Source: a virus. Taken from it: a stretch of DNA of 64,000 bases. The stretch lies in IMG/VR virus record IMGVR_UViG_3300045988_152178; one strand, 5' to 3'. Under the pieces are notes generated by a model that saw only the letters and a list, made by a program, of their open reading frames with translations, did no database searches and had not been told where the DNA came from. Shown here piece after piece: positions 1 to 64,000 of this stretch; the stretch's first letter is position 1; each line of letters starts with the position of its first letter. Position numbers and translations under genes: made by a program.

Positions 1-1
1 T

Positions 2-94
2 CGCTTTCATGGAACAATAGATGGCAAGTTTGATTTTGAAAACTTTGCTGACAATTTCCTGATGCGTGTTGAAATGGAAAAAGAAGAATTATAG
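2..94 (+). CDS. 3' end of a CDS truncated by the window edge
   Basis: Open frame from position 2 to TAG at 92-94, same strand and packing as downstream genes. Confidence 0.3.
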   Translation, partial: RFHGTIDGKFDFENFADNFLMRVEMEKEEL

Positions 95-97
95 CTT

Positions 98-475
98 ATG
101 AAATTAGAAGACATAAAGTTCAAGGCTAAACGCCTTGACAACGGAGAATGGGTAAAAGGCGACTTGGTACATAGCACAAGTTATGTTGGCATAAGTTACC
201 CAAGTGATGAATTTTCTGATGTACCAAAAGTGCATAGAGTTGACCCTTCTACCGTCTGCCAGTTTACAGGACTGAAAGATGAGGATGGTAAGGAAATCTA
301 CGAGGGAGACCTTCTAGCAGAAAAAAGTTTTCCGATGTATGAAGTAGGATATATCGATGGCGAATTTGTGGCTTCTTACATTGGAGAGAACGCATTTATC
401 TTCAAACTCTATGCGTTAAGCAATGATTGTGTGGTATGTGGCTCAAAATACGACAGAAAAGGAGGTGAGAAATGA
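98..475 (+). CDS. YopX-like domain protein
   Basis: 125-aa ORF. KFKAKRLDNGEWVKGDL ... TGLKDEDGKEIYEGDLL resembles the YopX family pattern. The N-terminal half is nearly identical to 7694..8116. Confidence 0.6.
   Translation: MKLEDIKFKAKRLDNGEWVKGDLVHSTSYVGISYPSDEFSDVPKVHRVDPSTVCQFTGLKDEDGKEIYEGDLLAEKSFPMYEVGYIDGEFVASYIGENAFIFKLYALSNDCVVCGSKYDRKGGEK
134..279 (+). repeat. 146-bp direct repeat, copy 1
   Basis: Identical to 7730..7875 except for one mismatch (position 228). Confidence 0.9.
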
Positions 476-714
476 ATACACTATACGAAAAAGCCGTTGA
501 ATTGCTAGTTAGTGACATTCAAGACAAAGCTCTCAAAGAGAAGATTGGTACTCTTGGCAAAAAGACAGAAATGGAAATCAACGAGCCTCCAAAAAACATC
601 ATCTTATATCCAAGCGAACACTTCAATGATGGTTTAATCGAGACTTCTATCCCTCTCACTAGAAGGGAAAGAAGAAAGTTGAACTTAAAGAAGAATAGAT
701 ATGAAAAAGTATGA
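472..714 (+). CDS. hypothetical protein
   Basis: 80-aa ORF with ATGA stop-start overlap with the upstream gene. Confidence 0.55.
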   Translation: MNTLYEKAVELLVSDIQDKALKEKIGTLGKKTEMEINEPPKNIILYPSEHFNDGLIETSIPLTRRERRKLNLKKNRYEKV

Positions 715-925
715 ATATGAGTATATGGTAACTTCTATAGTTATCAAGAAAGCTGACGAGATAGCTCAGGTTTTATCTAATAGATTCAACCAAGAAGGCT
801 ATGAAGGTTGGGAGTTAGTGCAATGGAACATCATGCCACCTGCTGCACTTTTAACGGCTTCTACGACACCTTGCTGTGGCTCAATATATATTCTTGCAAC
901 ATTTAAGAAGAAGTTGAGAGTGTAA
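701..925 (+). CDS. hypothetical protein, DUF4177-like
   Basis: 74-aa ORF. KYEYEYMV ... EGYEGWELVQ resembles the DUF4177 pattern. The assignment is tentative. Confidence 0.45.
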   Translation: MKKYEYEYMVTSIVIKKADEIAQVLSNRFNQEGYEGWELVQWNIMPPAALLTASTTPCCGSIYILATFKKKLRV

Positions 926-1101
926 TGGTAAGCAATGATACTGAGCTTAGAATGATAGCTGCGCAGATAACTACGAAGACTTCTATTGGAACAGAAGACT
1001 TGTATAGCCGTTATAGTAGTGTATCACGTATGTTAGGTAATATGTTTAATGATGTGTATTACATTCTTCAAGATGTAAGATACAGATATAAATACAAGTA
1101 G
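925..1101 (+). CDS. hypothetical small protein (58 aa)
   Basis: Not in the ORF track (<60 aa). TAATG overlap with the upstream stop. It ends in the recurrent TAGCGTATG junction. Confidence 0.4.
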   Translation: MVSNDTELRMIAAQITTKTSIGTEDLYSRYSSVSRMLGNMFNDVYYILQDVRYRYKYK

Positions 1102-1104
1102 CGT

Positions 1105-1326
1105 ATGAGCAAGGAAACATTTGACTTCTCGGAGGCTCTGAGAAGAATGAAGGAAGGGAAGAAAGTGAGAAGAAAAATTTGGACAGAAGGTCTATATGTT
1201 TTCATTAAAAACAAAGCCCTTATGTATCAAAGTCATATAACTCATGGAATTGTAGCGAATCCTTATGGTAAATTTAAGGGTACGAGAGATAAATCAGCAA
1301 CTGACTGGGAGGAGGTGGAAGAATGA
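1105..1326 (+). CDS. DUF2829-like small protein (Tad2-like candidate)
   Basis: FDFSEALRRMKEGKKVRRKIW ... DWEEVEE matches the remembered DUF2829 pattern (FgeAlealkeGkkvrRkgW ... DWeiv). Confidence 0.6.
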   Translation: MSKETFDFSEALRRMKEGKKVRRKIWTEGLYVFIKNKALMYQSHITHGIVANPYGKFKGTRDKSATDWEEVEE

Positions 1327-1499
1327 AGAAGTATAGTTTCGCAAACGCCAAGCCTGTCAACCTAAGAAAGATTGACTATTGGTTTCGTGTCGGTCAGTGT
1401 GGTTGCCATAAGACGGACTTCAAGCCTACTCTCAGAGAAATTCGAGGTAGAGTTGCTGAGAAGAAGAAATCGTCTAAGGAATTAAGTAAAGCGTTTTGA
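1323..1499 (+). CDS. hypothetical small basic protein (58 aa)
   Basis: ATGA overlap with the 1105..1326 stop. Hand-translated: MKKYSFANAKPVNLRKIDYWFRVGQCGCHK... Confidence 0.4.
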   Translation: MKKYSFANAKPVNLRKIDYWFRVGQCGCHKTDFKPTLREIRGRVAEKKKSSKELSKAF

Positions 1500-1501
1500 G
1501 T

Positions 1502-1822
1502 ATGGAAAATCTAGAAGATATTAAGGTAGGAGACAAGGTTATCCTATACCGCAGATTTCAAGATAGAACTGTCTGCAAGGTAGAGAGACTGACTAAGAAC
1601 TTCATCATAGTTGAAGGCCGCAAGTATCGCAAGAAGGATGGCTTTGAAGCTGGAGACTGCGGAATTTATGTCAGCTCTATTTTGAGAGCTACAGAACAGA
1701 TGATTGCCGAGATAGAGGAGGAACATAAGCGTGATGTCATCATCAGCTATATAAGAAATTGCCGTCTTAGCACGCTACCAACAGATGTGCTAGAGAAAGT
1801 GTATGAACTAATTAAAAAGTAA
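1502..1822 (+). CDS. hypothetical protein
   Basis: The ORF track begins at TTG 1496. The first ATG is at 1502. Confidence 0.6.
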   Translation: MENLEDIKVGDKVILYRRFQDRTVCKVERLTKNFIIVEGRKYRKKDGFEAGDCGIYVSSILRATEQMIAEIEEEHKRDVIISYIRNCRLSTLPTDVLEKVYELIKK

Positions 1823-1827
1823 ACTAT

Positions 1828-2262
1828 ATGGCAGAAAAGAAAGTATTAACTATTCATCTTACTGATGAGTGGTACCAGAAAATAGCTAGCGGAGAGAAGA
1901 CAGAGGAGTATCGGGAATGCTCTGTATTCTGGACGATTCGTCTGTTAAGAAAGGATATACCGAATAGGTCAGCCGTGATAGCTGGCGTAGCCAAATATCA
2001 TCGTGCTTCCGATAGAGGTCTTTTCGTGCAAGGCTACCTTACCGGAGGACTCAAGCACACTTCGGACAGTCCGGTAGATAGAACTTACCGCAAGGAGGTA
2101 TTAGAGCCTTTCACTCATGTTCATTTCCTCCTCGGTTATCCGAAAGATAACCAACCGTATATCGAGAAGGAAATCGACGAGATAACGGTAGATAAGCCCA
2201 AAAAGGGCATGTGCCCTGATGCGTGGTTAAAAAAGAATATGTTCGTAATCAGATTCAAATAG
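1828..2262 (+). CDS. ASCH/PUA-like domain protein (tentative), paralog of 6937..7359
   Basis: LTIHLTDEWYQKIASGEKTEEYRE resembles the ASCH N-terminal pattern. The C-terminus GYPKDNQPYIEKEIDEITVDKPKKGMCP is shared with its paralog. Confidence 0.5.
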   Translation: MAEKKVLTIHLTDEWYQKIASGEKTEEYRECSVFWTIRLLRKDIPNRSAVIAGVAKYHRASDRGLFVQGYLTGGLKHTSDSPVDRTYRKEVLEPFTHVHFLLGYPKDNQPYIEKEIDEITVDKPKKGMCPDAWLKKNMFVIRFK

Positions 2263-2270
2263 ATAATCGC

Positions 2271-2408
2271 ATGGCTAAGAAAGAAGAGAAATGTTGTGGC
2301 AACTGCTTCTGGTTTGATAACGAAGATGCCTACGGTCAAGGCTGGTGCATCGATTCGCAAGGCGAAACGTCATGTGATTTGGTTTGTGATAATCATTTAA
2401 ACAGATAA
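2271..2408 (+). CDS. small Cys-rich protein (CxxC...C...C...C), paralog of 8121..8276
   Basis: MAKKEEKCCGNCFWFDNEDAYGQGWCIDSQGETSCDLVCDNH. Same position after the ASCH/YopX genes as its paralog. Confidence 0.5.
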   Translation: MAKKEEKCCGNCFWFDNEDAYGQGWCIDSQGETSCDLVCDNHLNR

Positions 2409-2412
2409 GCGT

Positions 2413-2544
2413 ATGGAAATAAATTATAGAGATTATCCTCTGAGTATTTATAAGCATCCGGAGCTAATGGAAATGATGATTCCTACTCCAAAAGACTTCG
2501 GGCAGTATCTGTATAATAAACGTAATAGGAGAAGAAAGAAATGA
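2413..2544 (+). CDS. hypothetical small protein (43 aa)
   Basis: Starts in a TAAGCGTATG junction. ATGA overlap with the next ORF. Confidence 0.3.
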   Translation: MEINYRDYPLSIYKHPELMEMMIPTPKDFGQYLYNKRNRRRKK

Positions 2545-2798
2545 CGTTAGAGTTATCGATGGAAGAAAAGATAATCGTAACCGTTCTCTGGGCATTCACG
2601 ATATTCTTTCTGTTGTTGGTTTCCGGAATATTTGAAGGTAGGCATGAGCCTATAAAACCGCCAGATATTCCACCACCACCGCCGCTATCTCGCCCCCATC
2701 CTCTGCTATTCCGTCGCAGATCAAGATTAAGAACTAATAAACGAAAAAGATATGTTATACGAAGCAAAACAAGGAACAAAGGCTTACGAATACATTAA
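2541..2798 (+). CDS. small membrane protein with Pro-rich and basic tail
   Basis: Hydrophobic segment VTVLWAFTIFFLLLVSGIF followed by PPDIPPPPPLSRP. Confidence 0.45.
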   Translation: MTLELSMEEKIIVTVLWAFTIFFLLLVSGIFEGRHEPIKPPDIPPPPPLSRPHPLLFRRRSRLRTNKRKRYVIRSKTRNKGLRIH

Positions 2799-3300
2799 GG
2801 GTATTCTCGATGCTGAAGAAAAAGAGTATCAAGCCTATATAGAAAGGGTGAAGAAGGCTGTAGGCTTCGAGTTTAATAAGTATCGAGGTTATCAGCCTAA
2901 CAGTAGTTTGCTGCGAGAGTACGAAGTAACCGCTATCTGGGTACCATCCGAGCGATATGAAACGCTGGATAAGAAGATATGGAGAAAATTTGATGGTGTA
3001 AAACTGGAGGATGGCTATTATATAGCCGTAGCACCTAATAAGAGATACAAGCAGGGCAAGGCTATCGCTGCCGTGCTTGCCTCTTACCATGCTGTTACTG
3101 ATCATTTCAAGATATTGAAGGAACTGGACATAGAACTTCCTCAAGCTGCCTCTTTTTCCATCACTCAGCTTCTCCGTTGCTATGATCGTTACTTTGTATT
3201 CTTCGATGATAGCATTCGAGCCGAGAAATCCAATCCTGATTTCAAGGAAATCACGATAGGAGAGTATGAGGATCTTATTAATAGTGATAATGAAAAGTAG
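2752..3300 (+). CDS. hypothetical protein
   Basis: 182-aa ORF ending in a TAGCGTATG junction. Confidence 0.65.
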   Translation: MLYEAKQGTKAYEYIKGILDAEEKEYQAYIERVKKAVGFEFNKYRGYQPNSSLLREYEVTAIWVPSERYETLDKKIWRKFDGVKLEDGYYIAVAPNKRYKQGKAIAAVLASYHAVTDHFKILKELDIELPQAASFSITQLLRCYDRYFVFFDDSIRAEKSNPDFKEITIGEYEDLINSDNEK

Positions 3301-3303
3301 CGT

Positions 3304-3765
3304 ATGGAGATAAATATAGAACAGGTAAAGGAGAAGATTGCAGGCTTTATTTTTGACCTTATTATAGAGTCGGGTAGTAAGTCTAAGTTCTTCCGTAAGT
3401 ACACCAACCATCGCTTCCGCAAGCAGTATGAACGGGTGGTAGATAGTTGCAATTATTATTGGATTTGCAGACGTAATTACGATTTGGAAAAAATGAATGG
3501 CAGGCTGCATGAGGAGATCGACGACTTACATTGCAGACTTCGTTTTATTCATGAAAGGGTGAAAGTCGTAGCTACGGAGTATCCCAAGAACATTTCTTGT
3601 CCTCACGGAGAAAAGGATGAAGAGAGCCACTGCCCTGTTAGAACAGATTCAACCGATTGCTGGTGCTGCCCAGGGTTCGTGTGTAGAGTACCCGAAAAAG
3701 GTACCATTATCTGTTGGAATAAGAACTTTGAACAGAGTGAGGATTTAGAAAATAAAGAAAAATAG
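3304..3765 (+). CDS. hypothetical protein with Cys-rich C-terminus
   Basis: 153-aa ORF. ISCPHGEKDEESHCPVRTDSTDCWCCPGFVC. Confidence 0.6.
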   Translation: MEINIEQVKEKIAGFIFDLIIESGSKSKFFRKYTNHRFRKQYERVVDSCNYYWICRRNYDLEKMNGRLHEEIDDLHCRLRFIHERVKVVATEYPKNISCPHGEKDEESHCPVRTDSTDCWCCPGFVCRVPEKGTIICWNKNFEQSEDLENKEK

Positions 3766-3768
3766 CGT

Positions 3769-4767
3769 ATGGAAACAGAAACGAAAGAAACTCCTGTAAA
3801 GGGAGCATTGATTTACCAGCCGCGGGGTGCGGCTGGTGAATATGCTAAGTGGGCAATCAATCTATACCATGGTTGCTCTAATGGCTGCACATATTGTTAT
3901 AACCGCAGAGGGGTATTGAGCCACGTTTTTGGTGATAAGCCGGAACTGGCAGCACCTATCGTCAAGTCGCGCGACAGACAAATTAATTATTTCTTGGAAC
4001 GCAAAAAACTCACTGCGCACGATCCGATACCATACGGAGTTATCGAGAATTGCACCAATGTAGCTATTCTTTCTTTGATATACAATGATACAAGAATGAT
4101 TGGTATCTTTCGTCTGATAGAAGACGGAGGCGTATTCATGTCGTTTACATGTGACCCGCTCGATACTGACGAGAATGCGCAGCATTATACATTTGTCGCG
4201 GCAAAAAAACTTCTCGGATATGGCATTCCTGTAACGCTGTTGACTAAGAATGTAGCGTGGTTAAAGGAAGATAGCTGGAAGCTCCTTCTTGAAGAATATC
4301 CAAAACTTATCTGTTGTCAAAATCATCATGCACTCCTCACCATCGGTTTCACTATCACCGGTAAAGATGAGCTGGAGCCTAATGCTCCTTCTACAGAGAA
4401 GCGCATCGAAGCTTTACGCAAGTTGCACGATGAATACAAGATTAAGACCTTTGTATCTCTAGAGCCGATAACAAGTATTCATACTGCATCGGAAGTAATC
4501 AAGAAAACATACGAGACTGCGGACGAGATACGTATCGGTGCTCAATCTCCTATCAAGAAAGATAGATATGATCCCAACGAGTTTGTCGGTTTTATTGTTG
4601 CGGTTAAAACCCTGGCACGCGTTTTTGATTGCCGTTTTATGGTAAAGGACAGCATGTATAAACAGGCAGAAACTTTTGAAGGTGTTTATCGAGATTTGTG
4701 TGTCAGAAATCTTGATGAAATAAAAAAGATTTATAATTCAAAACAAAAAGAAAATGATGAAAAGTAA
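3769..4767 (+). CDS. radical SAM protein
   Basis: CxxxCxxC cluster motif in HGCSNGCTYCYN near the N-terminus. 332 aa. Confidence 0.75.
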   Translation: METETKETPVKGALIYQPRGAAGEYAKWAINLYHGCSNGCTYCYNRRGVLSHVFGDKPELAAPIVKSRDRQINYFLERKKLTAHDPIPYGVIENCTNVAILSLIYNDTRMIGIFRLIEDGGVFMSFTCDPLDTDENAQHYTFVAAKKLLGYGIPVTLLTKNVAWLKEDSWKLLLEEYPKLICCQNHHALLTIGFTITGKDELEPNAPSTEKRIEALRKLHDEYKIKTFVSLEPITSIHTASEVIKKTYETADEIRIGAQSPIKKDRYDPNEFVGFIVAVKTLARVFDCRFMVKDSMYKQAETFEGVYRDLCVRNLDEIKKIYNSKQKENDEK

Positions 4768-5410
4768 ATTGAAGTATTACGCTCAGGTTATCGGTGTTAA
4801 CCTGTTGGCGGCACTGGTACCTATCCTTGCCGTTGTCCTTATTTATGGTTTCGGCAAGCTGAAGAACATCTGTTCCCACCCTTGCGTTTTATCGCAGGAG
4901 ATATACGATTGCTGCCTGGAGGCAATCATCGTGGTGCTGGCTGGTTTCTCCGTTGGTCTTTTGCTCCTTGGCTGGGCTGATAACTGGAGAAAGGCAAAGC
5001 TCAGAGTTCTAAAAAGTAGAAAAGAGCGTGAGGAATTAGAATTGCGTGTCAAGTTAGAGGTAGAGCCTATCGAGGAGAGAACGGAGCAGAAGAATACGCC
5101 TGCGCTTGGCGATTCCGAGTTTGAGGATATTTCCGGTTTGACAGTTAAGGAGATTTACCACCTTTATCATGGCCGTGAAGTTCTGATTATGGCAGGTAGT
5201 GCGAAAAGAAATTTTCTCGGCCGTCTTGCTGGCTATGACAATGAAGGTTCTATCCTTTACATAGGTTTCACTCAATCCTGCCTTGGTCCTTATTCCCTAG
5301 AGGAAATAAACGATATACGTCGTAATCAGGATCCAGAAGTTAGCTACGTAGAGCCAGTACATAAAAGTTACGATTTCTGCATCTCTAGTCTTATCCGTAT
5401 TTATAAGTAA
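4754..5410 (+). CDS. membrane protein, hypothetical
   Basis: Two hydrophobic helices (VIGVNLLAALVPILAVVLIYGF, IIVVLAGFSVGLLLLGW) followed by a soluble domain. Confidence 0.6.
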   Translation: MMKSKLKYYAQVIGVNLLAALVPILAVVLIYGFGKLKNICSHPCVLSQEIYDCCLEAIIVVLAGFSVGLLLLGWADNWRKAKLRVLKSRKEREELELRVKLEVEPIEERTEQKNTPALGDSEFEDISGLTVKEIYHLYHGREVLIMAGSAKRNFLGRLAGYDNEGSILYIGFTQSCLGPYSLEEINDIRRNQDPEVSYVEPVHKSYDFCISSLIRIYK

Positions 5411-5419
5411 AAAATAGTT

Positions 5420-6001
5420 ATGAAGAAAAATTATTTATTTGATGTTGATGGCTTGCTGCAGGTGCTGCAAGCCATCAAGGAGGGGAAGCCGGTGGAATAT
5501 CGCTTATTGGAGGAACCTGATTGGCGAGATTTCGACCCAGAGGATTGCGATATTGATACAGAGAACTGTAAGTATCGCGTTAAGCCTTGTGAGTATGGAG
5601 AGAATATTGGTACTATAGTTATTCGTCCGGAAGACTTGCAGGAAGGTATGATTTACCTCTTGACACACGGAGAGTACAACACGAAGGATAAAGATTTTAT
5701 CTGTGTAAAGAGTAATCTATGGCGTGAGAACAGGATTGTTACCTTTCACTTCTCATTGCAGAGTGCTGACGTTTGCGATACGCTTCAAGTGGGCGATGAT
5801 AATGTAGATGCCGCGCATAGCGAGCAGTCAAAAGGCTTTGCCAACATTATCGCTCCCTGTCTCGTTTCTAATAACTTTGATGGTGTAGAAATCCGCCTGG
5901 CATCCCTGGCTCAAGTCAAGATGCTGGAATCTAAACTGCGTGAAATCGGTTATGAGTTCAAGGACGGACAAATGAAAAAGATAGATGGGAACAAAGAGTA
6001 A
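5420..6001 (+). CDS. hypothetical protein
   Basis: 193-aa ORF, co-directional and tightly packed. Confidence 0.65.
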   Translation: MKKNYLFDVDGLLQVLQAIKEGKPVEYRLLEEPDWRDFDPEDCDIDTENCKYRVKPCEYGENIGTIVIRPEDLQEGMIYLLTHGEYNTKDKDFICVKSNLWRENRIVTFHFSLQSADVCDTLQVGDDNVDAAHSEQSKGFANIIAPCLVSNNFDGVEIRLASLAQVKMLESKLREIGYEFKDGQMKKIDGNKE

Positions 6002-6200
6002 ACAAGCACCGCTCCTTACTAAGGAGCAGGTATCAGAGCTGCTTCTTCAGCAGTATTTGCGCGGCTGGAAATCGAACCCTACGTATATCGTAGAAAACCT
6101 TTACGTGTTCGACTGGGAGAGTGATATGCTCATCAAGACTCGAAGCGGATATTGGTATGAGGGGGAAGCCGTTGCTGGTTTCAAGAAATTTAAAAAGTAA
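5985..6200 (+). CDS. hypothetical protein
   Basis: 71-aa ORF overlapping the upstream gene end by 17 nt. Confidence 0.45.
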   Translation: MGTKSKQAPLLTKEQVSELLLQQYLRGWKSNPTYIVENLYVFDWESDMLIKTRSGYWYEGEAVAGFKKFKK

Positions 6201-6212
6201 ATTGATAGCAAT

Positions 6213-6773
6213 ATGGATGATTACACAAAACGTAAGAATACAGAATCTGAGGAGAACTATACGCTTTACGCTGGACTTGGTTCAGAAGTTTTTATTGTTC
6301 CCCGAGAGCACCTTCTTAACGAAAGTGATGGTTCTATAAAAGATGGTTGGGAGAAATATGCAGTTTGTCTTGACGTTTCAGATAAAAAGGATGCCGTAAC
6401 GAGCTATTCAATATTCGAGAATGACGGAACCGCTGCACTCAAGATGAAATTTCATTTTTCATTTGATGCAGAATTAATAGATCTTCTTCGTGATGCTTGC
6501 GAGTTGACAAAATGCGTATTGCCATATCGCAGCCCTATTCCGTTTGCCGTGCGATATACGTACCCTTCATACAGAATCCCCGATGCCATGAAGCTGAAAA
6601 AGCCTTGGTGTCATTATCATCTGCCGGAGATACAAGCTCATTTTATAACTTATAGTAGCGGGGAAGTCCTGGTGTGCTTTATAATGGAAAGCGGAGATAT
6701 TGGAGCAATGTCATACCAGGAATACCGAAACTGTCTTAGTTACGAAAATGGGAAGAGGATAGCATTCCTGTAA
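6213..6773 (+). CDS. hypothetical protein
   Basis: 186-aa ORF. Confidence 0.65.
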   Translation: MDDYTKRKNTESEENYTLYAGLGSEVFIVPREHLLNESDGSIKDGWEKYAVCLDVSDKKDAVTSYSIFENDGTAALKMKFHFSFDAELIDLLRDACELTKCVLPYRSPIPFAVRYTYPSYRIPDAMKLKKPWCHYHLPEIQAHFITYSSGEVLVCFIMESGDIGAMSYQEYRNCLSYENGKRIAFL

Positions 6774-6936
6774 ATTCCAGCAGGTATCGCATTCCTTACC
6801 CTAACATAGCAGCGCAAATGCGGAAAATAGGTAAAGCCTTTGAAGCTGATACTCCTTGTTCCGTAGGAATGCAGATGCAAATTTTCCTCGATAATTATCA
6901 TAAATCACATAAAATTATAGGCAGTATAGGTAAATT

Positions 6937-7359
6937 ATGGAAAAGAAAATATTGACCTTTCATCTTGCCGATGAGTGGTATCAGAAGATAGTTAGCGGCG
7001 AAAAGACAGAGGAGTATAGGGAGTGTTCTGTTTACTGGGTAATGCGTCTGATAGCAAAAGATGCACCCAATAGAATAAAATTGATATACAACATCAATAT
7101 TGCTCGTGAGAAGGGAGCATTCATGTACGGCTACGTCTGTCAAGGCGGTACCCATGCTTCCGATAGTCCGGAAGATAGAGCATATCGTCAGAAGGTATTG
7201 CAGCCCTATACTCATGTCCATTTCGTTTCCGGTTATCCAAAAGATAATCAGCCGTATATCGAGCGAGAGATTGATGAAATTACTGTAGGCAAGCCTAAAA
7301 AAGGCATGTGCCCTGAAGAGTGGCTTGATAAGTATATGTTCGTAATTAGATTTAAATAG
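6937..7359 (+). CDS. ASCH/PUA-like domain protein (tentative), paralog of 1828..2262
   Basis: LTFHLADEWYQKIVSGEKTEEYRE and GYPKDNQPYIEREIDEITVGKPKKGMCP. Confidence 0.5.
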   Translation: MEKKILTFHLADEWYQKIVSGEKTEEYRECSVYWVMRLIAKDAPNRIKLIYNINIAREKGAFMYGYVCQGGTHASDSPEDRAYRQKVLQPYTHVHFVSGYPKDNQPYIEREIDEITVGKPKKGMCPEEWLDKYMFVIRFK

Positions 7360-7367
7360 ATAAGCGT

Positions 7368-7703
7368 ATGATACTTGCACAATGTTTAAATTTACAGATC
7401 GTACTTTTAGCGATATTCGTTATATCCCTTATCGTGTTGATGGAGCAGATAGCTGAGTATTTTTACTTTAGAAATGAAAAGCGGATTAAGGTACGGTTTG
7501 ATGTGGTTCGTCAGCCCAGATATTTCAACGGTGAAAAGCTTCCGCATTTTTGTGACGATATTGAATACTTCGTCAAGTATAAGAAGTTTTGGTGGCAGAA
7601 ATATAAGTACATAACGGACAGTTGTGGTCGTCCGATAAAGTTTGCCAGTGTAGATGCAGCCAAAGAGTGTCTTAAAAAGGAAGGGTATAAATTATGGAAA
7701 TAG
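7368..7703 (+). CDS. small membrane-anchored protein, hypothetical
   Basis: N-terminal hydrophobic stretch IVLLAIFVISLIVLM. 111 aa. Confidence 0.55.
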   Translation: MILAQCLNLQIVLLAIFVISLIVLMEQIAEYFYFRNEKRIKVRFDVVRQPRYFNGEKLPHFCDDIEYFVKYKKFWWQKYKYITDSCGRPIKFASVDAAKECLKKEGYKLWK

Positions 7704-8116
7704 GAAACATAAAGTTTAAGGCTAAGCGTCTTGACAACGGAGAATGGGTAAAAGGCGACTTGGTACATAGCACAAGTTATGTTGGCATAAGTTACCCAAG
7801 TGATGAATTTTCTGATGTACCAATAGTGCATAGAGTTGACCCTTCTACCGTCTGCCAGTTTACAGGACTGAAAGACTGTGAAGGCAAAGAAATTTGGGAA
7901 GGCGATATTCTCGAACATACACAAAGCCACGCCCGATTTACGGTGATGTTCGACCGCGGTGCGTTCTTCATTCGGAGAAATGGCACAGAGAACACAGATT
8001 TATATCTGTTCGAGCTTTCAGAAAAAGATAGCTGCCTCCAGCTTTTTGAGGTTGTTGGCAACAAGTTCGATACAGGCAATAGTCTAGAAAGTATTTATAA
8101 ATCAAAGAAGCAATAG
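7694..8116 (+). CDS. YopX-like domain protein, paralog of 98..475
   Basis: The N-terminal approx. 60 aa are nearly identical to 98..475. The C-terminal half is unrelated. Confidence 0.6.
   Translation: MEIGNIKFKAKRLDNGEWVKGDLVHSTSYVGISYPSDEFSDVPIVHRVDPSTVCQFTGLKDCEGKEIWEGDILEHTQSHARFTVMFDRGAFFIRRNGTENTDLYLFELSEKDSCLQLFEVVGNKFDTGNSLESIYKSKKQ
7730..7875 (+). repeat. 146-bp direct repeat, copy 2
   Basis: See 134..279. Constant offset of 7596 nt. Confidence 0.9.
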
Positions 8117-8120
8117 TCGT

Positions 8121-8276
8121 ATGTACGGTGAAGTATATCAGTTCTGTGGTAATTGTTATTGGTACGATGTTGACGATGACCATCGTGCCTCTGCATGGTG
8201 TGTTAAACATAAGGAAAAAACATCATGTTTTGATGTTTGTATGGATCATAAATTTATATGGAAGGAAAAGAGATGA
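8121..8276 (+). CDS. small Cys-rich protein (51 aa), paralog of 2271..2408
   Basis: Not in the ORF track. MYGEVYQFCGNCYWYDVDDDHRASAWCVKHKEKTSCFDVCMDHK has the same Cys spacing as its paralog. Confidence 0.45.
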   Translation: MYGEVYQFCGNCYWYDVDDDHRASAWCVKHKEKTSCFDVCMDHKFIWKEKR

Positions 8277-8806
8277 TAAAACTTACTCATGAGCAGATAC
8301 AGAAGATAGCGGAAGGTATCAATGTTATTTGCTTCAAGCGCAACCCCAAGGAGTCGGATGAATATGTGCTTTTGGAATATCCAAGAGTAGATGTTTTTCA
8401 TCAGTCTTGCATTTGGAAAGACCCGTCTTTTGATTATGATCATCAGAAGGAAGTAAAGCAAACGTTCCTTTCTTTCGAGGCAGAACATGCCTATGGCGCA
8501 AAGGAATTGTTCAAGCCCAGTCTTGCCGAAGTTATTCAGGCAATGCCTCTTGATTTAATAGGAAAGGTGAATGCTTTTACTATCAAATATGATGGTTTTA
8601 CAGAGGACTATTCCAAGCATAAGAGCGTTGTGACTCCTTATCTTATTGGAAAGAAGCAAAAAGTTTCTATCCCTCATCTCAGCAAGGAAGAGGATAAGAA
8701 GCTGCACCCTTCATCATTGAGGATAGGCGACCTTGTGGGCACCGTCATTGATAAGTTCTGTCAGGTAAGTATTGACAACATCATTCCAGATACTCTCAAC
8801 CTTTAG
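8273..8806 (+). CDS. hypothetical protein
   Basis: The ORF track starts at 8258. The internal ATG at 8273 gives an ATGA overlap with the upstream stop. Confidence 0.6.
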   Translation: MIKLTHEQIQKIAEGINVICFKRNPKESDEYVLLEYPRVDVFHQSCIWKDPSFDYDHQKEVKQTFLSFEAEHAYGAKELFKPSLAEVIQAMPLDLIGKVNAFTIKYDGFTEDYSKHKSVVTPYLIGKKQKVSIPHLSKEEDKKLHPSSLRIGDLVGTVIDKFCQVSIDNIIPDTLNL

Positions 8807-8940
8807 TCCGTGTACGAGGGTCCGATAGGTGACGCTCTCGCGATATGCCTGAATGCGCATTTCCGCCCGATAGAGATTGTCGCGGATTATGAGGATAGGA
8901 TACATTTAATCGTTAACTAAGCATTCTAAAGCAATAGACC

Positions 8941-9537
8941 ATGTTTGAAATATACGTTAAAATGAAGAAGAAAAAGTGCTGGAAGCTTGCTATAGAGGTT
9001 CCAAACGCTTGGGGTGGAATGCCTCACCTTTGGATGTATTTGGAAAAGAAATACCTTCCATCTTACGTACCGGTAGGAGCTGATGGGAAACCGCTGGATT
9101 TGGAATGGGTGAAGGAAAAACAGGCAAAAGGTGAATATGCAAGTCGATGGTTCTATGCTTCATCCAGAAAGGAGATCGAGGACCTACAGAAAGATTTCCG
9201 CTTAACTTATGAGGAAATGATGGTATTTAGATCTACCTTTGATTTTGCAAAGGTTTTAGGCGAGGATATACCAGTTTACCTTGAATGCTTAAAGGTTGTC
9301 GCTGATGAGTGTGGAGGTATATATCCACAACAATACAAAAAACTGAGTGCCTTTATTAAGGCTCACAGCATAAATGATATAGAGGTGATCGCTTTCAACC
9401 AGACAAGCGTAAACTGCGCCTGTGATTTCTTTGGCAACAGATACAATGAGCCAGCAGATAACTTCTGGGACTGTATGTGTCCAAAGGATTTTTATGACAA
9501 TCTTAGAAAAGATTGTGATACTAAAGACGCATTTTAA
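8941..9537 (+). CDS. hypothetical protein
   Basis: 198-aa ORF. Confidence 0.65.
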   Translation: MFEIYVKMKKKKCWKLAIEVPNAWGGMPHLWMYLEKKYLPSYVPVGADGKPLDLEWVKEKQAKGEYASRWFYASSRKEIEDLQKDFRLTYEEMMVFRSTFDFAKVLGEDIPVYLECLKVVADECGGIYPQQYKKLSAFIKAHSINDIEVIAFNQTSVNCACDFFGNRYNEPADNFWDCMCPKDFYDNLRKDCDTKDAF

Positions 9538-9561
9538 TGATTTTAAATAGATATAAAATTT

Positions 9562-10776
9562 ATGAGTTTATACACAAAAGAAGAAAAGAAAAAATCCCTT
9601 TGGCATCCTATTACCGATGAGGATTTCAACATTGATTTCAGTAAGCCGTTTGTCGTTTGCGCGGAAGATATGTCTCTCTTTATCGTAGATGGTTTGCAGG
9701 ATTTGTATGAGAACTACATGGACCAAGAACAATTCTTCGATTTCAAGGCGCAAACCTTGTCTGAAGAAGGAAAAGAATATTTCCGAGATAATTACTTCGG
9801 CTATATGTATCTCGATGAAGATTTCTACAAGGCAATAGAATGGGCAAAGGGAAAGTACCTCGAAGACGTAAAAGGTGAACAAGAGAGACCAGTATTGTTC
9901 GCTATGGATAAATATGGACCAAAGGTGTTTGATCATTTCGGTTTCGAGATGAATGGTATTCCCTTATACGAAGGAACTCCTGAGATGAGCAGAGAGTTTG
10001 CTGCAAGTCATCCTGGGTTATATGATGTAGAGTATATCGTTAACTTAAATCGGGTTCCTGCAACCTCCCTCTATGCCCTATTTGTGGCTCCTCTTGATGA
10101 GCCTAAAATCGCTTATGTGGTAACATCGGGTAAGTATAGCGATTACCACGTCGATGGAGTGTTTTCTGATAAACAGAAAGCAAATTCGTTTGTTAACAAA
10201 GCCTATGATAGGGCTATTGAACGATATAATATTGATGACGAGGAGCAGCTTCGAGAGGAAAACTGGTACGGAATTGATGTTTTTATAAGTAAATCCTCAA
10301 AAGTCAAGAGCGTTCTTGTTAACGATTTATGCAAGTCTGATAGGTATTTCGATGCGGTAAGTTTTACGCTTAGAGAAGGTGCAGGTGATTGTTTTTCATT
10401 TTATCTGAAAGCTCTCAATCGCGACAAGGCAAAAGCAATAGCTTTAGAGCGTTTCCATGCTCTCTTGGCAGTAGAATCTTCTCATTTCCATATGTTAAGA
10501 TGGACGCGTGTTAGAACACCTTATTGCAGTTCTGATGGTTTCCAGGAAGGTCTCGTATTTGGGTATTTCGATTATAAGGCTTATCTAAGTAAGAGGACGG
10601 AGCGAGTACAAGACCTGTTTATGAAGATCAAAGATTCCTTACCTATTCCATTAACTGACGAGGACGAGGATCATATCGACTGGCAAAATCTTACAGAGTC
10701 CGTTTGTCTGCAGCTTATGGATAGTCATGGCTTAAAGGTAGAAATGAAAGAAGATTTGCCTATGGTGTTTATGTGA
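9562..10776 (+). CDS. hypothetical protein
   Basis: 404-aa ORF. No motif recognised. Confidence 0.7.
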   Translation: MSLYTKEEKKKSLWHPITDEDFNIDFSKPFVVCAEDMSLFIVDGLQDLYENYMDQEQFFDFKAQTLSEEGKEYFRDNYFGYMYLDEDFYKAIEWAKGKYLEDVKGEQERPVLFAMDKYGPKVFDHFGFEMNGIPLYEGTPEMSREFAASHPGLYDVEYIVNLNRVPATSLYALFVAPLDEPKIAYVVTSGKYSDYHVDGVFSDKQKANSFVNKAYDRAIERYNIDDEEQLREENWYGIDVFISKSSKVKSVLVNDLCKSDRYFDAVSFTLREGAGDCFSFYLKALNRDKAKAIALERFHALLAVESSHFHMLRWTRVRTPYCSSDGFQEGLVFGYFDYKAYLSKRTERVQDLFMKIKDSLPIPLTDEDEDHIDWQNLTESVCLQLMDSHGLKVEMKEDLPMVFM

Positions 10777-10810
10777 TTAGCAAGTAGTCTCTATAATTTA
10801 TAGAAAAGAT

Positions 10811-11173
10811 ATGATGATACAAATTCAAAATTGGGAGTCATCCCAAAAGATTATTATCGTGGATGAAATCAACCATGGTACCGTACAGGTGGAGATACCA
10901 AAGCCTGGACCATACAAGGATGAGTATTACCAGTATGCCGATTGCGCTATCTACAACCTTTGGGTAGATGAAAAATACCGCAAGCGGGGAACGGCTTGCC
11001 TCCTGATGGAGACCGCAGAGCGGGAAGCCAAGAAACTTGGCTGCAAATTAGTGCAACTGGAGTGGAACGATAAAGATACCGAGGTTTTCGTTCTCGAATG
11101 GTATAAACGCCTTGGCTATCATGTAAAGGCATTGAACGAAAACGATCGGCTGTTGCTGGTAAAGGAAATTTAA
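10811..11173 (+). CDS. GNAT-family N-acetyltransferase
   Basis: Motif A-like LWVDEKYRKRGTACLLMETAEREAKKLG. 120 aa. Confidence 0.7.
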   Translation: MMIQIQNWESSQKIIIVDEINHGTVQVEIPKPGPYKDEYYQYADCAIYNLWVDEKYRKRGTACLLMETAEREAKKLGCKLVQLEWNDKDTEVFVLEWYKRLGYHVKALNENDRLLLVKEI

Positions 11174-11178
11174 AATCC

Positions 11179-11215
11179 TTTGTCCTCACCATTTAATATT
11201 AAATTATTAACTTTG
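11179..11215 (+). promoter_or_regulatory. promoter, TTTGTCC-N-TAnnTTTG family
   Basis: TTTGTCCTC, 25-nt gap, TAACTTTG. 19 nt upstream of ATG 11234. Confidence 0.45.
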
Positions 11216-11233
11216 CAAACAGAAAATAAGAAT

Positions 11234-11776
11234 ATGAATGAAACAGAAAAGCAGATGATGCTGCAACTGATGAATGAGTTTTACTCGTTTATGGAAGGCT
11301 CTGCCGGTAAAATGAACTTTGAAAATAATACCCTATGGGAAGAGATTGTAAACCTCGACCAGGAATGTGGTAATTATCGAGAAGTTGTAGTGGAAATCTA
11401 TTTCACTGATGGAAGGTATATTCAACTGCATAACCACAGTTTTGAGTCACTTATCAATAATAGATATTGTGGTGACGATATTCAGCTAATTCCAGACGAG
11501 AATGGACAACGTTTCCTTTCGATGGGAGGATTGGGAACATGTACTTATGAAGTTTATGTTCCGATGGTTAGCGTCAGTTATGATGATCCTGAAATGGGGC
11601 AAACGTTAACCAGTTTCCCTATCTCCTCCGTTTATCGCATATCCCACAGTACCAAAAAGGTGAAGTGGTGCGAGAAGTGGAGAAAGTTAAGTCCGGAAGA
11701 TATGAAGTTGCATGAGACTATCTTTCGGAACTTTCGGGAAAAGTATCTCAGTGAGCAGGCTGAAAAGAAGAAATAG
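11234..11776 (+). CDS. hypothetical protein
   Basis: The ORF track starts at TTG 11180. The first ATG at 11234 lies 19 nt downstream of a TAACTTTG -7 box. Confidence 0.6.
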   Translation: MNETEKQMMLQLMNEFYSFMEGSAGKMNFENNTLWEEIVNLDQECGNYREVVVEIYFTDGRYIQLHNHSFESLINNRYCGDDIQLIPDENGQRFLSMGGLGTCTYEVYVPMVSVSYDDPEMGQTLTSFPISSVYRISHSTKKVKWCEKWRKLSPEDMKLHETIFRNFREKYLSEQAEKKK

Positions 11777-11957
11777 TCTTGTAGTGTTTTCTCAATATCT
11801 ACTTAATGTTTTTATTTATAGTAGTTTTAATTTTATGGTTAAACAGAATTTAAGGAACTCCTTCGTTGTGAAACGCGGGAATCTTTGTTTTTCTTCATAA
11901 GTTCTCATGTATTGAAATATACAGATAGATAATACCAATTTCATTACTGTTGAGGAA

Positions 11958-11997
11958 GAGGGGCGGGTGTCGCGATGACACCCGCCCCTCGTTTTTT
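11958..11997 (+). terminator. intrinsic terminator between convergent modules
   Basis: Perfect 14-bp GC-rich stem GAGGGGCGGGTGTC / GACACCCGCCCCTC, 5-nt loop, then G plus a T6 run. Confidence 0.8.
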
Positions 11998-12021
11998 ACC
12001 TTTTTACTTTTTAACCCTTTA

Positions 12022-14022
12022 TTACACGTTCCTTCCGTCCGGCAGTACGAACCAACCGATATTGCCTCGCCAGAATTTGCATCCTAAATATAGAGAGTCA
12101 AAGGCATCGGTAAAGTCAGTTCTTTGCTGCAATGGCAGATTTTCTTCCGTTTCCGGCTTTTTCTCCTGACTCTTATCCTTTCGGAATCCCTGATAGCCGA
12201 TACTTACCTCACAAAGCTGCATGGCAATAATCAGGTCGGGATTGTTAAGCTGATTGATGCGGATGGCGGGATATTCTATGCCGGCAAGACCATTATTGAT
12301 GATGCGGTGCTTCACCTCATGCTTCTCTGGCACACCCATATCTATCGCCGTCACATTCCAACCATTGCGCTCCAGTTCTTTGATAACTGCCTGATAGAAT
12401 CGCTCATCTGTCAGCGCATACGAGGCACCCTGTTTTGCCGTAGCGTCATAGAAGTAAACCACATCACGGTTTACGGCTCTCTTTGGCGCATAATAGCGAG
12501 AAAAATCATCTATCAACTCCCTCAGCTTGCGCTCGTTCTTCACATAGAAGCTCTTGATAACATTGACTGCCTCCACTCCGTCACGTTGATATACCTGACC
12601 TACCACCAACGTATTGATGTTGGCGTTATAGTCAAATGCGAGATAGAGAGGAAGGTCGTTCACGCAGTCAGCATCCATACGGCAGTCGTTTCTTTCGGAT
12701 AGCTCCTTCAAGTCCGGCTGATAGCTTTCTGAAGTAATCTTCTTGCCACCGATAATGCCCGTAGCCTTTTCTGTGCGGAAATTAGCCTGAGATAGCGGGT
12801 CAATCTCATCGGGGATATAACCATGCACATGATCTATATCCAGGTTAGAATAGAAGCCATCGTTCGATTTCTTAATTTTTACGTTCAATATCGAGACCAT
12901 GAACGTATAGGGTGGAAGATCACGCTTCATCTGTCGGATATACTCCTCACCCAGAACGTCCACATTCGAAAGGGTAGATGCTCTTCTTACCACGAAAGCG
13001 GAGCGCCTTAACTCTCTCAGATACCCGTCCTGAAACTTTTTGGAACGCAGGAACATCTGCATCTCAAAATCTTCCTCCGGCGTAATCAGATATTCGTAAT
13101 CATAGATGAGTTCGGCATCCTCGGCAGTAACTAACTTGTAGTTCACTGCCATATCCACCATGTTTTTGGTGATTTTCTTACCATGGTTAGGCAGAATACG
13201 GAACATACCTTCATGCTTCAGCATTTTCAGCGCCACGGCACGGATCATTGTCTTTACCTCTGCTGGTACTACGTGAGGCGTGTGCCTCGTCTTCTTGGCA
13301 TTATAGAGCAGGTCGTTATATCTGATTACCTTGTCGGCATAGTCTTCCAGCTCGCCCTGCACCCATCGGTAGGTCTTGCCCTTAAACTTACCCGTCTCTA
13401 TTTCCAAGTCTAACTTTTCGTCCTCACGCTCCAGCCATGAGCCTTTTGCCGTGAGCGAGGCATCACTCACGAAACGGGTAGAGCGATAGAGAGGGTTGTA
13501 GTCAGAAAAGTTGATGTCGCCCAGCGGGTGTGTCTGTCCTGATAATGCCGGCATCAACTCCTCATCCACCTTCTTTTTCGGGAAGAACCTGCACTCATCC
13601 CCCACACATGCACTAAAAGTGTAACTGTTGGCACTTGCCGTCTGTGAGAGAGAAATCAATGCCCATTGTGCGCCATTGGCAAACCAGATGATGTTTTCAT
13701 AGCTTTTCGGTTTGAAGATAGAAGGGCGCACATGCTTGGGTGGTCGCCCCCAACCCATGTGAATGCCTATCTGAAAACCGAACATTCGCTCCATTGCCGC
13801 CATGGTACCCGGTATGGTTTTCGAGAAGCCCTGTTGTCGTGATACGGCTACCCATGCGCCCAGCATACCCGGCATGGAGTTGCTGGTCATCCATACGTAG
13901 GGTGCTACAAGACCATCGGTCTTTCCTGTGCGTCGAGCTGCAATATCTCTCTCGTCTCGCGCACCCATATATAGCGATTGTTGCTGAAATCGTGTTAAGT
14001 AAATCTGATGTGGTTGCTGCAT
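12022..14022 (-). CDS. terL: terminase large subunit
   Basis: Walker A-like AARRTGKTDG, Walker B-like CVGDECRF, 667 aa. Start moved to the internal ATG at 14022 to remove the overlap with the upstream gene. Confidence 0.7.
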   Translation of the reverse strand: MQQPHQIYLTRFQQQSLYMGARDERDIAARRTGKTDGLVAPYVWMTSNSMPGMLGAWVAVSRQQGFSKTIPGTMAAMERMFGFQIGIHMGWGRPPKHVRPSIFKPKSYENIIWFANGAQWALISLSQTASANSYTFSACVGDECRFFPKKKVDEELMPALSGQTHPLGDINFSDYNPLYRSTRFVSDASLTAKGSWLEREDEKLDLEIETGKFKGKTYRWVQGELEDYADKVIRYNDLLYNAKKTRHTPHVVPAEVKTMIRAVALKMLKHEGMFRILPNHGKKITKNMVDMAVNYKLVTAEDAELIYDYEYLITPEEDFEMQMFLRSKKFQDGYLRELRRSAFVVRRASTLSNVDVLGEEYIRQMKRDLPPYTFMVSILNVKIKKSNDGFYSNLDIDHVHGYIPDEIDPLSQANFRTEKATGIIGGKKITSESYQPDLKELSERNDCRMDADCVNDLPLYLAFDYNANINTLVVGQVYQRDGVEAVNVIKSFYVKNERKLRELIDDFSRYYAPKRAVNRDVVYFYDATAKQGASYALTDERFYQAVIKELERNGWNVTAIDMGVPEKHEVKHRIINNGLAGIEYPAIRINQLNNPDLIIAMQLCEVSIGYQGFRKDKSQEKKPETEENLPLQQRTDFTDAFDSLYLGCKFWRGNIGWFVLPDGRNV

Positions 14023-14057
14023 AATAGTAAAATTGTTATCCTGAATGTATGTTGATT

Positions 14058-14825
14058 TCAAAACAGAGAAGGCTGCGCCATTTCGAGCTGAATGCGTTTG
14101 CAAGCCTTGTCGTAATATTCTTTGTTCAGTTCAAAGCCGATAAAGTTGCGTTTTTCACGGATTGCTGCGATGGCAGTAGTGCCGCTGCCCATGCAGTTGT
14201 CTAAGATAGTGTCGCCCTCGTTGGAGTATGTACGGATAAGATACTGGATAAGGGCGACTGGCTTTTGGGTGGGGTGCATATCGAGATGTTTTTCTTTCTC
14301 GAAATAAAGCACCGAGATGGGATATTTTTCGGTTGTTACTTCTTTTGAATAAGTCTCAATACTATAGCTGCCATAGCAAGTATTACCTTTCACCTTTCCA
14401 TGTTTGCGGCCTCTTGAATGAGAAGGAAATCCTTGTCGCATTTGAGGATTATATGTAGGCAAAGCCCGATAGAAGACTGCAATATCCTCATGACTTCTCA
14501 TAGGCATCTTCTTTGCGTTCAGAAACCCCGTAGGTCGGTCTTTCTGCCAAATCAGATTATACCGCCAATTTTTAGGCTCTGCCATCATCAGTTGAGCCGT
14601 AAACATTCCTTGACAGAAAAGGATGATGGGAGCGTTAACTTTCGCTATACGCCAATACTCTTTGAAAAGAGGTTCGATAGGAATAATATTATCCCATTGA
14701 GCTTTTTCATTACCTCGGTTCAGAACCTCATAAGGCAAATCGCAGATAATGCAATCCACGCTTGCGTCCGGAATCTTTTTCATTCCTATCAGGCAATCCT
14801 CATTATAAATCTTATTTAACTCCAT
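14058..14825 (-). CDS. DNA methyltransferase (N6-adenine/N4-cytosine, beta-class order)
   Basis: The catalytic DPPY-like motif IICDLPYE precedes the SAM-binding motif ILDNCMGSGTT. Confidence 0.8.
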   Translation of the reverse strand: MELNKIYNEDCLIGMKKIPDASVDCIICDLPYEVLNRGNEKAQWDNIIPIEPLFKEYWRIAKVNAPIILFCQGMFTAQLMMAEPKNWRYNLIWQKDRPTGFLNAKKMPMRSHEDIAVFYRALPTYNPQMRQGFPSHSRGRKHGKVKGNTCYGSYSIETYSKEVTTEKYPISVLYFEKEKHLDMHPTQKPVALIQYLIRTYSNEGDTILDNCMGSGTTAIAAIREKRNFIGFELNKEYYDKACKRIQLEMAQPSLF

Positions 14826-14845
14826 CCTCTATAACTCTATTTTTA

Positions 14846-15442
14846 TCAATTAAACCATTTTAGAATAGTTTCTCCTTTATATCCTTTTTCCCAGATAAAC
14901 CAGGCATAAGCTGCTGCGCTACTAGCCATTGCATTGAAATCGCCATTGGCAGCACATTTCAGTCGTGAACTGCTTACCCATACCCTGCATGGTGGCTGCG
15001 TTTGAAATAACCTGCGTCTTCCTTTCCCTTCAAGAAAAGTAAGTTTCAGGAACATAGCAACCTTTCTTCCTTCCGGAATAATCTGCAAAGCCTTTTCCAC
15101 GAAATCCAAGGCATATCGGTAGGGTGGATTGGTGACAATATCTCCGTTCCATTCTAAGTTGTCGATAGATAGAAAATCGGCTACCTCGCCATAACCTCTA
15201 TCTATCAAATCACGACTGACTACATCGTAGCCGTGAGCTTTCAACACTTCGCTAATATGCCCTTCGCCACAAGAGGGTTCCAAAATTACCCCCCCGGTAA
15301 ACTGTTCTATCTTGCATAGCCATTCCGTAGCAGCAGGTTCCGTGGCATAGTAGTCTTCTTTTTGGCGCTCACCATTTTTGTGATTGCTTGCACCCAATGT
15401 CTTAAATACGGCAGCATTGCCGCCTACCCAGTCTTTTGCCAT
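14846..15442 (-). CDS. N6-adenine DNA methyltransferase (NPPY type)
   Basis: SAM motif ILEPSCGEGH followed by IVTNPPY. Confidence 0.8.
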   Translation of the reverse strand: MAKDWVGGNAAVFKTLGASNHKNGERQKEDYYATEPAATEWLCKIEQFTGGVILEPSCGEGHISEVLKAHGYDVVSRDLIDRGYGEVADFLSIDNLEWNGDIVTNPPYRYALDFVEKALQIIPEGRKVAMFLKLTFLEGKGRRRLFQTQPPCRVWVSSSRLKCAANGDFNAMASSAAAYAWFIWEKGYKGETILKWFN

Positions 15443-15465
15443 ATTTTGATATAATTTCTAATTTC

Positions 15466-15702
15466 TCATTTCTCCTTTACCCTCCCCACATGCCATTTCT
15501 GGCAAGTCTTGCACTGATACGCTACATACCCTTGCGCCTTCAGTTCTGGTTTTTGGTTCAGAAACTCCCAGGCGGCATCTTCTGTTTCGTATGTCACCTT
15601 CGCCTTCCAGGTATGCTGCTTTCGGGTGTAATGTTCTGGGTCCGGAGTAAAGGGAGGAACCTTGTTGTGGTAGTGATGATCACCATTGCGCTTACTCATC
15701 AT
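15466..15702 (-). CDS. small protein with C-terminal CxxC (78 aa)
   Basis: Start trimmed to the ATGATG overlapping the upstream stop (GATGATGAGTAA). YQCKTCQKWH. Confidence 0.5.
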   Translation of the reverse strand: MMSKRNGDHHYHNKVPPFTPDPEHYTRKQHTWKAKVTYETEDAAWEFLNQKPELKAQGYVAYQCKTCQKWHVGRVKEK

Positions 15703-16504
15703 CGCCTCCTTCCTTTTCGGTATCACCTTCTTCTTCCGGAATTTCCATTTCACCTTCCTTCTTCTCAGCACGATCATCCAGCACCTCTTCCATATACTCC
15801 ATATAGTCAGGTACCTTTTCATTATGCTCCTGCAGACTTTCCTCTTCGGCAATATCCTGCATATCTTTTGCGGTAAGACCATACTTGCGAGCCATCTTCT
15901 TCTTGTACTCATCGGTATAGTTCACCCTATCACGCTTCACGATGCTCACATCTTGCGTAATGGCAATGCGGCTCATATCCGGCATTTCCTCAGTAGCATC
16001 CTTCTCTTCCAGGAAGTTGCCATAAACGTTAGCCAATGCCTGCATACCCTTATCCACCGCACGGTCGTTGTTCTGCTGCTTGCCTGTACGGATAAGCCAC
16101 TCAGCAGAGTTCAGATACATCGCCTTGTGACGAGGGCTTTCATCGGTCATAAAGAAGCGGATGATGTGGTTGCAGACTGCCACATCATTTGTCAGCTCGG
16201 TAATGGTACGAGGTCTGATATTGCCTTCTTCGTCAATATCAATATGCAGCGCCATTACCATTTCTTGTGCTTCCTTCACACCTCTGCCTGCCTGCTCCAT
16301 AAACAGCGCATAGTCGCGCCTTGCTATGTTGCGGCAGGTAGTCTTGGGGTCTATATCGTTGTTCTGTACCCAGCGTTTATAGAACTCGTAGCAGAGCTGC
16401 ATCCGATACTTCTGTTCCAGTTTCGGAAACATCGTGTCGATGCTCAGCCCATTTGATAGCCACTTGTCTATTCTTTGCAGGGTATTCTGCGTAAGTTGAC
16501 TCAT
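15692..16504 (-). CDS. hypothetical protein with acidic tail (small terminase candidate by position only)
   Basis: 270-aa ORF upstream of terL in the same operon. No motif recognised. Confidence 0.6.
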   Translation of the reverse strand: MSQLTQNTLQRIDKWLSNGLSIDTMFPKLEQKYRMQLCYEFYKRWVQNNDIDPKTTCRNIARRDYALFMEQAGRGVKEAQEMVMALHIDIDEEGNIRPRTITELTNDVAVCNHIIRFFMTDESPRHKAMYLNSAEWLIRTGKQQNNDRAVDKGMQALANVYGNFLEEKDATEEMPDMSRIAITQDVSIVKRDRVNYTDEYKKKMARKYGLTAKDMQDIAEEESLQEHNEKVPDYMEYMEEVLDDRAEKKEGEMEIPEEEGDTEKEGGDDE

Positions 16505-16522
16505 TATCTAAAATGTTATGTG

Positions 16523-17373
16523 TTACAATGTTAAATCAATACCAAACTGACCTTCTAGGAACTTCTTGAAATCCGGTTTACCGAATAGCGTGCCGTTCGC
16601 CTTTTCCCAATCTTTATTGTTGGCATAGAATACATCACGCGTAAACCATTCGTAAATGTTATCGTATCTGCTTATTGCTGGCGAGTCAGGATGTGTATCT
16701 AAAAATTTCTGTCCGGCACGCAGATAAGCCTTGGCTATGCGGGGATGCTTCTGAAACTCGATAAGGCGTTTGTGTCTTGAAGCCAGCGGGCAGCACATAC
16801 AGCCGAGTCTTCGGGTAACGTCGATTTGCCCCCCGTATCATAATATACTGGTGCCAGCTTCAATCCTCTGTCGAGAATGAAATCCCTTACGTCTTCATTA
16901 GTCCACTCTAAGATAGGGTAAATCTGCTCCACATGGTTCTCTTCTTTCTTTGCACCAAAATATCGGCACTCGGTAGGCTCATTATATCTTTCCTTTCTTG
17001 CTCTGCTTTCTTCTTTGCGCACACCGATAACGGTTTTATCGAGGATTTTATATTCCTTCAGAACCTCACAGCAGAAACGACTGAAGCGATTAGGGAACCC
17101 TTTCTTTGCGACAAGCTGAAAGAAATTCTCTTTAGGTCTGATAATTTCCACACCCATCTCCTTCACGTGGGCGATAGTGCCCGGTGGGTCGATGGTGGTG
17201 TTCTTGTATATCGCCCGATACTTGATACCGGCTTCCTTAGCGAGTTGAAGAATCACATCACTATCTTTACCGCCCGAATAAGCCAGTTCTATATCTCCAT
17301 CGTACCTTTTCTGTACGCTTTGCAGGAGACGGATAGACTGCTCTATCTTTTTCTGTAATTGCTCGTTTATCAT
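16523..17373 (-). pseudogene. PAPS reductase / PP-loop family gene split by a frame break in a G6 tract
   Basis: N-terminal ORF 16735..17373 has the PP-loop SGGKDSDV. The family motif RLGCMCCPLAS is in the -1 frame (ORF 16523..16798). The frames meet at C6/G6 16829..16834. Confidence 0.7.
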
Positions 17374-17404
17374 TTTGCGCCTTTTTATTTATTTTATCTG
17401 CCCA

Positions 17405-17412
17405 CAAAATTA
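17405..17412 (-). promoter_or_regulatory. -7 box for the minus-strand packaging/modification operon
   Basis: The reverse complement reads TAATTTTG, about 32 nt upstream of ATG 17373. Confidence 0.35.
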
Positions 17413-17446
17413 CGAAATCGCCCCTAAATGGTTGGGACAAAAGTTT

Positions 17447-17483
17447 TTTGTCCCCATCGTAGGGCAAAAATATTCTACCTTTG
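17447..17483 (+). promoter_or_regulatory. promoter, TTTGTCCCC-N-TAnnTTTG family
   Basis: TTTGTCCCCA, 25-nt gap, TACCTTTG, upstream of the holin-like gene. Confidence 0.5.
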
Positions 17484-17527
17484 CATAGTATTAAAAAACA
17501 TAGGATAACATTAAAAAGAAAAAAGAA

Positions 17528-18148
17528 ATGCAAAGTTTAATTCCAACCCTTACCAGGTTTCTTGCAGCCATTATCGGCTTAGTGTGGTGCACACTGGAAC
17601 CATCTCTTAACTACATTGCCGTATGCTTCTTCGCTCTTGTCTGCGACTGCTACACGGCATGGCGCTGCAACTGCCGCATCTATTCTCGCTATCGTGAGGC
17701 TATCAAGAAAGACCCTCGATGCAAAATTGACGGGAAACTGAAATCTAAGAAAATGGCAAAGATGGTGAAGGATTTCTCCGTCCTCATCCTTGCGATATTC
17801 TTAGCTACGATGGTAGATACCGTGATACTCGATTTCCAAAATCCTCTCCATCTCGCTAATTATCTTGCCGCCATCTATTGTGGTGTGCAGCTCGTAAGTA
17901 TTCTCGAAAACGAGAGTACCTGTAATGGGGCACCCTGGGCAAGAGTGATGCAGAAGATTGTAGCCGATAAAACCGAAAGGCACTTCAATGTAAAGCTGAA
18001 AGACTTGATGAAGGAAGAAGAGGAGGAAACTCCATCGGCTGAGAAGAAAGATGAAGTAGAGGCAACTCCGGAAGATGACAAGAAGAAAGAAAATGATAAT
18101 GACGATTGGATTCCGCAGAAACCTGCAGACCCGGTAATGGGCATGTAA
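17528..18148 (+). CDS. holin-like membrane protein with acidic C-terminal tail
   Basis: Multiple TM segments. GVQLVSILENESTCNG resembles the phage holin 4_1 family signature. Confidence 0.5.
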   Translation: MQSLIPTLTRFLAAIIGLVWCTLEPSLNYIAVCFFALVCDCYTAWRCNCRIYSRYREAIKKDPRCKIDGKLKSKKMAKMVKDFSVLILAIFLATMVDTVILDFQNPLHLANYLAAIYCGVQLVSILENESTCNGAPWARVMQKIVADKTERHFNVKLKDLMKEEEEETPSAEKKDEVEATPEDDKKKENDNDDWIPQKPADPVMGM

Positions 18149-18212
18149 TGTGCCAATATCTCTTAATTTCTGTACGCTATCAGTTAATAATGTGTTAAAA
18201 TCTCTTTGAATT

Positions 18213-18815
18213 ATGACAATATCAAATGTTTTGGAACATTGGGCAACGATATATAAGCCCTTATCCCATAACCCGACAAGCAAGAAACTGGAAGACCAGA
18301 GTTTCTTCCGCATCCGTGATATTGATGAGGAAAATATCTTTTCTCGCAACGCCAATATCATTCACTCTCCCTGTATGCTCTATCGTGTGGTTAACTCCGG
18401 AGAGCTGAAATCGGATAAGCAAGCCCTGATTACCTATCAGGTCTGTTTCCTAACCCGACTGAAAGACTCTTCTGCCACATTGGGCAGATACGATGGTGGC
18501 AAATTGCAGGCTGCATCGGATGATCTGATGGAGTATTGCGAAGACCTTGCATCCTATCTCACTCAGCTTCGACGCACGGGTATCTGTCCTATCACGGGCA
18601 GAAACTTCAAGACGGAAGAGCCTAAGTTGGGCATAGAATTGTCATCCGTCGATATAGAGAGTTTTGCCTATGGTGTAAACCCTCTTTTCCGTGGTCCGAG
18701 CTGGCTCCTTGCTGATTGCTATTGGCAGACTATCCGTCCGCTATATAACTTCCAATGCGGGAAGGAGCAGAAATATATCATTCCTGCATCAACAGAAGAC
18801 GGAAAGGAGGGATAA
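18213..18815 (+). CDS. hypothetical protein
   Basis: 200-aa ORF upstream of the tape measure gene. Confidence 0.6.
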   Translation: MTISNVLEHWATIYKPLSHNPTSKKLEDQSFFRIRDIDEENIFSRNANIIHSPCMLYRVVNSGELKSDKQALITYQVCFLTRLKDSSATLGRYDGGKLQAASDDLMEYCEDLASYLTQLRRTGICPITGRNFKTEEPKLGIELSSVDIESFAYGVNPLFRGPSWLLADCYWQTIRPLYNFQCGKEQKYIIPASTEDGKEG

Positions 18816-18818
18816 GCT

Positions 18819-19373
18819 ATGCCTATCAGAACCCAACCCATCAAGTCGCCTTTTGCACCCCTGAAAGAGGTGGCAGGCGTATATCTGAAACAAGCCCTTC
18901 TCGATATAGAAGTCAACTTCAATACCCAGAAGATTTATCCGGTAGAAGTATATCGTGGCTACGAAAAAGTGAACAAATACCGCGAGGAACACGGCATGTG
19001 GTACTCCACGGGTGAAGGTAAGAAATCCTTTGAAGGTACGGTATATCAAGCCGACGAAAAGACGGGTAATCTGATGGTAGGAATCCGCTATAACGATTAT
19101 CTCCGCTATGTGGATATTGGTGTAGGTTTGACGGGTGATCCTCGTGACCCTGCAGCCCATATCACTGCCGATAAGGTGGACCGCTCGAAAAAAGCCAAGT
19201 TCAAAACCCGATATATCGGCAAGTGGGATAGAAGAGCAGGTAAATCTCACCGTCCTGCTATCATGCGAACGGTGAGAAGACTGAAAACGAGATATGAAAA
19301 CCATCTTGCCGATTACTACGGCTATCAAGGTTTGTTGCAGATAATGAATGCCCTGGAAGGCAAAGACGATTAA
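18819..19373 (+). CDS. hypothetical protein
   Basis: 184-aa ORF directly upstream of the tape measure gene. Confidence 0.6.
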   Translation: MPIRTQPIKSPFAPLKEVAGVYLKQALLDIEVNFNTQKIYPVEVYRGYEKVNKYREEHGMWYSTGEGKKSFEGTVYQADEKTGNLMVGIRYNDYLRYVDIGVGLTGDPRDPAAHITADKVDRSKKAKFKTRYIGKWDRRAGKSHRPAIMRTVRRLKTRYENHLADYYGYQGLLQIMNALEGKDD

Positions 19374-19382
19374 CCCCTCTCA

Positions 19383-19412
19383 CCTCCGTTCCCGGCGATT
19401 CCTTCGTCGGTC
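19383..19412 (+). repeat. hairpin repeat copy A (divergent)
   Basis: CCTCCGTTCCCGGCGATTCCTTCGTCGGTC, 10 nt after the 19373 stop. Carries an A:T to G:C compensatory pair and one G-T wobble. Confidence 0.7.
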
Positions 19413-19451
19413 TCATATCCCCCAAAAATAAACATTAAAAATAAAAAAGCA

Positions 19452-22400
19452 ATGGCAAAGAATAAAACAGAGGCTATCATCACGCTCAACGGCCAGCAAC
19501 CGCTCCAGGTATTGAAGCAGTTGCAGGAGGCAGCAGCGGGTATATCCGACCAGTTAGATGCGGCTCAGGCGAAGCTGAAAACCCTGAAGCCGAACACTGA
19601 CCCATATAAAGCCCTCGTTGCAACCATCAATGATTTGAAGAAGCAGTATGATTTGCTGGCTTCTGCACAGATTAAGGATATTTCTGCCAATGAGCGTTTA
19701 CAGAGCGTGGTGGACCAGCTCAGTAATACTTCGCTCCGTCAACTTCGCCGTGCATTGGGCGACGGCAAGCGTCAGCTCGAAGGCTTGTCGGAGGCAGAGC
19801 TGGAGCAGGCTAATTCCATCCGTGCGATGATGAAGACAGTAGGCGACCAGATACGTCTGCTGGAAGGAAAGTATGTAAAGATACGTGAGGGATTGGCAAG
19901 CATCGGTACGCAAAGCGACCAATGGCTCAGTAAGGCTATTGCACAGCAGAAAGACCTTATGGACTATACCCGACGCGGTACGAAGGAGTATAAAGAGCAG
20001 GAGCAGGTGATGCAGATGCTTACCGCCGAGCAGAATAAGCGCAATGCCGCCGTTTCTGCCGAAGCTGCTGCCAAGCGTCAGGCTCAGTTCAAGCAGCAGG
20101 TAGCATCGTCAAGACAGATGCTTTCATCTACCGACACGATGAAGAACCATTCGCAGACTGAAATCCAGACTGCCATCAATACCCTGAAACAGGCACAGGG
20201 TCAGAGTAATATCGGTGGCAACGAGTGGAAGCAGTATGCTGATGAGATAGCCAAGGCAGAGGAGCGGCTTGCATCGCTTGCCGGTAAGGTAAAGGAAGTG
20301 AAGCAGGTAATGTCCGAAAAGGATGCCAAGGACACTATTACCTTTATGGATAGTCATACCGAAGGTGAGGTTCGTGAGGCTATCAATACCCTCAGACTTC
20401 TTCAGGCGCAGACGCATATCGGTAGCGAGGAATGGAAAAAATACGCTATCTCTATTGCCGATGCAGAGGAGAGTCTGGCTAAACTCACGGGTAAGGCGAA
20501 GGAGGTAAAGGAAGAGCTTTCTCTTACTGAAACGAATGAGCGATTGAAAACTTTAGGCGAGCAGTCTGAGCAGAGTTTGCAGGATATGCTCAGAGTTCTT
20601 CAGGAGGCTAAAGTTTCGATGAAGCCGTTCTCTAAGGAATGGGAAGACCTGGCTGCGAAAATCGACAGCGTGAAGACCCGAATGGCAGATGTTGCCAGCA
20701 ACTCGCCTTTCGAGCGTAACTATGATACCGCTCAGAAGATGGCTCGACAGGATGGATTGTTGGATAAAGAGGGTTCCCTTCGCAATCCGACTAAAAATGA
20801 CCTGGAATGGTCTAAAAGCTATCTCCAGAAGGAATTGGGCAATACTTCTCCTTTTGAAACTGTCAAGATAGCGGAAATAAAGGAAGCTCTTGGTATGTTG
20901 GACGAACGCCTCAGTGCGTTCAAGGATAATGCCGATAAGTCTGCCATGTCTGCTGAGAAACTGAATGAGGTTCTTAGTAATATGAAGACCGCCTCTCTTG
21001 ATGATCTGAAAGCCGCGTCTGCCGAACTGAATAAGCAACTTGGCAAGCTGGCTCCATCTTCCGATGCAGCCAAGCAGGTAAAACAGCAGTTGCAAGCCCT
21101 GGATAAGGAAATCAAGCAGGTGGAGGATGATGTGGTAGATGTAAATGATGTCATCGCCCGCAGCAAAAAAGGCAAGGCTTCTATCGAGGAACTTAAAAAA
21201 GCCTATCAGCAGTTACAAGCCGAGTTGAATAAAATCAATACCGGCGACGAGGAATTTAAGAATAAGCAGAAGGCTCTAAAAGATCTGAAAAAGGAGATTG
21301 ATAATGTGACCGGTGCAGCACAGAAACAAGGTGGTGCTTGGCATACGGCTTTAAAGAACCTTACGGCATACGTGGGTCTCTTCCAGGCATTTAACGCTAT
21401 TAAAGATACTGTTACTTCCGCTATCAAGAAGAACTTTGAATACTCTTCTTCTTTGACGGATATTCGTAAGGTGTCCGGACTCACGATGCAGGATGTCAAT
21501 AAGCTGTCTGAGGAATTGGCTAAGATAGATACTCGTACTTCTGTTGATGGTTTGGCTGAACTTGCTTACCAGGGTGCAAAACTCGGTATGGGTAAGTATG
21601 GCGTGGAAGGTATGGCTCAGTTCGTAAAAGCTGCCGACCAGATCAATGTAGCCATCGGCGAGGAGATGGGCGAGGAAGCGCTGCCGGCTCTTTCTAAGAT
21701 GGTGGAGACGATGGGCCTTATCCCGAAGATGGGTATCGAGAAAGCGATGCTTGCTACGGGTTCGGCTATGTTTAAGTTGGCTTCTACCTCTACCGCCACA
21801 TCTGGCAATATCGTAGAGTTTGCCAAGCGATTAACCGGTGTGAGCCGTACAGCAGGTATTACTACCGACCAGTTGTTGGCACTCGGTTCTGCATCTGATT
21901 CTCTCTTCCTGATGCCGGAAGTGAGTGCTACGGCTATGTCTAAGTTTATCGTAGCCTTGCAGAAGAACCATAACCTTATCGAGAAGGATTTGGGCATTCA
22001 GCAGGGTACCATCAAGAATATGTATGCTGCTGGTAACGCCATGGATGCTATTGTTCTTGTATTAGAGAAGATGCGTGACAAGGGCAATATGAATGCTTTG
22101 GGCAGTATCTTTAAAGACCTTGGCTCCGATGGCCAGCGACTCGTTACCGCTATGGTAACTATGTCTAAGAACGTAGATGTGCTGAAAGACCATCTTTACG
22201 AATCTCAGGAGGCATTCGAGGAGGCGACGGCTGTAACCAGTGAGTACACGATGCAGCAGCAGTCAGCAGCAGGTATATTGGATAGAGCCAATAACCTTTG
22301 GGAAAAGGCATTTGTCAACCCTGATGGCGTGGAAAGTGTGAAGGCTATGGCGCAGGCTTGGTACGATATGTCGCAGATGATACTTCAGAGTCCTATTTTT

Positions 22401-25400
22401 AAAGGTACTCTGCAAGGTGCTCTCTCAATGGTTATCACCTCCTGCAAGATATTCGTTACCCTTTTGCCGCTCATCATGAATTATCTGGTTGGTCTGGGTA
22501 TTTGGAAAGCGGCTGCATTTATGTGGGACTTCGGCAAGGCTATCTGGGCAGCAGCAAAGGCGCAGGCAGGCTTTAACACTGTTACGAAATTAAATCCATA
22601 CGTAGCATTGGCAAGCGTTCTTGTTACGATTGTCGGTGTATTCTATTCTTATGCCAATGCCGCAAGCGAGGCAGCAGCAGCTGAAGCTGAGGCAAAGCGT
22701 AAGGCTGGCGAATGGAAGAATAAATTAGGCGAAGCTGAGAAGCAGACGGATGATTTGACCCGAAAACTGCATTCTTATAAGGTAGCTCTCGAAGCTGTCA
22801 ATCTTTCGCAGAAAGACCGCAATACTCAGATTGCTCGATTTAACAAGGATTTCCGTCAGTACATTAACAAACTTGGTATTGAAATCAAGAGTGTGGATGA
22901 TCTGCGTAAGCATTATAGTGCTCTTTCTTTGGAAATTCAGCGTGCCACTTACTACCGACTCCGTGAGGAGGCAAAGCAGGACGCTCTTCCTGGTTATCAG
23001 AAAGACAGACTTGCTGCTGCTAACATGGTTAAGAAATATATCAGTGAGAACGATTTTAAGTATGGTGGTTTCACGGTAAAGGATATTATTCGATGGTTCC
23101 AAAAAGGTGCAGATGCTAATGCAGCATACTCTTACTTGATAAAAGGCTCCTTAAAAAATACTTATGTCAATGGAAAGCTGGGTGGAGCAAATAAGGATAT
23201 TAAGTTCAATTTTAAAACGGGTGAATATTCTTATGACCGCAAAAATAAAAATGGAGCTACACGTGACAGTGATTACGAGTTGTTATCTCGTCTTCGTTAT
23301 CTTTATAATGCAACAAATAGGGAGCAGAATAAAGAGGATGAAATTAACGATTATTTCAGTCCGTTCGTTCCGAAAGACTATGTTCCTTGGGAAGAGGATA
23401 CTCCTGGTACACTTGAAAATGATGCACCTGATAAAGATGCGATCAGTGCTGCGAAGCGGGAGGCACGTGAACATAAACAGGCATTGCGCGAGCAGCAGCG
23501 TTCCTGGCGTGATGAGTTGAAGCAGAAGCAGGACGAGGCAAGCGCTATCATGGATAACGTGCGCAACTTCTATGAGCGTCAGATTAATGAAAAGCTATCC
23601 CAGGCGGTAAGCCTCGGAAGGGATGAGACAGAGCAGAAATTCTACATAGAACCGATAAAGAGACGTATGAACGAAGCTCTTGCTCAAGTACGCCTTGCTA
23701 TCGCTGGTCAGGCTAACACCTGGGAGGAGTTCAAGAAGACGATGGATAATGATCTTGTTGAGAAGACCGATGAGACTGGCGTGAATCTTTCTCAAAATCT
23801 CCTCGCTTCCATCCAAAAGAATAACGTCGATGCCCTGCGTGAGAAGATGGCTCAGTTGGGTAATAGTCTGAACCGCCCGATGAACTCCATCACGTCTGAA
23901 ATCTTTGCCAAGGCTACCAAGAATCAGCAGAATAATATAACGTTGGAGGCTCAACAGGCAGAAGCCCGACGGAAGATAGCCCGAGAGCACAACTATACGG
24001 GAGCTGTGCAGCAGAATATGTACGATGATTTCAATCAGATGGGCTTTGCCAATCCAACCGATTTTGAGTTGGCAGATGAAGAGTCTGCAGAAAGACGTAA
24101 GAAGCATATCATCGCCATGTATGAGCAGGCAAGAAAGCAAATCGCCAACCTTTATACAGTTGATGTCAATGATAAAAAGGGCAGGGGATTGCTGATGCAG
24201 ATGCTCTTTGGCGATGATCCTTATGTACTGGGTGCCCGCGTTCAGAGCGTGCTGGGTGATAATGCGGAAGACTGGCGTGTGTTCTACAACAAGCTCATTC
24301 AGTATTCCGATGAATATACTGAGGCGCAGAAAAAGACCTACGACCAGGCAAAAAAGATTGCCGAGCAGATGTGGAAGGTCAACCAGCGCAATCTTGCCAA
24401 CCAGGAAGCCCTTCGCAAGATGCAGCAGGAAAGTGCGCTCTTTGGCAAGCGAACCAATATGTGGTCGAACCTCGGTCTCGGCGACCTTACCGCTGACCCA
24501 GAGGTGGAGCTGATGAAGATGAAGATGCAGATGGCAGAAGATTATTATGCTTTCGTTTTCAAAAACTCACGTAACAAGCAGCTCCTCGACGAAGCAGACA
24601 AGGCTCGGCAGGAGGCAGAACTTGCCTACGTCAACCAAATGGCAACGGCGATGAAGAACCGACTCTCGCAGATGCAGCAGCTCGTGCAGCCTATCGAAAC
24701 CTTCGGTTCGGAAGTAGGCAAGGCATTTGCTGAAATGCGCAACGATGTAAGCAGCGCACAGGAGAGTATCAAGAACGCTCTGAAGTCTATGCTTGAGTCA
24801 TGGGCTAATATGGCGCTCAACGACGTGAATACGCAGATGTGGAAGGCAATCAACGATGCAGGTGCCAAGCGAGCTAAGAAGAAAGCGCAGCCTGATATTG
24901 ATAAAGCAAGAGCCAATGCTGATGCCAATGCCGTGAAGGAAGATTTCTCAAATCTCGGCACAAAGGCGAACCCGATGTACGTGCGACTGGTAGATGAGGG
25001 TGCAGCTTACCTTACTCCGCAGCCGCAGTCTAACTTTGAGAAGATGACTCTACAGCAGCCTTCTCTCGGTTGGAATCCTGATGGTTCGCCTATCAATAAC
25101 AGTCCGGCGATTGTGCCTCCTTATGCGCCTCCTGCTACTCCTGAGCAGCCGAATACGCAATCACAGGGCAGTGGTGCGCCTCGTGCATGGGAGCATCGCA
25201 ACAGAGACAATGCTAATGCGTTCTACAATGATGCAGCAACACAAACTGGTGCAGCAGCCGCCGATGCTATCGCAGGTGGCGGTTCCTTCGCTGATGCCGC
25301 AGCCGGTATCACTGGTTCCTTCATCGGCGGTGTGATGAATACCGAGTTTAAGAAGGGTGGTAAATCCAAGGAAGACAAGGAGAAAGCCGACCAGTTGAAG

Positions 25401-26381
25401 AAGGAGAAGAAGCACCAAAAGGAACTGAGTAAAGAGGTCAAGAAGGGCAATAAGGATCGTGAGAAGGTTACCACGCAGGGTGTTCAAAACATCACGAATG
25501 TGACGGATGCCGGAAACAAGGAGCAGACCGAGGGCACAAAGATAGCTTTGAATACAGGCATGGCTATGACGGAAACGGCACTCACTACCAACCTCGCCAA
25601 TACTCAGGCTAACAATGAGGCAATCACCCAATCGGATGCAGCCCGCACGCAAGCGGGAATGACCTTCTCTATCGCTGGTGCCATCGGTAAGTGCTTCGAC
25701 TTCCTGGGTCCTATCGCGGGTCCTATTGCAGCCGCAGGTGTGATGGCTACCCTCATGGGCTTGCTCCAGTGGGCACTCAATTCTGCATTCAGCGGCAGCA
25801 AGAAGAAGAGTAATACCAATACTACCAACACCAAGCTTGTAACCGGTATGCTTACCTACGATTCCGGAAACGTTCAAGACTTGAAGCCATTTGTGGCTGA
25901 TAATGGCGAGGTGTATTGGGCAAAGGAGGATGATGGCAAGCAGATGCAGGGCGTGAAGATGCTTACGTCTCCAACCGCCACTACCGTGAACGGGCAGCCG
26001 TCTCTCGTAGCCGAGAGAGGACCAGAAATCGTGATTGGTAGGGAAACCACCCACGCCATGATGATGAATAATCCTGGCTTGCTGAAAGCCCTCGTAAACT
26101 ACGATCGCAACTATTCCGGAAGAAACTCAGCAAGAAGGGCATTTGATAATGGCAATGTGGGTGATGTCCTTGCAGCAGGCAATGGTAATCTTTCGTCTGG
26201 CGCGTCAGCGGCAGACGGACTATTAGCAGCCAATGCAGCAAGCAATGCGGCGCTCCTACAAGCCGTGAATGCGCTCATTCAGCGCCTGAATCAGCCTATC
26301 AACGCCAAGGTTAACATGTATGGTCGTGACGGACTGTATGACAGTCTGGATAAGGCTAACCAGTTTATGAAGAATAAATAG
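19452..26381 (+). CDS. tail tape measure protein (2309 aa)
   Basis: Long coiled-coil regions. TMP core-like block SSLTDIRKVSGLTMQDVNKLSEELAKIDTRTSVDGLAELAYQGAKLG. Hydrophobic segments. Internal approx. 65-aa tandem repeat. Confidence 0.85.
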   Translation: MAKNKTEAIITLNGQQPLQVLKQLQEAAAGISDQLDAAQAKLKTLKPNTDPYKALVATINDLKKQYDLLASAQIKDISANERLQSVVDQLSNTSLRQLRRALGDGKRQLEGLSEAELEQANSIRAMMKTVGDQIRLLEGKYVKIREGLASIGTQSDQWLSKAIAQQKDLMDYTRRGTKEYKEQEQVMQMLTAEQNKRNAAVSAEAAAKRQAQFKQQVASSRQMLSSTDTMKNHSQTEIQTAINTLKQAQGQSNIGGNEWKQYADEIAKAEERLASLAGKVKEVKQVMSEKDAKDTITFMDSHTEGEVREAINTLRLLQAQTHIGSEEWKKYAISIADAEESLAKLTGKAKEVKEELSLTETNERLKTLGEQSEQSLQDMLRVLQEAKVSMKPFSKEWEDLAAKIDSVKTRMADVASNSPFERNYDTAQKMARQDGLLDKEGSLRNPTKNDLEWSKSYLQKELGNTSPFETVKIAEIKEALGMLDERLSAFKDNADKSAMSAEKLNEVLSNMKTASLDDLKAASAELNKQLGKLAPSSDAAKQVKQQLQALDKEIKQVEDDVVDVNDVIARSKKGKASIEELKKAYQQLQAELNKINTGDEEFKNKQKALKDLKKEIDNVTGAAQKQGGAWHTALKNLTAYVGLFQAFNAIKDTVTSAIKKNFEYSSSLTDIRKVSGLTMQDVNKLSEELAKIDTRTSVDGLAELAYQGAKLGMGKYGVEGMAQFVKAADQINVAIGEEMGEEALPALSKMVETMGLIPKMGIEKAMLATGSAMFKLASTSTATSGNIVEFAKRLTGVSRTAGITTDQLLALGSASDSLFLMPEVSATAMSKFIVALQKNHNLIEKDLGIQQGTIKNMYAAGNAMDAIVLVLEKMRDKGNMNALGSIFKDLGSDGQRLVTAMVTMSKNVDVLKDHLYESQEAFEEATAVTSEYTMQQQSAAGILDRANNLWEKAFVNPDGVESVKAMAQAWYDMSQMILQSPIFKGTLQGALSMVITSCKIFVTLLPLIMNYLVGLGIWKAAAFMWDFGKAIWAAAKAQAGFNTVTKLNPYVALASVLVTIVGVFYSYANAASEAAAAEAEAKRKAGEWKNKLGEAEKQTDDLTRKLHSYKVALEAVNLSQKDRNTQIARFNKDFRQYINKLGIEIKSVDDLRKHYSALSLEIQRATYYRLREEAKQDALPGYQKDRLAAANMVKKYISENDFKYGGFTVKDIIRWFQKGADANAAYSYLIKGSLKNTYVNGKLGGANKDIKFNFKTGEYSYDRKNKNGATRDSDYELLSRLRYLYNATNREQNKEDEINDYFSPFVPKDYVPWEEDTPGTLENDAPDKDAISAAKREAREHKQALREQQRSWRDELKQKQDEASAIMDNVRNFYERQINEKLSQAVSLGRDETEQKFYIEPIKRRMNEALAQVRLAIAGQANTWEEFKKTMDNDLVEKTDETGVNLSQNLLASIQKNNVDALREKMAQLGNSLNRPMNSITSEIFAKATKNQQNNITLEAQQAEARRKIAREHNYTGAVQQNMYDDFNQMGFANPTDFELADEESAERRKKHIIAMYEQARKQIANLYTVDVNDKKGRGLLMQMLFGDDPYVLGARVQSVLGDNAEDWRVFYNKLIQYSDEYTEAQKKTYDQAKKIAEQMWKVNQRNLANQEALRKMQQESALFGKRTNMWSNLGLGDLTADPEVELMKMKMQMAEDYYAFVFKNSRNKQLLDEADKARQEAELAYVNQMATAMKNRLSQMQQLVQPIETFGSEVGKAFAEMRNDVSSAQESIKNALKSMLESWANMALNDVNTQMWKAINDAGAKRAKKKAQPDIDKARANADANAVKEDFSNLGTKANPMYVRLVDEGAAYLTPQPQSNFEKMTLQQPSLGWNPDGSPINNSPAIVPPYAPPATPEQPNTQSQGSGAPRAWEHRNRDNANAFYNDAATQTGAAAADAIAGGGSFADAAAGITGSFIGGVMNTEFKKGGKSKEDKEKADQLKKEKKHQKELSKEVKKGNKDREKVTTQGVQNITNVTDAGNKEQTEGTKIALNTGMAMTETALTTNLANTQANNEAITQSDAARTQAGMTFSIAGAIGKCFDFLGPIAGPIAAAGVMATLMGLLQWALNSAFSGSKKKSNTNTTNTKLVTGMLTYDSGNVQDLKPFVADNGEVYWAKEDDGKQMQGVKMLTSPTATTVNGQPSLVAERGPEIVIGRETTHAMMMNNPGLLKALVNYDRNYSGRNSARRAFDNGNVGDVLAAGNGNLSSGASAADGLLAANAASNAALLQAVNALIQRLNQPINAKVNMYGRDGLYDSLDKANQFMKNK

Positions 26382-26446
26382 AAGAAGGTTTTGTTGATTG
26401 TTAGTTGTTAAGTTTTTTAAGTTTATTATTATTATGTTTTTCAAGA

Positions 26447-26478
26447 CTGTTTCGCTGTGAAGCGAGGCAGCCTTTTTT
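26447..26478 (+). terminator. intrinsic terminator after the tape measure gene
   Basis: 10-bp stem CTGTTTCGCT / AGCGAGGCAG (two G-U pairs), GTGA loop, then CC plus T6. Confidence 0.6.
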
Positions 26479-26490
26479 CTTTAAATTTCT

Positions 26491-27054
26491 TTTTGGTCCC
26501 ATTTTGCGGCCAACCTCATATTTTAGTGGGCTTTTGATAACTCGCTGATTTTGTGGGCTTTTTAATCTCAAAAACATATCTTGGTCTCATTTTTCGCCGA
26601 AATTCACTACTATATATAAAATTTCCCGTGTATTTTTTCTTTTCCCTAAAATCAAAAACCCCTAACCTCAAATTAGAAGTTAGTAGCATTAACGGCTTTG
26701 CCGTAAACATCAGATAATAAGGTAGTTATGTGGATAAGTGGGAGTGGCAACTAGCGAGAGAAATGCAGGATTTTTTACATATATTCTATATATTTCTGAA
26801 ATATTTTGTTTCTTCTGCGTACATTAGTTTATAGAAAATGAGATAAAAATGAGACCAAGATAAAGCAAATCGCTGAAAAACAAGCAGATAACTGAAAAAG
26901 AATAGGGGACCAAGATGGGGACAGCAGTGGGTCAGCAGTGGGACAAAATACGCCATTTTAGCAATTAGGGGACTTTAACAATTCGCCCTTCAAAATAAAA
27001 ATGAGACCAAAATCGGCAAAATGGGACCAAAAATCGAATTTTGGTCCCATTTTT
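26491..27054. repeat. iteron / nested inverted-repeat region (candidate replication origin)
   Basis: Seven GRGACCAA cores (4 forward, 3 reverse). Two nested 17-bp perfect inverted-repeat pairs. A 15-bp-arm palindrome at 27018..27053. Immediately upstream of the primase-like gene. Confidence 0.55.
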
Positions 27055-27068
27055 GAAAAAACATCCTC

Positions 27069-27104
27069 CTCGCCCCCGTTCCCAGCGATTCCATCGCTGG
27101 TTCC
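27069..27104 (+). repeat. hairpin repeat copy B
   Basis: CTCGCCCCCGTTCCCAGCGATTCCATCGCTGGTTCC between the iteron region and the primase promoter. Confidence 0.9.
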
Positions 27105-27181
27105 CCCTCTCAACCTATATTAAATGTTAAAAATATAACTTATTTCAAATATTATATAGCTTACATATACTCTTTTCGATT

Positions 27182-27197
27182 TATTTTTGTATTTTTG
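27182..27197 (+). promoter_or_regulatory. tandem -7 boxes upstream of the primase-like gene
   Basis: TATTTTTG twice, the second continuing as TATTTTTGCAGCA as at the LysR promoter. Confidence 0.4.
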
Positions 27198-27230
27198 CAG
27201 CAGATTTTATATAAATAATATATGTAAGGT

Positions 27231-28307
27231 ATGTTTGAGGAGATATGTTCCATCTATCGGGATGCGAAAGATGCACTTGGAAGATACGTCGATATGGAGA
27301 CGGGCGAGTGCATCCAGCAGATGTCTATCCGTGAGTTCTGTCTGACGGACAGATGGAAGCCGTATGTAGAAAAACTTCGAGCCATGCGGCAGGAATTTGG
27401 CAGCAAGGCTAAGAAGATGCCGGAATACGTAGATACCAAGAAGATGCTTCCTGGTGCCACACTGAGCGGTCTCTTCGCTACCTACGAGGACGATAGCCTT
27501 ACCCATCCAGGCCAACGTGTGATGGTTTCCCGAAGAGAAAGCCATCTGCAGCAGCATACCGGATGGCTCACCATCGACATCGACCTTCAGGACAACCAGC
27601 AGCTTACCAGCTTTGAGAATATCCGCATGGTGTCTCGCTTTCGTCCAGAAATCGGTTTGCTGATGCGTTCTTGTTCGGGTACCGGATATTTCGGATTGGT
27701 TCGCCTGGCTTATCCCGACAGGCATAAGGAGCAGTTCAAGGCTATCCTCAAGGAATATTCCGCCCTGGGTATCGTGCTCGATAAGCAGTGTGGCAATATC
27801 GGACGTGTGCGCTTCGCCTCATGGGATGATGCAGACCACATCTATATTAATACTCATGTGCAGCCTTATCAAGGTTTGGCGACAGATGAACCGCAGGTGA
27901 TACCACAAGCAAGACCGATGTATCGGCAACCGCAGAGTAACGCCTCCAGCGCTTACGGTAATGGCTACGACAATAAAGCCTTCTGGAATGATCCTCGCAC
28001 GCAAGACCGCATCATCGAACTCATCGTAAAAGCACTGGTGAGCCGACGTATCAACATCACGGAAAGTTACGATGAGTGGACCAAGGCAGGTTGGGCATTG
28101 AAGGCGCATCCCTACGGCGAGCGTCTGTTTCACGAGCTTTCGGCATGCAGCCGGAAGTACAACGCTGCCCAGGTATCACAGAAGTGGCGGCAGCTAGGCA
28201 GCAGCCATACCATAAGCTATCATTACCTTATCCATGCCTGCAAGGTGAATTTAGGCGAAGGAGAATATCACTCTATCCTGCAGCAAGTATGGAGAGAAAG
28301 AGGCTAA
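27231..28307 (+). CDS. primase-like replication protein (VirE_N/BT4734-like N-terminus, PriCT-like C-terminus)
   Basis: C-terminal SYDEWTKAGWALKAHPYGERLFHELSACSRKYNAAQVSQKWRQL resembles the PriCT motif. Adjacent to the iteron region. Confidence 0.55.
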   Translation: MFEEICSIYRDAKDALGRYVDMETGECIQQMSIREFCLTDRWKPYVEKLRAMRQEFGSKAKKMPEYVDTKKMLPGATLSGLFATYEDDSLTHPGQRVMVSRRESHLQQHTGWLTIDIDLQDNQQLTSFENIRMVSRFRPEIGLLMRSCSGTGYFGLVRLAYPDRHKEQFKAILKEYSALGIVLDKQCGNIGRVRFASWDDADHIYINTHVQPYQGLATDEPQVIPQARPMYRQPQSNASSAYGNGYDNKAFWNDPRTQDRIIELIVKALVSRRINITESYDEWTKAGWALKAHPYGERLFHELSACSRKYNAAQVSQKWRQLGSSHTISYHYLIHACKVNLGEGEYHSILQQVWRERG

Positions 28308-28344
28308 TAAGAAAAGTTTTTTTATACAATAAAGATTAAAGATT

Positions 28345-28628
28345 ATGGCAAAAAGAAAAGTAGAAATCCCGAAGGGGGCATGGCTCGACAAGAAAGGTCA
28401 GCGATGGATGAAAGTAATGTTTGATGTGATGTCCGGTTTCGGGGGGGTGAGAAGTTCATCCGTCAGATCAATTTGGACTTCCCCTGCGACTTCGATTTCG
28501 GGCTGAAAAGATATGTAGTTAATATGGGTGATTATGGTAATCTGCGAAACGTTGTGTTGCAGAATTACCCATCGCTGGCAAGGTATGGAGCCTTTCGACT
28601 GGTGATGACAACTCATCAAGTAAAATGA
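28345..28628 (+). pseudogene. small gene interrupted at a G7 tract (approx. 94 aa if joined)
   Basis: MAKRKVEIPKGAWLDKKGQRWMKVMFDVMSGFGG reads into the G7 tract at 28441..28447. The -1 frame continues GEKFIRQINLDFPCDFDFGLKRYVVNMGDYGNLRNVVLQNYPSLARYGAFRLVMTTHQVK. Confidence 0.45.
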
Positions 28629-28635
28629 TAAGATT

Positions 28636-29169
28636 ATGAAATTGATAACGATTATTGGCCCCTCTGGGGCTGGCAAGGACACGGTGGCACTCATGTTGTC
28701 TGTCATCCTAGGCTATGATGTGCTCTGTTCCTACACCACCCGTCCGATGCGGGAAGGCGAAGTTGACGGCAAGGAGCATCATTTTGTCAAGGAATGCAAC
28801 GTTCCCAAAAGCGAAATGCTTGCTTATACCCGATACGGAAACTATGAGTATTGGACGGAGAAGAAGCAGGTAGATGGTGCAGCCATTTACGTCATCGACG
28901 AGAAAGGACTGATGGAGCTGATGGAGCGTTACCCGAAGGTTAAGATCATCACCGTTTATGTTTCGGCAAAGCCGGAAACTCTGAAGAAACGTGGTATCTC
29001 CGAGGAACGTACCGACAGAGATCAGTATCGTGTTCAGATTGATGTCAACAGCTACGATTATGTGATACCGAACAACCGCACGATGTTCCATCTTTGGGAC
29101 TACGTTTCTTTCGTAGCCAAGAAGATTAGGGAGCAGGAATTGGGTATACCTAATCATGCTGTAAAGTAA
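28636..29169 (+). CDS. guanylate kinase-like nucleotide kinase
   Basis: P-loop GPSGAGKDT and TTRPMREGEVDGKEHHFV. Confidence 0.8.
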   Translation: MKLITIIGPSGAGKDTVALMLSVILGYDVLCSYTTRPMREGEVDGKEHHFVKECNVPKSEMLAYTRYGNYEYWTEKKQVDGAAIYVIDEKGLMELMERYPKVKIITVYVSAKPETLKKRGISEERTDRDQYRVQIDVNSYDYVIPNNRTMFHLWDYVSFVAKKIREQELGIPNHAVK

Positions 29170-29200
29170 GTTCAAAGTGAATATCCAGTACCGTTACAAT

Positions 29201-29238
29201 ACAGACTGAGTACAGACTGAGTACAGACTGGGCACAGA
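29201..29238. repeat. 11-bp tandem repeat, about 3.5 copies
   Basis: ACAGACTGAGT ACAGACTGAGT ACAGACTGGGC ACAGA. Confidence 0.9.
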
Positions 29239-29245
29239 TAAAATA

Positions 29246-29356
29246 ATGGCAAAAATAACTACCCATTCACCCATCGCGGGTATATCAGGCAAGCTGCATA
29301 AGATAGGTAACATCTTTGCCTTTGTCTCCAATCGGTATGGCGTGATAGATTTTTAA
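29246..29356 (+). CDS. possible small ORF (36 aa)
   Basis: ATGGCAAAA start context typical of this genome. No other support. Confidence 0.25.
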   Translation: MAKITTHSPIAGISGKLHKIGNIFAFVSNRYGVIDF

Positions 29357-29383
29357 TATATAAAACATCAAATAAGAAACAAT

Positions 29384-30283
29384 ATGAAAATGATAATTCC
29401 TGGTGTTGAGTGGTGGCCTCAGAAGACCGCCGCACAACAGATTGCCCGAGTAGGCAGAATTTGCTACAAGAGCAAAGGTAAGCAGCCTGATGAGAATCTT
29501 TCTGAAGACAAGAAAGGAGCGTTTCTGGAAGAACAGGCAGTAAAGTTGGCCAACCGTTTCTGGGAGAGCGGTCATCGTTCCATGTACCGCCATGGCACCC
29601 TCTATTTCTTCGTCAAGAACGACAGTAAGCTGCCCAAGCATCTTTGGTCTTTCCTTGTTGCATCGCCTTACATCAATTATGCAGTGCAGGGAAAAAAAGT
29701 CTGGATCAGCAGCAATATGCAGTTCCTATGCGAGCATGGCAACATACTCGAAATGCTGTCCCCATTCAATGTGAAGGAAGCCGAGTTTATCGAGAAGGCG
29801 CTGAAATATGATTTCAAGGAAGCACTCAATCTCCTCCGTATGACGCTTGTCGTTACTACGCAGATCAGTACTAGCCGTGAGCTGAACCGAACATCGCCTA
29901 ATTGCATCAGCGAGCAGAGCACACGCTATGTGAACCTGGAGAAGAAAGGTGGCGTTCAGATTGCCCGTCCGCACTGGCTGCACGAGGGCACGAAATGGCA
30001 GAAGTTCCTCTATCTCACCGGCTGTAAGATTTCCGACTGGCTCTATCGCCGATTACTGAAATCGGGCATGAAGCCGCAGGATGCCCGCGGCATTCTCCCT
30101 CTCGATACCTATACGGTGGTAGCCTATACTTACACCATCACCGAGTGGCAGCATATCTTAGACCTTCGCTTCCGTGAAACCACCGGCAAGGCGCATCCTA
30201 ATGCCAAGGAGATAGGTTTCGAGATCAACCGCATCATCACGGAGAGATTAATGTTCGAGGCTCAAAAGAAATCTTTTAGATAA
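29384..30283 (+). CDS. ThyX-family (flavin-dependent thymidylate synthase-like) protein with non-canonical motif
   Basis: ARVGRICYKS, SGHRSMYRHGTLYF, SEQSTRY and EWQHILDLR blocks fit ThyX. The RHR-X7-S motif reads RTS-X7-S. Confidence 0.65.
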   Translation: MKMIIPGVEWWPQKTAAQQIARVGRICYKSKGKQPDENLSEDKKGAFLEEQAVKLANRFWESGHRSMYRHGTLYFFVKNDSKLPKHLWSFLVASPYINYAVQGKKVWISSNMQFLCEHGNILEMLSPFNVKEAEFIEKALKYDFKEALNLLRMTLVVTTQISTSRELNRTSPNCISEQSTRYVNLEKKGGVQIARPHWLHEGTKWQKFLYLTGCKISDWLYRRLLKSGMKPQDARGILPLDTYTVVAYTYTITEWQHILDLRFRETTGKAHPNAKEIGFEINRIITERLMFEAQKKSFR

Positions 30284-30315
30284 GCCTCCGTTCCCAGCGA
30301 TTCCATCGCTGGTCC
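30284..30315 (+). repeat. hairpin repeat copy C
   Basis: GCCTCCGTTCCCAGCGATTCCATCGCTGGTCC begins 1 nt after the ThyX-like stop. Confidence 0.9.
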
Positions 30316-30340
30316 AATAACAAATAAAGAAGAAAAAATT

Positions 30341-30730
30341 ATGGCAAAAATGACTTTAAACGAATATCAGCAGAAGGCAATGACAACCTGCCTTCCTGAG
30401 AGTAATAACCTCTTTTATATGCTCGCCAACCTCTGTGGCGAAGTAGGCGAATTTGCAAGCAAGGCTGGCAAGCACATGCGCAAGGGCAAGCTCCATATCA
30501 CCACCACCGAACGTGATGAGGATGGCAAAATCTGCCACACCCAAATCTGGAACGTAACCGATGAAGAGCGCAAGCTGATGCTTTCCGAAATCGGCGATAT
30601 TCTTTGGCAGACCGCAGGACTTGCCCACGTGATGGGTGTAAGCCTCGAAGAAGTAGCCGAGGAGAACCTGGCAAAACTAGCAAGCCGCCAGCAGCGCCAC
30701 GTGATAGCCGGTGATGGCGATGAGCGATAA
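30341..30730 (+). CDS. mazG: MazG-like nucleoside triphosphate pyrophosphohydrolase
   Basis: LNEYQQKAMTT, GEVGEFASK (ExxE), EIGDILWQ (ExxD), EENLAKLASR. Confidence 0.8.
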   Translation: MAKMTLNEYQQKAMTTCLPESNNLFYMLANLCGEVGEFASKAGKHMRKGKLHITTTERDEDGKICHTQIWNVTDEERKLMLSEIGDILWQTAGLAHVMGVSLEEVAEENLAKLASRQQRHVIAGDGDER

Positions 30731-30811
30731 GATAATTGCCCAATAAGGGTGATTATGATTAATAGAGTATTTTGCCAATCAATGCTTGGCAATAAAAAGC
30801 AATAAAAAGCA

Positions 30812-31786
30812 ATGGGAACAAAAAACAAAAAACAACAGCAGCAAGTGATGGCCAAGCGTGAGGCGCAAATCAGAAACCTCCCTACCATCTATACCTTCAA
30901 CTTCAAGGATGTGCCGTCAGAGAAATATGCCTCTGCCCTGGACCGCCTTTTCTCCAACCCCGATTTCGCTGAAGCCGTGCAAAACCGCAATGAACTGGTC
31001 CGTGCAGCCAGCCGCGTTCCGCAGAACTCACCACAGATGGCATCACTCATCCGTGCCATTCAGGAGAAAGATAAGAAGCTGGCGATGAATATGTACTCCC
31101 TACTCGTGCAGGTAAATGTGCGAAGTGATGAAAATTACGATTTCCTCAACTTCGGTCAGTTGCTCCGCTACTATGTAGATTACAGCAAGCCTGGAATGCA
31201 GGAGACTGTTGACCAGCTTGCCCTTAATCTCGATAAGGTTACTTTCCTCACAGATACCCTGGAGAGTATCGTGGTAGATGTGAAGTCGTATATGACAACC
31301 ATCTTTAATGGCAGTGTTGAGTTCAATCAGTTTGACGGTGTGCTGCAGGTATTGAAGCAGATGCAGGGTTTCTTCAATTTCGCAAGAACCAAGGATATTG
31401 ACAGCAAGGATAATGACCTCTACTGTGAGTATGCCGACAGCATCAATGCCTATGTAGATAAGCGTATGAAGACCTATTCGACCAAGCATCGCAAGCTGCA
31501 CCCTCAGCTCCCTGGCTTCACCCAGGATCAGATGATAGAAGCCCTCAACCTCTTCTTCGGAGAAAACAAGATGTTTAACGAGTGCTTCATCGCCAAGACG
31601 GAATCAGGTGGCTGCTATATCGACGGCATGAAGCTCATCCCTAATCTCAGCGAGGAGCAGACTGCCAAGCTCGACAAGCTGGTACCACGCCCAAAGGAAG
31701 GCAACAGCATGCAGAAATACTTCCTCTACATTACCGATGCCATTATGCTCTATTATGCCCAGCAGAAAGGCATCGCCTTAAAATAG
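30812..31786 (+). CDS. hypothetical protein
   Basis: 324-aa ORF. Confidence 0.7.
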   Translation: MGTKNKKQQQQVMAKREAQIRNLPTIYTFNFKDVPSEKYASALDRLFSNPDFAEAVQNRNELVRAASRVPQNSPQMASLIRAIQEKDKKLAMNMYSLLVQVNVRSDENYDFLNFGQLLRYYVDYSKPGMQETVDQLALNLDKVTFLTDTLESIVVDVKSYMTTIFNGSVEFNQFDGVLQVLKQMQGFFNFARTKDIDSKDNDLYCEYADSINAYVDKRMKTYSTKHRKLHPQLPGFTQDQMIEALNLFFGENKMFNECFIAKTESGGCYIDGMKLIPNLSEEQTAKLDKLVPRPKEGNSMQKYFLYITDAIMLYYAQQKGIALK

Positions 31787-31792
31787 CAAAAA

Positions 31793-32524
31793 ATGCCAAA
31801 TATCTATCTCCGTCTCCCCACCTCCCGCTGCCAGTTTTTCCGGCACCGCGACCCTAAGCTCACCCTTGCAAAGGATGAGCCGGTAGTGTTCAGTAACTAT
31901 TCGCACGAGCATTTTATCATGCGCAACTCCCTCATCAACACCCCAGCCCGCAGCAGCCGTATCGACCTCGGCTGTTTCTCCCAGCAGCAATGGTGCAATA
32001 TGCTCACGGGCAGGCACCCTTCCGGAGGCAAGGTAATGATGCGCCGTGATGCCGGAAGCTGGCTCACCTTTCAGGAGGTTCAGCAGCTCAATGGTCGCCT
32101 GACCGATGGCAAGGGAGCCAATGATGATTACCTCTGCATCCGACTGCCCAGCGAAGTAGAGATTGTCGATACCGTTTATTCCGTAAAGCCTACCTTTACA
32201 CTCGATACGCACGGCATGCGTGCGCTGGCGGTATCACTCAACAACGATTTCAAGCGCAGTCTGGTGGAATGGGCACTATCTACCTTCGATTTCTGCACGT
32301 CTAAAGGCAGAGTTATCGCCCGTTCTCATAACGCCATGCTGGAGCGGTACTTAATGCGCTACGGCATAGAAGTCAGCGAGGAAGAGAAAGACGTGTTGCG
32401 CCGCATCATCGGCAGGTGGTTCCGCACGGAGCACTGCTTTTTCAAGTCCTATTCCTGCGTGGATATGCAGTATAAAGATAGCCGTGATAAGTCCAATCGC
32501 ATCGATGAAGTGCAGTGGTTATGA
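31793..32524 (+). CDS. hypothetical protein
   Basis: 243-aa ORF. Confidence 0.7.
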   Translation: MPNIYLRLPTSRCQFFRHRDPKLTLAKDEPVVFSNYSHEHFIMRNSLINTPARSSRIDLGCFSQQQWCNMLTGRHPSGGKVMMRRDAGSWLTFQEVQQLNGRLTDGKGANDDYLCIRLPSEVEIVDTVYSVKPTFTLDTHGMRALAVSLNNDFKRSLVEWALSTFDFCTSKGRVIARSHNAMLERYLMRYGIEVSEEEKDVLRRIIGRWFRTEHCFFKSYSCVDMQYKDSRDKSNRIDEVQWL

Positions 32525-32598
32525 TTTTACACCTTATATAATAGGTGTTAATTCGTAAGATAACAAATGTTAAATAATAGATAAATCAAGGAAACGAT

Positions 32599-33087
32599 AT
32601 GAAATTACCCGATAATTGCAGAGAGTTATTTCTTGAGGGAGTAACCGATGCTTATTTTTATGCCGTATGGGACAGTTCCGTCTCTATTCCGTTCAGCATA
32701 CCGCTGATATTGCAGATAAACGGATGCAAGTTTGCCGGCGAAGCACTCCATATTGCCACCAGCGAGGGCAATAATTATGTAATATCTGATGGCATCACCG
32801 CCAAACAGGACTCCTCAGAAGGTGGCAATGGTACCGTCTTCAAGTTCGAGATTACCGCCAATATCCGTGACGGAAAGGAGAATATACCCGAAATCATCAA
32901 GAATATGCACGGAAAGGACTATTATATAGTCTTGCGCAAGCAGGATGACTCGCTTTATCTCTGCCATACACTGCCTGGCACCTTCAATATTACCGATTCC
33001 GTAACCAGTCAGAACGATGCAGAGACCCGTAGCATTACGGCTATCTGTCAGGCGATGTCTGAGTTTATTCCGATAACGATTGCTTAA
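32599..33087 (+). CDS. hypothetical protein
   Basis: 162-aa ORF followed by a terminator. Confidence 0.65.
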   Translation: MKLPDNCRELFLEGVTDAYFYAVWDSSVSIPFSIPLILQINGCKFAGEALHIATSEGNNYVISDGITAKQDSSEGGNGTVFKFEITANIRDGKENIPEIIKNMHGKDYYIVLRKQDDSLYLCHTLPGTFNITDSVTSQNDAETRSITAICQAMSEFIPITIA

Positions 33088-33171
33088 TCAATCATATAAA
33101 TTTCAGTACTTAATTAACTTCTAGTTTATTTTAGATTATTCATAAATATCTAATGTTAATTTTGTTTGCTG

Positions 33172-33203
33172 CCCTGCAGTCCGTGAGGAACGCAGGGTTT
33201 TTT
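33172..33203 (+). terminator. intrinsic terminator
   Basis: Stem CCCTGC / GCAGGG followed by T6. Confidence 0.55.
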
Positions 33204-33244
33204 GTTTTCCCCTAAATCATAGCTATTTCGGCATATAGGCTTAT

Positions 33245-33281
33245 TTTGTCCCTATATGCCCACGCATTTCCATTACCTTTG
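33245..33281 (+). promoter_or_regulatory. promoter, TTTGTCCC-N-TAnnTTTG family (head operon)
   Basis: TTTGTCCCT, 25-nt gap, TACCTTTG, then CCATCAGAA. Confidence 0.5.
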
Positions 33282-33385
33282 CCATCAGAAAATATCAATA
33301 GTCTTCTAGCATAACAACAAGGTAAGGAGATTTGTTTTCAGGATAACGATAACATACATTAATTTTTAAAATTCTATTACCCACA

Positions 33386-35038
33386 ATGAAAGGTCTATAC
33401 GAAATTCTGACCGAGAAGAAGTGGATGATTTCGCCTGACTTTGTTCACGGAATCCGTAAGGCATTGGAGCAAAATCTGAATGCGCATGCCATATACGAAC
33501 GCCCTGCACCTACCTGCGGCTTCGTAACCATGAAGGCTGCCGATGGCTCAATCTTTTACCCCGAGGAATATCAGATTTCCGAGGATGGCAAAAAGGTTCG
33601 CGGCAACTGGATTGTAGATGATGAGGAGGCACAGGACTTTCCGTTTGTATCGGTACTTACCATCGACGGCCCGATTACCCGTAATGGTGGCGGTTGCTCC
33701 TATGGTTCGGTTGACCATCGCAACATGATGATCCGTGCAGCCAACAATTCATTCTGTCGAGGTCACATCTTCATCATCAATACTCCTGGCGGCTCGGCTT
33801 GGGCAAAGAACGATTACGAGCAGGCTATCAATTATGCCCGTTCATTAGGTCAGCCAGTCATTGCCTTTATCGACGGCATGTGTGCCTCGGCTGGTATGTA
33901 TCTCGCTTCTCTCTGCGATGAGCGTTACTACATGCACCCGAAGGACGAAATCGGCTGCATCGGTGTGATGGCATCCTTCTACACGCAGGCTGATGGCAGC
34001 AAAAACCAGTTTACTGATGAAACTTATCATGAGTTGTACGACCCTGAGAGTTTCGACAAGAACCGTGAGTTCCGTGATGTTGCCAATGATGGCGATAGCG
34101 AGAAGTTGGTAAAAGAACTTGCTGAGTTAGGTGTGGAGTTCAGAGCTGACGTTAAGAAAGCCTGTCCTAACGCAAAGGATGAGCATCTGCACGGCAAGGT
34201 ATTCAATGCCGAAGACGTGAAGGGTATTCTGATGGATGATCAGAGTGACTTCCTCTCTTGCGTCAAGCGCTGCTTTGACCTTTATAATGGTGTAGCGCAG
34301 CCTATCAGCAGAGAGTCGTCTGATGAAGATGAAACTAAGAACAGTCTGAACGAACCATCCGACCATCCGGCACACGACCCTCAGTTGGAGCCAGACAAGG
34401 ATTCTTCAGCAAAACAAGAGAATCATCAACATACTATTCATCAAAAATCAATCAATATGGCAAATTATCCAAAGATCAATGCCGCTTGCGGTATGCAGGA
34501 TGGTCAGCAGATTGAGGTGAAGGAGGAAGGCGCATTCATGAATGCACCATTGCTCGATACCCTCGAAGCTCATCTTACATCGCAGGAGCAGGCTGTGGCT
34601 GATGCCGAGCAGAAAGCCACCACAGCAGAGCAGAGTCTTGCCAATCTCCAGGCAAAGCACGATGCACTTGCTGAGACCATCGCCAAGAAGGACGAGGAAA
34701 TCAAGAATCTGAAAGAGGCAAAGGCTAAGGCAGATGAGGACATCAAAGCCCTCAACGACGCTAAGGCAAAGGCTGATGAGGAGAAGGCTAAGGTAGATGA
34801 GGAGTTGAAGACTGTCCAGGCTTCGCTCGCTACTGCCCAGCAGACCATCGCTGACAAGGACGCTCAGATTGCTGAGTTGAACGAGAACCCAGGCGAGGAG
34901 CCAGCACAGGGTGCAGCACCTCAGAACAACGGTGAGGGTGCAAAGGCTCAGAACCTCCGTGAGTTCGACCCATCGAAGTATAAGACCAATGCTGAGCGCA
35001 AGGCAGCTTTCGAGCGTTTCAAGCGAGGCGAGGAGTAA
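33386..35038 (+). CDS. prohead protease (S49/SppA-ClpP-like) fused to a coiled-coil scaffold-like C-terminus
   Basis: IINTPGGSAW ... IDGMCASAGMYLA ... GCIGV fits peptidase S49. The C-terminus carries EAKAKADEDIKALNDAKAKADEEKAKVDEELK repeats. Confidence 0.8.
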   Translation: MKGLYEILTEKKWMISPDFVHGIRKALEQNLNAHAIYERPAPTCGFVTMKAADGSIFYPEEYQISEDGKKVRGNWIVDDEEAQDFPFVSVLTIDGPITRNGGGCSYGSVDHRNMMIRAANNSFCRGHIFIINTPGGSAWAKNDYEQAINYARSLGQPVIAFIDGMCASAGMYLASLCDERYYMHPKDEIGCIGVMASFYTQADGSKNQFTDETYHELYDPESFDKNREFRDVANDGDSEKLVKELAELGVEFRADVKKACPNAKDEHLHGKVFNAEDVKGILMDDQSDFLSCVKRCFDLYNGVAQPISRESSDEDETKNSLNEPSDHPAHDPQLEPDKDSSAKQENHQHTIHQKSINMANYPKINAACGMQDGQQIEVKEEGAFMNAPLLDTLEAHLTSQEQAVADAEQKATTAEQSLANLQAKHDALAETIAKKDEEIKNLKEAKAKADEDIKALNDAKAKADEEKAKVDEELKTVQASLATAQQTIADKDAQIAELNENPGEEPAQGAAPQNNGEGAKAQNLREFDPSKYKTNAERKAAFERFKRGEE

Positions 35039-35115
35039 GCCCTCCATCATCAGGATAACACTAAGTATTCAGGTTAAAACATTCTTATTCATTTTTTAAT
35101 TATTAGTTGAAAATT

Positions 35116-36411
35116 ATGGCAACACTTCCTAAAGATTTTATCGGCACTACTGCCCTGCAGCACGTAGCCGAGCAGGTAACTAAGGAAATCCTTATGGGTC
35201 CAGGTTACACCGATGCAGAGGAGATGGACCGCTTGGGTATCGACATCGTTTCCGGTGTTCAGTATAAGCGCACTATCCACATTCTGCTCCGTAAGGGTGG
35301 TACCACCCGTCGTAAGGATGTTCACACTAAGGTGAACAGCGAGGTTGGTTTCTTGAAGGAGCGCACAATTACAGTGAAGCTCGCTTGGGACCATTACACT
35401 GATAACATCGACAAGTATTGTGAAACAGTATTCGGCACAGACGCACAGGGTCAGTACCCTCTCGCTACAGAGGCTGTTACCGCTATCCTTAGCAACTATG
35501 CCGACAACCTTACCGCTTGCTTGTGGAATGGTGACATCAGTCTTGACAAGGGCGACGAGAGTACTCCAGCTTCACAGCAGGCTATGGCGTTGTATGACGG
35601 CTACCATACCTGTGTCAAGCATGACATCGAGGACGGTCTTATCAGCGAGGCTAACGGCAACTTGATTCCTTGCGAGTCAATCGCAGAGCCTTCTGACAAC
35701 AACGACTCTACTCCATACGACAACTTCCTGACATGGCACCTGAAGTGGGATGCCCGTCTGCGCAAGCAGAACGTTCTCGTTTATATGAGCGAGTTGACAG
35801 CCCAGAACATCGCTGCAGGTTACGCTAACAAGTTCCACGGCAACTTCAAGGTTGAGTACGAGGACGGCGGTAACTTCAAGCTCCCAGGTCTCTCTCGTGT
35901 TACTCTCTGCCCTATTGCAGATTTCGGTGAGGGTGATCGCATGTACGTTACCATCCCTAAGAACTTCGTCTATGCAGTTGATTCTGAGGGTAACAAGACT
36001 TACGTAGGCGTTAAGGTGGGCACCGATGATGATATGCGTGACGTGCAGTTCCAGATTCAGTCAATCCAGGGTGCAGGTATTCGCAATCCGTTCAAGTACG
36101 CCTTTGCGATGTCAGACGGCAACCTTTCAACAGCAGAGTATGTTGCTGGTGATTATATCAATTCTAACCTTGTGGTAACAACCGCAATGGAGGATGGTTC
36201 TACTGTTACCGACGGTAAGGTGAAGGTAAACGGCGAGGAGTACACAAAGCCAGTAGCCACAACCATTAACCAGGTTATCACCTTGGTAGCAGAGGATGGC
36301 ACAACCGATAAATTTTCTCACTGGAGCAACGGCAGCAAGGAGAAGACTATTCAGACTACCGCTACCGGTATGAGCATGGGCTTCACCGCCTTCTTCAAGA
36401 AGAATGGTTAA
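35116..36411 (+). CDS. major capsid protein (putative)
   Basis: 431-aa ORF directly after the protease-scaffold gene. Start set at ATGGCA 35116 (the track starts at TTG 35107). Confidence 0.6.
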   Translation: MATLPKDFIGTTALQHVAEQVTKEILMGPGYTDAEEMDRLGIDIVSGVQYKRTIHILLRKGGTTRRKDVHTKVNSEVGFLKERTITVKLAWDHYTDNIDKYCETVFGTDAQGQYPLATEAVTAILSNYADNLTACLWNGDISLDKGDESTPASQQAMALYDGYHTCVKHDIEDGLISEANGNLIPCESIAEPSDNNDSTPYDNFLTWHLKWDARLRKQNVLVYMSELTAQNIAAGYANKFHGNFKVEYEDGGNFKLPGLSRVTLCPIADFGEGDRMYVTIPKNFVYAVDSEGNKTYVGVKVGTDDDMRDVQFQIQSIQGAGIRNPFKYAFAMSDGNLSTAEYVAGDYINSNLVVTTAMEDGSTVTDGKVKVNGEEYTKPVATTINQVITLVAEDGTTDKFSHWSNGSKEKTIQTTATGMSMGFTAFFKKNG

Positions 36412-36420
36412 TCCTCTCCT

Positions 36421-36452
36421 GCCTCCGTTCCCAGCGATTCCATCGCTGGTCC
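36421..36452 (+). repeat. hairpin repeat copy D
   Basis: Identical 32-mer to copy C, 10 nt after the capsid gene stop. Confidence 0.9.
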
Positions 36453-36555
36453 AACAGGCAAGGCAGGCCTCTATAAATCCTCGGCGGCGGTCGTCTGACT
36501 TGGCGGAATATGGCTTCCGCCGCCATTTCGTTTAATCATCAAAAAAGATACAATT

Positions 36556-37134
36556 ATGGCAGAAAATGTAACATGCCCAGAGATCAAAGATATTCTTTCC
36601 GAGAACGATTGCTTGGAAAACTTCGGCGGTCTTGGCGTAAACGTATATGTCTTTATCAAGAGTGAGCTTGCTGCTCCTCTCTCACCAGAGGCAGGTAAGA
36701 ACACCTATGCAGCGCTGACAGCTGCGTCCTTCAAGAAAGGTAAGGGTCTCTACAAGTTTGAGTGCCAGGATGGCGGTCAGGGTCACACCTGGGAGAACCT
36801 CGGTTTCCAGAAGGGTTTCAAGCAGACCTTGGACTACGTTCTTGAGAGCGTAAACGCCGATACTGCTTATGTGGCTCGTGGTCTCAATAACCTCAAGTGT
36901 GGTTACATCATCGAGGATGGTGATAAATCAATCATCGTTTATGACAAGCAGCACGACTTCAAGTATGATTCCGGTAACATCAAGGGTGATACAGGTAAGA
37001 AGCCAGAAGATGACCGTACAGTCACATTGAGCGGCACCCTTAGCCCTACAACGTATGGCCGCTACGAGATTGCTACCCCAGAGAGTGGCTGGGATTCTCT
37101 CTGTAATGGCGCAGGCACATCGGGGGAAGTGTAA
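36556..37134 (+). CDS. hypothetical structural protein
   Basis: 192-aa ORF following the capsid gene, then a terminator. Confidence 0.6.
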   Translation: MAENVTCPEIKDILSENDCLENFGGLGVNVYVFIKSELAAPLSPEAGKNTYAALTAASFKKGKGLYKFECQDGGQGHTWENLGFQKGFKQTLDYVLESVNADTAYVARGLNNLKCGYIIEDGDKSIIVYDKQHDFKYDSGNIKGDTGKKPEDDRTVTLSGTLSPTTYGRYEIATPESGWDSLCNGAGTSGEV

Positions 37135-37296
37135 GCGGAACTGACAAGAGCGATACCAATTCCGCTTCCCGGCAGTCATCTAAGCGGAGCAAGCAGGTAG
37201 CATCTATCAATGATGAAACCTCTACGCTCGGCGAGAACGATGAATAATCGCTCCCCTATCCAATGCGTTCCATTGGCAATTTACTCTATAAATCAA

Positions 37297-37346
37297 AGCC
37301 TCGGTATTGAGTCTTAGTAAGATAAGGCAAGGTACCGGGGCTTTTT
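37297..37346 (+). terminator. intrinsic terminator closing the head operon
   Basis: 10-bp stem AGCCTCGGTA / TACCGGGGCT (one G-U pair), 26-nt loop, T5. Confidence 0.55.
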
Positions 37347-37441
37347 GCATATAAACTGCATATACCTTTCATTTATCAAATATCTTATTCCATAATTAGA
37401 TTATTTAATGCAAAATGCGTTTCCGTATAGAATATTTTTCT

Positions 37442-37449
37442 TATTTTTG
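37442..37449 (+). promoter_or_regulatory. -7 box of the LysR gene promoter
   Basis: TATTTTTGCAGCA, 49 nt upstream of ATG 37498. Confidence 0.45.
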
Positions 37450-37497
37450 CAGCATAAAATTTTAATATATATAGTGTAACTAAAAGAGTAAAAGATT

Positions 37498-38403
37498 ATG
37501 GAACTAAGACATTTACGTTCGTTCGCGTATGTGGCAGAGACGCTTTCTTTCAGTATCGCCGCCACCCGATGCTTTGTCACCCAATCTGCCATCAGTCAGC
37601 ACATCAAGGCTCTGGAGGATGAACTGGGATGCAAGCTGCTGATACGCACATCGCACAGCATCATGCTCACCGAGAATGGGGAGGCACTTCTGCCACGTGC
37701 CAAGGAAATACTGAAGTTGACGGAAGACTGCAAGGAGCATATCAATGCAATCAACAACTGCATGACCGGAGAACTGCGCATCGGTGTAGGTTCCTTTATC
37801 GCCCCCTATATCCGTGTGGCTGCACTTATATTCATGGAGCGATACCCTAACGTAAGAGTGAATGCCGAATTTACCAAGGCAACGAGCCTGAACCGCCTGT
37901 TGCGAGACCACATGCTGGATCTTGCTTTTACGATGAACGAAGCCTATACCAACGAGGGTATCGAGAGCCAACCCTGCATCCCATTCAGTATTTGTGCTAT
38001 TATGAGAAACACACACCCTCTTGCCAGGAAAGATAAGGTAATATACGATGACCTGCTGAAGCACGGCATCATCATGCCCGATGTAGGCGAACGTATTTTC
38101 AACACCTTTCAGCAATACCTGCAGAACGATTTCGCCAAATTAAATGTAAAGTGTATCGTGAGCGATCCAAACGAAGACCTTGCCATCATAGAAGATACTC
38201 ACCTGGTTACTTTTATGCCGAAGCTGTATCTGAAGAACCACCCTACCCTTATAGCTCGTCCTATCCAGTGCATAGGAGAAGAACTGATGAGCAATGCCCA
38301 CTGGATGAAGGATGTACCTATGAAGCGTTCCGCACAACTCTTCCTCGACATTATCAGGGACGAAGCCATCCCGTATATCAAGGCTTTGGAAGAAACTATG
38401 TAG
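37498..38403 (+). CDS. LysR-type transcriptional regulator
   Basis: Canonical N-terminal HTH MELRHLRSFAYVAETLSFSIAATRCFVTQSAISQHIKALEDELGCKLLIR plus a substrate-binding-type C-terminal domain. Has its own promoter. Confidence 0.85.
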   Translation: MELRHLRSFAYVAETLSFSIAATRCFVTQSAISQHIKALEDELGCKLLIRTSHSIMLTENGEALLPRAKEILKLTEDCKEHINAINNCMTGELRIGVGSFIAPYIRVAALIFMERYPNVRVNAEFTKATSLNRLLRDHMLDLAFTMNEAYTNEGIESQPCIPFSICAIMRNTHPLARKDKVIYDDLLKHGIIMPDVGERIFNTFQQYLQNDFAKLNVKCIVSDPNEDLAIIEDTHLVTFMPKLYLKNHPTLIARPIQCIGEELMSNAHWMKDVPMKRSAQLFLDIIRDEAIPYIKALEETM

Positions 38404-38413
38404 TTTAGTATCA

Positions 38414-38453
38414 AAGTACATTTGTACTTATGCACTTCTGCACGTTTGTACTT
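38414..38453. promoter_or_regulatory. candidate operator: palindrome plus a third half-site
   Basis: AAGTACA tt TGTACTT (38414..38429). TTTGTACTT repeated at 38421 and 38445. TGCAC repeated at 38431 and 38439. Confidence 0.35.
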
Positions 38454-38542
38454 TTTCTTATCCTTCTATTAGTGTTCCTGCTTCATGATTTATCAGCAAG
38501 AACATCTAATGAAAATCACTTTTCTGTTTACTTCATTCATGT

Positions 38543-38550
38543 TACCTTTG
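38543..38550 (+). promoter_or_regulatory. -7 box upstream of the 38592 cluster
   Basis: TACCTTTG, 42 nt upstream of the ATG. Confidence 0.4.
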
Positions 38551-38591
38551 CATACGATTCCGATATTGGAAGAATTTAAACACAAAAAACT

Positions 38592-39104
38592 ATGCAGGTA
38601 AAAACGAATGATGGCAACTATGATGTTGCCAGCAAGGGATTGGGTAATACCGCCCTTGGACTTGGTATCGCAGGTTTGGCTACCAGTTTGCTGGGTGGAG
38701 GCGCATCCTTGTTTAACCTCGGCAGAGGCAACAATGGTATGACTTCCAATCCGAGTGACCCGGATTCACGCTTCGTAACCAAGGGTGAGACCAACCTTAT
38801 TCAGGAGAACTCTACATTGAAGACGGAACTTGCTATCCAGAAGAGCGAGAACTATGCCGACAAGAAAATGGTAGAGATAACTCAGTATCTCGACGGTAAG
38901 ATTCGCCAGCTCGAAAACAAAGTGGATGCCAACAAGGATGCACAGCAGGCGGTCAACGCACAGCAGATGGCATATAATGCCGCTGCCAACGCCAACATCG
39001 ACGTGCTGAAATCGCAGGTGGCTTCACTTACGAGTGTTACCAAGCTGATGATTCCATCGGGCAATGTATGTCAGATGGGATGCGGATGCGCTTGTAATCA
39101 GTAA
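38592..39104 (+). CDS. membrane protein with Gly-zipper TM, coiled coil and Cys-rich C-terminus
   Basis: GNTALGLGIAGLATSLLGGGASLF, then a coiled coil, ending CQMGCGCACNQ. Confidence 0.65.
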   Translation: MQVKTNDGNYDVASKGLGNTALGLGIAGLATSLLGGGASLFNLGRGNNGMTSNPSDPDSRFVTKGETNLIQENSTLKTELAIQKSENYADKKMVEITQYLDGKIRQLENKVDANKDAQQAVNAQQMAYNAAANANIDVLKSQVASLTSVTKLMIPSGNVCQMGCGCACNQ

Positions 39105-39133
39105 CCGTATTTTCGGATAAAAGGAAAAACGAT

Positions 39134-39556
39134 ATGGATTACAAGAACTCGCAAATCCTGGCAGCGGTGGTGTCCGAATGGGCACGCCCTGCCATCTCTC
39201 AGATAGCGGCTGGCAATCTGATGCGCTTGCCTATACTCCAGTCTCTTCAGGCTACCATCGGCAGCCTGGGTTTGGTAAGCGGCAGCTATTCTCTGCAAGC
39301 CGATGTAGAACCGATGATTCAGCCTGTGGTCAATGCGCTTGTCACTCCGATGCTTGCTAAGTATTTCGGGAACATTCCCGAAGAAAGCATTCCTCAGATG
39401 GCACACGACGTAGTAGATCAGCTTCGCTACAAAGGACCGCTCTCTATCCTGGAGGGTGTGATAACCTTTGACGAGGAGGATCTTGACGAACTCGCCGACC
39501 TTCTTCAGAAGAACCTTCCGGTAGAGAATGCGCAGGGCTATCAGGTGAAACATTAA
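39134..39556 (+). CDS. hypothetical protein
   Basis: 140-aa ORF. Confidence 0.65.
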   Translation: MDYKNSQILAAVVSEWARPAISQIAAGNLMRLPILQSLQATIGSLGLVSGSYSLQADVEPMIQPVVNALVTPMLAKYFGNIPEESIPQMAHDVVDQLRYKGPLSILEGVITFDEEDLDELADLLQKNLPVENAQGYQVKH

Positions 39557-39597
39557 TGCGGCGGTGAAGTCGTCGCTCTATTAAAACAGAAAAGACT

Positions 39598-40020
39598 ATG
39601 AATAAAAGAACAATTCCAGCCTGCATCATGGCTACGCTTGCAGTAGGTGCAACCGCCACTGCTCCCTATTATGATGTAAATATCACGCAGCAGCTCTGTG
39701 CTCCATCATGTGTGGATGAGACTCCGGTTTTCAACCCTCAGTTCTCTGTAAAGAGTATTGCCAACGTGGGTACTTCGCAATATCTCATAACGATTCATGT
39801 AGAGGGTGTTATCAGTTACGTGCCTTGCAACTGCGGCTCCTGTTGCACCCGCTCGCAGGTAGTAAGTCAGGATTTCACCATTCCTGTCTTCTCTGCTACG
39901 GCAATCACTAACGTTACCACATCTCTTGGCAGCGTGAAAAACCGTCTTGTCAAGGTAGCCTGCTGCTCCTGCAGCAAGACTTTCGTGTGCGATGCTCCTT
40001 TAACACTCGCCATCGCATGA
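39598..40020 (+). CDS. secreted Cys-rich protein
   Basis: Signal-like N-terminus MNKRTIPACIMATLAVGATATA. 13 Cys including CNCGSCC and ACCSCS. Confidence 0.65.
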   Translation: MNKRTIPACIMATLAVGATATAPYYDVNITQQLCAPSCVDETPVFNPQFSVKSIANVGTSQYLITIHVEGVISYVPCNCGSCCTRSQVVSQDFTIPVFSATAITNVTTSLGSVKNRLVKVACCSCSKTFVCDAPLTLAIA

Positions 40021-40052
40021 CTATCCACCAACAAAAGGAAAGGTAAGAAACG

Positions 40053-40553
40053 ATGAAGTATATTCAGTTGATAGACCAAGCCCGTGCTCACGGCGTGGCT
40101 ACCGAGAAGAAGATGATGGAGGCGATGGAGCAGTTGAGCTGCGACCTCGCCTCCCTGGAGGAAACAAATCCGGAATTGTACTGGTGCATCCTCCGTCATC
40201 AGCACGCAGTGTTCTATGATCGTCATTACAGTGAGAAAATGGCTAACCATGATGTCTGCCATCTTGTGTATAGCAAGAAAGGCGAGAATGGCGAGTTGGT
40301 AGGATCCGGGGCACATTGGACCAAATCGCAGATAGCGAATGCCACCAAGGGCATGAAGTTCCGTGAAAAGGTGAACGATTGGGATAAGTATGTTGCCTTC
40401 AATGCCATGTATGCTGACCTGTGTAGCGATATGACAGAAGATGAAATCATCAAGGCAGCTTATCTCTTTTATTTCCAGGATGCAGACTGGCAACCCGAAG
40501 AAGACGATTGTACCAAGATATGGGACTATATGTCCGCTCACGCTACGATGTAG
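40053..40553 (+). CDS. hypothetical protein
   Basis: 166-aa ORF. Confidence 0.65.
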   Translation: MKYIQLIDQARAHGVATEKKMMEAMEQLSCDLASLEETNPELYWCILRHQHAVFYDRHYSEKMANHDVCHLVYSKKGENGELVGSGAHWTKSQIANATKGMKFREKVNDWDKYVAFNAMYADLCSDMTEDEIIKAAYLFYFQDADWQPEEDDCTKIWDYMSAHATM

Positions 40554-40673
40554 TTTGTTTTGATATAGGTAATATGGATTTCACACTAGCGAGTGCAAGT
40601 ATTTAAAGAAAAAAGATTGGGATAACATTTTTTGAAGCCTCTTTGCGACTACAAAAGCCGCAGGGAGGCTTTC

Positions 40674-40710
40674 TTTGTCCCCATCATCTTTTTAGCATTT
40701 GCTATCTTTG
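40674..40710 (+). promoter_or_regulatory. promoter, TTTGTCCCC-N-TAnnTTTG family (endolysin)
   Basis: TTTGTCCCCA, 25-nt gap, TATCTTTG, then CCATCAGAA. Confidence 0.5.
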
Positions 40711-40743
40711 CCATCAGAAGAAAAACGATAAAACGGAAAAGAT

Positions 40744-41298
40744 ATGGCAAAGATTCAACCTCTTGTAGATTTCATCCTCTCCTTTGAAGGAGGTTACGTG
40801 AACCATCCCAATGACAAGGGCGGTCCTACCAACATGGGCGTAACGCTGAAAACCTGGCAAATCCAAGGTTACGACAAAAACCATGATGGCCGCATCGACG
40901 CAAAGGACGTGAAGCTTATCACCAAAGCCGATGCCATCTCCATCCTTCGCCGTTGCTACTGGAACCGATGGAAAGCCGATGGCATCAAAGACCAGAGCAT
41001 CGCCAACATTCTGGTAGATTGGGTATGGAGCAGTGGCACCCCAGGCATCACCCTCGTACAGGCAATGCTAGGAGTAACCGCCGATGGTATCGTGGGCAGC
41101 AGAACCCTCAAGGCCATCAACGCCCAGAACCCTAAGCAGTTTTTCGAGCGTATCAAGTCACGCCGCAAGCAATACATCTCCGGCATCATCGCCAAGCACC
41201 CTAGTCAGAAGGTCTTCGAGGCAGGTTGGCTCCGTCGCCTCAATGCTATCAGCTACGGCAGTCTCATCGCCAATGGCGGCAAGAAAATAAGTTTTTAA
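40744..41298 (+). CDS. endolysin, glycoside hydrolase family 108 with PG_binding_3-like C-terminus
   Basis: ILSFEGGYVNHPNDKGGPTNMGVT (the GH108 EGGY motif). C-terminal LGVTADGIVGSRTLKAINA. Confidence 0.85.
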   Translation: MAKIQPLVDFILSFEGGYVNHPNDKGGPTNMGVTLKTWQIQGYDKNHDGRIDAKDVKLITKADAISILRRCYWNRWKADGIKDQSIANILVDWVWSSGTPGITLVQAMLGVTADGIVGSRTLKAINAQNPKQFFERIKSRRKQYISGIIAKHPSQKVFEAGWLRRLNAISYGSLIANGGKKISF

Positions 41299-41319
41299 CA
41301 ATAAATAGATAAAAGATTA

Positions 41320-41931
41320 ATGGCAAGTTACAATGGAAACGTTGACCTTTTGGCTCTGAATGGAGCCAAGGTCTTAGTAGGTATCGATGAGAAGAATGCA
41401 AAGCGTCCATATGTTTGCATTCCTCTCGATGTGAACGAAATTAGAGTAGAGGCATCTAAGAATGATGCAAGTAAAACTCAGGCTAAACTGAGAGTCAACA
41501 TCTGGCCTTTCAATGAGGCATACAAGAACAAAATTCGCCAGACAGCAGCCGAGCGTGGCGATACCCAGGTGAGTGTACCAACCCACGAAATGCAGCTCTC
41601 GTTCTCTGTCGAGTACATCAAGGCAGTAGCAAAGAATTTCCCTAAGCTCGTAGAGCAGGTAAAGGAAGCCAACAAGGACAAAGACCCTGACATCGTGAAT
41701 CAGGATTCCGATGATGAGAACTCTCACCTCTTTAAGGCAATCCGCACCCGCATGAATAAGCGCATCGCCAGCCTCTATCAGCCACAGCCTACCGCCCAGC
41801 AGCAGACGTACCCACAGCAAGCCTACGGAGCCGTCGGCAATGCTACCGCCTATGTACCGCCAGCAGATGGAGGCAATGATTACTCTTCAATGCCAGGTTA
41901 CGATGATCCGAACAGCGACCTGCCATTCTAA
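41320..41931 (+). CDS. putative ssDNA-binding protein with SSB-like acidic C-terminal tip
   Basis: Q/P/G-rich linker, then ...GYDDPNSDLPF at the extreme C-terminus. The N-terminal domain was not recognised. Confidence 0.45.
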   Translation: MASYNGNVDLLALNGAKVLVGIDEKNAKRPYVCIPLDVNEIRVEASKNDASKTQAKLRVNIWPFNEAYKNKIRQTAAERGDTQVSVPTHEMQLSFSVEYIKAVAKNFPKLVEQVKEANKDKDPDIVNQDSDDENSHLFKAIRTRMNKRIASLYQPQPTAQQQTYPQQAYGAVGNATAYVPPADGGNDYSSMPGYDDPNSDLPF

Positions 41932-41960
41932 GAAAGGTAAAAGAGTAAAAAGGTAAAAAA
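41932..41960 (+). repeat. A-rich GGTAAAAAGGTAAAAAA-type 3' motif
   Basis: GAAAGGTAAAAGAGTAAAAAGGTAAAAAA directly after the stop at 41931. Confidence 0.7.
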
Positions 41961-41992
41961 GCCTCCGTTCCCAGCGATTCTATCGCTGGTTC
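41961..41992 (+). repeat. hairpin repeat copy E
   Basis: GCCTCCGTTCCCAGCGATTCTATCGCTGGTTC after the SSB-like gene, preceded by the A-rich GGTAAAAA motif. Confidence 0.9.
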
Positions 41993-42005
41993 TAAAGTCG
42001 AAGTT

Positions 42006-43106
42006 ATGAATGAACAGATAAACCTCACCATCCCCCGCGGCTGGAACCAATGCACTCCCTCCCAGTTGGAAGCCCTCGCTGCCATCATGCAGGAGCAGAT
42101 AGCCAAGGTGGACCGCTACCATCCTTTCGATATGCAGAAGGTGAAGATAGCCGTCTTTTTCCTCTTTGCCGGGATAAGCATCAATGCCTATCCCGACCCT
42201 CGCGACCCCATCAATGAGCAGCACTACTTGGTAAGCATAGAGCCGCAGAAGAAGCGCTTCCTGAAGAAGCTCCTCTCCCTCTGCACCCCCGTTCCCAGCG
42301 ATTCCATCGCTGGTCCCCAGTCGGCTAGCAACTTTCCCCTCTATCTTTGGCAGATCAACTATTGGCTCTCCCCGAAAGCCAAGACCAACGATAAGACCGC
42401 CCCTGAGTACATCGCTCAGGGCGCAGGTCTTCTCGATTGGCTGGATGCAGATAGTGGCAATTTCCTCACCCGTTTCCCCTATCCATCTATCCGGCAGAAA
42501 TCCAAGTGGTATCGTCGTGCAAAAACCTTCCAAGGTCCGCACCCCGATCTCGATGGTTTCTCTTGGCAGCAGTACCGTTTTGCCAGCGACATGATGCAGA
42601 CCTACACCAAGTTAAGCAACAACCTGGTAAAGATGAAGAAGATGGATAAATTCACCGAGGAACAACTCCAGACGCAAGCCCAGAGTGTAGCCAGTGCAAG
42701 AAACATGTTCCTTGCCACCATCTTCAACACCACCACCCAGTACGTCGATCCGACAACAGGCATCACGAAATACGATTTTCACTACGAGTCGAAGCAGTTC
42801 ACCGAGAACGCAGGTTATTTCGTCAAATACCCGGAAACCAATTGGCAGGTCATCCTCTTCTGGTGGAGCGGCATCATGCACACCCTAGCCCATCGCTACC
42901 CTCACGTGTTTAAGGTGCAGAAGTTAAGCAAAAGCAAGCCGCAAACCCCGATGGAAATCTACACCGCCACCACCGCCACGATGCAGAAGTATGCCGGTCT
43001 AACGGAAGATCAGGTCAACACCCAATCCTATTCCCTCGTTCTCGAACACCTAGAAAGGTTGTCGAAAGAGAATGAGGAAATGGAAAAGATGAGGAGAGGG
43101 AAATGA
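42006..43106 (+). CDS. hypothetical protein carrying an in-frame copy of the hairpin repeat
   Basis: 366-aa uninterrupted ORF. Repeat copy F (42286..42316) is translated as PVPSDSIAGP. Confidence 0.6.
   Translation: MNEQINLTIPRGWNQCTPSQLEALAAIMQEQIAKVDRYHPFDMQKVKIAVFFLFAGISINAYPDPRDPINEQHYLVSIEPQKKRFLKKLLSLCTPVPSDSIAGPQSASNFPLYLWQINYWLSPKAKTNDKTAPEYIAQGAGLLDWLDADSGNFLTRFPYPSIRQKSKWYRRAKTFQGPHPDLDGFSWQQYRFASDMMQTYTKLSNNLVKMKKMDKFTEEQLQTQAQSVASARNMFLATIFNTTTQYVDPTTGITKYDFHYESKQFTENAGYFVKYPETNWQVILFWWSGIMHTLAHRYPHVFKVQKLSKSKPQTPMEIYTATTATMQKYAGLTEDQVNTQSYSLVLEHLERLSKENEEMEKMRRGK
42286..42316 (+). repeat. hairpin repeat copy F, inside CDS 42006..43106
   Basis: CCCCCGTTCCCAGCGATTCCATCGCTGGTCC in frame within an uninterrupted ORF. 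Confidence 0.9.
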
Positions 43107-43127
43107 GAAAGAAAAAAAAGAGTTGAT

Positions 43128-44156
43128 ATGAATATAGGTTTAATAGATGTAGATGGGCATCATAAAAAGAAAAAAATCGGCGCTACGGTTTACCCTAATC
43201 TCGCGTTAGGTAAACTAGCACGCTGGCATATAATGCAGGGCGATAATGTAGAGTGGGCGCAACCTATAAATCTTTTCGATCATCAGCATTATGATATACT
43301 TTATGCTAGCAAGGTGTTCAATTTTTCGCCTGATGTTGATTTCTCTCAGTATTCCTACGATAAGTTGGTAAAAGGTGGAACTGGATATGACATATATAGC
43401 AGTTTGCCGACCGAGGTAGATAGCCTGCAACCTTATTATGAGCTTTTTCCCGATATACCCAAGAATACGGCTTATGGCTTCCTTACAAGAGGCTGCCCTA
43501 ACAAGTGTTCCTGGTGTGTGGTTCCTAAAAAAGAAGGTGTCATCCGTCCTTATATGGATATAGAAGAAATCGCCATCGATGGTAAGGATCATGTGGTATT
43601 GATGGATAATAACATTCTTGCTGCAGGAGATTATGCGAGGCTGCAGCTTCAGAAGATTATAGACCTTGGTTTGCGTATAGATTTTAATCAGGCGATGGAT
43701 GCACGATTAGTAACCCCTGAGTTTGCTTCCTTGTTGGGTAAGGTGAAGTGGATAAATAATCGCATCCGTTTCGGTTGTGATACTACACCACAGATAAAAT
43801 CCTGCGAGCGGGCCATGCAGATGATAAATGATGCTGGCTTCAAGGGCGAATATTTCCTGTATACGATGGTAGGCGGTAAAAACGATTTTAAAGAATGTTA
43901 TAACCGCATTCATTATTGGTGGCAGCGGTTGCAAGACTTCCGTCGCGACCATATCGGCAGGGCAGTTTATGCTTATGCGCAGCCATATAGAGACCCCATG
44001 AACCCCAACAATGCAATACCGCAGTGGCAAAAGGACTTGGCGAGATGGTGCAACAAGCGAATGTTGTTCTGCAAGGTGGATTTTAAAGATTTTTCTCCGA
44101 GAAAGAACTTCACGTGCCAGGAGTATCTTTTGAAGCTAAAAAAGCAGCAAGGATAA
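43128..44156 (+). CDS. radical SAM protein
   Basis: FLTRGCPNKCSWCVVP CxxxCxxC motif. The N-terminal region resembles a truncated B12-binding-like domain. Confidence 0.75.
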   Translation: MNIGLIDVDGHHKKKKIGATVYPNLALGKLARWHIMQGDNVEWAQPINLFDHQHYDILYASKVFNFSPDVDFSQYSYDKLVKGGTGYDIYSSLPTEVDSLQPYYELFPDIPKNTAYGFLTRGCPNKCSWCVVPKKEGVIRPYMDIEEIAIDGKDHVVLMDNNILAAGDYARLQLQKIIDLGLRIDFNQAMDARLVTPEFASLLGKVKWINNRIRFGCDTTPQIKSCERAMQMINDAGFKGEYFLYTMVGGKNDFKECYNRIHYWWQRLQDFRRDHIGRAVYAYAQPYRDPMNPNNAIPQWQKDLARWCNKRMLFCKVDFKDFSPRKNFTCQEYLLKLKKQQG

Positions 44157-44175
44157 AAAGTAAAATCTTACCCCC

Positions 44176-44210
44176 CTCGCCTCCGTTCCCAGCGATTCTA
44201 TCGCTGGTCC
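44176..44210 (+). repeat. hairpin repeat copy G
   Basis: CTCGCCTCCGTTCCCAGCGATTCTATCGCTGGTCC, 20 nt after the radical SAM stop. Confidence 0.9.
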
Positions 44211-44219
44211 TTATCCCTC

Positions 44220-44256
44220 TTTGTCCCCACTAAAACTATAAAAACCCCTAACTTTA
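44220..44256 (+). promoter_or_regulatory. weaker member of the promoter family (portal operon)
   Basis: TTTGTCCCCACTAAAA, 25-nt gap, TAACTTTA (G to A in the -7 box). Confidence 0.35.
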
Positions 44257-44346
44257 CACTCAGAAACAAGAGAAATAGGTGTGCGTATATCGCCACCCTT
44301 CTCTCTTCCATCACATTCAGGATAACATAAAAAAGAAACGCAAAAA

Positions 44347-46164
44347 ATGACAAGCAAAAACAAAAACAGAGTAACCAACCTGCAGCAACTCCAAAATCGA
44401 AGTGAGGAGCTGAAAGATGCAGGCTATGTAGCCGTTCGCCCAGATGCCTTTACGTCGCCTAAGAACGGCGGCAATAAGGTCTTTTCCTGGAACGACTACG
44501 TTCACGGTATGCTCCTAACCACAGCCGGTATGTCGGCAAGCGGTGGCGACGCAGGCGGTTCTGTAGCACGACAGCAGGTTTCCACTATCTTTGCATCGAG
44601 CGGCGGCGAGAACCTGGGTAAACCGAAGGACGTAGGTACCGAAGGCTTAGGCTTTATGGAATGGGGTATGGCCAACCGACTGCCAAACCTTATCTGGATG
44701 CTCTCCCGTATGTCGCCTTTTACTGCAGCAGGAGTAGATTACATCAAGAAGATACTGGTAGGTCGTGGTCCCGCAGCCAAATATCACTACACCCAGTACG
44801 TAGGTGGCAACATCACGGAGAAATATATCCACTACGAGAGCGCAGGGGTCTTGCTCCGTGGTCAGATAGCTGACCTCAAAGCCAGGGAAGAGGCAGCTGC
44901 CGAAGCCAAGCGCCAGAACGAACAGCAGAGCCAGAACGGGCAGTCTCAGCAGGAGGAGTCACCGTTCTCTGCGGTTCAATCGCAGGTCTTATCCTCCGAT
45001 GAAGAGGATAGCGAGGAGATGAAATCTCTGAAAGAAGCTCTCCGCAAATGGGAAGAAACCAATGCCCAGCTTCGTGATTTCCTGAAAAACAACGACCTGA
45101 TGCAGACCTTCCTCGACCTGGCAGGAGATATGGCTCTGATGTCTCAGTGCTTTGTAGAACTCCAGCTCAATCAACGTTCCCTTGACGAAAGCGGCAAAGC
45201 TGTTCCTACCGCCAAGTGGACCCCGAAGGTTATCGGTCTGAAGCATCGCAGCATCTTCACTACTCGCCTGGAGCGCATGGACGAGAACTACCGCATCAAC
45301 TATGCCTACGTCAGCAATCAGTGGCTCGACCCTACTCAAAACGTCGGCGTGCAGAAAGAGGAAGACCGCAAGATAGCGGCTATCCCCTATCTCCCTACCA
45401 CATCAGCCGTGAAGGATTTGCAGCGCAATATCCGTGAGGCACGTCAGAAGCAGGTAAGCCGCAAGAAACGTCCTACTCGCTTTATCATGTCACCAAGAGA
45501 TTTCGGTGGTCCGTACTATGCCGATGCCCTTTGGCACTCTATCTTTGCCGGCAGCATTTTTGAATACGCCTTCACCATCGTAGATGACCGCCTCACCCGA
45601 AAGCGCAACAGCAATATCATCGGTAGAGTTATCTATATCCATCAGGACTATATCAGCAAGCTCTATCAGCAGCAGGGCAAGCAGAAGGAGAAGACCATCG
45701 GTGAGATTCAGGACGAAATCTTCACATCTATCAATACATGGCTCGCCAACCCCGATAATGCTGGTCAGGCGCTCATCTCCTCTGTCTTCACTGGCAGCGA
45801 CGGAAAAGAGCACAAGGCTTGGGAAATCGTAGAAATCGAAACCAAGGCAAATGATCAGGCGAATGCCGACAAAACCGAGCTGCAGGAAATAAGCAGCATC
45901 ATCTTCTTTGCCATGGGTCTTGATGCAAAGCTCATCGGTAACACCCCAGGCGATACGGCATCATCGGGCGGTACCGACCTGCGAGAGCGTTTCCTGGTAA
46001 AACAGATTCAGTTTGCCCCATTGCAGCAGTTGATGATACGCCCGCTGGAAGTTTTGAGCCGTTTCAACGACTGGGACGAGCACCTGGTATGGCAGATAGA
46101 CCGAGAGGTATTGACCACCCTCGACAACTCGAAGACCGGAGTGGCGAAACAGGAAGCCTCTTAA
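44347..46164 (+). CDS. putative portal protein
   Basis: 605 aa. It is the only remaining ORF of portal-like size outside the tail-fibre block. No motif recognised. Confidence 0.4.
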   Translation: MTSKNKNRVTNLQQLQNRSEELKDAGYVAVRPDAFTSPKNGGNKVFSWNDYVHGMLLTTAGMSASGGDAGGSVARQQVSTIFASSGGENLGKPKDVGTEGLGFMEWGMANRLPNLIWMLSRMSPFTAAGVDYIKKILVGRGPAAKYHYTQYVGGNITEKYIHYESAGVLLRGQIADLKAREEAAAEAKRQNEQQSQNGQSQQEESPFSAVQSQVLSSDEEDSEEMKSLKEALRKWEETNAQLRDFLKNNDLMQTFLDLAGDMALMSQCFVELQLNQRSLDESGKAVPTAKWTPKVIGLKHRSIFTTRLERMDENYRINYAYVSNQWLDPTQNVGVQKEEDRKIAAIPYLPTTSAVKDLQRNIREARQKQVSRKKRPTRFIMSPRDFGGPYYADALWHSIFAGSIFEYAFTIVDDRLTRKRNSNIIGRVIYIHQDYISKLYQQQGKQKEKTIGEIQDEIFTSINTWLANPDNAGQALISSVFTGSDGKEHKAWEIVEIETKANDQANADKTELQEISSIIFFAMGLDAKLIGNTPGDTASSGGTDLRERFLVKQIQFAPLQQLMIRPLEVLSRFNDWDEHLVWQIDREVLTTLDNSKTGVAKQEAS

Positions 46165-46198
46165 AAGTAAAAAGGTAAAAAAGTAAAAAGGTAAAAAA
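46163..46198 (+). repeat. A-rich motif, tandem 16-mer
   Basis: AAGTAAAAAGGTAAAA twice, directly after the stop at 46164. Confidence 0.75.
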
Positions 46199-46205
46199 TA
46201 AGGAT

Positions 46206-47369
46206 ATGATACTCTTCACGAATCAAGAACTCAGGCTCCACCTCCCCAGCAATGCCGTGGACGATGTAGCCAACCTGCAAGGTATGCTCGATAACAGCGA
46301 AAAGGACTTCTTGAAGCCTCGCCTGGGAGCATCCCTCTACGACCGTCTCTGCAAGCAGTATGCAAGCCTAGACCCTTTGGTCTTCTGCGAAGCTGTTGGT
46401 GATGGTACCTACGTCAACGATCCATGGAACGAACTTCTGCTTTATGCGCAGCGCATGATTGTGAATGATGCGATGGCGCAGAACATCGAGAAGCAAGCAC
46501 TTTCTATGAATGGCTCCGGCATCAACGTAGCTTCCAGCAACGACTATGCCGTAGCCACCGACAAGCAGATAGCGCAGGGCAAGGAAAGCTATCGCCAGTC
46601 GGCAATGACCTCGCTCAATAACCTGCTTTCCCTCTTAGAGGGATGGGCAAAGGAAGTGAATACTCCTATGCCTATCGAGGCAGCGGGCGATGGTGCAGAA
46701 GGCGGTACCCCTTCTGATGGCAGCAACCAGGGTTCCTCATCCGAAGGAACCGATGGAGGAACCGATAGCGGTAATGATGATGCAGCCGAAACCGAGAAGA
46801 AACGGCATGAGGCGATAGAGGAAATCCTAACCCTTTGGCAGGAGAGCAAGTACTATTACTACCATCGGGATCTGCTTTTCCCTACCTGCGAGTCTTTGCA
46901 GCCGTATCTCGATATTTACGGCAACAGAGACAAGTTTGTTCGTCTTATCCCCGATATGCTTTTCATTCAGAGTGAATATCTTGAAGAAGCCTTTGGCGAG
47001 GATTTCATTCCTCGTCTCCTGCAAGCCGATGAGAACGACAAGATGCTAAAGAAGGCACGTCAGCTTGTAGCCGCCTATCTCAAGGAACGTACATCAGTTA
47101 TCAGTTTTGATAAGTTAACCCGCTCCACAGCGCACAATGATGCCATAACCGTAAGGGAAAGCATTCACCGGTTGCTGAAGAAAGAGGAAGCCGAGAAACA
47201 AGCCAAACTCGATGCAGCCAAAGCGGAAAACGCATCAGAAGACAGCACCCCTTCCTCATCTACGAGTAACGCCTCCAGTGCTTCATCATCGAACGACAAT
47301 GGCGGCAGCGAAGGCTACCAGAACAACCAAAAAGGTTCTCGTATCTTCGTCACACCAATCTTGTGCTAA
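46206..47369 (+). CDS. hypothetical structural protein with acidic/Ser-rich low-complexity regions
   Basis: 387-aa ORF. Confidence 0.65.
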   Translation: MILFTNQELRLHLPSNAVDDVANLQGMLDNSEKDFLKPRLGASLYDRLCKQYASLDPLVFCEAVGDGTYVNDPWNELLLYAQRMIVNDAMAQNIEKQALSMNGSGINVASSNDYAVATDKQIAQGKESYRQSAMTSLNNLLSLLEGWAKEVNTPMPIEAAGDGAEGGTPSDGSNQGSSSEGTDGGTDSGNDDAAETEKKRHEAIEEILTLWQESKYYYYHRDLLFPTCESLQPYLDIYGNRDKFVRLIPDMLFIQSEYLEEAFGEDFIPRLLQADENDKMLKKARQLVAAYLKERTSVISFDKLTRSTAHNDAITVRESIHRLLKKEEAEKQAKLDAAKAENASEDSTPSSSTSNASSASSSNDNGGSEGYQNNQKGSRIFVTPILC

Positions 47370-47502
47370 AAAGGCTTATTTTCGGTTTTATGTCGTATCA
47401 AGCGTCTTCAAAACCGCTTAATTTGACGTTTGATCGGGAATCAAGCCTAAAACAGGCAAAAAATATTCTTAATTTTCAAATAAACAACAAAAACAAGGAT
47501 TT

Positions 47503-48618
47503 ATGGAAAATTTATCATTACAGGAAATCATCAGCATTTTGAAACCAGCTATCGGTGCAAGAATGCTTACCCAGGAGCAGAAAGATGCCTATGAGCAGGG
47601 ATTGTCTATCCTGGAAGGTGCAAGTAACGCACGCTCATTTATCGACAACTCACGAAAGTTTAGGGACTATCATCGCCGTACCCGACAAATGATAGCCTAT
47701 CTTAATAGCTACAGCAACTCTCAAGTCAACGCTGCATCATCATCTGCTACCGACAAGCGACGTGTGGGCCGCCCTACCAAAGAGGAGCAGGCAGCCTATG
47801 CCGAACTTCAGAAGCAGAAAGCTATGGAAGAGGCGAAGCAGTCCCTCTTCCCTAATCTGAAACCGGACACCACCGTACAGCCGCTTACCTATAATGGTAT
47901 CGTAGCCAATCCTAACGGCGAAAGTATCGCTGCCACCATGCCAAACCTGATGCAGTTGCGTCCGTACCTCTCTACCGCCCTTCAGGAGCAGGTGAACACC
48001 GTGCGTGACCTCCGTAGCGAAATGGCAAGCAAGGCAGAGCAGGCAAAGACGATGGCAGAAGCAAACGAGAAAGCTATCTCACAAGGCAAGACTGCTATCT
48101 ATACCGAGGATGAGATTGCCGAACTCGCCACAAGAGCCGTAAAGCTGGAAAGTGATATTCTTCCGGAGATCTTCAAGGCAGTAGATAGAGAGATGGGCGA
48201 GTGCTATCTGCGACTGAGCGAGAAGACCGGAGACCCTGAGTATATCGCCTATGTAAAGAAAACCTTTACCATCGACCCTCAGACCCTCCGTACCCAGTTT
48301 AAGCCTTTCTACGAGAAGGCGCAGTCTCGTGACCCTCGTTTTGCCGAGCAGGTAGCCGAGAAGATTGCCAACGACCGCCCTGAAGTAAAGGCAGCCCGCG
48401 ATGCAGCCGCTAAGCACAAGGCAGAAGCCGATGCTCGCATCAAGTATATCCTTCGTAAGGATAAGCTATCTACCCAGACGAGAGTGAAAGGTATCAAGGA
48501 GCGCATAGACCAACTTCGCCAGGATTACTCTGACATCGTGACCGAAGAGGAGCTTTCGGGCTATGAAGCTATTCTCACCAAAACTATAGAAGAAGCCAAA
48601 GAGGATGCTGAAGCATAA
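47503..48618 (+). CDS. hypothetical protein, coiled-coil rich
   Basis: 371-aa ORF. Confidence 0.65.
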   Translation: MENLSLQEIISILKPAIGARMLTQEQKDAYEQGLSILEGASNARSFIDNSRKFRDYHRRTRQMIAYLNSYSNSQVNAASSSATDKRRVGRPTKEEQAAYAELQKQKAMEEAKQSLFPNLKPDTTVQPLTYNGIVANPNGESIAATMPNLMQLRPYLSTALQEQVNTVRDLRSEMASKAEQAKTMAEANEKAISQGKTAIYTEDEIAELATRAVKLESDILPEIFKAVDREMGECYLRLSEKTGDPEYIAYVKKTFTIDPQTLRTQFKPFYEKAQSRDPRFAEQVAEKIANDRPEVKAARDAAAKHKAEADARIKYILRKDKLSTQTRVKGIKERIDQLRQDYSDIVTEEELSGYEAILTKTIEEAKEDAEA

Positions 48619-48623
48619 AAAAA

Positions 48624-49277
48624 ATGGCAAAGAATAAAGAAACCACAGAACAGCGCACGCAGCGTTTCAAGACCCTTTGCGTCAATATCCTCGCCCAGAG
48701 TGGCAACTGCCAGGAATCGCAGCATGCCTTCAAGAGCACGCAAAGCATTCCCGATATGTGCGAGGCATGGCGAAAGTATTGGCACGGCTTAATCACCGAG
48801 GTACCGCAGCAGGTAATCGATGCTTTCAGGGCAGTATATCCGGAGTTTAAGGCAGATATTAACCAGGGCGGCATTTTCTATAATGAAGACTCGCCTACTG
48901 GTACCGTCCTCGTAGGCGATACAGACGAGGAAATCCATCTCTATTCCTCCCGAAAGATATACGTCTTAGGCAAGGCACACGTCATCCTCCATAATGCCGC
49001 TACCGCCCTCGTAATGAATGAAGGCTGCAAGGTAGAGCTATTGGATGGCAGCAAGGCAACCATCAAGGCAGGTTACGGCATCGCCCGAAATTATGCCCAC
49101 CTGGTAACATGCAACGAGGCTGAAAGCTACGACCAGAGTGTAGTCTTCATCACAGATGGCACCCTTCACGACCATGGGCATCAGAAAATCAATGCCTTTG
49201 GTACGGCACTCATCGACACCTTCACCCGTCGCCTCATAGACTTATACGATAACGCAAAAATAGAAATCAGAATATGA
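48624..49277 (+). CDS. hypothetical protein
   Basis: 217-aa ORF with ATGA overlap with the next gene. Confidence 0.65.
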   Translation: MAKNKETTEQRTQRFKTLCVNILAQSGNCQESQHAFKSTQSIPDMCEAWRKYWHGLITEVPQQVIDAFRAVYPEFKADINQGGIFYNEDSPTGTVLVGDTDEEIHLYSSRKIYVLGKAHVILHNAATALVMNEGCKVELLDGSKATIKAGYGIARNYAHLVTCNEAESYDQSVVFITDGTLHDHGHQKINAFGTALIDTFTRRLIDLYDNAKIEIRI

Positions 49278-52180
49278 ACTCACATCTCTCTATATTAATC
49301 AATGATAAGCCGGTGGCACTCCCCGATGATTTCTCCATCGACATAGAGGATCAGAACCCCGTATTCAACGATACGGAAATGTTCTCCTATCCTTTCTCTA
49401 TTCCGCTGGACGGCAACCGATGGCTGGTAAAGAACATCGAAGATATTCATGCCGCCATGAAAGCCGTGAATATGGAGCACCTGCCTACTCGCATTCATGC
49501 CGACGGACTGCCTTTCCGTAGCGGTACATTGGTCATGCAGGACGATGAGGAAATAACCGACTCACTCAGCATGAACATCGATGCCAGCACCCAGAGCTTC
49601 AGCGAGCTTATCAGCGACCTGCAATGCCGTGATATTCCGGTAAAGGACCAGCTTATCATCGGCGAGAAAATTGGTAATGTGAGGGTGGATATTTGGAGTA
49701 ACCCGGTAGTAAAAGTCAACCTCCATTCCGATGGTAAGAAAGGTGGAAAGAATACCACCGCCACCGTTACGACCGACCCATTGAGAGCTAGTAAGGTGCT
49801 GGAACCCCAGGCACTCGGTTTCTCCTATCCCGCAAGCTGCAAGGAATATACCTCTACTGATACGGCACACTATATCGGCGATGCCTACAACAAGAGTAAG
49901 AAATCTTATTCTTCTGGTGCGATAACAATCAATGTACCGCAAGAGACTGCCAACGGCAACTATATTAATACCTCGGCAGCCTATGACGAGACGGATGGCG
50001 CTGGCAGACCTGCTACCTACTGCAATGCCCGAATCTGTTACAAGCATCATGCCCTGGATGATGAAGGGAATACATCGAGTGACCTCATCAAAATGGATAA
50101 GTGCTCATGGACGAATGAAGACCTCTATCCTTACTGGGTGTTGGATGCCAAACGTCCGCAATCGGGCATCTGCTTCTATGTACTCTATTTCCTCGACTGC
50201 CTCTTTGCCTATTTGGGTGTCACCTTCGATAAACGTGCCCTGCTGGAAATTGAGGATTTGAAACATCTCTGTTTCTTTACTACTGTCTGCGGTTATGATT
50301 CTCTCGAACACCCCCATCACGGCGATTATTACGAAGCAAAGGAAATTCAGGATGCCAAGGACATCATCAACAAGGATGGCTACGTAAAAGGCAGCAATCC
50401 CGAAATGGAAATCGTGGCTGCTAAATCCGTAGGCGAAATCAAGACGGGCTTCTTTAAGGATCAGAAGCATATCAATTCCTGGTTGGAGAGCCGTGGCTGC
50501 GGCGGTCAGATTGAAATCACCAAGGCAGAAGATAAGGACGTGCAGGAACTCGACCTTACGCTGACTGAAAACGGTGTGGCTACCACCCGCCATATCCAGG
50601 TGGGCGAGGTAGTTGCTTTTCCTCCTGGCAAGGGAATGAAAGTAACAGGTATCACCATCGAATCGAATATCAAGAAGTTTGAGGTGCAGGCAAACGTGCT
50701 CTATATGGTTGCCAACAGCGAGAATTTCCCTGACGAGAGCGTGAGCACTGTCATCTCTTCTCTAGAAAACGCATTCGGTATCAAGTTCTCCTACGATTAC
50801 GAGCAGAAGAAGGTAACGGCTTATCTCACTCGCGACGTGATGCGAAAGAGCGGCAGAAAGACAAGGGATTTCCACTGCGAAATCCATTCGATGATTCCGG
50901 TGACCGAGAAGATTACCGGTGTGCGTATGCGCTACTCTGCCGAAGCTGATGCCAAGGAACAGAAGAGTTATATGCGAAACGCCAAGGGCGAATATCTCGA
51001 TTCCAGTTACGATACCGATTATAACTATATCGACTACCCTCTACCTGATGGCGAATCCAGCAAGATGGGTAGAACCGTCACCGATATGAAGTACATTGAG
51101 TTCTTCCATAACATCCATAACCCTAGTGATAAGAACTGCTACATCGACCGTAACACCGGTAATGCCTATCGTGTAAAGGTCAACAAGGAGGCAAAGACTT
51201 CCAACGAGTTAAAGCCAGTACTCTTTGAGGTAGGTCAGTTCAAGGGTGTGGAATATGGAGATTGCAGTGAGGAGAACGAAGATTTTATTCACGATATTAG
51301 TATTGACTTTACGCCTGTACCTTTCAACGATGTGAATTACTTTAAGGAAGTAAAAGCTGCCTATGGTACCCATACCGCTGATGTGACTGACTTTGAAGGC
51401 AAGCCTTTGCTAAAAAGTGTAGTGCAGATTACAGAGGCTCAACAACCTATCCTCTGCGCTTATGTAGATGAGGATATGGAGCATGAGTTTGTATTGCAGG
51501 AGATTAACCAGGTTATCTCTTCTTCTTTCTGTGATTTCTACATGAAACAGAAGTTAAAGCTCGTGGAAAGCTACGACCCTTCGGGCACGGATGATGGCAA
51601 CTCACCCTTGCAGGATAAGTCACGATGGGGCTTTGCCGTGGCATTAATGCGTGGTGGCGGTAGTGATGCCACCCTGCAACCCTACGATTATAACTACGAC
51701 CATTTCGGCACATCCAAATGGCGAACCAATGCCGGACAGTATGCCTTGGCTTGCGATTCACTGGATATGATGGGCAATGTGTTTGATTATAATGGTGTGC
51801 AGGAAGGTGTAGGCACCGGCGAACGTTTCTCGCTGAAGATACGAGCCTTTAAGGAACCATCGTGGCTGAAAGATCCGAAGTATAAGGATTTGGTACTCTG
51901 CAATGCCGATGAAGTAGATAAAAACGGCAAGGTAGTGACTAAAATCCGCTCCCGTGGTCTATTCGATACCTTCATTCTCCCATACGCCTACTTCCTTCTG
52001 AATAGGAAGAAGTTTATGGTAAGATGCACCACCACCGTAGCGCAAGTGGCAGATATACCCAATCACTGGCAGGATTGGTGGAATATAGGCGGTATGAAAT
52101 GCCTCATTGACAAGGTGAATACCACCATCGATGCTAAGACGGGCATGGGCGAAGTAGAGTTAACGGTGTATGCCCTCTAA
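49274..52180 (+). CDS. large virion/tail-associated protein (968 aa), hypothetical
   Basis: Size and position upstream of the fibre genes. Confidence 0.65.
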   Translation: MNSHLSILINDKPVALPDDFSIDIEDQNPVFNDTEMFSYPFSIPLDGNRWLVKNIEDIHAAMKAVNMEHLPTRIHADGLPFRSGTLVMQDDEEITDSLSMNIDASTQSFSELISDLQCRDIPVKDQLIIGEKIGNVRVDIWSNPVVKVNLHSDGKKGGKNTTATVTTDPLRASKVLEPQALGFSYPASCKEYTSTDTAHYIGDAYNKSKKSYSSGAITINVPQETANGNYINTSAAYDETDGAGRPATYCNARICYKHHALDDEGNTSSDLIKMDKCSWTNEDLYPYWVLDAKRPQSGICFYVLYFLDCLFAYLGVTFDKRALLEIEDLKHLCFFTTVCGYDSLEHPHHGDYYEAKEIQDAKDIINKDGYVKGSNPEMEIVAAKSVGEIKTGFFKDQKHINSWLESRGCGGQIEITKAEDKDVQELDLTLTENGVATTRHIQVGEVVAFPPGKGMKVTGITIESNIKKFEVQANVLYMVANSENFPDESVSTVISSLENAFGIKFSYDYEQKKVTAYLTRDVMRKSGRKTRDFHCEIHSMIPVTEKITGVRMRYSAEADAKEQKSYMRNAKGEYLDSSYDTDYNYIDYPLPDGESSKMGRTVTDMKYIEFFHNIHNPSDKNCYIDRNTGNAYRVKVNKEAKTSNELKPVLFEVGQFKGVEYGDCSEENEDFIHDISIDFTPVPFNDVNYFKEVKAAYGTHTADVTDFEGKPLLKSVVQITEAQQPILCAYVDEDMEHEFVLQEINQVISSSFCDFYMKQKLKLVESYDPSGTDDGNSPLQDKSRWGFAVALMRGGGSDATLQPYDYNYDHFGTSKWRTNAGQYALACDSLDMMGNVFDYNGVQEGVGTGERFSLKIRAFKEPSWLKDPKYKDLVLCNADEVDKNGKVVTKIRSRGLFDTFILPYAYFLLNRKKFMVRCTTTVAQVADIPNHWQDWWNIGGMKCLIDKVNTTIDAKTGMGEVELTVYAL

Positions 52181-52186
52181 CTCCCT

Positions 52187-52220
52187 CTCGCCCCCGTTCC
52201 CAGCGATTCTATCGCTGGTC
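52187..52220 (+). repeat. hairpin repeat copy H
   Basis: CTCGCCCCCGTTCCCAGCGATTCTATCGCTGGTC, 7 nt after the 968-aa gene stop and upstream of the KS gene. Confidence 0.9.
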
Positions 52221-52252
52221 TCACAATAAGAAACATAAAAAACGAAATAAAA

Positions 52253-53461
52253 ATGAATAAAGAAATTTTGATTACCGGAACCGGTATTCATTCTGCCCTA
52301 GGCAGAAGTACCAGAGAAGTAGCCATGAACCTTTATAAGGGTAAATGCGGATTACATCACGACGAATGCCGTGATAAATACAATTCCGATTTATGCGGCA
52401 ATGTGCCTGTCTGGATAGAAGAATATAACGAAATTCTCACTCGTGCGCAGAGAGCATGCCTTCCCCTTCATGGCTTTTATGTACTCGATGCAGTATTTGA
52501 AGCCTTAAAGAAAGCCAAGGTAAGTAAGGATTTTCTCGAAAATCATAACGTGTCTATTATCGTAAGTAATGATTCTGAATGCTACGAAAGTCGGTCGGTG
52601 GTGCATCATATAGGTCAGGAAGTACATAACAGAACATTGTCTGTAGAAACATTGTTTCGCTCGCTCAATTCTACTATCAGCATGAACCTTGCATCTATCC
52701 TTCATATTCATGGCTTATCACTTACCGTGAGCGCAGCCTGTGCAGGAGGTGGCCACGCCATCGGACTTGCCAAGATGTTGCTCGATAGCAAGCAGACGGA
52801 AATGGTAATTGTGATTGGCGCGCAGGAATGCGGATCTCAATATTGCATGGAAGCTTTTGATGCCCTCGGTGTTTTCTCACCCGATAACGTACAGCCGTTC
52901 GGCAAAGGCAGAAATGGACTGGCACCATCGGGTGGCGCAGCCTGCATCATTCTCGAACCATCGGATAGTCTTCGTCTGAAAGAAGAGAAGGTGCATTCCT
53001 TCGCTTCTCTTTCCGGTTATGGCTTCTCTACCAATGGAAAAGCTGTCACTACCCCTGATAGCTATCAGGAAGAAGTATCTATGCTGAATGCTATCGAGAA
53101 CGCTGGTCTGGACGAAGGTATGATAGACGTAGTACTTGCTCATGCTACCGGTACCCCGATGGGCGATGAAGCCGAGGCAAAGGCAATAGAGAGAATTTTC
53201 CCTATCTGTCCGAACGTAGTGGCAACAAAGGGCATGACAGGTCACGAATGTTGGATGGCAGGTGTATCGCAAGCCGTACAAGCCGTAATCATGTTCACTT
53301 ATGGCCGTCTGTTCCATGCAGCCACCACCGAGGAGAACGCCTTCCCGAAACTTAACCTGGTGATGCGCCCTAAGTATTACGATCCTCATCATATCCTCTG
53401 TAATGCCTTCGGCTTTGGGGGTACAAACTCATCATTTGTCATTTCAAAAGTAAAAAAGTAA
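52253..53461 (+). CDS. beta-ketoacyl-ACP synthase (KAS I/II, FabF/FabB-like)
   Basis: Active-site Cys in TVSAACAGGGHAIG (Cys163), His in LAHATGTPMGD (His297), Lys/His in TKGMTGHECWMAG (His331), and PFGKGRNGLAPSGGAACIILE. Confidence 0.85.
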   Translation: MNKEILITGTGIHSALGRSTREVAMNLYKGKCGLHHDECRDKYNSDLCGNVPVWIEEYNEILTRAQRACLPLHGFYVLDAVFEALKKAKVSKDFLENHNVSIIVSNDSECYESRSVVHHIGQEVHNRTLSVETLFRSLNSTISMNLASILHIHGLSLTVSAACAGGGHAIGLAKMLLDSKQTEMVIVIGAQECGSQYCMEAFDALGVFSPDNVQPFGKGRNGLAPSGGAACIILEPSDSLRLKEEKVHSFASLSGYGFSTNGKAVTTPDSYQEEVSMLNAIENAGLDEGMIDVVLAHATGTPMGDEAEAKAIERIFPICPNVVATKGMTGHECWMAGVSQAVQAVIMFTYGRLFHAATTEENAFPKLNLVMRPKYYDPHHILCNAFGFGGTNSSFVISKVKK

Positions 53462-53478
53462 AAAGGTAAAAAAGGTAA
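53446..53478 (+). repeat. A-rich motif overlapping the KS stop
   Basis: AAAAGTAAAAAAGTAAAAAGGTAAAAAAGGTAA. Confidence 0.7.
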
Positions 53479-53479
53479 C

Positions 53480-53731
53480 ATGAAAAAAGAAAAAATAAGC
53501 TCTCGCATTATCACCATCGTGAACAGCCTGAAAACATCGTGGGTAAAACACGAAGTAACCCTTGCCTCTAATCTCCGTGACGAGGTAGGGCTGGAATCTA
53601 TTGATTTCCTCGATATGATCCAGCAGGTGGAAATGATGTTCCACATCAAGATTACCCCGGAAGAGGCGAAAGATTGCAAGCTCGTTTCCGATGTAGTGAA
53701 TCTCGTAATTTTAAAAGTGGTAAAAAGGTGA
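53480..53731 (+). CDS. acyl carrier protein
   Basis: 83 aa. Phosphopantetheine-site-like GLESIDFLDMIQQVE (Ser40), 18 nt after the KS stop. Confidence 0.75.
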   Translation: MKKEKISSRIITIVNSLKTSWVKHEVTLASNLRDEVGLESIDFLDMIQQVEMMFHIKITPEEAKDCKLVSDVVNLVILKVVKR

Positions 53732-53736
53732 AAAAC
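53713..53736 (+). repeat. A-rich motif overlapping the ACP stop
   Basis: AAAAGTGGTAAAAAGGTGAAAAAC. Confidence 0.6.
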
Positions 53737-53743
53737 AAGAAAT

Positions 53744-54805
53744 ATGGCACAGAAAATCAATCTCACATCGGGTTCCGTCTTTGCCGGAAACCCGATAACC
53801 TTTACCATCACCCCCTCCGTGGCTACGAATCCATCCTTCCATCGGGTCATCGTGGAAGTGCATTTCGATGATGGTACGGGCAGTTACGAAACCAATAAGC
53901 TCACCATCCCCGTTACTACCGAGGGAAGAGATGTATCGCTCGATATATCCTCTGCTCTCCGCATTACGCTGGATAGCTACAAGTATACCGCTACTCCATC
54001 CACCTACCCCGTGGTAAGCTGGTACATTAAAGCCTACGATGAGTATATGGATAATAACGGCGAGGTGCATACCAATACGGGCGAAGTCTATTATCCTGCC
54101 GATGGCTCGAAGAATAAAGGTGAAACCAACCTCCGCTGTATAGCCGGAGCCTTTAGCGATATAGAGCGCCTGAAGTCGGGCGTAACTAAGGCTGTCACCC
54201 TTCTCTCCTGCAAGCCGACAGCTACCTACGAAATAGCCGTTGTAGGCGAGAGCTTTGTTTACCCGGTATCATATAGCGCAGGTCAGAACCTAGCCACCAG
54301 CAGCTCATTGACCGCCCCTGCATCCGAGGAACAGGCAATCACGAAAGAAGGTGCGCAGAGCATTCATGGACACCTTGTCTATGCCCTACCCTCTTCTGAA
54401 GCTGAAGACCGAACCACCTTCCGCTTCATTAACCGCTTCGGTTGTCTGGAGAGCATCAGTGTTCCGAAATCCTATTCTCAGAAGTTGAACGTAACAACTA
54501 CAGAGTATACGGAAGCAGTACAGGAAACCTTCAATGAGTTCTCACGCTCGGCTATAGATAAGCAGAACGACAAAGAAGGCTGGCTTTACCAAAGCGACCC
54601 TTTAACCGAAAAATGGCTGCGATGGTATTATCACGAGTTCCTGATGAGCAAGCATGTATGGTTAAAGGTAAACGACATCTGGCTCCCTTGTACTATCGCC
54701 CTGAATGATGAGATCACTATCAAGGATAAAACCAACAAGGTTATGCACTCAGTTTCCTTTACCGCAAAGCTCGGTATCAATGGCAACCCTTTCACTTCCA
54801 TCTAA
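53744..54805 (+). CDS. hypothetical virion protein
   Basis: 353-aa ORF, followed by repeat copy I with a T-run. Confidence 0.65.
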   Translation: MAQKINLTSGSVFAGNPITFTITPSVATNPSFHRVIVEVHFDDGTGSYETNKLTIPVTTEGRDVSLDISSALRITLDSYKYTATPSTYPVVSWYIKAYDEYMDNNGEVHTNTGEVYYPADGSKNKGETNLRCIAGAFSDIERLKSGVTKAVTLLSCKPTATYEIAVVGESFVYPVSYSAGQNLATSSSLTAPASEEQAITKEGAQSIHGHLVYALPSSEAEDRTTFRFINRFGCLESISVPKSYSQKLNVTTTEYTEAVQETFNEFSRSAIDKQNDKEGWLYQSDPLTEKWLRWYYHEFLMSKHVWLKVNDIWLPCTIALNDEITIKDKTNKVMHSVSFTAKLGINGNPFTSI

Positions 54806-54830
54806 CCCCCCGCGAGCTGCGTATCTCCCT

Positions 54831-54872
54831 CTCGCCTCCGTACCCAGCGATTCTATCGCTGGGTTCTTTTTT
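54831..54872 (+). repeat. hairpin repeat copy I with extended stem and T-run (terminator-like)
   Basis: CTCGCCTCCGTACCCAGCGATTCTATCGCTGGGT with a 10-bp stem, then TCTTTTTT. Confidence 0.85.
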
Positions 54873-54906
54873 GTCCCCACTAAAAAAGCGAAAACCTTTA
54901 TCTTTG
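54870..54906 (+). promoter_or_regulatory. promoter, TTTGTCCCC-N-TAnnTTTG family (fibre genes)
   Basis: TTTGTCCCCACTAAAA, 25-nt gap, TATCTTTG. Confidence 0.5.
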
Positions 54907-54933
54907 CATTATAAATAAAAATCCAAACAAAAA

Positions 54934-57069
54934 ATGGCAACAGAAGCAAAAAGTACGAACTATTGGATTTCGAGCACCGCACTCTATATCCAGCTCAATG
55001 CGATGGGAGAGCCTGACTACATCCAGTGTAGTGTAGTATCGGGTGCCTCTGTCCTCTGCTATATGAGCAATGTGCCCGGCTTGGGCTATGATGCCGGCCA
55101 CAACTATCAGCGCTGGACGCTTGCTGCCTACCCTTCTATCTTTCCTGATAGCGAACGGAAATATGTGTATATCGCTATTCCTCGACAGCCTACCATGGAT
55201 AACAACCAGGCTACCGTCGTGTTTCCTGGTGAGAAGATAGATATTTATGGTAAGACTATTCCATCTTCCGGAACTGAAGGTGTGCAGATAGGCAACGAGG
55301 CCTACTATTATATCTTTACAGGCGGTATCATATCTGCCGTAAAGACCGATGCCGACAATACCAGAAAGCGAGAATGGGAACAGCATTTTGACTGCGGTAA
55401 ACTGGCTACCGACGAGGCGATAGCCAGCGGCGGTGAAGGCGCATGGTGGCGGTATAATTCCGTATCAGATACCATCACCTTTCTCAAGGAAATTCTGAAG
55501 GCAACCTTTAATGAATTATCGGCGAAGGTGGCACATATTACCAGTCTTTTCTTAGGTGGGCATGAACTGAAGGGCGTTGCTGACAGTAACGACACCCTGG
55601 AAACAAGCAATGATACCGTAGTTACCCCTCAGTATCTCGGTCAGTTTGGCGTAAAGCATTTCCTTGCCAAGGATAAGGATGATGTGGCTGCAGGCTTAAT
55701 CACCTTTCTGAAAGGCTTGCGTTTAGGCAAATCGACTAAATACTACATAGATGGAAACGGAAACGCTATCCTGTCTGATGTGAATGTGAAGCTTTTGAAG
55801 TCGTTCGATTTCAGGGAATCAGAGCAAACGGGCTTTGCAATCAAGCAAAGAAGTGATGGCAAGTATCAGATGTTGCTCACAGACTTCATTGTATGGGGAA
55901 AAGCTGTCTTTAATGAGCTGGAGACAAGGAAGGTTTCTTACGCTGGAGGTAATATTAACCTCTCCGGTGCTGGCAGTAAACTAGTAAAGGTTGTACCAGT
56001 TGTCTATAATAGAGAGGTTGATGAATACATCACATCTACAGACGAAGAGTGCGATGGTTGGAAATGTTACTTCCTCGCAGACGATGGCACAACGGCTACA
56101 CAGAACTGGTGGATGGTCGGCGACCAGGCAAGATGTCAGACCTTTAACATTAAGCCTGGAGTTTACGACAACGTATCTAACAAGGAATACTGGAGGTGTG
56201 TTGTCGCGATTTCTTCCGAGAGCGAGTATATTGTAGATAATAATGGAGAAAGCCTTTATGGCGACAAGAAATTCGACTGGGTTATTCTTTCTAGGACTAA
56301 TTGCTTAGTGAATAGCGATATTCCAGCTTCGGGGGATGCTATTGTCCTCGATGGTCATCAGGTAAAAACGGGAGAAGAGAGCAGTATCAGCAGGACTAAT
56401 GTTCTCATGCTTGAATCAGCCGGTGCAGACACCCCTCGCATCGTTGGATATAAAGGCATTACTGACTTTACTCACAAAGACAAGGAGGTATTCATTATTT
56501 CACCAAGCAATGTGACAATATCATCATCCGTGTTCAAATTCAAGAGTGCGAGCGGACAAGATATTACTATCATTAATGACAGAGGTGCTTATGATGCGGC
56601 GACCGACTATTATTATTATGACAGGGTAAGCTACGATAATGCCTATTGGACTTTTATCTATAACGGAGATAAGCAGCCTGTTAAGGGTATTACTCCTACA
56701 GAGAAAGCGGTTAATGGTACTGTATATTGGCGAAAGGATCTGTCTGGTGGTATCAAAGGCGACGACGGTGTGGCTTATCAGGTGATGATAACGAGCGATA
56801 CTGGCACGGTGATGATTAACGGCTCGGGGAAAATGACGCTCAACGCTACGCTGCTGCGCAATGGCGAAGACATAAGTGACACTATCAGCAACAGTTCGTG
56901 GTCATGGTGGCGACAGTCGGCTGACGCTGAAGACGATGCTGTATGGAACACGCTGCATGAGGGCGTGGGGCGCTCGTGTCTTATCACACGTGACGACGTG
57001 AGCAGACAGGCACAATTCGGATGTCGTGTGTATATATCAGAAGTGAAGACTATAGATAGCAACATATAA
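54934..57069 (+). CDS. tail fibre / receptor-binding-type protein with C-terminal Ig-like module
   Basis: 711 aa with its own promoter. The last approx. 100 aa resemble the modules of 57096..58139 (ends FGCRVYISEV). Confidence 0.6.
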   Translation: MATEAKSTNYWISSTALYIQLNAMGEPDYIQCSVVSGASVLCYMSNVPGLGYDAGHNYQRWTLAAYPSIFPDSERKYVYIAIPRQPTMDNNQATVVFPGEKIDIYGKTIPSSGTEGVQIGNEAYYYIFTGGIISAVKTDADNTRKREWEQHFDCGKLATDEAIASGGEGAWWRYNSVSDTITFLKEILKATFNELSAKVAHITSLFLGGHELKGVADSNDTLETSNDTVVTPQYLGQFGVKHFLAKDKDDVAAGLITFLKGLRLGKSTKYYIDGNGNAILSDVNVKLLKSFDFRESEQTGFAIKQRSDGKYQMLLTDFIVWGKAVFNELETRKVSYAGGNINLSGAGSKLVKVVPVVYNREVDEYITSTDEECDGWKCYFLADDGTTATQNWWMVGDQARCQTFNIKPGVYDNVSNKEYWRCVVAISSESEYIVDNNGESLYGDKKFDWVILSRTNCLVNSDIPASGDAIVLDGHQVKTGEESSISRTNVLMLESAGADTPRIVGYKGITDFTHKDKEVFIISPSNVTISSSVFKFKSASGQDITIINDRGAYDAATDYYYYDRVSYDNAYWTFIYNGDKQPVKGITPTEKAVNGTVYWRKDLSGGIKGDDGVAYQVMITSDTGTVMINGSGKMTLNATLLRNGEDISDTISNSSWSWWRQSADAEDDAVWNTLHEGVGRSCLITRDDVSRQAQFGCRVYISEVKTIDSNI

Positions 57070-57095
57070 CAATATAAAAACAACAAATAACGATT

Positions 57096-58139
57096 ATGGC
57101 AAAAGTATTGGCTAATGGTCAGATTACTATCGTTGACCTCAATGACGGCAAGGCCGTGCAGTGTTTCACACAATGCTCTAAGGGCGAGACTCAGATTTAC
57201 ACCCCCGACACGGGTGTGTACACTCCGAACTACTCGTCGAGTGAGCCAAACGTGATAACAGCCCGCGTATATGTGACGGGCAGTGCTACAGACCAGGCTC
57301 CGACCGCAGCCTGCAGCGGATGGTTGTGGAAGGTAGATGGTGTGGTAGCTACGCCCGTGAGTGGCAAGTCGTATCAGTTGAACCTCGCTAACAACATCGA
57401 CAAGAACGGCAGCGTGAAGAACATTGAGTGGTCGTGTAAATACACCGACCCTGAGACTAAGGCTACGACTACGTGTATTGGCTACAAGACCATTTCGCTG
57501 GCGAAGAGCGGCGGTGCGCTCCAGACGGTGCAGATAGAGACTCCCGACGGCAACACGTTCGACTCGACCAACAACAGCAAGACGCTGCGTGCCGTGGCGA
57601 AGTTCTTCCGTGGCAACGTGCAGGACACTTCTCTGACTTCTATGACTTGGGAGGTGCTGAATATCAGTGCAGGAACCTGGAGCGCTGTGGCATCGGGCAA
57701 CGTGAGCACTTCGGGCGGCGTGAGCACTCTGAATGTGAGTGCCAATGACGTGCTTAACTTCCAGACGTTCCGCTGTACGGTGAAGGACGGTACTGATTTT
57801 GCAAGTGCCATCATCACGTTCTTCGATGCGAGCGACCCGTATGTAGTGGAGGTGTACTCGCTGACGGGCGACAAGATCGTGAACGGTGCCCAGTCGACCG
57901 AGCTTTTCGCTCGTGTGTGGAAGGACGGCAAGGTGGTAGAGGATGGTGCTGCGGTAAAGGCTGACAGCAGCCATGCTTCAAGCTTCACGTACAAGTGGAC
58001 AAAGTACAATGCGAGCGGTGTGGCTACCAACTGGAACGGTACGTCAAGTGCGGTAAACGCTTCGACCAAGCCTTACGTCACGGTGGCTGCCACTGACGTG
58101 AGCGGCAGAGGTACATTTACTTGTGAGGTGTCAAAATAA
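57096..58139 (+). CDS. protein of three tandem Ig-like modules (tail fibre/decoration)
   Basis: Three repeats ending WSCKYTD, FRCTVKDG and FTCEVSK. The N-terminus LANGQITIVDLNDGK is shared with 58186..61395. Confidence 0.6.
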   Translation: MAKVLANGQITIVDLNDGKAVQCFTQCSKGETQIYTPDTGVYTPNYSSSEPNVITARVYVTGSATDQAPTAACSGWLWKVDGVVATPVSGKSYQLNLANNIDKNGSVKNIEWSCKYTDPETKATTTCIGYKTISLAKSGGALQTVQIETPDGNTFDSTNNSKTLRAVAKFFRGNVQDTSLTSMTWEVLNISAGTWSAVASGNVSTSGGVSTLNVSANDVLNFQTFRCTVKDGTDFASAIITFFDASDPYVVEVYSLTGDKIVNGAQSTELFARVWKDGKVVEDGAAVKADSSHASSFTYKWTKYNASGVATNWNGTSSAVNASTKPYVTVAATDVSGRGTFTCEVSK

Positions 58140-58161
58140 GGCACCTCACCCTTATTTTTTT
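58133..58161 (+). terminator. hairpin plus T-run overlapping the stop codon
   Basis: AAAATAAGG / CCTTATTTT 9-bp stem, 8-nt loop, T-run continues. Confidence 0.4.
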
Positions 58162-58185
58162 CTGTAAACTAAAAGATGAAAGTGT

Positions 58186-61100
58186 ATGGCAACATTATTG
58201 GCGAGGGGTCAGATAACGATAGCGGCGATAAAGGACGGTAAGGATGGTGCAGACGGCAAGGATGCCGTTATCTACACCCTTGAGGCGTCCCCGAGCTATA
58301 TCAGGCTTAATTCTGACGGAAGTATCGACTACACGAATGGATATATCGACAAGGGCGATGAATATGAGAGCGACAAATATCTTGTAGTTAGAGGCTATAA
58401 GGTGGTGAAAGGTGTGAGAGACAATCGCTTTTCAACGGAATCGAGTCCAGTTACCTTACGACTCACCATTAATGACGGAAGTGCGTATAGCGAATATACT
58501 CCATCTGACGGCGATTCTGTTTCCATCGACTTCGAGCCTAAGTGCGAGGATAGCTATTACAGCATGTTGCAAGAGATAAGTAATTCGGGGCTAAATTCGG
58601 TAAGAGTTGATATGTGCGAGGGAAGCGAATATAATACAAACAAAATTCTCGCTACCTGTGACATACCTATCATTCGGAACGGTAAGGATGGACAGAAGGG
58701 TGACCAAGGCGACAAGGGAGAAGATGGAGTTGACGGAACTGACGGTAAAGATGCAGTCTCAGTCCTTGTCGAGAACGCTCCGCTTGTCTTTGACACAAAT
58801 GATGATGGAATCGTGTCTCCTGACATAGCAAAGATTGCGAAGGTAAAGATAATGAGGGGAAACAGGAATGTTTCAGACGAGTGCAGCGATGTGTATTCGA
58901 GGGATGATATGTGCGTAAATTGTAAATGTGGTGTTATGCAGGAGAATGGATACATCAGCGTATCTATATCAAGCAACAATATCACAAAGAACGACGTGAT
59001 TGTTGACGGCGTAAGCCAAGGTAAGGTTTCTGCAACATCAGGATATGCGGTTGCGCAGGCTACTTACGGTGGGGTTACTTATTTTGCACAGGTTCCTTTC
59101 TCTGTTAACGTTGCTAAGTTTACTGGTGTCGTAGCATTCGACAATAATGGTTATAAGTCGCAGTTTAAAGAGGTGACAAATAGACTTAATGATACTGCAA
59201 CCAAGGATGATCTGAAAAAGGCTGAGTCGGATTTCAAACAAACGGCAAGAGAAATCTCCCTCACCGTGAGCGAGAAGGCGATGGGCAGACGGAACATGCT
59301 GCCAGGAAGTGCGTTGAGGAGGAAAGTGGGCGAAGGAGTATGTTTTGAAGGAAATGGTTACGTATCGTTATCCGACAATTATCTTGGCACTAACTCATAC
59401 GTGGGCACGTCTAAAGCAAAAGAGACTTCTATTGGATTGCACTGGATAGGCGCTTCGGACTCTCAAAGTGTACGAGTTCAAAAAGGACACACATACACCC
59501 TATCATGTTGGATTAAGGCTGATTCTACATCCATTCCTTTTACGATGGAGGCGGTATGGCAAGCATCGGCATCTGACTACACACGCCCTGCTGGATATGC
59601 TGGACCAGGAAATGATGGTAGTGGTTTTCAAATAAGAGAAAGCGTGAATAAGGTCAACATATGGCAGCTTATAACTACCACGTTTACAATTCCTAGTGAT
59701 GCAAGCTACGAGTATCTAGAGATATACCTTTTCTTCCGTTCTAACGACGATGGTATATATACTGTATCTATGAGCCGTCCGATGATGGAAGAGGGCAACA
59801 AATACAGTGGAATTTGGTCGTTGTCCGAGAAGGATTTTGATTATATCGGGGGAAACTTGCTAGATAATACGGCGACATTTGCGAATGATGACAATGATAA
59901 TGTGAATTTTGTCAATAAGGTAATCGAAAATGGCTACGAAGGAAAGTATAATGTCGCCTACGCAAAGAACGAGAAGAAAGATACACACACAGAAATCGCA
60001 ATGTGGGGAACACAGAGTGGAAATCTCTCGCTTACCTCTGGCACAGATTATGTTTTCTCGTTCCTTGCCAAGGGTACAGGTCGCATCACCTGTTATATGT
60101 TCAAAGACGGCACACCAATTATCTATACAGACAACAAAGAAACGAATGGTAGCTATATATCGAATGGTCATATAGATTTTGCTTTAGAGCCAACATGGAG
60201 GAAATTTTACGTACATTGGAGAGTTGCAGGCTCAAATCTCCCGACCGACGTTTTAATACGTGCAGCTGATATTACCGAGGCATGGATAGCCCAACCTAAG
60301 CTTGAAGTCGGCTGCACCATGACCGACTGGACGGAGAAGCGAACCGACATGGTGGACAGGCAAGCCTTGCTCGCCACAGGCATCGACATCACAAATGGCA
60401 AAATCACCATCACCGCCAACAACACCATCTTCCGCGACAACAATGGCACCACCATCGCCCTCTTCGCTAACGGAAAGATTAACGCCTCACTCATTGACGC
60501 TGACCAAATCGAGGTGAAGCATCTTTGGGCGAAGAGTAATGACGGGGCGAACAAGGTGGGCTACTTTGGCAACACTGAGGAAGAGGCCTGCAAGATTGAC
60601 GATACATACGCTCCGTTGTTCGTTGGAGCCGATACGGCGAAAAACTCTCCGTTCTATGTAACGAATAAAGGTCACATGGTGTCTAAAAGTGCTACGCTTG
60701 GAAGCTTTTCGCTTAACGAATCCAGTCTCCGATACCTCACAGGTTACGATGACGAAGAGCCGGGGTTTGCTCTTTACAACCAATACATGGTATTCCGTGA
60801 GTACAAAAGAACTTTTTCGCCCCAAACAAAAAAGTGGACATCGGAAAGGAACAGGCTAATCTGGGTGGGTCGTAACGATTGGGTTTACTCAGTGCCTTCA
60901 TTGATGAGCAATATACTTGTGCAAGATTCTTTCCCTATGACTACTGGTGATACCGCCAAAATAGGATTGTGTATATCCGTAACAGGATGCGATGACAAAT
61001 ATCAGTATGAGGACGTCAATTATAACGGAGCCATGGGCAGTAATGTGTATGGTAATTTTGCGATATATGCAGAGAATGGAATGTATGCGGGATTCAGACC

Positions 61101-61395
61101 GATGACCAGAATGGCGAATTACAGTATGAAGTTAACGGAATTGGATTGCGTGATATATGTTTCTGTTACGGGCATCACGCTCACCCTCCCTGACAATCCT
61201 CAGAGAGGACAATGCTACAAGTTCATACAAGGTGCTGGAAGTTTTCATATCAAATCATCGAGCAAGAATATATATAGCATGCATGTTGGTCAAACGGACA
61301 ATTTTCCGAGTGACTCATATAACCAGATAACGGAGATTATCTGGATAGGCGACCACTGGAGAATAAATTGGTTTAGGGAATCCGTCGGTAAATAA
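58186..61395 (+). CDS. tail fibre protein with collagen-like repeats and CBM-like domains
   Basis: G-X-Y run GKDGQKGDQGDKGEDGVDGTDGKDA (58681..58752) and GKDGADGKDA near the N-terminus. Two jelly-roll/CBM-like segments (GHTYTLSCWIKA, GTDYVFSFLAKG). 1069 aa. Confidence 0.7.
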   Translation: MATLLARGQITIAAIKDGKDGADGKDAVIYTLEASPSYIRLNSDGSIDYTNGYIDKGDEYESDKYLVVRGYKVVKGVRDNRFSTESSPVTLRLTINDGSAYSEYTPSDGDSVSIDFEPKCEDSYYSMLQEISNSGLNSVRVDMCEGSEYNTNKILATCDIPIIRNGKDGQKGDQGDKGEDGVDGTDGKDAVSVLVENAPLVFDTNDDGIVSPDIAKIAKVKIMRGNRNVSDECSDVYSRDDMCVNCKCGVMQENGYISVSISSNNITKNDVIVDGVSQGKVSATSGYAVAQATYGGVTYFAQVPFSVNVAKFTGVVAFDNNGYKSQFKEVTNRLNDTATKDDLKKAESDFKQTAREISLTVSEKAMGRRNMLPGSALRRKVGEGVCFEGNGYVSLSDNYLGTNSYVGTSKAKETSIGLHWIGASDSQSVRVQKGHTYTLSCWIKADSTSIPFTMEAVWQASASDYTRPAGYAGPGNDGSGFQIRESVNKVNIWQLITTTFTIPSDASYEYLEIYLFFRSNDDGIYTVSMSRPMMEEGNKYSGIWSLSEKDFDYIGGNLLDNTATFANDDNDNVNFVNKVIENGYEGKYNVAYAKNEKKDTHTEIAMWGTQSGNLSLTSGTDYVFSFLAKGTGRITCYMFKDGTPIIYTDNKETNGSYISNGHIDFALEPTWRKFYVHWRVAGSNLPTDVLIRAADITEAWIAQPKLEVGCTMTDWTEKRTDMVDRQALLATGIDITNGKITITANNTIFRDNNGTTIALFANGKINASLIDADQIEVKHLWAKSNDGANKVGYFGNTEEEACKIDDTYAPLFVGADTAKNSPFYVTNKGHMVSKSATLGSFSLNESSLRYLTGYDDEEPGFALYNQYMVFREYKRTFSPQTKKWTSERNRLIWVGRNDWVYSVPSLMSNILVQDSFPMTTGDTAKIGLCISVTGCDDKYQYEDVNYNGAMGSNVYGNFAIYAENGMYAGFRPMTRMANYSMKLTELDCVIYVSVTGITLTLPDNPQRGQCYKFIQGAGSFHIKSSSKNIYSMHVGQTDNFPSDSYNQITEIIWIGDHWRINWFRESVGK

Positions 61396-61420
61396 CGTTT
61401 TTAAAAATATATAATAGATT

Positions 61421-61705
61421 ATGAAACTGCAATTAGACAACGTAATGGTGCGCCTCTCCTTGGATAGCGAGCAGCGCACGCAGATGGAACTGAGAAAGGA
61501 AATCGCCAACGCCATCTACAAGACTGGCAGAAGGGGCTTGGCGGACGTGGCACTCTCCACGAAGATGTGGAACGGCAGCAATGATACCGACTACACCGAT
61601 GAGGAGGTATCCGCCATCAAGGAGTTCGTGGAGAAGAACTTCATCCCTGCCGTCATCGTGGCGGTGAATGAAGTAATAGAAAAAGCCACGATACCCCAAA
61701 GTTGA
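61421..61705 (+). CDS. small protein downstream of the fibre gene (possible fibre accessory factor)
   Basis: 94-aa ORF. The C-terminal half is weakly similar to 61951..62277. Confidence 0.55.
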   Translation: MKLQLDNVMVRLSLDSEQRTQMELRKEIANAIYKTGRRGLADVALSTKMWNGSNDTDYTDEEVSAIKEFVEKNFIPAVIVAVNEVIEKATIPQS

Positions 61706-61770
61706 AATATCTAGTAAGTAATTTGGTAGCCACCACTCAATGTAAGGGGGGTATAAAACTCCCCCATAGA

Positions 61771-61784
61771 GTAAAAGTAAAAAG
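61771..61784 (+). repeat. A-rich motif preceding terminator hairpin
   Basis: GTAAAAGTAAAAAG. Confidence 0.5.
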
Positions 61785-61831
61785 AAAGCGATTATAATGC
61801 AATTCCAAAGCCATTATAACCGCTTTCTTTT
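61783..61831 (+). terminator. strong hairpin terminator
   Basis: 17-bp stem AGAAAGCGATTATAATG / CATTATAACCGCTTTCT (1 mismatch), 12-nt loop, then TTT. Confidence 0.65.
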
Positions 61832-61841
61832 ATCCCTAGAG

Positions 61842-61937
61842 GGAACTAAAAACATATACGTTTCGTTTTGCAAAAATCAGACAACAGAATTAATATATGG
61901 TAGTAATTGGAATGTAAATTGGTTTAGAGAATCATGA
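61842..61937 (+). pseudogene. relic of an alternative tail-fibre C-terminal tip
   Basis: Translates GTKNIYVSFCKNQTTELIYGSNWNVNWFRES*, aligning with the fibre C-terminus KNIY...YNQITEIIWIGDHWRINWFRESVGK*. No start codon or upstream ORF. Confidence 0.6.
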
Positions 61938-61950
61938 AAGCAAAATAAAT

Positions 61951-62277
61951 ATGAAAAAGAATTTCAATGTACCTTTCAAGAACTGGAAGGGTGAGGTGAT
62001 AGTAACACCAGTAAAGAACGAGAATGGAGAGGAACCCTACAAGCCACAGATTATGGGCGATATTGTAGGCAAGGTACTCTTCGAGGTGATAGACAATCAG
62101 AGTATTCAGCTATCGGGCGAAGAAAAGCTGCGTGCTTATCGGGTAGCTTGCAAGATAGGAAAGGATGCCGATAACGTGGACCTTGAAGCTGAGGACATTA
62201 TCCTTATCAAGAAGATACTCTGCCCTGTCATGGCTGTAGGTGGTTATGGTCAGATAGTCGATTTGCTTGAAGGGTAA
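61951..62277 (+). CDS. small protein, probable paralog of 61421..61705
   Basis: 108-aa ORF. DLEAEDIILIKKILCPVMAVGGYGQIVDLLEG compared with DYTDEEVSAIKEFVEKNFIPAVIVAVNEVIEK. Confidence 0.55.
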   Translation: MKKNFNVPFKNWKGEVIVTPVKNENGEEPYKPQIMGDIVGKVLFEVIDNQSIQLSGEEKLRAYRVACKIGKDADNVDLEAEDIILIKKILCPVMAVGGYGQIVDLLEG

Positions 62278-62283
62278 TCTCTT

Positions 62284-62304
62284 AAAGGTAAAAAGGTAAA
62301 AAAA
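62284..62304 (+). repeat. A-rich motif after the 62277 stop
   Basis: AAAGGTAAAAAGGTAAAAAAA running into the hairpin. Confidence 0.7.
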
Positions 62305-62334
62305 GCCCTGCTATCCATCGCGGACGGCAGGGCT
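62298..62334 (-). terminator. hairpin terminator, canonical on the minus strand
   Basis: Stem AGCCCTGC / GCAGGGCT. On the minus strand a T run follows the stem directly. On the plus strand the T6 run is offset by 6 nt. Confidence 0.55.
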
Positions 62335-62404
62335 GCATCGTTTTTTAATACTTTTTTAAAGATTATAACACCGCAACCCTTGCGAGGCAGCGGATTTTCG
62401 GGTG

Positions 62405-62412
62405 CAAAGATA
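62405..62412 (-). promoter_or_regulatory. orphan -7 box on the minus strand
   Basis: The reverse complement reads TATCTTTG. No CDS downstream before terminator 62298..62334. Confidence 0.3.
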
Positions 62413-62535
62413 CGAAGAAAAAACGAGATACGTAGAGAAAATCGGAGAAAAATAGAGAAATCATCTGTAAATCTTCGGTCATATCCGCAAGAATTGTCCA
62501 GTTTTTTCACAGTAAAGCACCCGTCCCGCCAGGCT

Positions 62536-62586
62536 CTTTTACCTTTTTACCTTTAAAAGTTCTTGTTACTCTTTTACCTTTAAAAG
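62536..62586 (-). repeat. A-rich motif, two copies in minus orientation after the lipoprotein stop
   Basis: The reverse complement reads CTTTTAAAGGTAAAAGAG...CTTTTAAAGGTAAAAAGGTAAAAG, 3' of the minus-strand gene ending at 62600. Confidence 0.7.
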
Positions 62587-62599
62587 TCCTTTTCATCAG

Positions 62600-63445
62600 C
62601 TATTGGTATGCTTCATCTCTGTTCTTTCTCCATATAGATGAAAGATACCCGTTTTCGCAGCTATACAGTTTGATGAGCGAACCGTAGAGGTTCATATAAT
62701 AGAATGTAGCCACATGATCCTTTACCAGATAACCATTGATCGTAACCTTTCCGTTCCTGGTGGTATAGGTAGTAGTGAAATCCTCATTACCCTCTATCAC
62801 CATGCGCATGGTGCCGTCCTCATTAAACGTCATGGATCCCATACGCTGTTCCTTCTTTCCGTCCTTGGTAATGGTAATGACGCAATACCAGGTACCCCTC
62901 AGCGCAGCGTCGTGGTCCGTCTCATCGGATATATCATTCAGCGAACTGCCGCATCTCATCTGGCATTCATTGCCGTTGGCGAAGGTACCCACAATCATTG
63001 GGCGCATATCGATGCTCACCGATACCCTGCTACCCGTAAGCTTGTTGCTCTCCTGCAGATGCACGCCCGAGATAGTCTCATTCAGCAGATTGCCGATATT
63101 GAAGCCTTTCGGAGTGCCCACCTCGAAGTGGGTAGTAAGCTTGTCGCCCTCCATCTGCCAGTAACCGAAGGCAGTGTTAGGCTCGATAACATAACCGCCT
63201 GGAGTCAGATCGCCACCATCCTCATAATAAACCATGTGGTTCTTGTAATAAGAATAAGTACTGTTGGTGCTGTTGATGGTCCATTCGTTGCCGGTAAGAT
63301 ATTCTTTCACCTTTGCCGCATTCTTCTCGCTCTCATCCTCGCTGCTGCTGCAAGCCGTGAGCGCTGCCGTAATCATTCCCATGGCCACCATTGTGAAGAC
63401 GGCCATCATGGAATGTTTCATCATAGCTAAAAAGTTCTGTTTCAT
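62600..63445 (-). CDS. lipoprotein, hypothetical
   Basis: Signal peptide with lipobox AALTAC followed by SSSEDE. 281 aa. Confidence 0.7.
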   Translation of the reverse strand: MKQNFLAMMKHSMMAVFTMVAMGMITAALTACSSSEDESEKNAAKVKEYLTGNEWTINSTNSTYSYYKNHMVYYEDGGDLTPGGYVIEPNTAFGYWQMEGDKLTTHFEVGTPKGFNIGNLLNETISGVHLQESNKLTGSRVSVSIDMRPMIVGTFANGNECQMRCGSSLNDISDETDHDAALRGTWYCVITITKDGKKEQRMGSMTFNEDGTMRMVIEGNEDFTTTYTTRNGKVTINGYLVKDHVATFYYMNLYGSLIKLYSCENGYLSSIWRKNRDEAYQ

Positions 63446-63486
63446 TTTTCAATCCTGTTTAAATTGTTATACTTTTTTTTTAGTTA

Positions 63487-63891
63487 TTAATTATCTAATA
63501 GTACCACTCCCACCCTTACTTTCTTGCCGCAGTGAGGGCAGAAGGTGGAAGTCTGAATCATCTGCTGCTGCTGGTTTTCTGATACCAGTCCGTTTTCGTG
63601 AACCGGATAGGCTGGCTCATTTTCTGCTACATCCTCGTTTTCTTTCTTGTCAGCATTCGAGAAAAGATCATCCTTTTCGTTTGTCGGGAAGAACATATCA
63701 CGAGGGTCTATATCCAAAGCCATAGCTATGCGATAGATAGTGTTTGTCGTTAATGACTTGTTGCGGAGGAACTGCGACATTGATTGCGATGACATGCCGC
63801 ATTTCTCAGCGAACGCATTGGTACCCAAACCTAACTTTTGCATCAGTTTGCGAAGATTGATTTCCGATTTTGGCTTAATATTTTCTTTCAT
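63487..63891 (-). CDS. XRE-family HTH transcriptional regulator with C-terminal zinc-ribbon-like CxxC
   Basis: LRKLMQKLGLGTNAFAEKCGMSSQSMSQFLRNKSLTTNTIYRIAMAL is an HTH_3-type helix-turn-helix. FCPHCGKK. Start trimmed to ATG 63891, 40 nt below the -7 box. Confidence 0.75.
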   Translation of the reverse strand: MKENIKPKSEINLRKLMQKLGLGTNAFAEKCGMSSQSMSQFLRNKSLTTNTIYRIAMALDIDPRDMFFPTNEKDDLFSNADKKENEDVAENEPAYPVHENGLVSENQQQQMIQTSTFCPHCGKKVRVGVVLLDN

Positions 63892-63930
63892 AATTTCTTT
63901 ATTTATATATATGTTCTTTAAATTTCGGTG

Positions 63931-63938
63931 CAAAGGTA
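63931..63938 (-). promoter_or_regulatory. -7 box for the XRE-lipoprotein operon
   Basis: The reverse complement reads TACCTTTG. A CAAA (TTTG) lies 20 nt further upstream. Confidence 0.45.
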
Positions 63939-64000
63939 ATATGTTTATTTGGTTTTTGCAAATATTCCTAGTTAAAAGTTATATATTTATTTGTTTTTCT

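Follow-up and report, generated by a model that had tools for sequence, protein, structure and literature searches.

A small, possibly REP-like hairpin repeat is shared by Segatella copri and many of its phages

The hairpin that recurs in the 64-kb stretch of phage DNA analysed here (the window) is a repeat shared by Segatella (Prevotella) copri and many of its phages, and not a private phage signal. The distribution, orientation, position, polymorphism and covariation of the family were observed directly. Its direction matches that of the upstream gene in both host and phages, and phage copies usually lie close 3' of a stop codon. The explanation that we favour, and to which we give about an even chance, is a REP/BIME-like family of small palindromic repeats of the S. 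copri complex, which is denser in several S. copri phage groups and may function in transcript punctuation and recombination. Judged from sequence, its most probable role is that of a hairpin at transcript 3' ends or between cistrons, and of a portable linker for recombination.

Results

The hairpin family in the window

An earlier note, made from the letters of this DNA, had described a nine-copy hairpin family. The family proved to be real: eight near-perfect copies and one diverged copy (copy A) are present, all on the plus strand, where none are expected. The exact 19-nt hairpin CCAGCGATTCYATCGCTGG was found on this strand at 27082, 30294, 36431, 41971, 42295, 44189, 52200 and 54844 (eight observed versus 0.03 expected from 100 shuffles of the window). 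A 35-mer with up to three mismatches matched at 27069, 30281, 36418, 41958, 42282, 44176, 52187 and 54831, again with zero expected. The positions given earlier for copies C to F were 3–4 nt off, which was caused only by the choice of the flank start.

The conserved unit comprises about 32 nt (GCCY-CCGTTCC-CAGCGAT-TCY-ATCGCTG-G-TCC) in which an unpaired, C-rich 5' tag (GCCYCCGTTCC) is followed by the 8-bp stem with its TCY loop and then by a TCC tail; the central GCG is invariant. Folding of the copies agreed with the 8-bp stem and 3-nt loop that had been proposed, at about −11.9 kcal/mol for each copy. By direct reading, all three forward frames of the unit are free of stop codons, and so are the reverse frames of the form with a TCC loop.

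A covariance model of the family, built from 56 variants, scored the nine copies with 41–57 bits when the window was searched. It also added two decayed copies on the plus strand (copy X and the relic copy in Table 1), while the minus strand of the window returned a palindromic echo only. Because about 85% of the window genes are on the plus strand, the plus orientation of nine out of nine copies is weak evidence for a link to gene direction within the window, and this link rests on the host and related-phage loci. Seven of the nine copies follow a stop codon, as had been stated, at a spacing of 5–34 nt. The exceptions are copy B, 695 nt past the tape-measure gene, and copy F, which lies inside an ORF.

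Table 1. Copies of the hairpin element in the window
Copy	Position	Strand	Context and remarks
A	19380..19414	+	Diverged; stem CCGGCGA/TCGTCGG, 5-nt loop; 41 bits
B	27070..27104	+	At the end of an 850-nt non-coding region
C	30282..30316	+	Spacer between thymidylate-synthase-like and MazG-like genes
D	36419..36453	+	14 nt past the stop of the putative major capsid gene
E	41933..41993	+	Hairpin unit 41959-41993 plus preceding (GTAAAAAR)n array
F	42283..42317	+	Intragenic, in frame in ORF 42006-43106; reads PVPSDSIAG
G	44177..44211	+	Downstream of radical-SAM gene
X	44956..44990	+	Diverged, intragenic (CCGTTCTCTGCGGTTCAATCGCAGG) in ORF 44347-46164; 39 bits; new relative to the earlier note
H	52188..52222	+	Downstream of 968-aa gene, 35 nt ahead of ketoacyl-synthase gene
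I	54832..54906	+	Terminator-promoter cassette; coordinates include T-run and promoter
Relic	2690..2724	+	Weak, TCGCCCCCATCCTCTGCTATTCCGTCGCAGATCAA, near the end of ORF 2541-2798; 20 bits, E 2.6e-4 (rough)

Copy A starts directly past the stop codon of ORF 18819-19373, and the tape-measure gene starts 42 nt downstream. Its hairpin (19386, CCGTTCCCGGCGATTCCTTCGTCGG) has four mismatches to the family hairpin. As had been claimed, the helix is kept by an A:T to G:C change and one G-T pair; the closing pair is lost. Orthologues of copy A in related phages have a perfect compensated stem, CCGGCGAT/ATCGCCGG. The stem of copy X is likewise retained, with one A:T to T:A swap and two G-U pairs.

The core of copy C lies 5 nt past the thymidylate-synthase-like stop and 29 nt ahead of the MazG-like ATG. 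The flanks of copy D can pair and lengthen the helix (−27 kcal/mol), and a separate hairpin with T-run forms a terminator further downstream (36501-36530). The array 5' of copy E begins at the stop codon of ORF 41320-41931. Copy F is part of a 69-nt (23-codon) in-frame insertion in a hypervariable protein linker, and this segment is missing from the homologue P0011/L304, whose protein is 93% identical.

Terminator and promoter fusions

A T-run had been claimed for copy I only, in agreement with the window sequence; the other copies have TCC(CC) directly 3' of the hairpin. An intrinsic (Rho-independent) terminator was thus ruled out as the identity of the family, and the earlier suggestion of a terminator holds for fusions with a T-run only, namely copy I and the cassettes of relatives. 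In copy I the stem is lengthened to 10 bp by a T to A change, and the hairpin is followed by TTCTTTTTT (intrinsic terminator) and then by TTTGTCCCC...TATCTTTG (promoter). This copy was the highest-ranked terminator-like site in a terminator scan. The terminator-promoter layout is clear for copy I and weak for copy G, which is followed by TTTGTCCCCACTAAAA and a weak, promoter-like −7 box; copies A, C, D, E, F and H have neither T-run nor promoter. Copy B lies 25 nt downstream of a canonical hairpin+T terminator, and a TAnnTTTG promoter box is located about 80 nt further on. Cassettes of 105 nt with hairpin, T-run and promoter occur in the related loci L035, L065, L083 and L159, and they are present or absent between the same two genes across relatives.

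Occurrence in S. copri and in phages

More than 116 gut viral contig stretches and 117 stretches of bacterial (GTDB) genomes contain an exact 25-mer of the element; the bacterial ones are nearly all from the S. copri complex. Counted as exact 25-mers, with the host sequence examined as 8-kb stretches, a host genome holds about 1–8 copies versus 8 in the 64-kb window, corresponding to about 2 versus 125 exact copies per Mb (~70-fold). The complete genomes HDD04, HDD05 and G8 have seven, four and one exact locus, respectively. The single locus of G8 is within a prophage. Host copies occupy operon spacers such as trpD/trpC, EIIC/KduI, GH88/GH28 and FGGY kinase/RhaA (rhaB/rhaA). The element was also found in phage loci without detectable similarity to the window. 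INPHARED contained zero relatives of the capsid gene of the window and one copy of the element only. The search of the host chromosome, which the earlier note had called for, had an intermediate outcome: the element is present in S. copri, yet it is sparse and oriented with transcription, not at random.

The host has mosaics of the element and other short repeats, which include (GGTAAAA)n arrays and palindromes with A-run/T-run arms. All copies in the window and most of those in the host are singletons, but host doublets occur head-to-head (L118, L203, L205) or tail-to-tail (L171, L176, L189, L197). The tail-to-tail pairs flank a canonical bidirectional terminator, and therefore the hairpin is in both 3' UTRs at these host loci. 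A mimic of a CRISPR repeat was ruled out, as none of the 117 host stretches showed an array; multiple matches were inverted pairs or kilobases apart.

Orientation and distance to genes

Gene calls for these counts were from a crude ORF picker. For 43 distinct host sites the upstream gene was co-oriented in 30 and opposed in 5 cases; 22 sites were co-directional, 6 convergent and 1 divergent. The 46 distinct phage sites comprised 23 co-directional, 6 convergent and 4 divergent ones, and none was antisense to both neighbours. The distance from the stop codon to the core peaked at 0–20 nt in phages, and the distance from the element to the next ATG was never below 10 nt.

Conservation and covariation of the hairpin

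Selection on structure had been proposed from copy A, and the larger sample backed this. Among the 56 variants, 95.5% of the stem cells were paired and four of the eight stem pairs covaried. Cells changed on both sides numbered 16 versus 1.7 in shuffles, and the observed covariation score was reached in none of 500 shuffles. On the sense strand there was no clear excess of G-U over A-C mismatches (~18 wobble versus 20 unpaired cells; ~11 versus 9 in a second tally), so structures of RNA and of single-stranded DNA are indistinguishable by this measure.

We also compared 39 orthologous copies anchored on the capsid gene (37 distinct sequences). The pairwise difference was 2.4% of sites in the hairpin versus 31–46% in the adjoining 20-nt flanks. 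The conserved loop, the invariant central GCG and the 11-nt 5' tag exceed the needs of a plain exonuclease barrier, and so strong a conservation suggests a specific binding factor or continual homogenisation.

Filled and empty sites

Orthologous sites were polymorphic among relatives, either filled versus empty or with alternative fillers, at copies C, E, H and others. Copy C is absent from relative L104, the spacer of copy E has five alternative states, and the site of copy H is empty in L159 and holds other repeats in L071, L083 and L091. The site of copy D is filled in 39 of 70 capsid-anchored relatives, and presence of the element behind the capsid gene does not track the capsid phylogeny. 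In a second phage group (~62 kb), the element forms the junction between four variants of the upstream gene and four of the downstream gene. Homology to seven relatives starts at 44179, in copy G. Accessory genes adjoin several copies: a radical SAM gene precedes copy G, and a ketosynthase, a carrier protein and a 353-aa ORF lie between copies H and I. Homology breakpoints in the window were not enriched at spacers with the element compared to other spacers. The proposal of module-boundary recombination is thus supported in part, by filled and empty sites and by combinatorial junctions, but not by breakpoint frequency.

Flanking direct repeats vary by site (TA..TA at site E, TTTTAA in L048, AGGTAAAA in host arrays), and no terminal inverted repeats bound the minimal unit of 32–36 nt. 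Variants with extended palindromes occur in L234, L257 and L147. The window proteins that were scanned included no transposase.

Discussion

Comparison with known systems

A REP-like element, one of several roles considered earlier, emerged as the best analogue. REPs are found mainly between co-directional and convergent genes, intragenic units included, and GTAG- and CGTC-tagged superfamilies were described by Di Nocera et al. 2013 (PMC3733652). The element shares with REP/BIME sequences a palindrome of 20–40 nt with unpaired 5' tag, 8–9-bp stem, short loop and 3-nt tail. Further common traits are extragenic, mostly co-directional or convergent spacers with occasional intragenic units, confinement to one species or species complex, and host mosaics with other short repeats, as in BIMEs. 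Inverted doublets, the replicating unit in REP/REPIN-RAYT systems, also exist at several host loci, beside the singletons that make up most host copies. The CGTC class is likewise without a known transposase; a single-copy Y1 (IS200-like) transposase flanked by repeats, the trait of REP/REPIN-RAYT systems, was not among the window proteins scanned. Unlike in REPs, the tag is CCGTTCC; most copies have CGTT and a minority have CGTC, so that neither superfamily is matched exactly. CC separates tag and stem, the stem does not start with A-T pairs, and the loop has 3 nt instead of 4–5. The low number of exact copies per host genome, compared to tens to hundreds for REPs, may count against assignment to this family. 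The main reservoir in our sample is also different, since it is phage DNA with single copies in one orientation. We know of no description of REPs as single, same-orientation copies mainly in phage DNA, and a literature search did not return one either.

PeSL (promoter-early stem-loop) cassettes of T4-type phages (PMC2839356, PMC4122927) likewise recur between genes as short conserved stem-loop/promoter motifs. Like the element, they are found where close relatives differ by an insertion, deletion or replacement, although other spacers break as often here, and they are thought to act by homologous recombination. Copy I, weakly copy G, and the 105-nt cassettes resemble them as terminator plus promoter. 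In contrast to PeSLs, most copies lack T-run and promoter, and the hairpin motif is common to the host chromosome and unrelated in sequence. PeSLs lie in hyperplastic early regions, whereas the copies described here are spread across the plus-strand block for structure, lysis and nucleotide metabolism.

Rickettsia palindromic elements, classed as CGTC REPs (PMC3733652), are small palindromic repeats in frame in genes that add a peptide to a tolerant region, as copies F and X do. They have 100–150 nt and are mostly intragenic, whereas the S. copri element has about 32–70 nt and is intragenic by exception. Correia elements of Neisseria have 100–155 bp and clear terminal inverted repeats, and they duplicate a TA target, comparable to the TA..TA flanks at site E. 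They are small intergenic repeats co-transcribed with their neighbours, which may carry promoters or terminator-like hairpins and alter mRNA processing. The minimal unit described here differs by its site-variable flanking direct repeats and by the absence of terminal inverted repeats.

Possible mechanism

According to the REP-like explanation, the element would enter, or stay in, short transcribed spacers directly 3' of stop codons in sense orientation, and it would sometimes lie in frame within protein linkers that tolerate it. The hairpin may punctuate the transcript between cistrons or at the 3' end. It could block 3'->5' exonucleases, act as a pause or weak stop signal, and thereby set the stability of the upstream segment. 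According to a published study (PMC6061677), the processed 3' ends of Rho-dependent transcripts are defined by U-less hairpins. Fusion to a T-run, as in copy I, would turn the hairpin into a full intrinsic terminator and give a terminator-promoter cassette. Spacer modules and neighbouring genes could be gained, lost and swapped through the short identity that the element offers, since many phages and the host contain these same 32 nt.

A wider scheme, which we regard as speculative and unlikely in this full form, is that S. copri and its phages share a set of intergenic blocks, namely the hairpin, (GGTAAAA)n stop-codon arrays, (CAACATT)n palindromes and a 110-nt structured element, moved by a candidate machinery that acts on gene ends along transcription. 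The phages would have amassed the hairpin because it sets the fate of cistron mRNA and permits trade of cassettes with each other and with the host. This would amount to a phage-amplified REP system with a putative hairpin-binding enzyme or RNA-binding factor.

Alternative explanations

The element could also be purely selfish, a substrate of a REP-type Y1/HUH transposase or a MITE without benefit to the phage, which inserts into single-stranded DNA at gene ends or survives only there, in sense only, with hairpin and tag kept for the mobilising enzyme. We consider this possible, though rather unlikely. Consistent with it are the filled and empty sites, of which some are flanked by short direct repeats, the in-frame insertion of copy F, the stop-free forward frames (and reverse frames of the TCC-loop form) and the dimers in the host. 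So is the conservation of 5' tag, stem and loop, which REP-RAYT systems show too (PMC3733652), and so are the extended palindromes, which suggest template switching at a DNA hairpin. However, orthologous copies are unchanged while the flanking capsid protein falls to 70% identity and the adjoining spacer varies, and the element is about 70 times denser in compact phage genomes than in the host. The site-specific flanking repeats, the minimal unit without terminal inverted repeats and the negative transposase scan of the window also argue against it, and the tail-to-tail pairs around terminators track gene direction and not replication direction. The element could instead be recognised by a sequence-specific host factor that works on nascent RNA or on the transcription complex (Rho loading or factor-dependent termination, RNase processing, or an RNA-binding protein), and phages would have copied it to join host expression control. 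Loop, central GCG and 5' tag are conserved past folding needs, the flanks on either side of the hairpin are C-rich and G-poor and thus rut-like, the sense orientation 3' of genes holds for host and phages, and the element is nearly confined to one bacterial species complex. We nevertheless find this improbable: our analysis identified no such factor, the C-rich stretch has just about 20 nt, the small number of host operons with the element is odd for a general signal, and filled and empty alleles show that any single position is dispensable.

Combinatorial junctions in the ~62-kb phage group, the cassette-like accessory genes next to copies G, H and I, and a presence that is uncoupled from capsid phylogeny would fit sites dedicated to recombination (integron-attC-like or boundary sequences) that mainly serve to shuffle gene cassettes among phages. 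Such a main role is very doubtful, since breakpoints are as common at element-free spacers, the copies are not linked to any integrase or recombinase, the unit lacks the paired core sites of attC and is much shorter, and host copies lie between housekeeping genes and not cassettes. Stoperators of cluster A mycobacteriophages are asymmetric duplex sites of 13–14 bp to which the repressor of the same phage binds, and the host has none. Similar operators, bound on double-stranded DNA by a phage repressor, had been among the earlier suggestions, and many orientation-locked intergenic copies in one phage genome are indeed common to both. We rejected this idea as scarcely credible. The element is a hairpin whose stem covaries so that pairing is kept, the identical sequence occurs in host trp, rhamnose and pectin-utilisation operons and in phage loci without detectable similarity to the window, copies lie past stop codons, some inside ORFs, and not at promoters, and no repressor was identified among the window proteins scanned.

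Implications

S. copri is among the most abundant human gut bacteria and genetically hard to work with, and its phages are almost all uncultivated. The repeat is a host-specific signature that could help to assign uncultivated phages to S. copri. It is also a candidate natural part (insulator, stabiliser or terminator) for the engineering of Segatella and its phages. Its filled and empty alleles are plentiful in public data, which makes the repeat a tractable system for the study of REP-like mobility and retention. If a dedicated enzyme or binding factor exists, REP biology would be extended to Bacteroidota and to phage genomes.

Hairpin Copies in the Phage Genome

The sequence CCAGCGATTCYATCGCTGG was found exactly eight times in the window, every time on the plus strand, while 0.03 occurrences were expected by chance. 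The 35-mer of the earlier note, searched with up to three mismatches, recovered the same eight positions. Copy A has four changes in its core and keeps seven pairs through an A:T to G:C swap and one G-T pair. This is the compensation described in the earlier note. Its orthologues in related phages show a perfect stem with compensation, CCGGCGAT/ATCGCCGG. The fold of each copy, at about -11.9 kcal/mol, is a stem of 8 bp closed by a 3-nt loop.

A covariance model built from 56 distinct variants was run without filters on the window. The nine copies scored 41-57 bits, and a diverged intragenic copy (X) and a weak relic were added (see the table). On the minus strand the model returned a palindromic echo only and no other copy. 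The nine-copy plus-strand family described before thus stands, with eight exact copies and the diverged copy A, and is extended by copy X and the relic. Since most genes of the window are also on the plus strand, the orientation of all nine copies is by itself weak evidence for a tie to gene direction. Information content over de-duplicated copies defined a conserved unit of about 32 nt (GCCY-CCGTTCC-CAGCGAT-TCY-ATCGCTG-G-TCC); further 5', no more than a C/T-rich bias was left.

The window derives from a tailed phage. Neither a megablast match to the window nor a tblastn match to its capsid was found in INPHARED, so that close and capsid-level relatives are both missing from it. In front of the start codons lie A-rich tracts and no Shine-Dalgarno sequences, which points to a Bacteroidota host. 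The plus-strand block from 17.5 to 62 kb comprises nucleotide-metabolism, structural, lysis and accessory genes; among the window proteins scanned there was neither a transposase nor a repressor nor an RNA polymerase. The gene order is atypical for a tailed phage, with the tape-measure gene upstream of the nucleotide-metabolism, head protease and capsid genes. Auxiliary genes such as the ketosynthase/carrier-protein set and the radical-SAM gene are unusual in a gut phage. The radical-SAM gene aligned with no related locus compared: homology ends at about 43112 and restarts at 44179. Downstream of the tape-measure terminator, an 850-nt non-coding region precedes the primase-like gene. It contains repeated AAATGRGACCAA motifs, the last two of which form a hairpin+T terminator, and may be a replication origin or a cluster of operators.

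Features of the phage genome with coordinates, strand and setting
Feature	Coordinates	Strand	Description
Copy A	core at 19386	+	directly 3' of stop codon
Copy B		+	end of 850-nt non-coding region
Copies C, D, H		+	cores 5-14 nt past stop codon
Copies E, G, I		+	cores 27-34 nt past stop codon
Copy F		+	within ORF
Copy X	44956-44990	+	diverged, within ORF; 39 bits
Weak relic	2690-2724	+	20 bits
Minus-strand block	14058-17373	-	two DNA methyltransferases, PAPS-reductase-like protein; no hairpin copy
Tape-measure gene	19452-26381	+	2309-aa product
AAATGRGACCAA motif region	26480-27070		three motifs one way (26491-26600), four or more the opposite way (26848-27040)
Primase-like, guanylate-kinase, thymidylate-synthase-like and MazG genes		+	plus-strand block
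Head protease, putative capsid gene, endolysin, tail genes		+	plus-strand block
Structure downstream of capsid-like gene	36454-36555		CTCTATAAATCC, then CGGCGGCGG...CCGCCGCC hairpin and T-rich tail
Radical-SAM gene	43128-44156	+	followed by copy G
Beta-ketoacyl synthase, phosphopantetheine-binding carrier protein, 353-aa unknown ORF	52253-54805	+	bracketed by copies H and I
(GTAAAAAR)n arrays	11993-12015 (-); 41933-41961, 46163-46198, 53446-53489, 62284-62302 (+); 62536-62554 (-)		
Promoter class TTTGTCCCC-N~20-TAnCTTTGC	11208, 17476, 33274, 40703, 54899; weaker at 44222		weaker site at copy G

Conservation of Structure and Sequence

Standard pairs were present in 95.5% of the stem cells of the 56 distinct variants. 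Two-sided changes were seen in 16 cells compared to 1.7 in shuffles, and none of 500 shuffles reached the observed value. These events are not independent, as the variants were picked for their likeness to the consensus and include many orthologues. Four of the eight stem pairs covary (C-G to A-U or G-C; A-U to G-C or U-A; A-U to U-A; U-A to A-U or C-G), and the central trio of G-C, C-G and G-C showed wobble changes only. The selection on an RNA or single-stranded DNA structure that had been proposed from copy A is thereby supported. Single changes gave G-U in 18 cells and non-pairing in 20. These counts are roughly balanced, so a strand-specific G-U excess could not serve as proof of RNA, and the folded strand may be RNA or DNA alike.

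We also compared a sample that was independent of the element, namely 70 loci retrieved via the capsid-like protein (54-100% identity). The element lay 3' of the capsid-like stop codon in 39 of them. Among the 37 distinct capsid-anchored sequences compared, the 19-nt hairpin differed pairwise by 2.4%, versus 31-46% in the adjoining 20-nt flanks. The loop and the 5' tag are conserved as sequence, beyond pairing alone. Conservation this strong suggests recognition of the element by a specific protein, which may be a transposase or a factor that binds RNA or DNA.

Two further structures were observed. Downstream of the capsid-like gene, in the window and in the related loci L234-L303, the structure of CTCTATAAATCC followed by the CGGCGGCGG...CCGCCGCC hairpin is kept in 70 of 70 relatives, down to 54% protein identity and with or without the repeat; it may be a conserved terminator or a leader structure of the next gene. 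In extended units of phage loci L234 (100% capsid identity), L257 and L288 and of host locus L147, the 5' tag recurs as its reverse complement in place of the 3' flank (...ATCGCTGGGAACGGAGGC), and the unit becomes perfectly palindromic, with arms of about 18 bp. These palindromes look like products of template switching at a DNA hairpin.

Occurrence in Segatella copri and Other Phages

The exact 25-mer was present in more than 116 IMG/VR contig stretches among the matches listed, on contigs of 56-110 kb that came almost all from human gut. Representative genomes of GTDB had it in 117 stretches. Apart from a few obviously mis-binned contigs, nearly all of these bear the title Segatella copri or uncultured Prevotella, and these titles identify the S. 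copri complex as host. The host copies are chromosomal. With neighbours assigned by Pfam, they lay in the spacers trpD/trpC, sugar permease/KduI, GH88/GH28 and sugar kinase/RhaA, upstream of a TonB-dependent receptor and 3' of a hybrid sensor kinase. Loci per genome were few: seven in HDD04 (complete, 3.86 Mb), four in HDD05 and one, in a prophage, in G8. The density in the window (eight exact copies in 64 kb) is about 70 times that of the host. A generic host repeat, as considered in the earlier note, would be abundant and randomly oriented; the element does occur in the S. copri chromosome, yet at few loci and oriented by gene.

The usual order in the host is a (GGTAAAA)n array starting at the stop codon, a C-rich linker (AGAGCCTTAACCCCTTTGCGCCC) and then the hairpin, and this composite is found in phages too. 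Neither Rfam, which holds no family matching the element, nor ARAGORN gave a hit, so a known RNA family or tRNA-like structure was rejected. The sequence of the element was absent from the full texts searched, and the literature search found no description of intergenic repeats in S. copri or of REPs in phages.

Other short repeats share these spacers. The six (GTAAAAAR)n arrays of the window, on either strand, start at a co-oriented gene's stop codon or no more than a few bases from it, and the pattern has 14 matches compared to 0.7 expected. Such arrays also lie 5' of the hairpin in S. copri operon spacers and vary in presence among related phages; they may be a source of stop codons and give the next gene a leader that is A-rich and unstructured. 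An intergenic element of about 110 nt (CGCCCTGAAAGGGCAGAAGCTCCTAGCCCAGGGCAACACCCTGGG...GTCGCCCTGTAAGGGCAAAAGCTTTTTT) was seen in relatives at site E (L087, L030, L018, L048) and site H (L083, L111, L099, L082). It has three short hairpins, two of them resembling lambdoid boxB stems, and no Rfam match. A third type consists of long palindromes with (TTGAATG)n/(CAACATT)n arms around a GGCTAGCGCC... core, which replace or flank the hairpin in phages (L026 and L082, sites E and I) and host (L150, L162, L166, L181); Rfam gave sub-threshold microRNA-precursor matches only.

Position Relative to Genes

Gene directions were taken from a simple ORF picker, and copies with a common flank were grouped, leaving 43 distinct host and 46 phage sites. 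The element lay in sense between co-directional genes at 22 host and 23 phage sites, and between convergent genes, in sense to the upstream gene, at 6 sites of each. Divergent genes flanked it at 1 host and 4 phage sites; it was antisense to both neighbours at 4 host sites and at no phage site. In phages the core most often lay 0-20 nt past the stop codon; in the host, with the array in between, the peak was at 20-80 nt. From the element to the next ATG there were usually 30-50 nt and never fewer than 10 nt. At several host loci, convergent genes are separated by a canonical A-run/hairpin/T-run terminator with a copy on each side, the two lying tail to tail. Each of the two 3' UTRs then has a hairpin ahead of the real terminator. 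Together, orientation, distances and tail-to-tail pairs indicate that the element tracks transcription rather than replication, and gene ends rather than starts. The same transcription-following, gene-end placement was reported for REPs (PMC3733652). A Chi-like or replication-oriented signal was rejected because the inverted pairs around terminators obey gene direction.

Filled and Empty Sites

Among relatives of 80-93% identity, an orthologous spacer could be filled in one phage and empty in another. At site E at least five states were seen: empty; the 34-38-nt unit alone with TA..TA flanks; array and unit, as in the window; array, unit and the 110-nt structured element; and the (CAACATT)n palindrome. 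Site H was empty in L159 and held different repeats in L071, L083 and L091. In L048 an entire host-type composite of about 96 nt was inserted between TTTTAA repeats, and in the host a 68-nt unit was inserted within (GGTAAAA)n arrays. The flanking repeats vary from site to site, and a single clean target-site duplication was rejected. Presence of the post-capsid element was uncoupled from capsid identity, as it was found in some relatives of 70% identity and was missing from some of 85% identity. Copy F lies within a 69-nt, 23-codon segment that is absent from the 93%-identical homologue P0011 (L304). In this conserved phage protein the segment falls in a hypervariable linker with an invariant block on either side. 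As read from its sequence, the element core is free of stop codons in every forward frame.

In a second set of loci, contigs of about 62 kb with one or two copies each, represented by the S. copri G8 prophage and without blastx similarity to the window proteins, four upstream gene ends and four downstream gene starts are joined at the element in many combinations. Homology breakpoints in the window were not enriched at the element: spacers without it had 11-17 each, versus 0-14 with it. Module-boundary recombination, proposed earlier, is partly supported: the filled and empty sites and the combinatorial junctions speak for it, and the breakpoints show no specificity for element spacers. A recombination role that is not specific is plausible.

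Terminator and Promoter Cassettes

In copy I a T to A change extends the stem to 10 bp, followed by TTCTTTTTT, which makes it the best terminator-like site in 38-57.5 kb. A promoter-like TTTGTCCCC...TATCTTTG lies directly 3' of it. Promoters of the TTTGTCCCC class were found downstream of copy I and, more weakly, of copy G only; a separate TAnnTTTG box follows copy B. Relatives have a 105-nt cassette of hairpin, T-run and promoter between two genes that abut in the window, the same arrangement as in the PeSL of T4-type phages (PMC2839356, PMC4122927). The earlier terminator reading applies only to T-run-fused copies such as I. The TTTGTCCCC-N~20-TAnCTTTGC motif is an extended Bacteroidota -33/-7 pattern upstream of plus-strand gene blocks and may mark one temporal class of phage promoters.

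Discussion

REPs stabilise upstream mRNA segments, and those lying no more than about 15 nt from a stop codon can cause ribosome stalling. The element resembles REP/BIME repeats as a short tagged palindrome that is confined to one species complex, lies outside genes at their ends with some intragenic copies, forms inverted pairs at some loci and is mixed with other short repeats. Of the readings first suggested, that of a REP-like element is supported by these features. It differs from described REPs in its tag, CGTT then CC, in its low host copy number and, most of all, in its concentration in phage genomes, where copies are single and co-oriented.

RNA punctuation is judged the most likely working mechanism. 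A hairpin at the cistron end would slow 3' to 5' decay or pause polymerase, addition of a T-run would turn it into a full terminator, and the 32-nt identity could act as a recombination linker as a by-product. A study in E. coli is reported to find U-less hairpins as marks of processed 3' ends of Rho-dependent transcripts (PMC6061677).

The main rival is a purely selfish element, against which stands that copies at orthologous phage sites are unchanged while their flanks diverge. Stoperator, CRISPR-mimic, promoter and attC-like readings all failed their tests. A stoperator, also among the roles first suggested, does not agree with a hairpin that is shared with host operons and has covarying stem pairs; mimicry of CRISPR repeats was dropped because the host has no arrays, and a promoter because no Bacteroidota -33/-7 pattern lies inside the element. 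An N4-like hairpin promoter for a virion RNA polymerase was rejected since the large ORF beside copy A encodes a tape-measure protein, not a polymerase.

What is new is a REP-like repeat that a major gut bacterium shares with its phages and that is amplified in the latter. The class of element is familiar and its distribution unexpected, and public data offer many filled and empty alleles to work with.

Follow-up and report, generated by a model that had tools for sequence, protein, structure and literature searches.

Organization of the KS-ACP locus

The DNA analysed here (the window, i.e. the whole stretch of 64 kb of viral sequence) encodes in its late structural block a beta-ketoacyl-ACP synthase (KS) followed by an acyl carrier protein (ACP). 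The two genes, with 18 nt between the KS stop and the ACP start, are contained in 52187-53743, the entire interval from the p968 stop (52180) to the start of g53744 (53744), which lies 12 nt past the ACP stop. The GC content of the KS-ACP region is unremarkable. The features of the locus are as follows.

44220-44256, + strand: Bacteroidota-type promoter-like motif, TTTGTCCCCA then TAACTTTA, motif starts 29 nt apart
49274-52180, + strand: p968, large conserved late-block protein of 968 amino acids, left flank of the insertion (synteny)
52200-52218, + strand: intergenic hairpin CCAGCGAT-TCT-ATCGCTGG, 20 nt past the p968 stop
52253-53461, + strand: KS, 402 amino acids (Pfam, NCBIfam, PDB alignment, AF2/Foldseek)
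53480-53731, + strand: ACP, 83 amino acids (PF00550, phrog_5934)
53744-54805, + strand: g53744, all-beta protein of 353 amino acids, right flank of the insertion (AF2, BFVD)
54844-54862, + strand: second bracketing hairpin copy, past the g53744 stop, with a T-run next to it, terminator-like
54870-54906, + strand: promoter-like motif TTTGTCCCCA ... TATCTTTG, directly past the 54844 hairpin, heading the tf711 unit
54934-57069: tail fibre gene tf711, start of the tail-fibre unit (matches tail-fibre PHROGs)

The p968 protein gave no family match in Pfam, PHROG or PADLOC, its tblastn search of INPHARED was likewise empty, and a virion role may be ascribed to it from its context only. The product of g53744 is also without a match in Pfam, PHROG and PADLOC. 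Its AF2 model (pLDDT 65) adopts an all-beta fold with 86 matches in BFVD at E≤1e-3, including the 'Structural protein' of Cellulophaga phage phiST, and with weak, non-significant PDB matches to baseplate subunits; on the basis of this model, g53744 is probably a virion protein of the tail/baseplate region. The fold is widespread and occurs in many phages without any KS. An unrecognized acyltransferase as the product of g53744 was considered and rejected in view of the all-beta fold, the many phage structural-type matches and the non-significance of the PDB matches. A rSAM gene (43128-44156) was rejected as a partner of the KS and ACP, being located within 10 kb upstream of the KS in just 2 of 60 loci; it occupies a different position in another relative. 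The first gene of the window is YopX.

Transcription-unit signals

The hairpin at 52200 is one of eight copies in the window, every one on the + strand, where none would be expected by chance. No T-run stands behind it and no promoter motif was found between it and the KS start. The copy at 54844 closes the KS-ACP-g53744 unit. Bracketing of the gene pair by the phage's own repeats, as described in an earlier note on this DNA, is therefore correct for the upstream side, while the downstream copy lies past g53744 and not past the ACP. The A-rich motifs which that note had counted among the repeat elements are in fact Lys-rich C-termini and A-rich leaders devoid of SD sequences, typical of Bacteroidota genes.

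Going upstream, the first candidate promoter of the unit g44347...p968-KS-ACP-g53744 is the motif at 44220; further copies of the promoter-like motif are present at 11179, 17447, 33245, 40674 and 54870. We infer that KS and ACP are co-transcribed with the late structural genes, at the tail end of the late unit, and the position in the unit suggests late expression. The proposed integration of the pair into the late operon agrees with its location in a hairpin-bracketed unit among late structural genes. The SD-less A-rich leaders and the promoter motifs, together with a BT4734-like primase domain and the ancestry of the KS (see below), point to a Bacteroidota host.

Identity of the KS

The KS was recognized by both Pfam families of condensing enzymes, PF00109 (1.9e-24, 87.1 bits) and PF02801 (3.9e-18, 66.0 bits; cutoff 20.8). 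In the alignment to FabB structures and E. coli FabB its Cys163, His297 and His331 correspond to the catalytic C163, H298 and H333, whereas Lys326, Thr299/Thr301 and Phe388, the gatekeeper residue in GFGG, align to K328, T300/T302 and F392; Asp305 and Glu308 also align to FabB. Cys163, His297, Lys326 and His331 are invariant in 60 of 60 orthologues. The initial reading of this 402-residue ORF as a KS with a Cys163/His297/His331 triad is thus borne out by its position, Pfam and the FabB alignment, and the assignment of catalytic residues, named beforehand as a point at which the reading could fail, holds both in the alignment and in the 60 orthologues.

The AlphaFold model of the KS (pLDDT 90, pTM 0.92) was matched by Foldseek to FabB 4xox_A with a TM score of 0.92 and rmsd of 2.2 Å, and its structural neighbours include the polyene-forming type II PKS ketosynthases 6kxd (ishigamide) and 7f27. 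The likeness to FabB/FabF comprises the fold (TM 0.92 / ~0.90-0.93), the triad, the Lys, Thr-x-Thr, the gatekeeper Phe and GFGG. The phage enzyme differs from E. coli FabB/FabF in its low identity (22-27%), in the signature TGHECWM where FabB/FabF show TGH[S/L]LGA, and in the shortened loop ahead of the (R/Q)PF motif. Since its NCBIfam scores are far under the equivalog cutoffs (161.6 vs 493.75 for TIGR03150 fabF and 161.4 vs 630 for NF005935 FabB) and the identity is only in the above range, the KS is not a housekeeping FabF/FabB orthologue. The protein is, by sequence, a decarboxylating KAS I/II-type synthase of the thiolase superfamily, with the FabB fold and of homodimer type, predicted to be active in condensation. 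The dN/dS values of 0.10 for the KS and 0.14 for the ACP, compared with 0.07-0.12 for the neighbouring core genes, indicate that both genes are under purifying selection.

Divergence of the ACP

The ACP matched PF00550 (1.1e-6, 29.2 bits vs the 20.8 cutoff) and phrog_5934, so that all three Pfam families suggested for checking the pair were found above cutoff. The phosphopantetheine-attachment site is Ser40, found in the motif GLESIDFLD at the position of the DSL serine in other ACPs; it is retained, in the form LES[I/L]D, in all distinct orthologues. The original assignment of this 83-residue ORF, 18 nt past the KS, is consistent with the ORF position, PF00550 and the conservation of Ser40. 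The protein belongs to no curated ACP equivalog, the top NCBIfam match reaching 43.7 bits vs a cutoff of 66. The residues preceding the serine are ES and not DS, the pI in this genome is 7.9 vs ~4-4.5 normally, and the sequence is slightly nearer to ACPs of flexirubin clusters than to AcpP. Hence the ACP is a divergent, specialised carrier protein, for which phosphopantetheinylation is predicted. The gap between KS and ACP in the relatives ranges from -4 to +363 nt, the commonest arrangement being 2 nt or a 4-nt overlap, found in 32 of the 60 loci measured.

Distribution of the cassette among phages

The orthologous loci were fetched via the KS and the loci devoid of it via g53744. The flanking gene order was identical in all 60 full-length orthologous loci, situated on ~100-kb viral contigs with KS identity of 60-97%, and the synteny expected in related phages has thereby been found. 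On 17 contigs of a sister clade the homologues of p968 and g53744 are directly adjacent and KS/ACP are absent at that junction. The cassette is therefore an accessory two-gene insertion between two adjacent structural genes, and the KS/ACP function is dispensable for the KS-less sister clade.

The KS clade comprises 120 protein clusters at ≥90% identity, many of them on ~100-kb contigs. In more distant relatives the gene order is reversed to ACP->KS and the neighbour is a giant TMP-like gene or the primase; in several of them the cassette abuts a giant TMP-like protein or a fibre gene. Three contigs of ~160-175 kb have the order KS->ACP, and one phage-like contig (L069) encodes KR->KS->ACP, the order of flexirubin clusters. 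KS and ACP co-occur in every locus with enough flank. The divergence of the KS between lineages (38-43%) is in the range of the backbone genes (32-48%), and the cassette has thus probably been retained for a long time.

The recurrence of the same junctions decides on the origin of the locus. Most KS matches obtained by tblastn against INPHARED are host contamination in GenBank 'phage' records, one of them (H1/L063) being a Bacteroidota chromosomal fragment, and an assembly chimera or host DNA had to be considered here. This explanation is refuted by the junction synteny in 60 independent ~100-kb viral contigs and is practically inconceivable, given also the normal GC content, the presence of the phage's own hairpin and A-rich leaders at the locus, and no cellular copy of more than 41% identity among the GTDB matches listed. 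The pair is phage-resident, as had been claimed.

For this pair in the tail gene cluster, lipidation of a virion or tail component had been among the roles envisaged. In such a case an acyl chain made by the pair would end up on a protein of the tail or virion; alternatively, KS and ACP themselves would be packaged. The pair does lie within the late structural block, in a hairpin-bracketed unit common with the structural-type g53744, and the contact with giant TMP-like or fibre genes in several distant relatives is in line with such a role. The position carries no weight for tail function, however, because the insertion is optional, as the 17 sister-clade junctions show, and is placed at other module boundaries elsewhere, in some relatives beside replication genes. 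With the g53744 fold common in phages without KS and no acyl-ACP-dependent protein or lipid acyltransferase among the Pfam families listed for the genome, lipidation of the virion is very improbable.

Ancestry of the cassette

A HMMER search of 1.84 billion representatives with the KS yielded as nearest matches exclusively standalone KSs of the TGHECWM type. Of the cellular sequences listed, those most similar to the phage pair (36-41% identity) are the KS-ACP of Bacteroidota flexirubin/aryl-polyene clusters, and all 80 of the 80 GTDB loci listed belong to Bacteroidota; no prophage copy of the cassette was seen among them. Their gene order, ammonia-lyase -> KR -> KS -> ACP -> LpxL-like acyltransferase -> FAD oxidoreductase ... 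FabH-like, agrees with the published layout of the flexirubin cluster (PMC3992019). In a neighbour-joining tree with few outgroups, the bootstrap values are 90% for the phage clade, 100% for the flexirubin-type clade and 92% for all TGHECWM KSs, which are placed next to FabB. The phylogenetic placement called for in the earlier note has thus been obtained in part: the KS falls in the TGHECWM clade, while the tree covers neither NodE, CLF nor Bacteroidota FabF. Sequence comparison shows descent of the cassette from the KS-ACP of Bacteroidota flexirubin/aryl-polyene clusters, an ancestry that did not figure in the note.

The phage pair shares with the FlxC-type KS and its adjacent ACP the TGHECWM motif, the KS->ACP order and the FabB-like fold. 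The flexirubin/aryl-polyene cluster consists of ~20 genes, including TAL, CoA ligase, KRs, DHs, several KSs, a LpxL-like transferase and export genes (PMC3992019). Of these the phage retains only KS and ACP, joined in a single lineage by a KR, and the phage KSs branch apart as a clade of their own.

In view of this relationship, the phage pair might stand in for, or reinforce, the FlxC-like KS/ACP step of a flexirubin/aryl-polyene-type pathway in the host, or it might cooperate with host KR/DH in the synthesis of a short polyene. An altered outer-membrane polyene lipid could then protect the infected or lysogenic cell from oxidative stress or change the cell surface. In addition to the kinship and common KS->ACP order, this reading is favoured by the presence of the cluster in MAGs of gut Bacteroidales, Tannerellaceae and Paludibacteraceae (e.g. 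L309, L279, L322, L324), by the phage-like contig with a KR in the cluster order and by the polyene-forming ketosynthases among the structural neighbours. The phage genome also contains ParA, Rep-like and CI-like genes suggestive of a temperate or plasmid-like existence, where a phage profits from genes that modify its host. Weighed against these points, the identity to flexirubin-type KSs is just ~40%, and given the separate phage clade the enzyme may have shifted in substrate specificity; ammonia-lyase, CoA ligase, KR, DH and LpxL-like transferase are missing from the phage; and expression appears to be late-lytic. We regard such a contribution to a host polyene pathway as rather unlikely, although the most credible of the alternatives considered here.

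Search for partner enzymes

PPTase, FabD, KR and DH were not found among 25 of the 29 Pfam families listed for the window, the remaining four being weaker than E=8.5e-5. The genome outside the 64-kb window was reconstructed by walking through the contigs of relatives, and the remaining ~41 kb is equally without PPTase, FabD, KR and DH; for the ~105-kb genome no thioesterase or acyl-ACP-dependent transferase is present among the Pfam families listed. Ammonia-lyase, CoA ligase, DH, LpxL-like transferase and DarA/B were found neither in the window nor in the rest of the genome nor beside viral KSs, and a KR accompanies a viral KS only in L069. Among the families listed, KS and ACP are the sole FAS/PKS-type genes of the genome. 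The earlier statement that the window holds no partner enzymes is correct for PPTase, FabD, KR and DH and needs one qualification, a small, distant GNAT gene in the early region (10811-11173). Its product, a YpeA-like acetyltransferase of 120 amino acids and the sole GNAT, was rejected as a partner.

PADLOC-DB v2 revealed no defence families for the eight proteins tested (KS, ACP and neighbours). No PHROGs v4 family matches the KS, the ACP alone having a match, and searches of INPHARED by megablast with the 49-56 kb region and by tblastn with the MCP-like protein were empty.

A model of KS-ACP function

Condensing enzymes catalyse the committed, chain-building step in fatty-acid and polyketide synthesis. 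In the NodE/NodF system a KS and an ACP operate without other pathway enzymes, the rest being done by the housekeeping AcpS, FabD, FabG and FabZ; a special acyl chain is made on the private carrier and the product passes to the co-encoded acyltransferase NodA. NodFE is encoded on a bacterial symbiosis plasmid. The phage KS and ACP resemble this pair in being adjacent and in lacking an AT, KR, DH, ER or PPTase of their own; they differ in being phage-encoded, in the lack of a dedicated transferase and in an ancestry toward flexirubin-type KSs. The analogy with NodE/NodF, drawn when the pair was first noticed, may still serve as the best mechanistic model.

By this analogy, the KS-ACP pair would be an accessory lipid-synthesis cassette by which the phage, late in infection, employs host FASII enzymes for the assembly of an acyl chain on its own ACP, a proposal to which we give even chances. 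The phage ACP would be phosphopantetheinylated by host AcpS late in infection and loaded with malonate by host FabD. The phage KS would condense malonyl-ACP with an acyl primer, possibly unsaturated or aryl, and the beta-keto intermediates would be processed by host FabG, FabZ and perhaps FabI/K, so that the acyl chain would grow on the private carrier apart from the host AcpP pool. Finally, a host acyltransferase would pass the acyl product to a host lipid. Such a route to host lipids would make the cassette an auxiliary or host-remodelling element, not a part of tail assembly. Three observations speak against this model: a gene of host remodelling or lysogenic conversion would not usually be expected in the late operon and devoid of a promoter for itself, the KS-less sister clade does without the cassette, and the divergence of the ACP (ES for DS, pI 7.9) bears on its acceptance by AcpS and FabD.

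The same dependence on contact with host FASII proteins, with only two components encoded, would be expected of a decoy. Overproduced KS and/or ACP could titrate FabD, malonyl-ACP or AcpS and in this way block or rewire host lipid synthesis, and the inferred late expression from the position in the transcription unit fits this possibility. A comparable effect is said to have been described by Subrahmanyam and Cronan in 1998, over-production of FabF being reportedly lethal in E. coli. The catalytic and malonyl-binding residues and the ACP serine are nevertheless strictly conserved over deep divergence, which is superfluous for simple titration, and KS and ACP co-occur wherever flank is available. 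Host shutoff by titration is accordingly a poor candidate, if somewhat better than lipidation of the virion.

Significance of the cassette and its place among phage genes for lipid metabolism

To our knowledge, hardly any characterised phage encodes a condensing enzyme. In the present case one abundant gut-phage clade has an intact KS, together with an ACP of its own, as a fixed trait, and the combination reappears in several further lineages of large phages. If the enzymes are active, two genes suffice for phages of the dominant gut phylum to redirect the synthesis of lipids or pigment-lipids in the host, which would matter for the composition of the outer membrane, for phage adsorption and for Bacteroidota lipids of immune relevance. 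A more far-reaching and distinctly speculative version is that a module from the flexirubin/aryl-polyene pathway, kept over deep time by widespread ~100-kb human-gut Bacteroidota phages, yields a phage-specified lipid or short polyene directed either into the outer membrane or onto a virion component. Were this so, it would be the first phage directing its own specialised lipid synthesis via a polyketide-type condensing enzyme, and a product in the outer membrane could alter receptor exposure, superinfection or oxidative-stress tolerance. Phages that agree in gene order but differ in having or lacking the cassette can serve as natural controls for its role.

In full-text searches of the literature, no paper describing a KS-ACP pair from Bacteroidota phages came up, in accordance with the statement in the earlier note that no described function was known. 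Predicted prophages of Rhodobacteraceae carry fabG-acpP-fabF (PMC8224337), in the host operon order and as unverified predictions, and cyanophage lipid desaturases are cited in the same source. The phage pair resembles these auxiliary genes of lipid metabolism, as well as the ACPs of phrog_5934, in being virus-borne genes of host type that presumably reprogram the cell. Unlike the prophage trios, it is a divergent pair that has become fixed in a phage clade, inside the late operon.

Results and discussion

A divergent condensing enzyme and its dedicated carrier protein

The phage encodes an intact condensing enzyme of KAS I fold together with its own acyl carrier protein, the two being tightly coupled and placed in a late transcription unit. 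The span 52187-53743 is the entire interval from the stop of the 968-aa late-block gene p968 (52180) to the start of the 353-aa gene g53744 (53744), and both orfs proposed there in the earlier note do exist:

52253..53461, + strand: β-ketoacyl synthase (KS), 402 aa
53480..53731, + strand: acyl carrier protein (ACP), 83 aa, starting 18 nt past the KS stop

As predicted, Pfam recognized two ketoacyl-synthase domains in KS (1.9e-24 and 3.9e-18) and a PP-binding domain in ACP (1.1e-6; 29.2 bits versus the cutoff of 20.8). The proposed Cys-His-His triad was not misassigned: in alignments to solved FabB structures and E. coli FabB, Cys163, His297 and His331 fall on the catalytic C163, H298 and H333, Lys326 corresponds to K328, and Thr299, Thr301, Asp305, Glu308 and the gatekeeper Phe388 inside GFGG are also conserved. 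Superposition of the confident AlphaFold model of KS (24 sequences; pLDDT 90.1, pTM 0.92) on V. cholerae FabB gave TM 0.92 and an rmsd of 2.2 Å. The ACP serine is Ser40 within GLESIDFLD. Judged by their scores both proteins are divergent, KS reaching 161 bits versus equivalog cutoffs of 494 (fabF) and 630 (FabB) and ACP staying under all curated ACP cutoffs.

The ACP has a calculated pI of 7.9, due to its Lys-rich termini, compared with ~4.5 for the ACPs of the distant subclade and ~4 for typical ACPs. Since an acidic helix II normally mediates docking of such proteins to their partner enzymes, this charge is unusual.

The pair belongs to the phage and is under selection

The window derives from a tailed phage, with a head-maturation protease, tail and tail-fibre PHROG matches, a GH108 lysin and a holin among its recognized genes. 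A KS-based scan of IMG/VR gave 62 loci, mainly on viral contigs of 85-110 kb. The order g44347-g46206-g47503-g48624-p968-KS-ACP-g53744-fibre (genes named by start coordinate) was kept in 60/60 full-length loci, whose KS identities span 60-97%. The four catalytic residues of KS were invariant in all 60, as were 152 of its 402 positions, and the ACP serine was present in every distinct orthologue. The dN/dS values of KS (0.10) and ACP (0.14) lie in the same range as those of neighbouring core genes (0.07-0.12). The nr entry of an orthologue reads 'MAG TPA: hypothetical protein [Bacteriophage sp.]'. The pair consists of conserved phage genes under selection, and the view that it is phage-resident was upheld: the synteny of 60 loci, the selection and the unremarkable GC content rule out both an assembly chimera and contamination with host DNA.

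The flanking g53744 had no family match. Its all-beta model (pLDDT 65) gave no significant match in PDB, the weak partial ones being phage/contractile-injection-system baseplate subunits and FN3 domains; BFVD yielded 86 matches at E≤1e-3; one of these is a 'Structural protein' from Cellulophaga phage phiST, and many others are proteins of uncultured Caudovirales. These comparisons predict a structural rather than an enzymatic protein. For p968, a virion role is suggested by its context.

Transcriptional context

A perfect 19-nt hairpin, CCAGCGAT-TC[T/C]-ATCGCTGG, occurs eight times in the window (0 expected by chance), always on the + strand, and a promoter-like motif, made up of TTTGTCCCCA and then TAnCTTT[G/A] at a start-to-start distance of 29 nt, precedes + strand gene blocks.

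Recurrent elements of the window
27082, 30294, 36431, 41971, 42295, 44189, 52200, 54844, + strand: hairpin copies (motif search)
11179, 17447, 33245, 40674, 44220, 54870, + strand: promoter-like motif (motif recurrence)

Seven hairpins are intergenic, six of them directly after a gene stop; the copy at 42295 falls within a called orf (42006-43106) and so raises the possibility that this is two genes. The hairpin probably acts as a terminator, attenuator or RNA-processing element specific to the phage; its exact motif was not found in five sister-clade loci checked. The pair had been described as bracketed by repeat elements, which is right for the upstream copy (52200, 20 nt past the p968 stop), but the downstream one (54844, followed by a T-run) comes after g53744, so that the bracketed unit is KS-ACP-g53744 and not KS-ACP alone. 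The promoter-like motif resembles the Bacteroidota -33/-7 consensus. No copy lies in the p968-KS interval, which places the pair at the distal end of a unit starting near 44.2 kb, the fibre gene having its own putative promoter. The A-rich motifs noticed earlier are accounted for by gene leaders that are 50% A (29% genome-wide) and carry an SD-like motif in only 9/73 genes, the Bacteroidota style of translation initiation.

Presence and position of the cassette vary among relatives

When loci were fetched through g53744 instead of KS (n=79), KS and ACP lay upstream in 59. Seventeen sister-clade loci, on contigs of 51-101 kb with p968 43-47% and g53744 43-51% identical, lacked the pair upstream of the g53744 homologue, the absence of KS being judged by motif-based scans; none of these contigs was among the KS-scan matches. 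At the five junctions inspected, 12-100 nt separated the p968 stop from the g53744 start, with no KS, ACP or hairpin between.

Distant relatives of ~90-107 kb share the backbone (homologues of win18819, giant win19452, primase win27231 and ThyX win29384, window genes likewise named by start) and carry the pair in the order ACP→KS, between the giant tape-measure-like gene and the primase, beside a win42006 homologue or after the fibre gene. One phage-like contig of 55 kb has KR→KS→ACP. A separate group of four jumbo-sized viral contigs of ~160-175 kb (L395, L399, L404, L405) encodes, in contexts unrelated to the window phage family, a KS 33-35% identical to that of the window, followed by an 82-aa ACP in three; no ACP was detected in the fourth. 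Across lineages KS is 38-43% identical, within the range of backbone genes (32-48%), which is consistent with retention over long periods, combined with relocation and loss. The pair is an accessory, mobile cassette and not a tail component. Lipidation of the virion or tail, one of the roles proposed in the earlier note, is highly improbable because a KS-less sister clade exists, the position of the cassette varies and no transferase was found in the genome.

The giant protein (19452-26381, + strand, 2309 aa, PhageMin_Tail tape-measure domain) is well separated from the remaining tail genes and directly upstream of the primase block; the ACP-KS cassette of distant relatives adjoins the 3′ side of its homologue.

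Ancestry in flexirubin-type clusters

HMMER was run exhaustively against 1.84 billion representatives, and the nearest standalone relatives of KS all carried TGHECWM, whereas FabB/FabF have TGH[S/L]LGA. On GTDB contigs (one genome per species) the best 80 of at least 592 loci were all Bacteroidota chromosomes with 36-41% identity (Flavobacterium, Chryseobacterium, Sphingobacterium, Chitinophagaceae, Bacteroidales, Tannerellaceae, Paludibacteraceae), with no prophage copy among these 80. The locus of Flavobacterium sp. NRK1 reads aromatic amino-acid ammonia-lyase, small WG-repeat protein, KR (SDR), KS, ACP, lipid-A-type acyltransferase, FAD oxidoreductase and, farther downstream, a FabH-like enzyme. 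This order matches the published flexirubin layout, in which FlxA (TAL), FlxB (reductase) and FlxC (ketosynthase) give polyene synthesis of the type II FAS-like kind (PMC3992019).

Neighbour joining on 403 columns (300 bootstraps, few outgroups, rooted on the two FabF sequences) supported the window clade (100%), a second phage-associated group (98%), both phage groups jointly (90%), the flexirubin-type clade (100%) and all TGHECWM KSs (92%), with E. coli FabB branching at the next node (100%). FabB, FabF and a Salmonella KS were 22-26% identical to the phage enzyme. By E value the phage ACP was marginally nearer to the ACPs of flexirubin clusters (1e-8 to 3e-6) than to AcpP of E. coli (1e-4 with the AcpP sequence used here).

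No published description of a KS+ACP pair in Bacteroidota phages was found in the literature, and no PHROGs family matched KS. The enzymes themselves are ordinary; the novelty lies in a minimal cassette that is fixed in phages and descends from flexirubin clusters, to be grouped with phage auxiliary metabolic genes and NodEF-like diverters.

The best INPHARED match to KS, GenBank MT837464.1 ('Bacteriophage sp.', 6.8 kb; L063), encodes an UpxY/NusG-like antiterminator, FabG, a flexirubin-type KS and then lipoproteins, a gene content that suggests a piece of Bacteroidota chromosome and not a phage. Many further INPHARED 'phage' matches to KS are host contamination.

Partner enzymes and proposed mechanism

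KS and ACP are the only lipid-synthesis genes recognized in the phage. Pfam was run on 62 window orfs in one sweep, which lists 25 of 29 families (the other four weaker than E=8.5e-5), and on the remaining large proteins singly; neither listed a PPTase, malonyl-CoA:ACP transacylase, SDR/KR, dehydratase, enoyl reductase or thioesterase. The claim that the window lacks partner enzymes holds for these families; the only acyltransferase-superfamily gene is a small YpeA-like GNAT (120 aa, 10811-11173, early region). The ~105-kb genome circle was closed via close relatives (window→L188→L201→L075→window), and the 49 orfs outside the window contained only a ParA-type ATPase, DnaN, an Rv2179c-like exonuclease, HTH repressors, DUF4942, DUF551 and a weak Rep3_C, with no partner enzymes among these Pfam families. 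No PADLOC model matched KS, ACP or neighbours.

By analogy, we give an even chance to the reading that the pair uses host AcpS, FabD, FabG and FabZ to build an acyl chain on a private carrier. Host AcpS would activate the phage ACP and FabD would load it, KS would lengthen a primer using malonyl-ACP, and each cycle would be completed by host FabG and FabZ, perhaps with FabI/K. The chain would remain on the private ACP as in the established NodE/NodF paradigm. A more specific variant, interplay with a flexirubin/aryl-polyene-type pathway of the host, follows from the ancestry of the pair but is rather unlikely. Titration or shutoff by KS/ACP is improbable, as it leaves the strict conservation of the catalytic machinery unexplained.

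Other features of the window

43128-44156, + strand: radical SAM protein (phrog_9298, 1.5e-87), inside the late structural block
37498-38403, + strand: full-length LysR-type transcriptional regulator (HTH_1 4.9e-21, LysR_substrate 1.1e-24; phrog_3736)
98-475 and 7694-8116: YopX, two copies, early region
14058-14825, - strand: N6/N4 methylase, early region
16735-17373, - strand: PAPS-reductase-like, early region
27231-28307: BT4734/PriCT_2 primase, early region
28636-29169: guanylate kinase, early region
29384-30283: ThyX, early region
30341-30730: MazG, early region

The radical SAM gene was present in 2/60 loci (L016, L039), counted over 10 kb upstream of KS, and elsewhere in a distant relative (L087, 14975-16025); from this distribution it seems to behave as a second mobile accessory gene. 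The LysR-type regulator lies amid the head/tail region, which is unusual for a phage structural module. Pfam sweeps of the window and the rest of the genome detected no integrase; the ParA-type ATPase (AAA_31, 6.4e-35), weak Rep3_C and Cro/CI-type HTH repressors are encoded on L188/L201/L075 and in the window (63487-63891, - strand), and the phage may persist as a phage-plasmid, a prophage kept in plasmid-like form. The early region (1-33000) carries nucleotide-metabolism, modification and anti-defence genes, and a Tad2-like (anti-Thoeris) domain protein was found in the Pfam sweep of the window.
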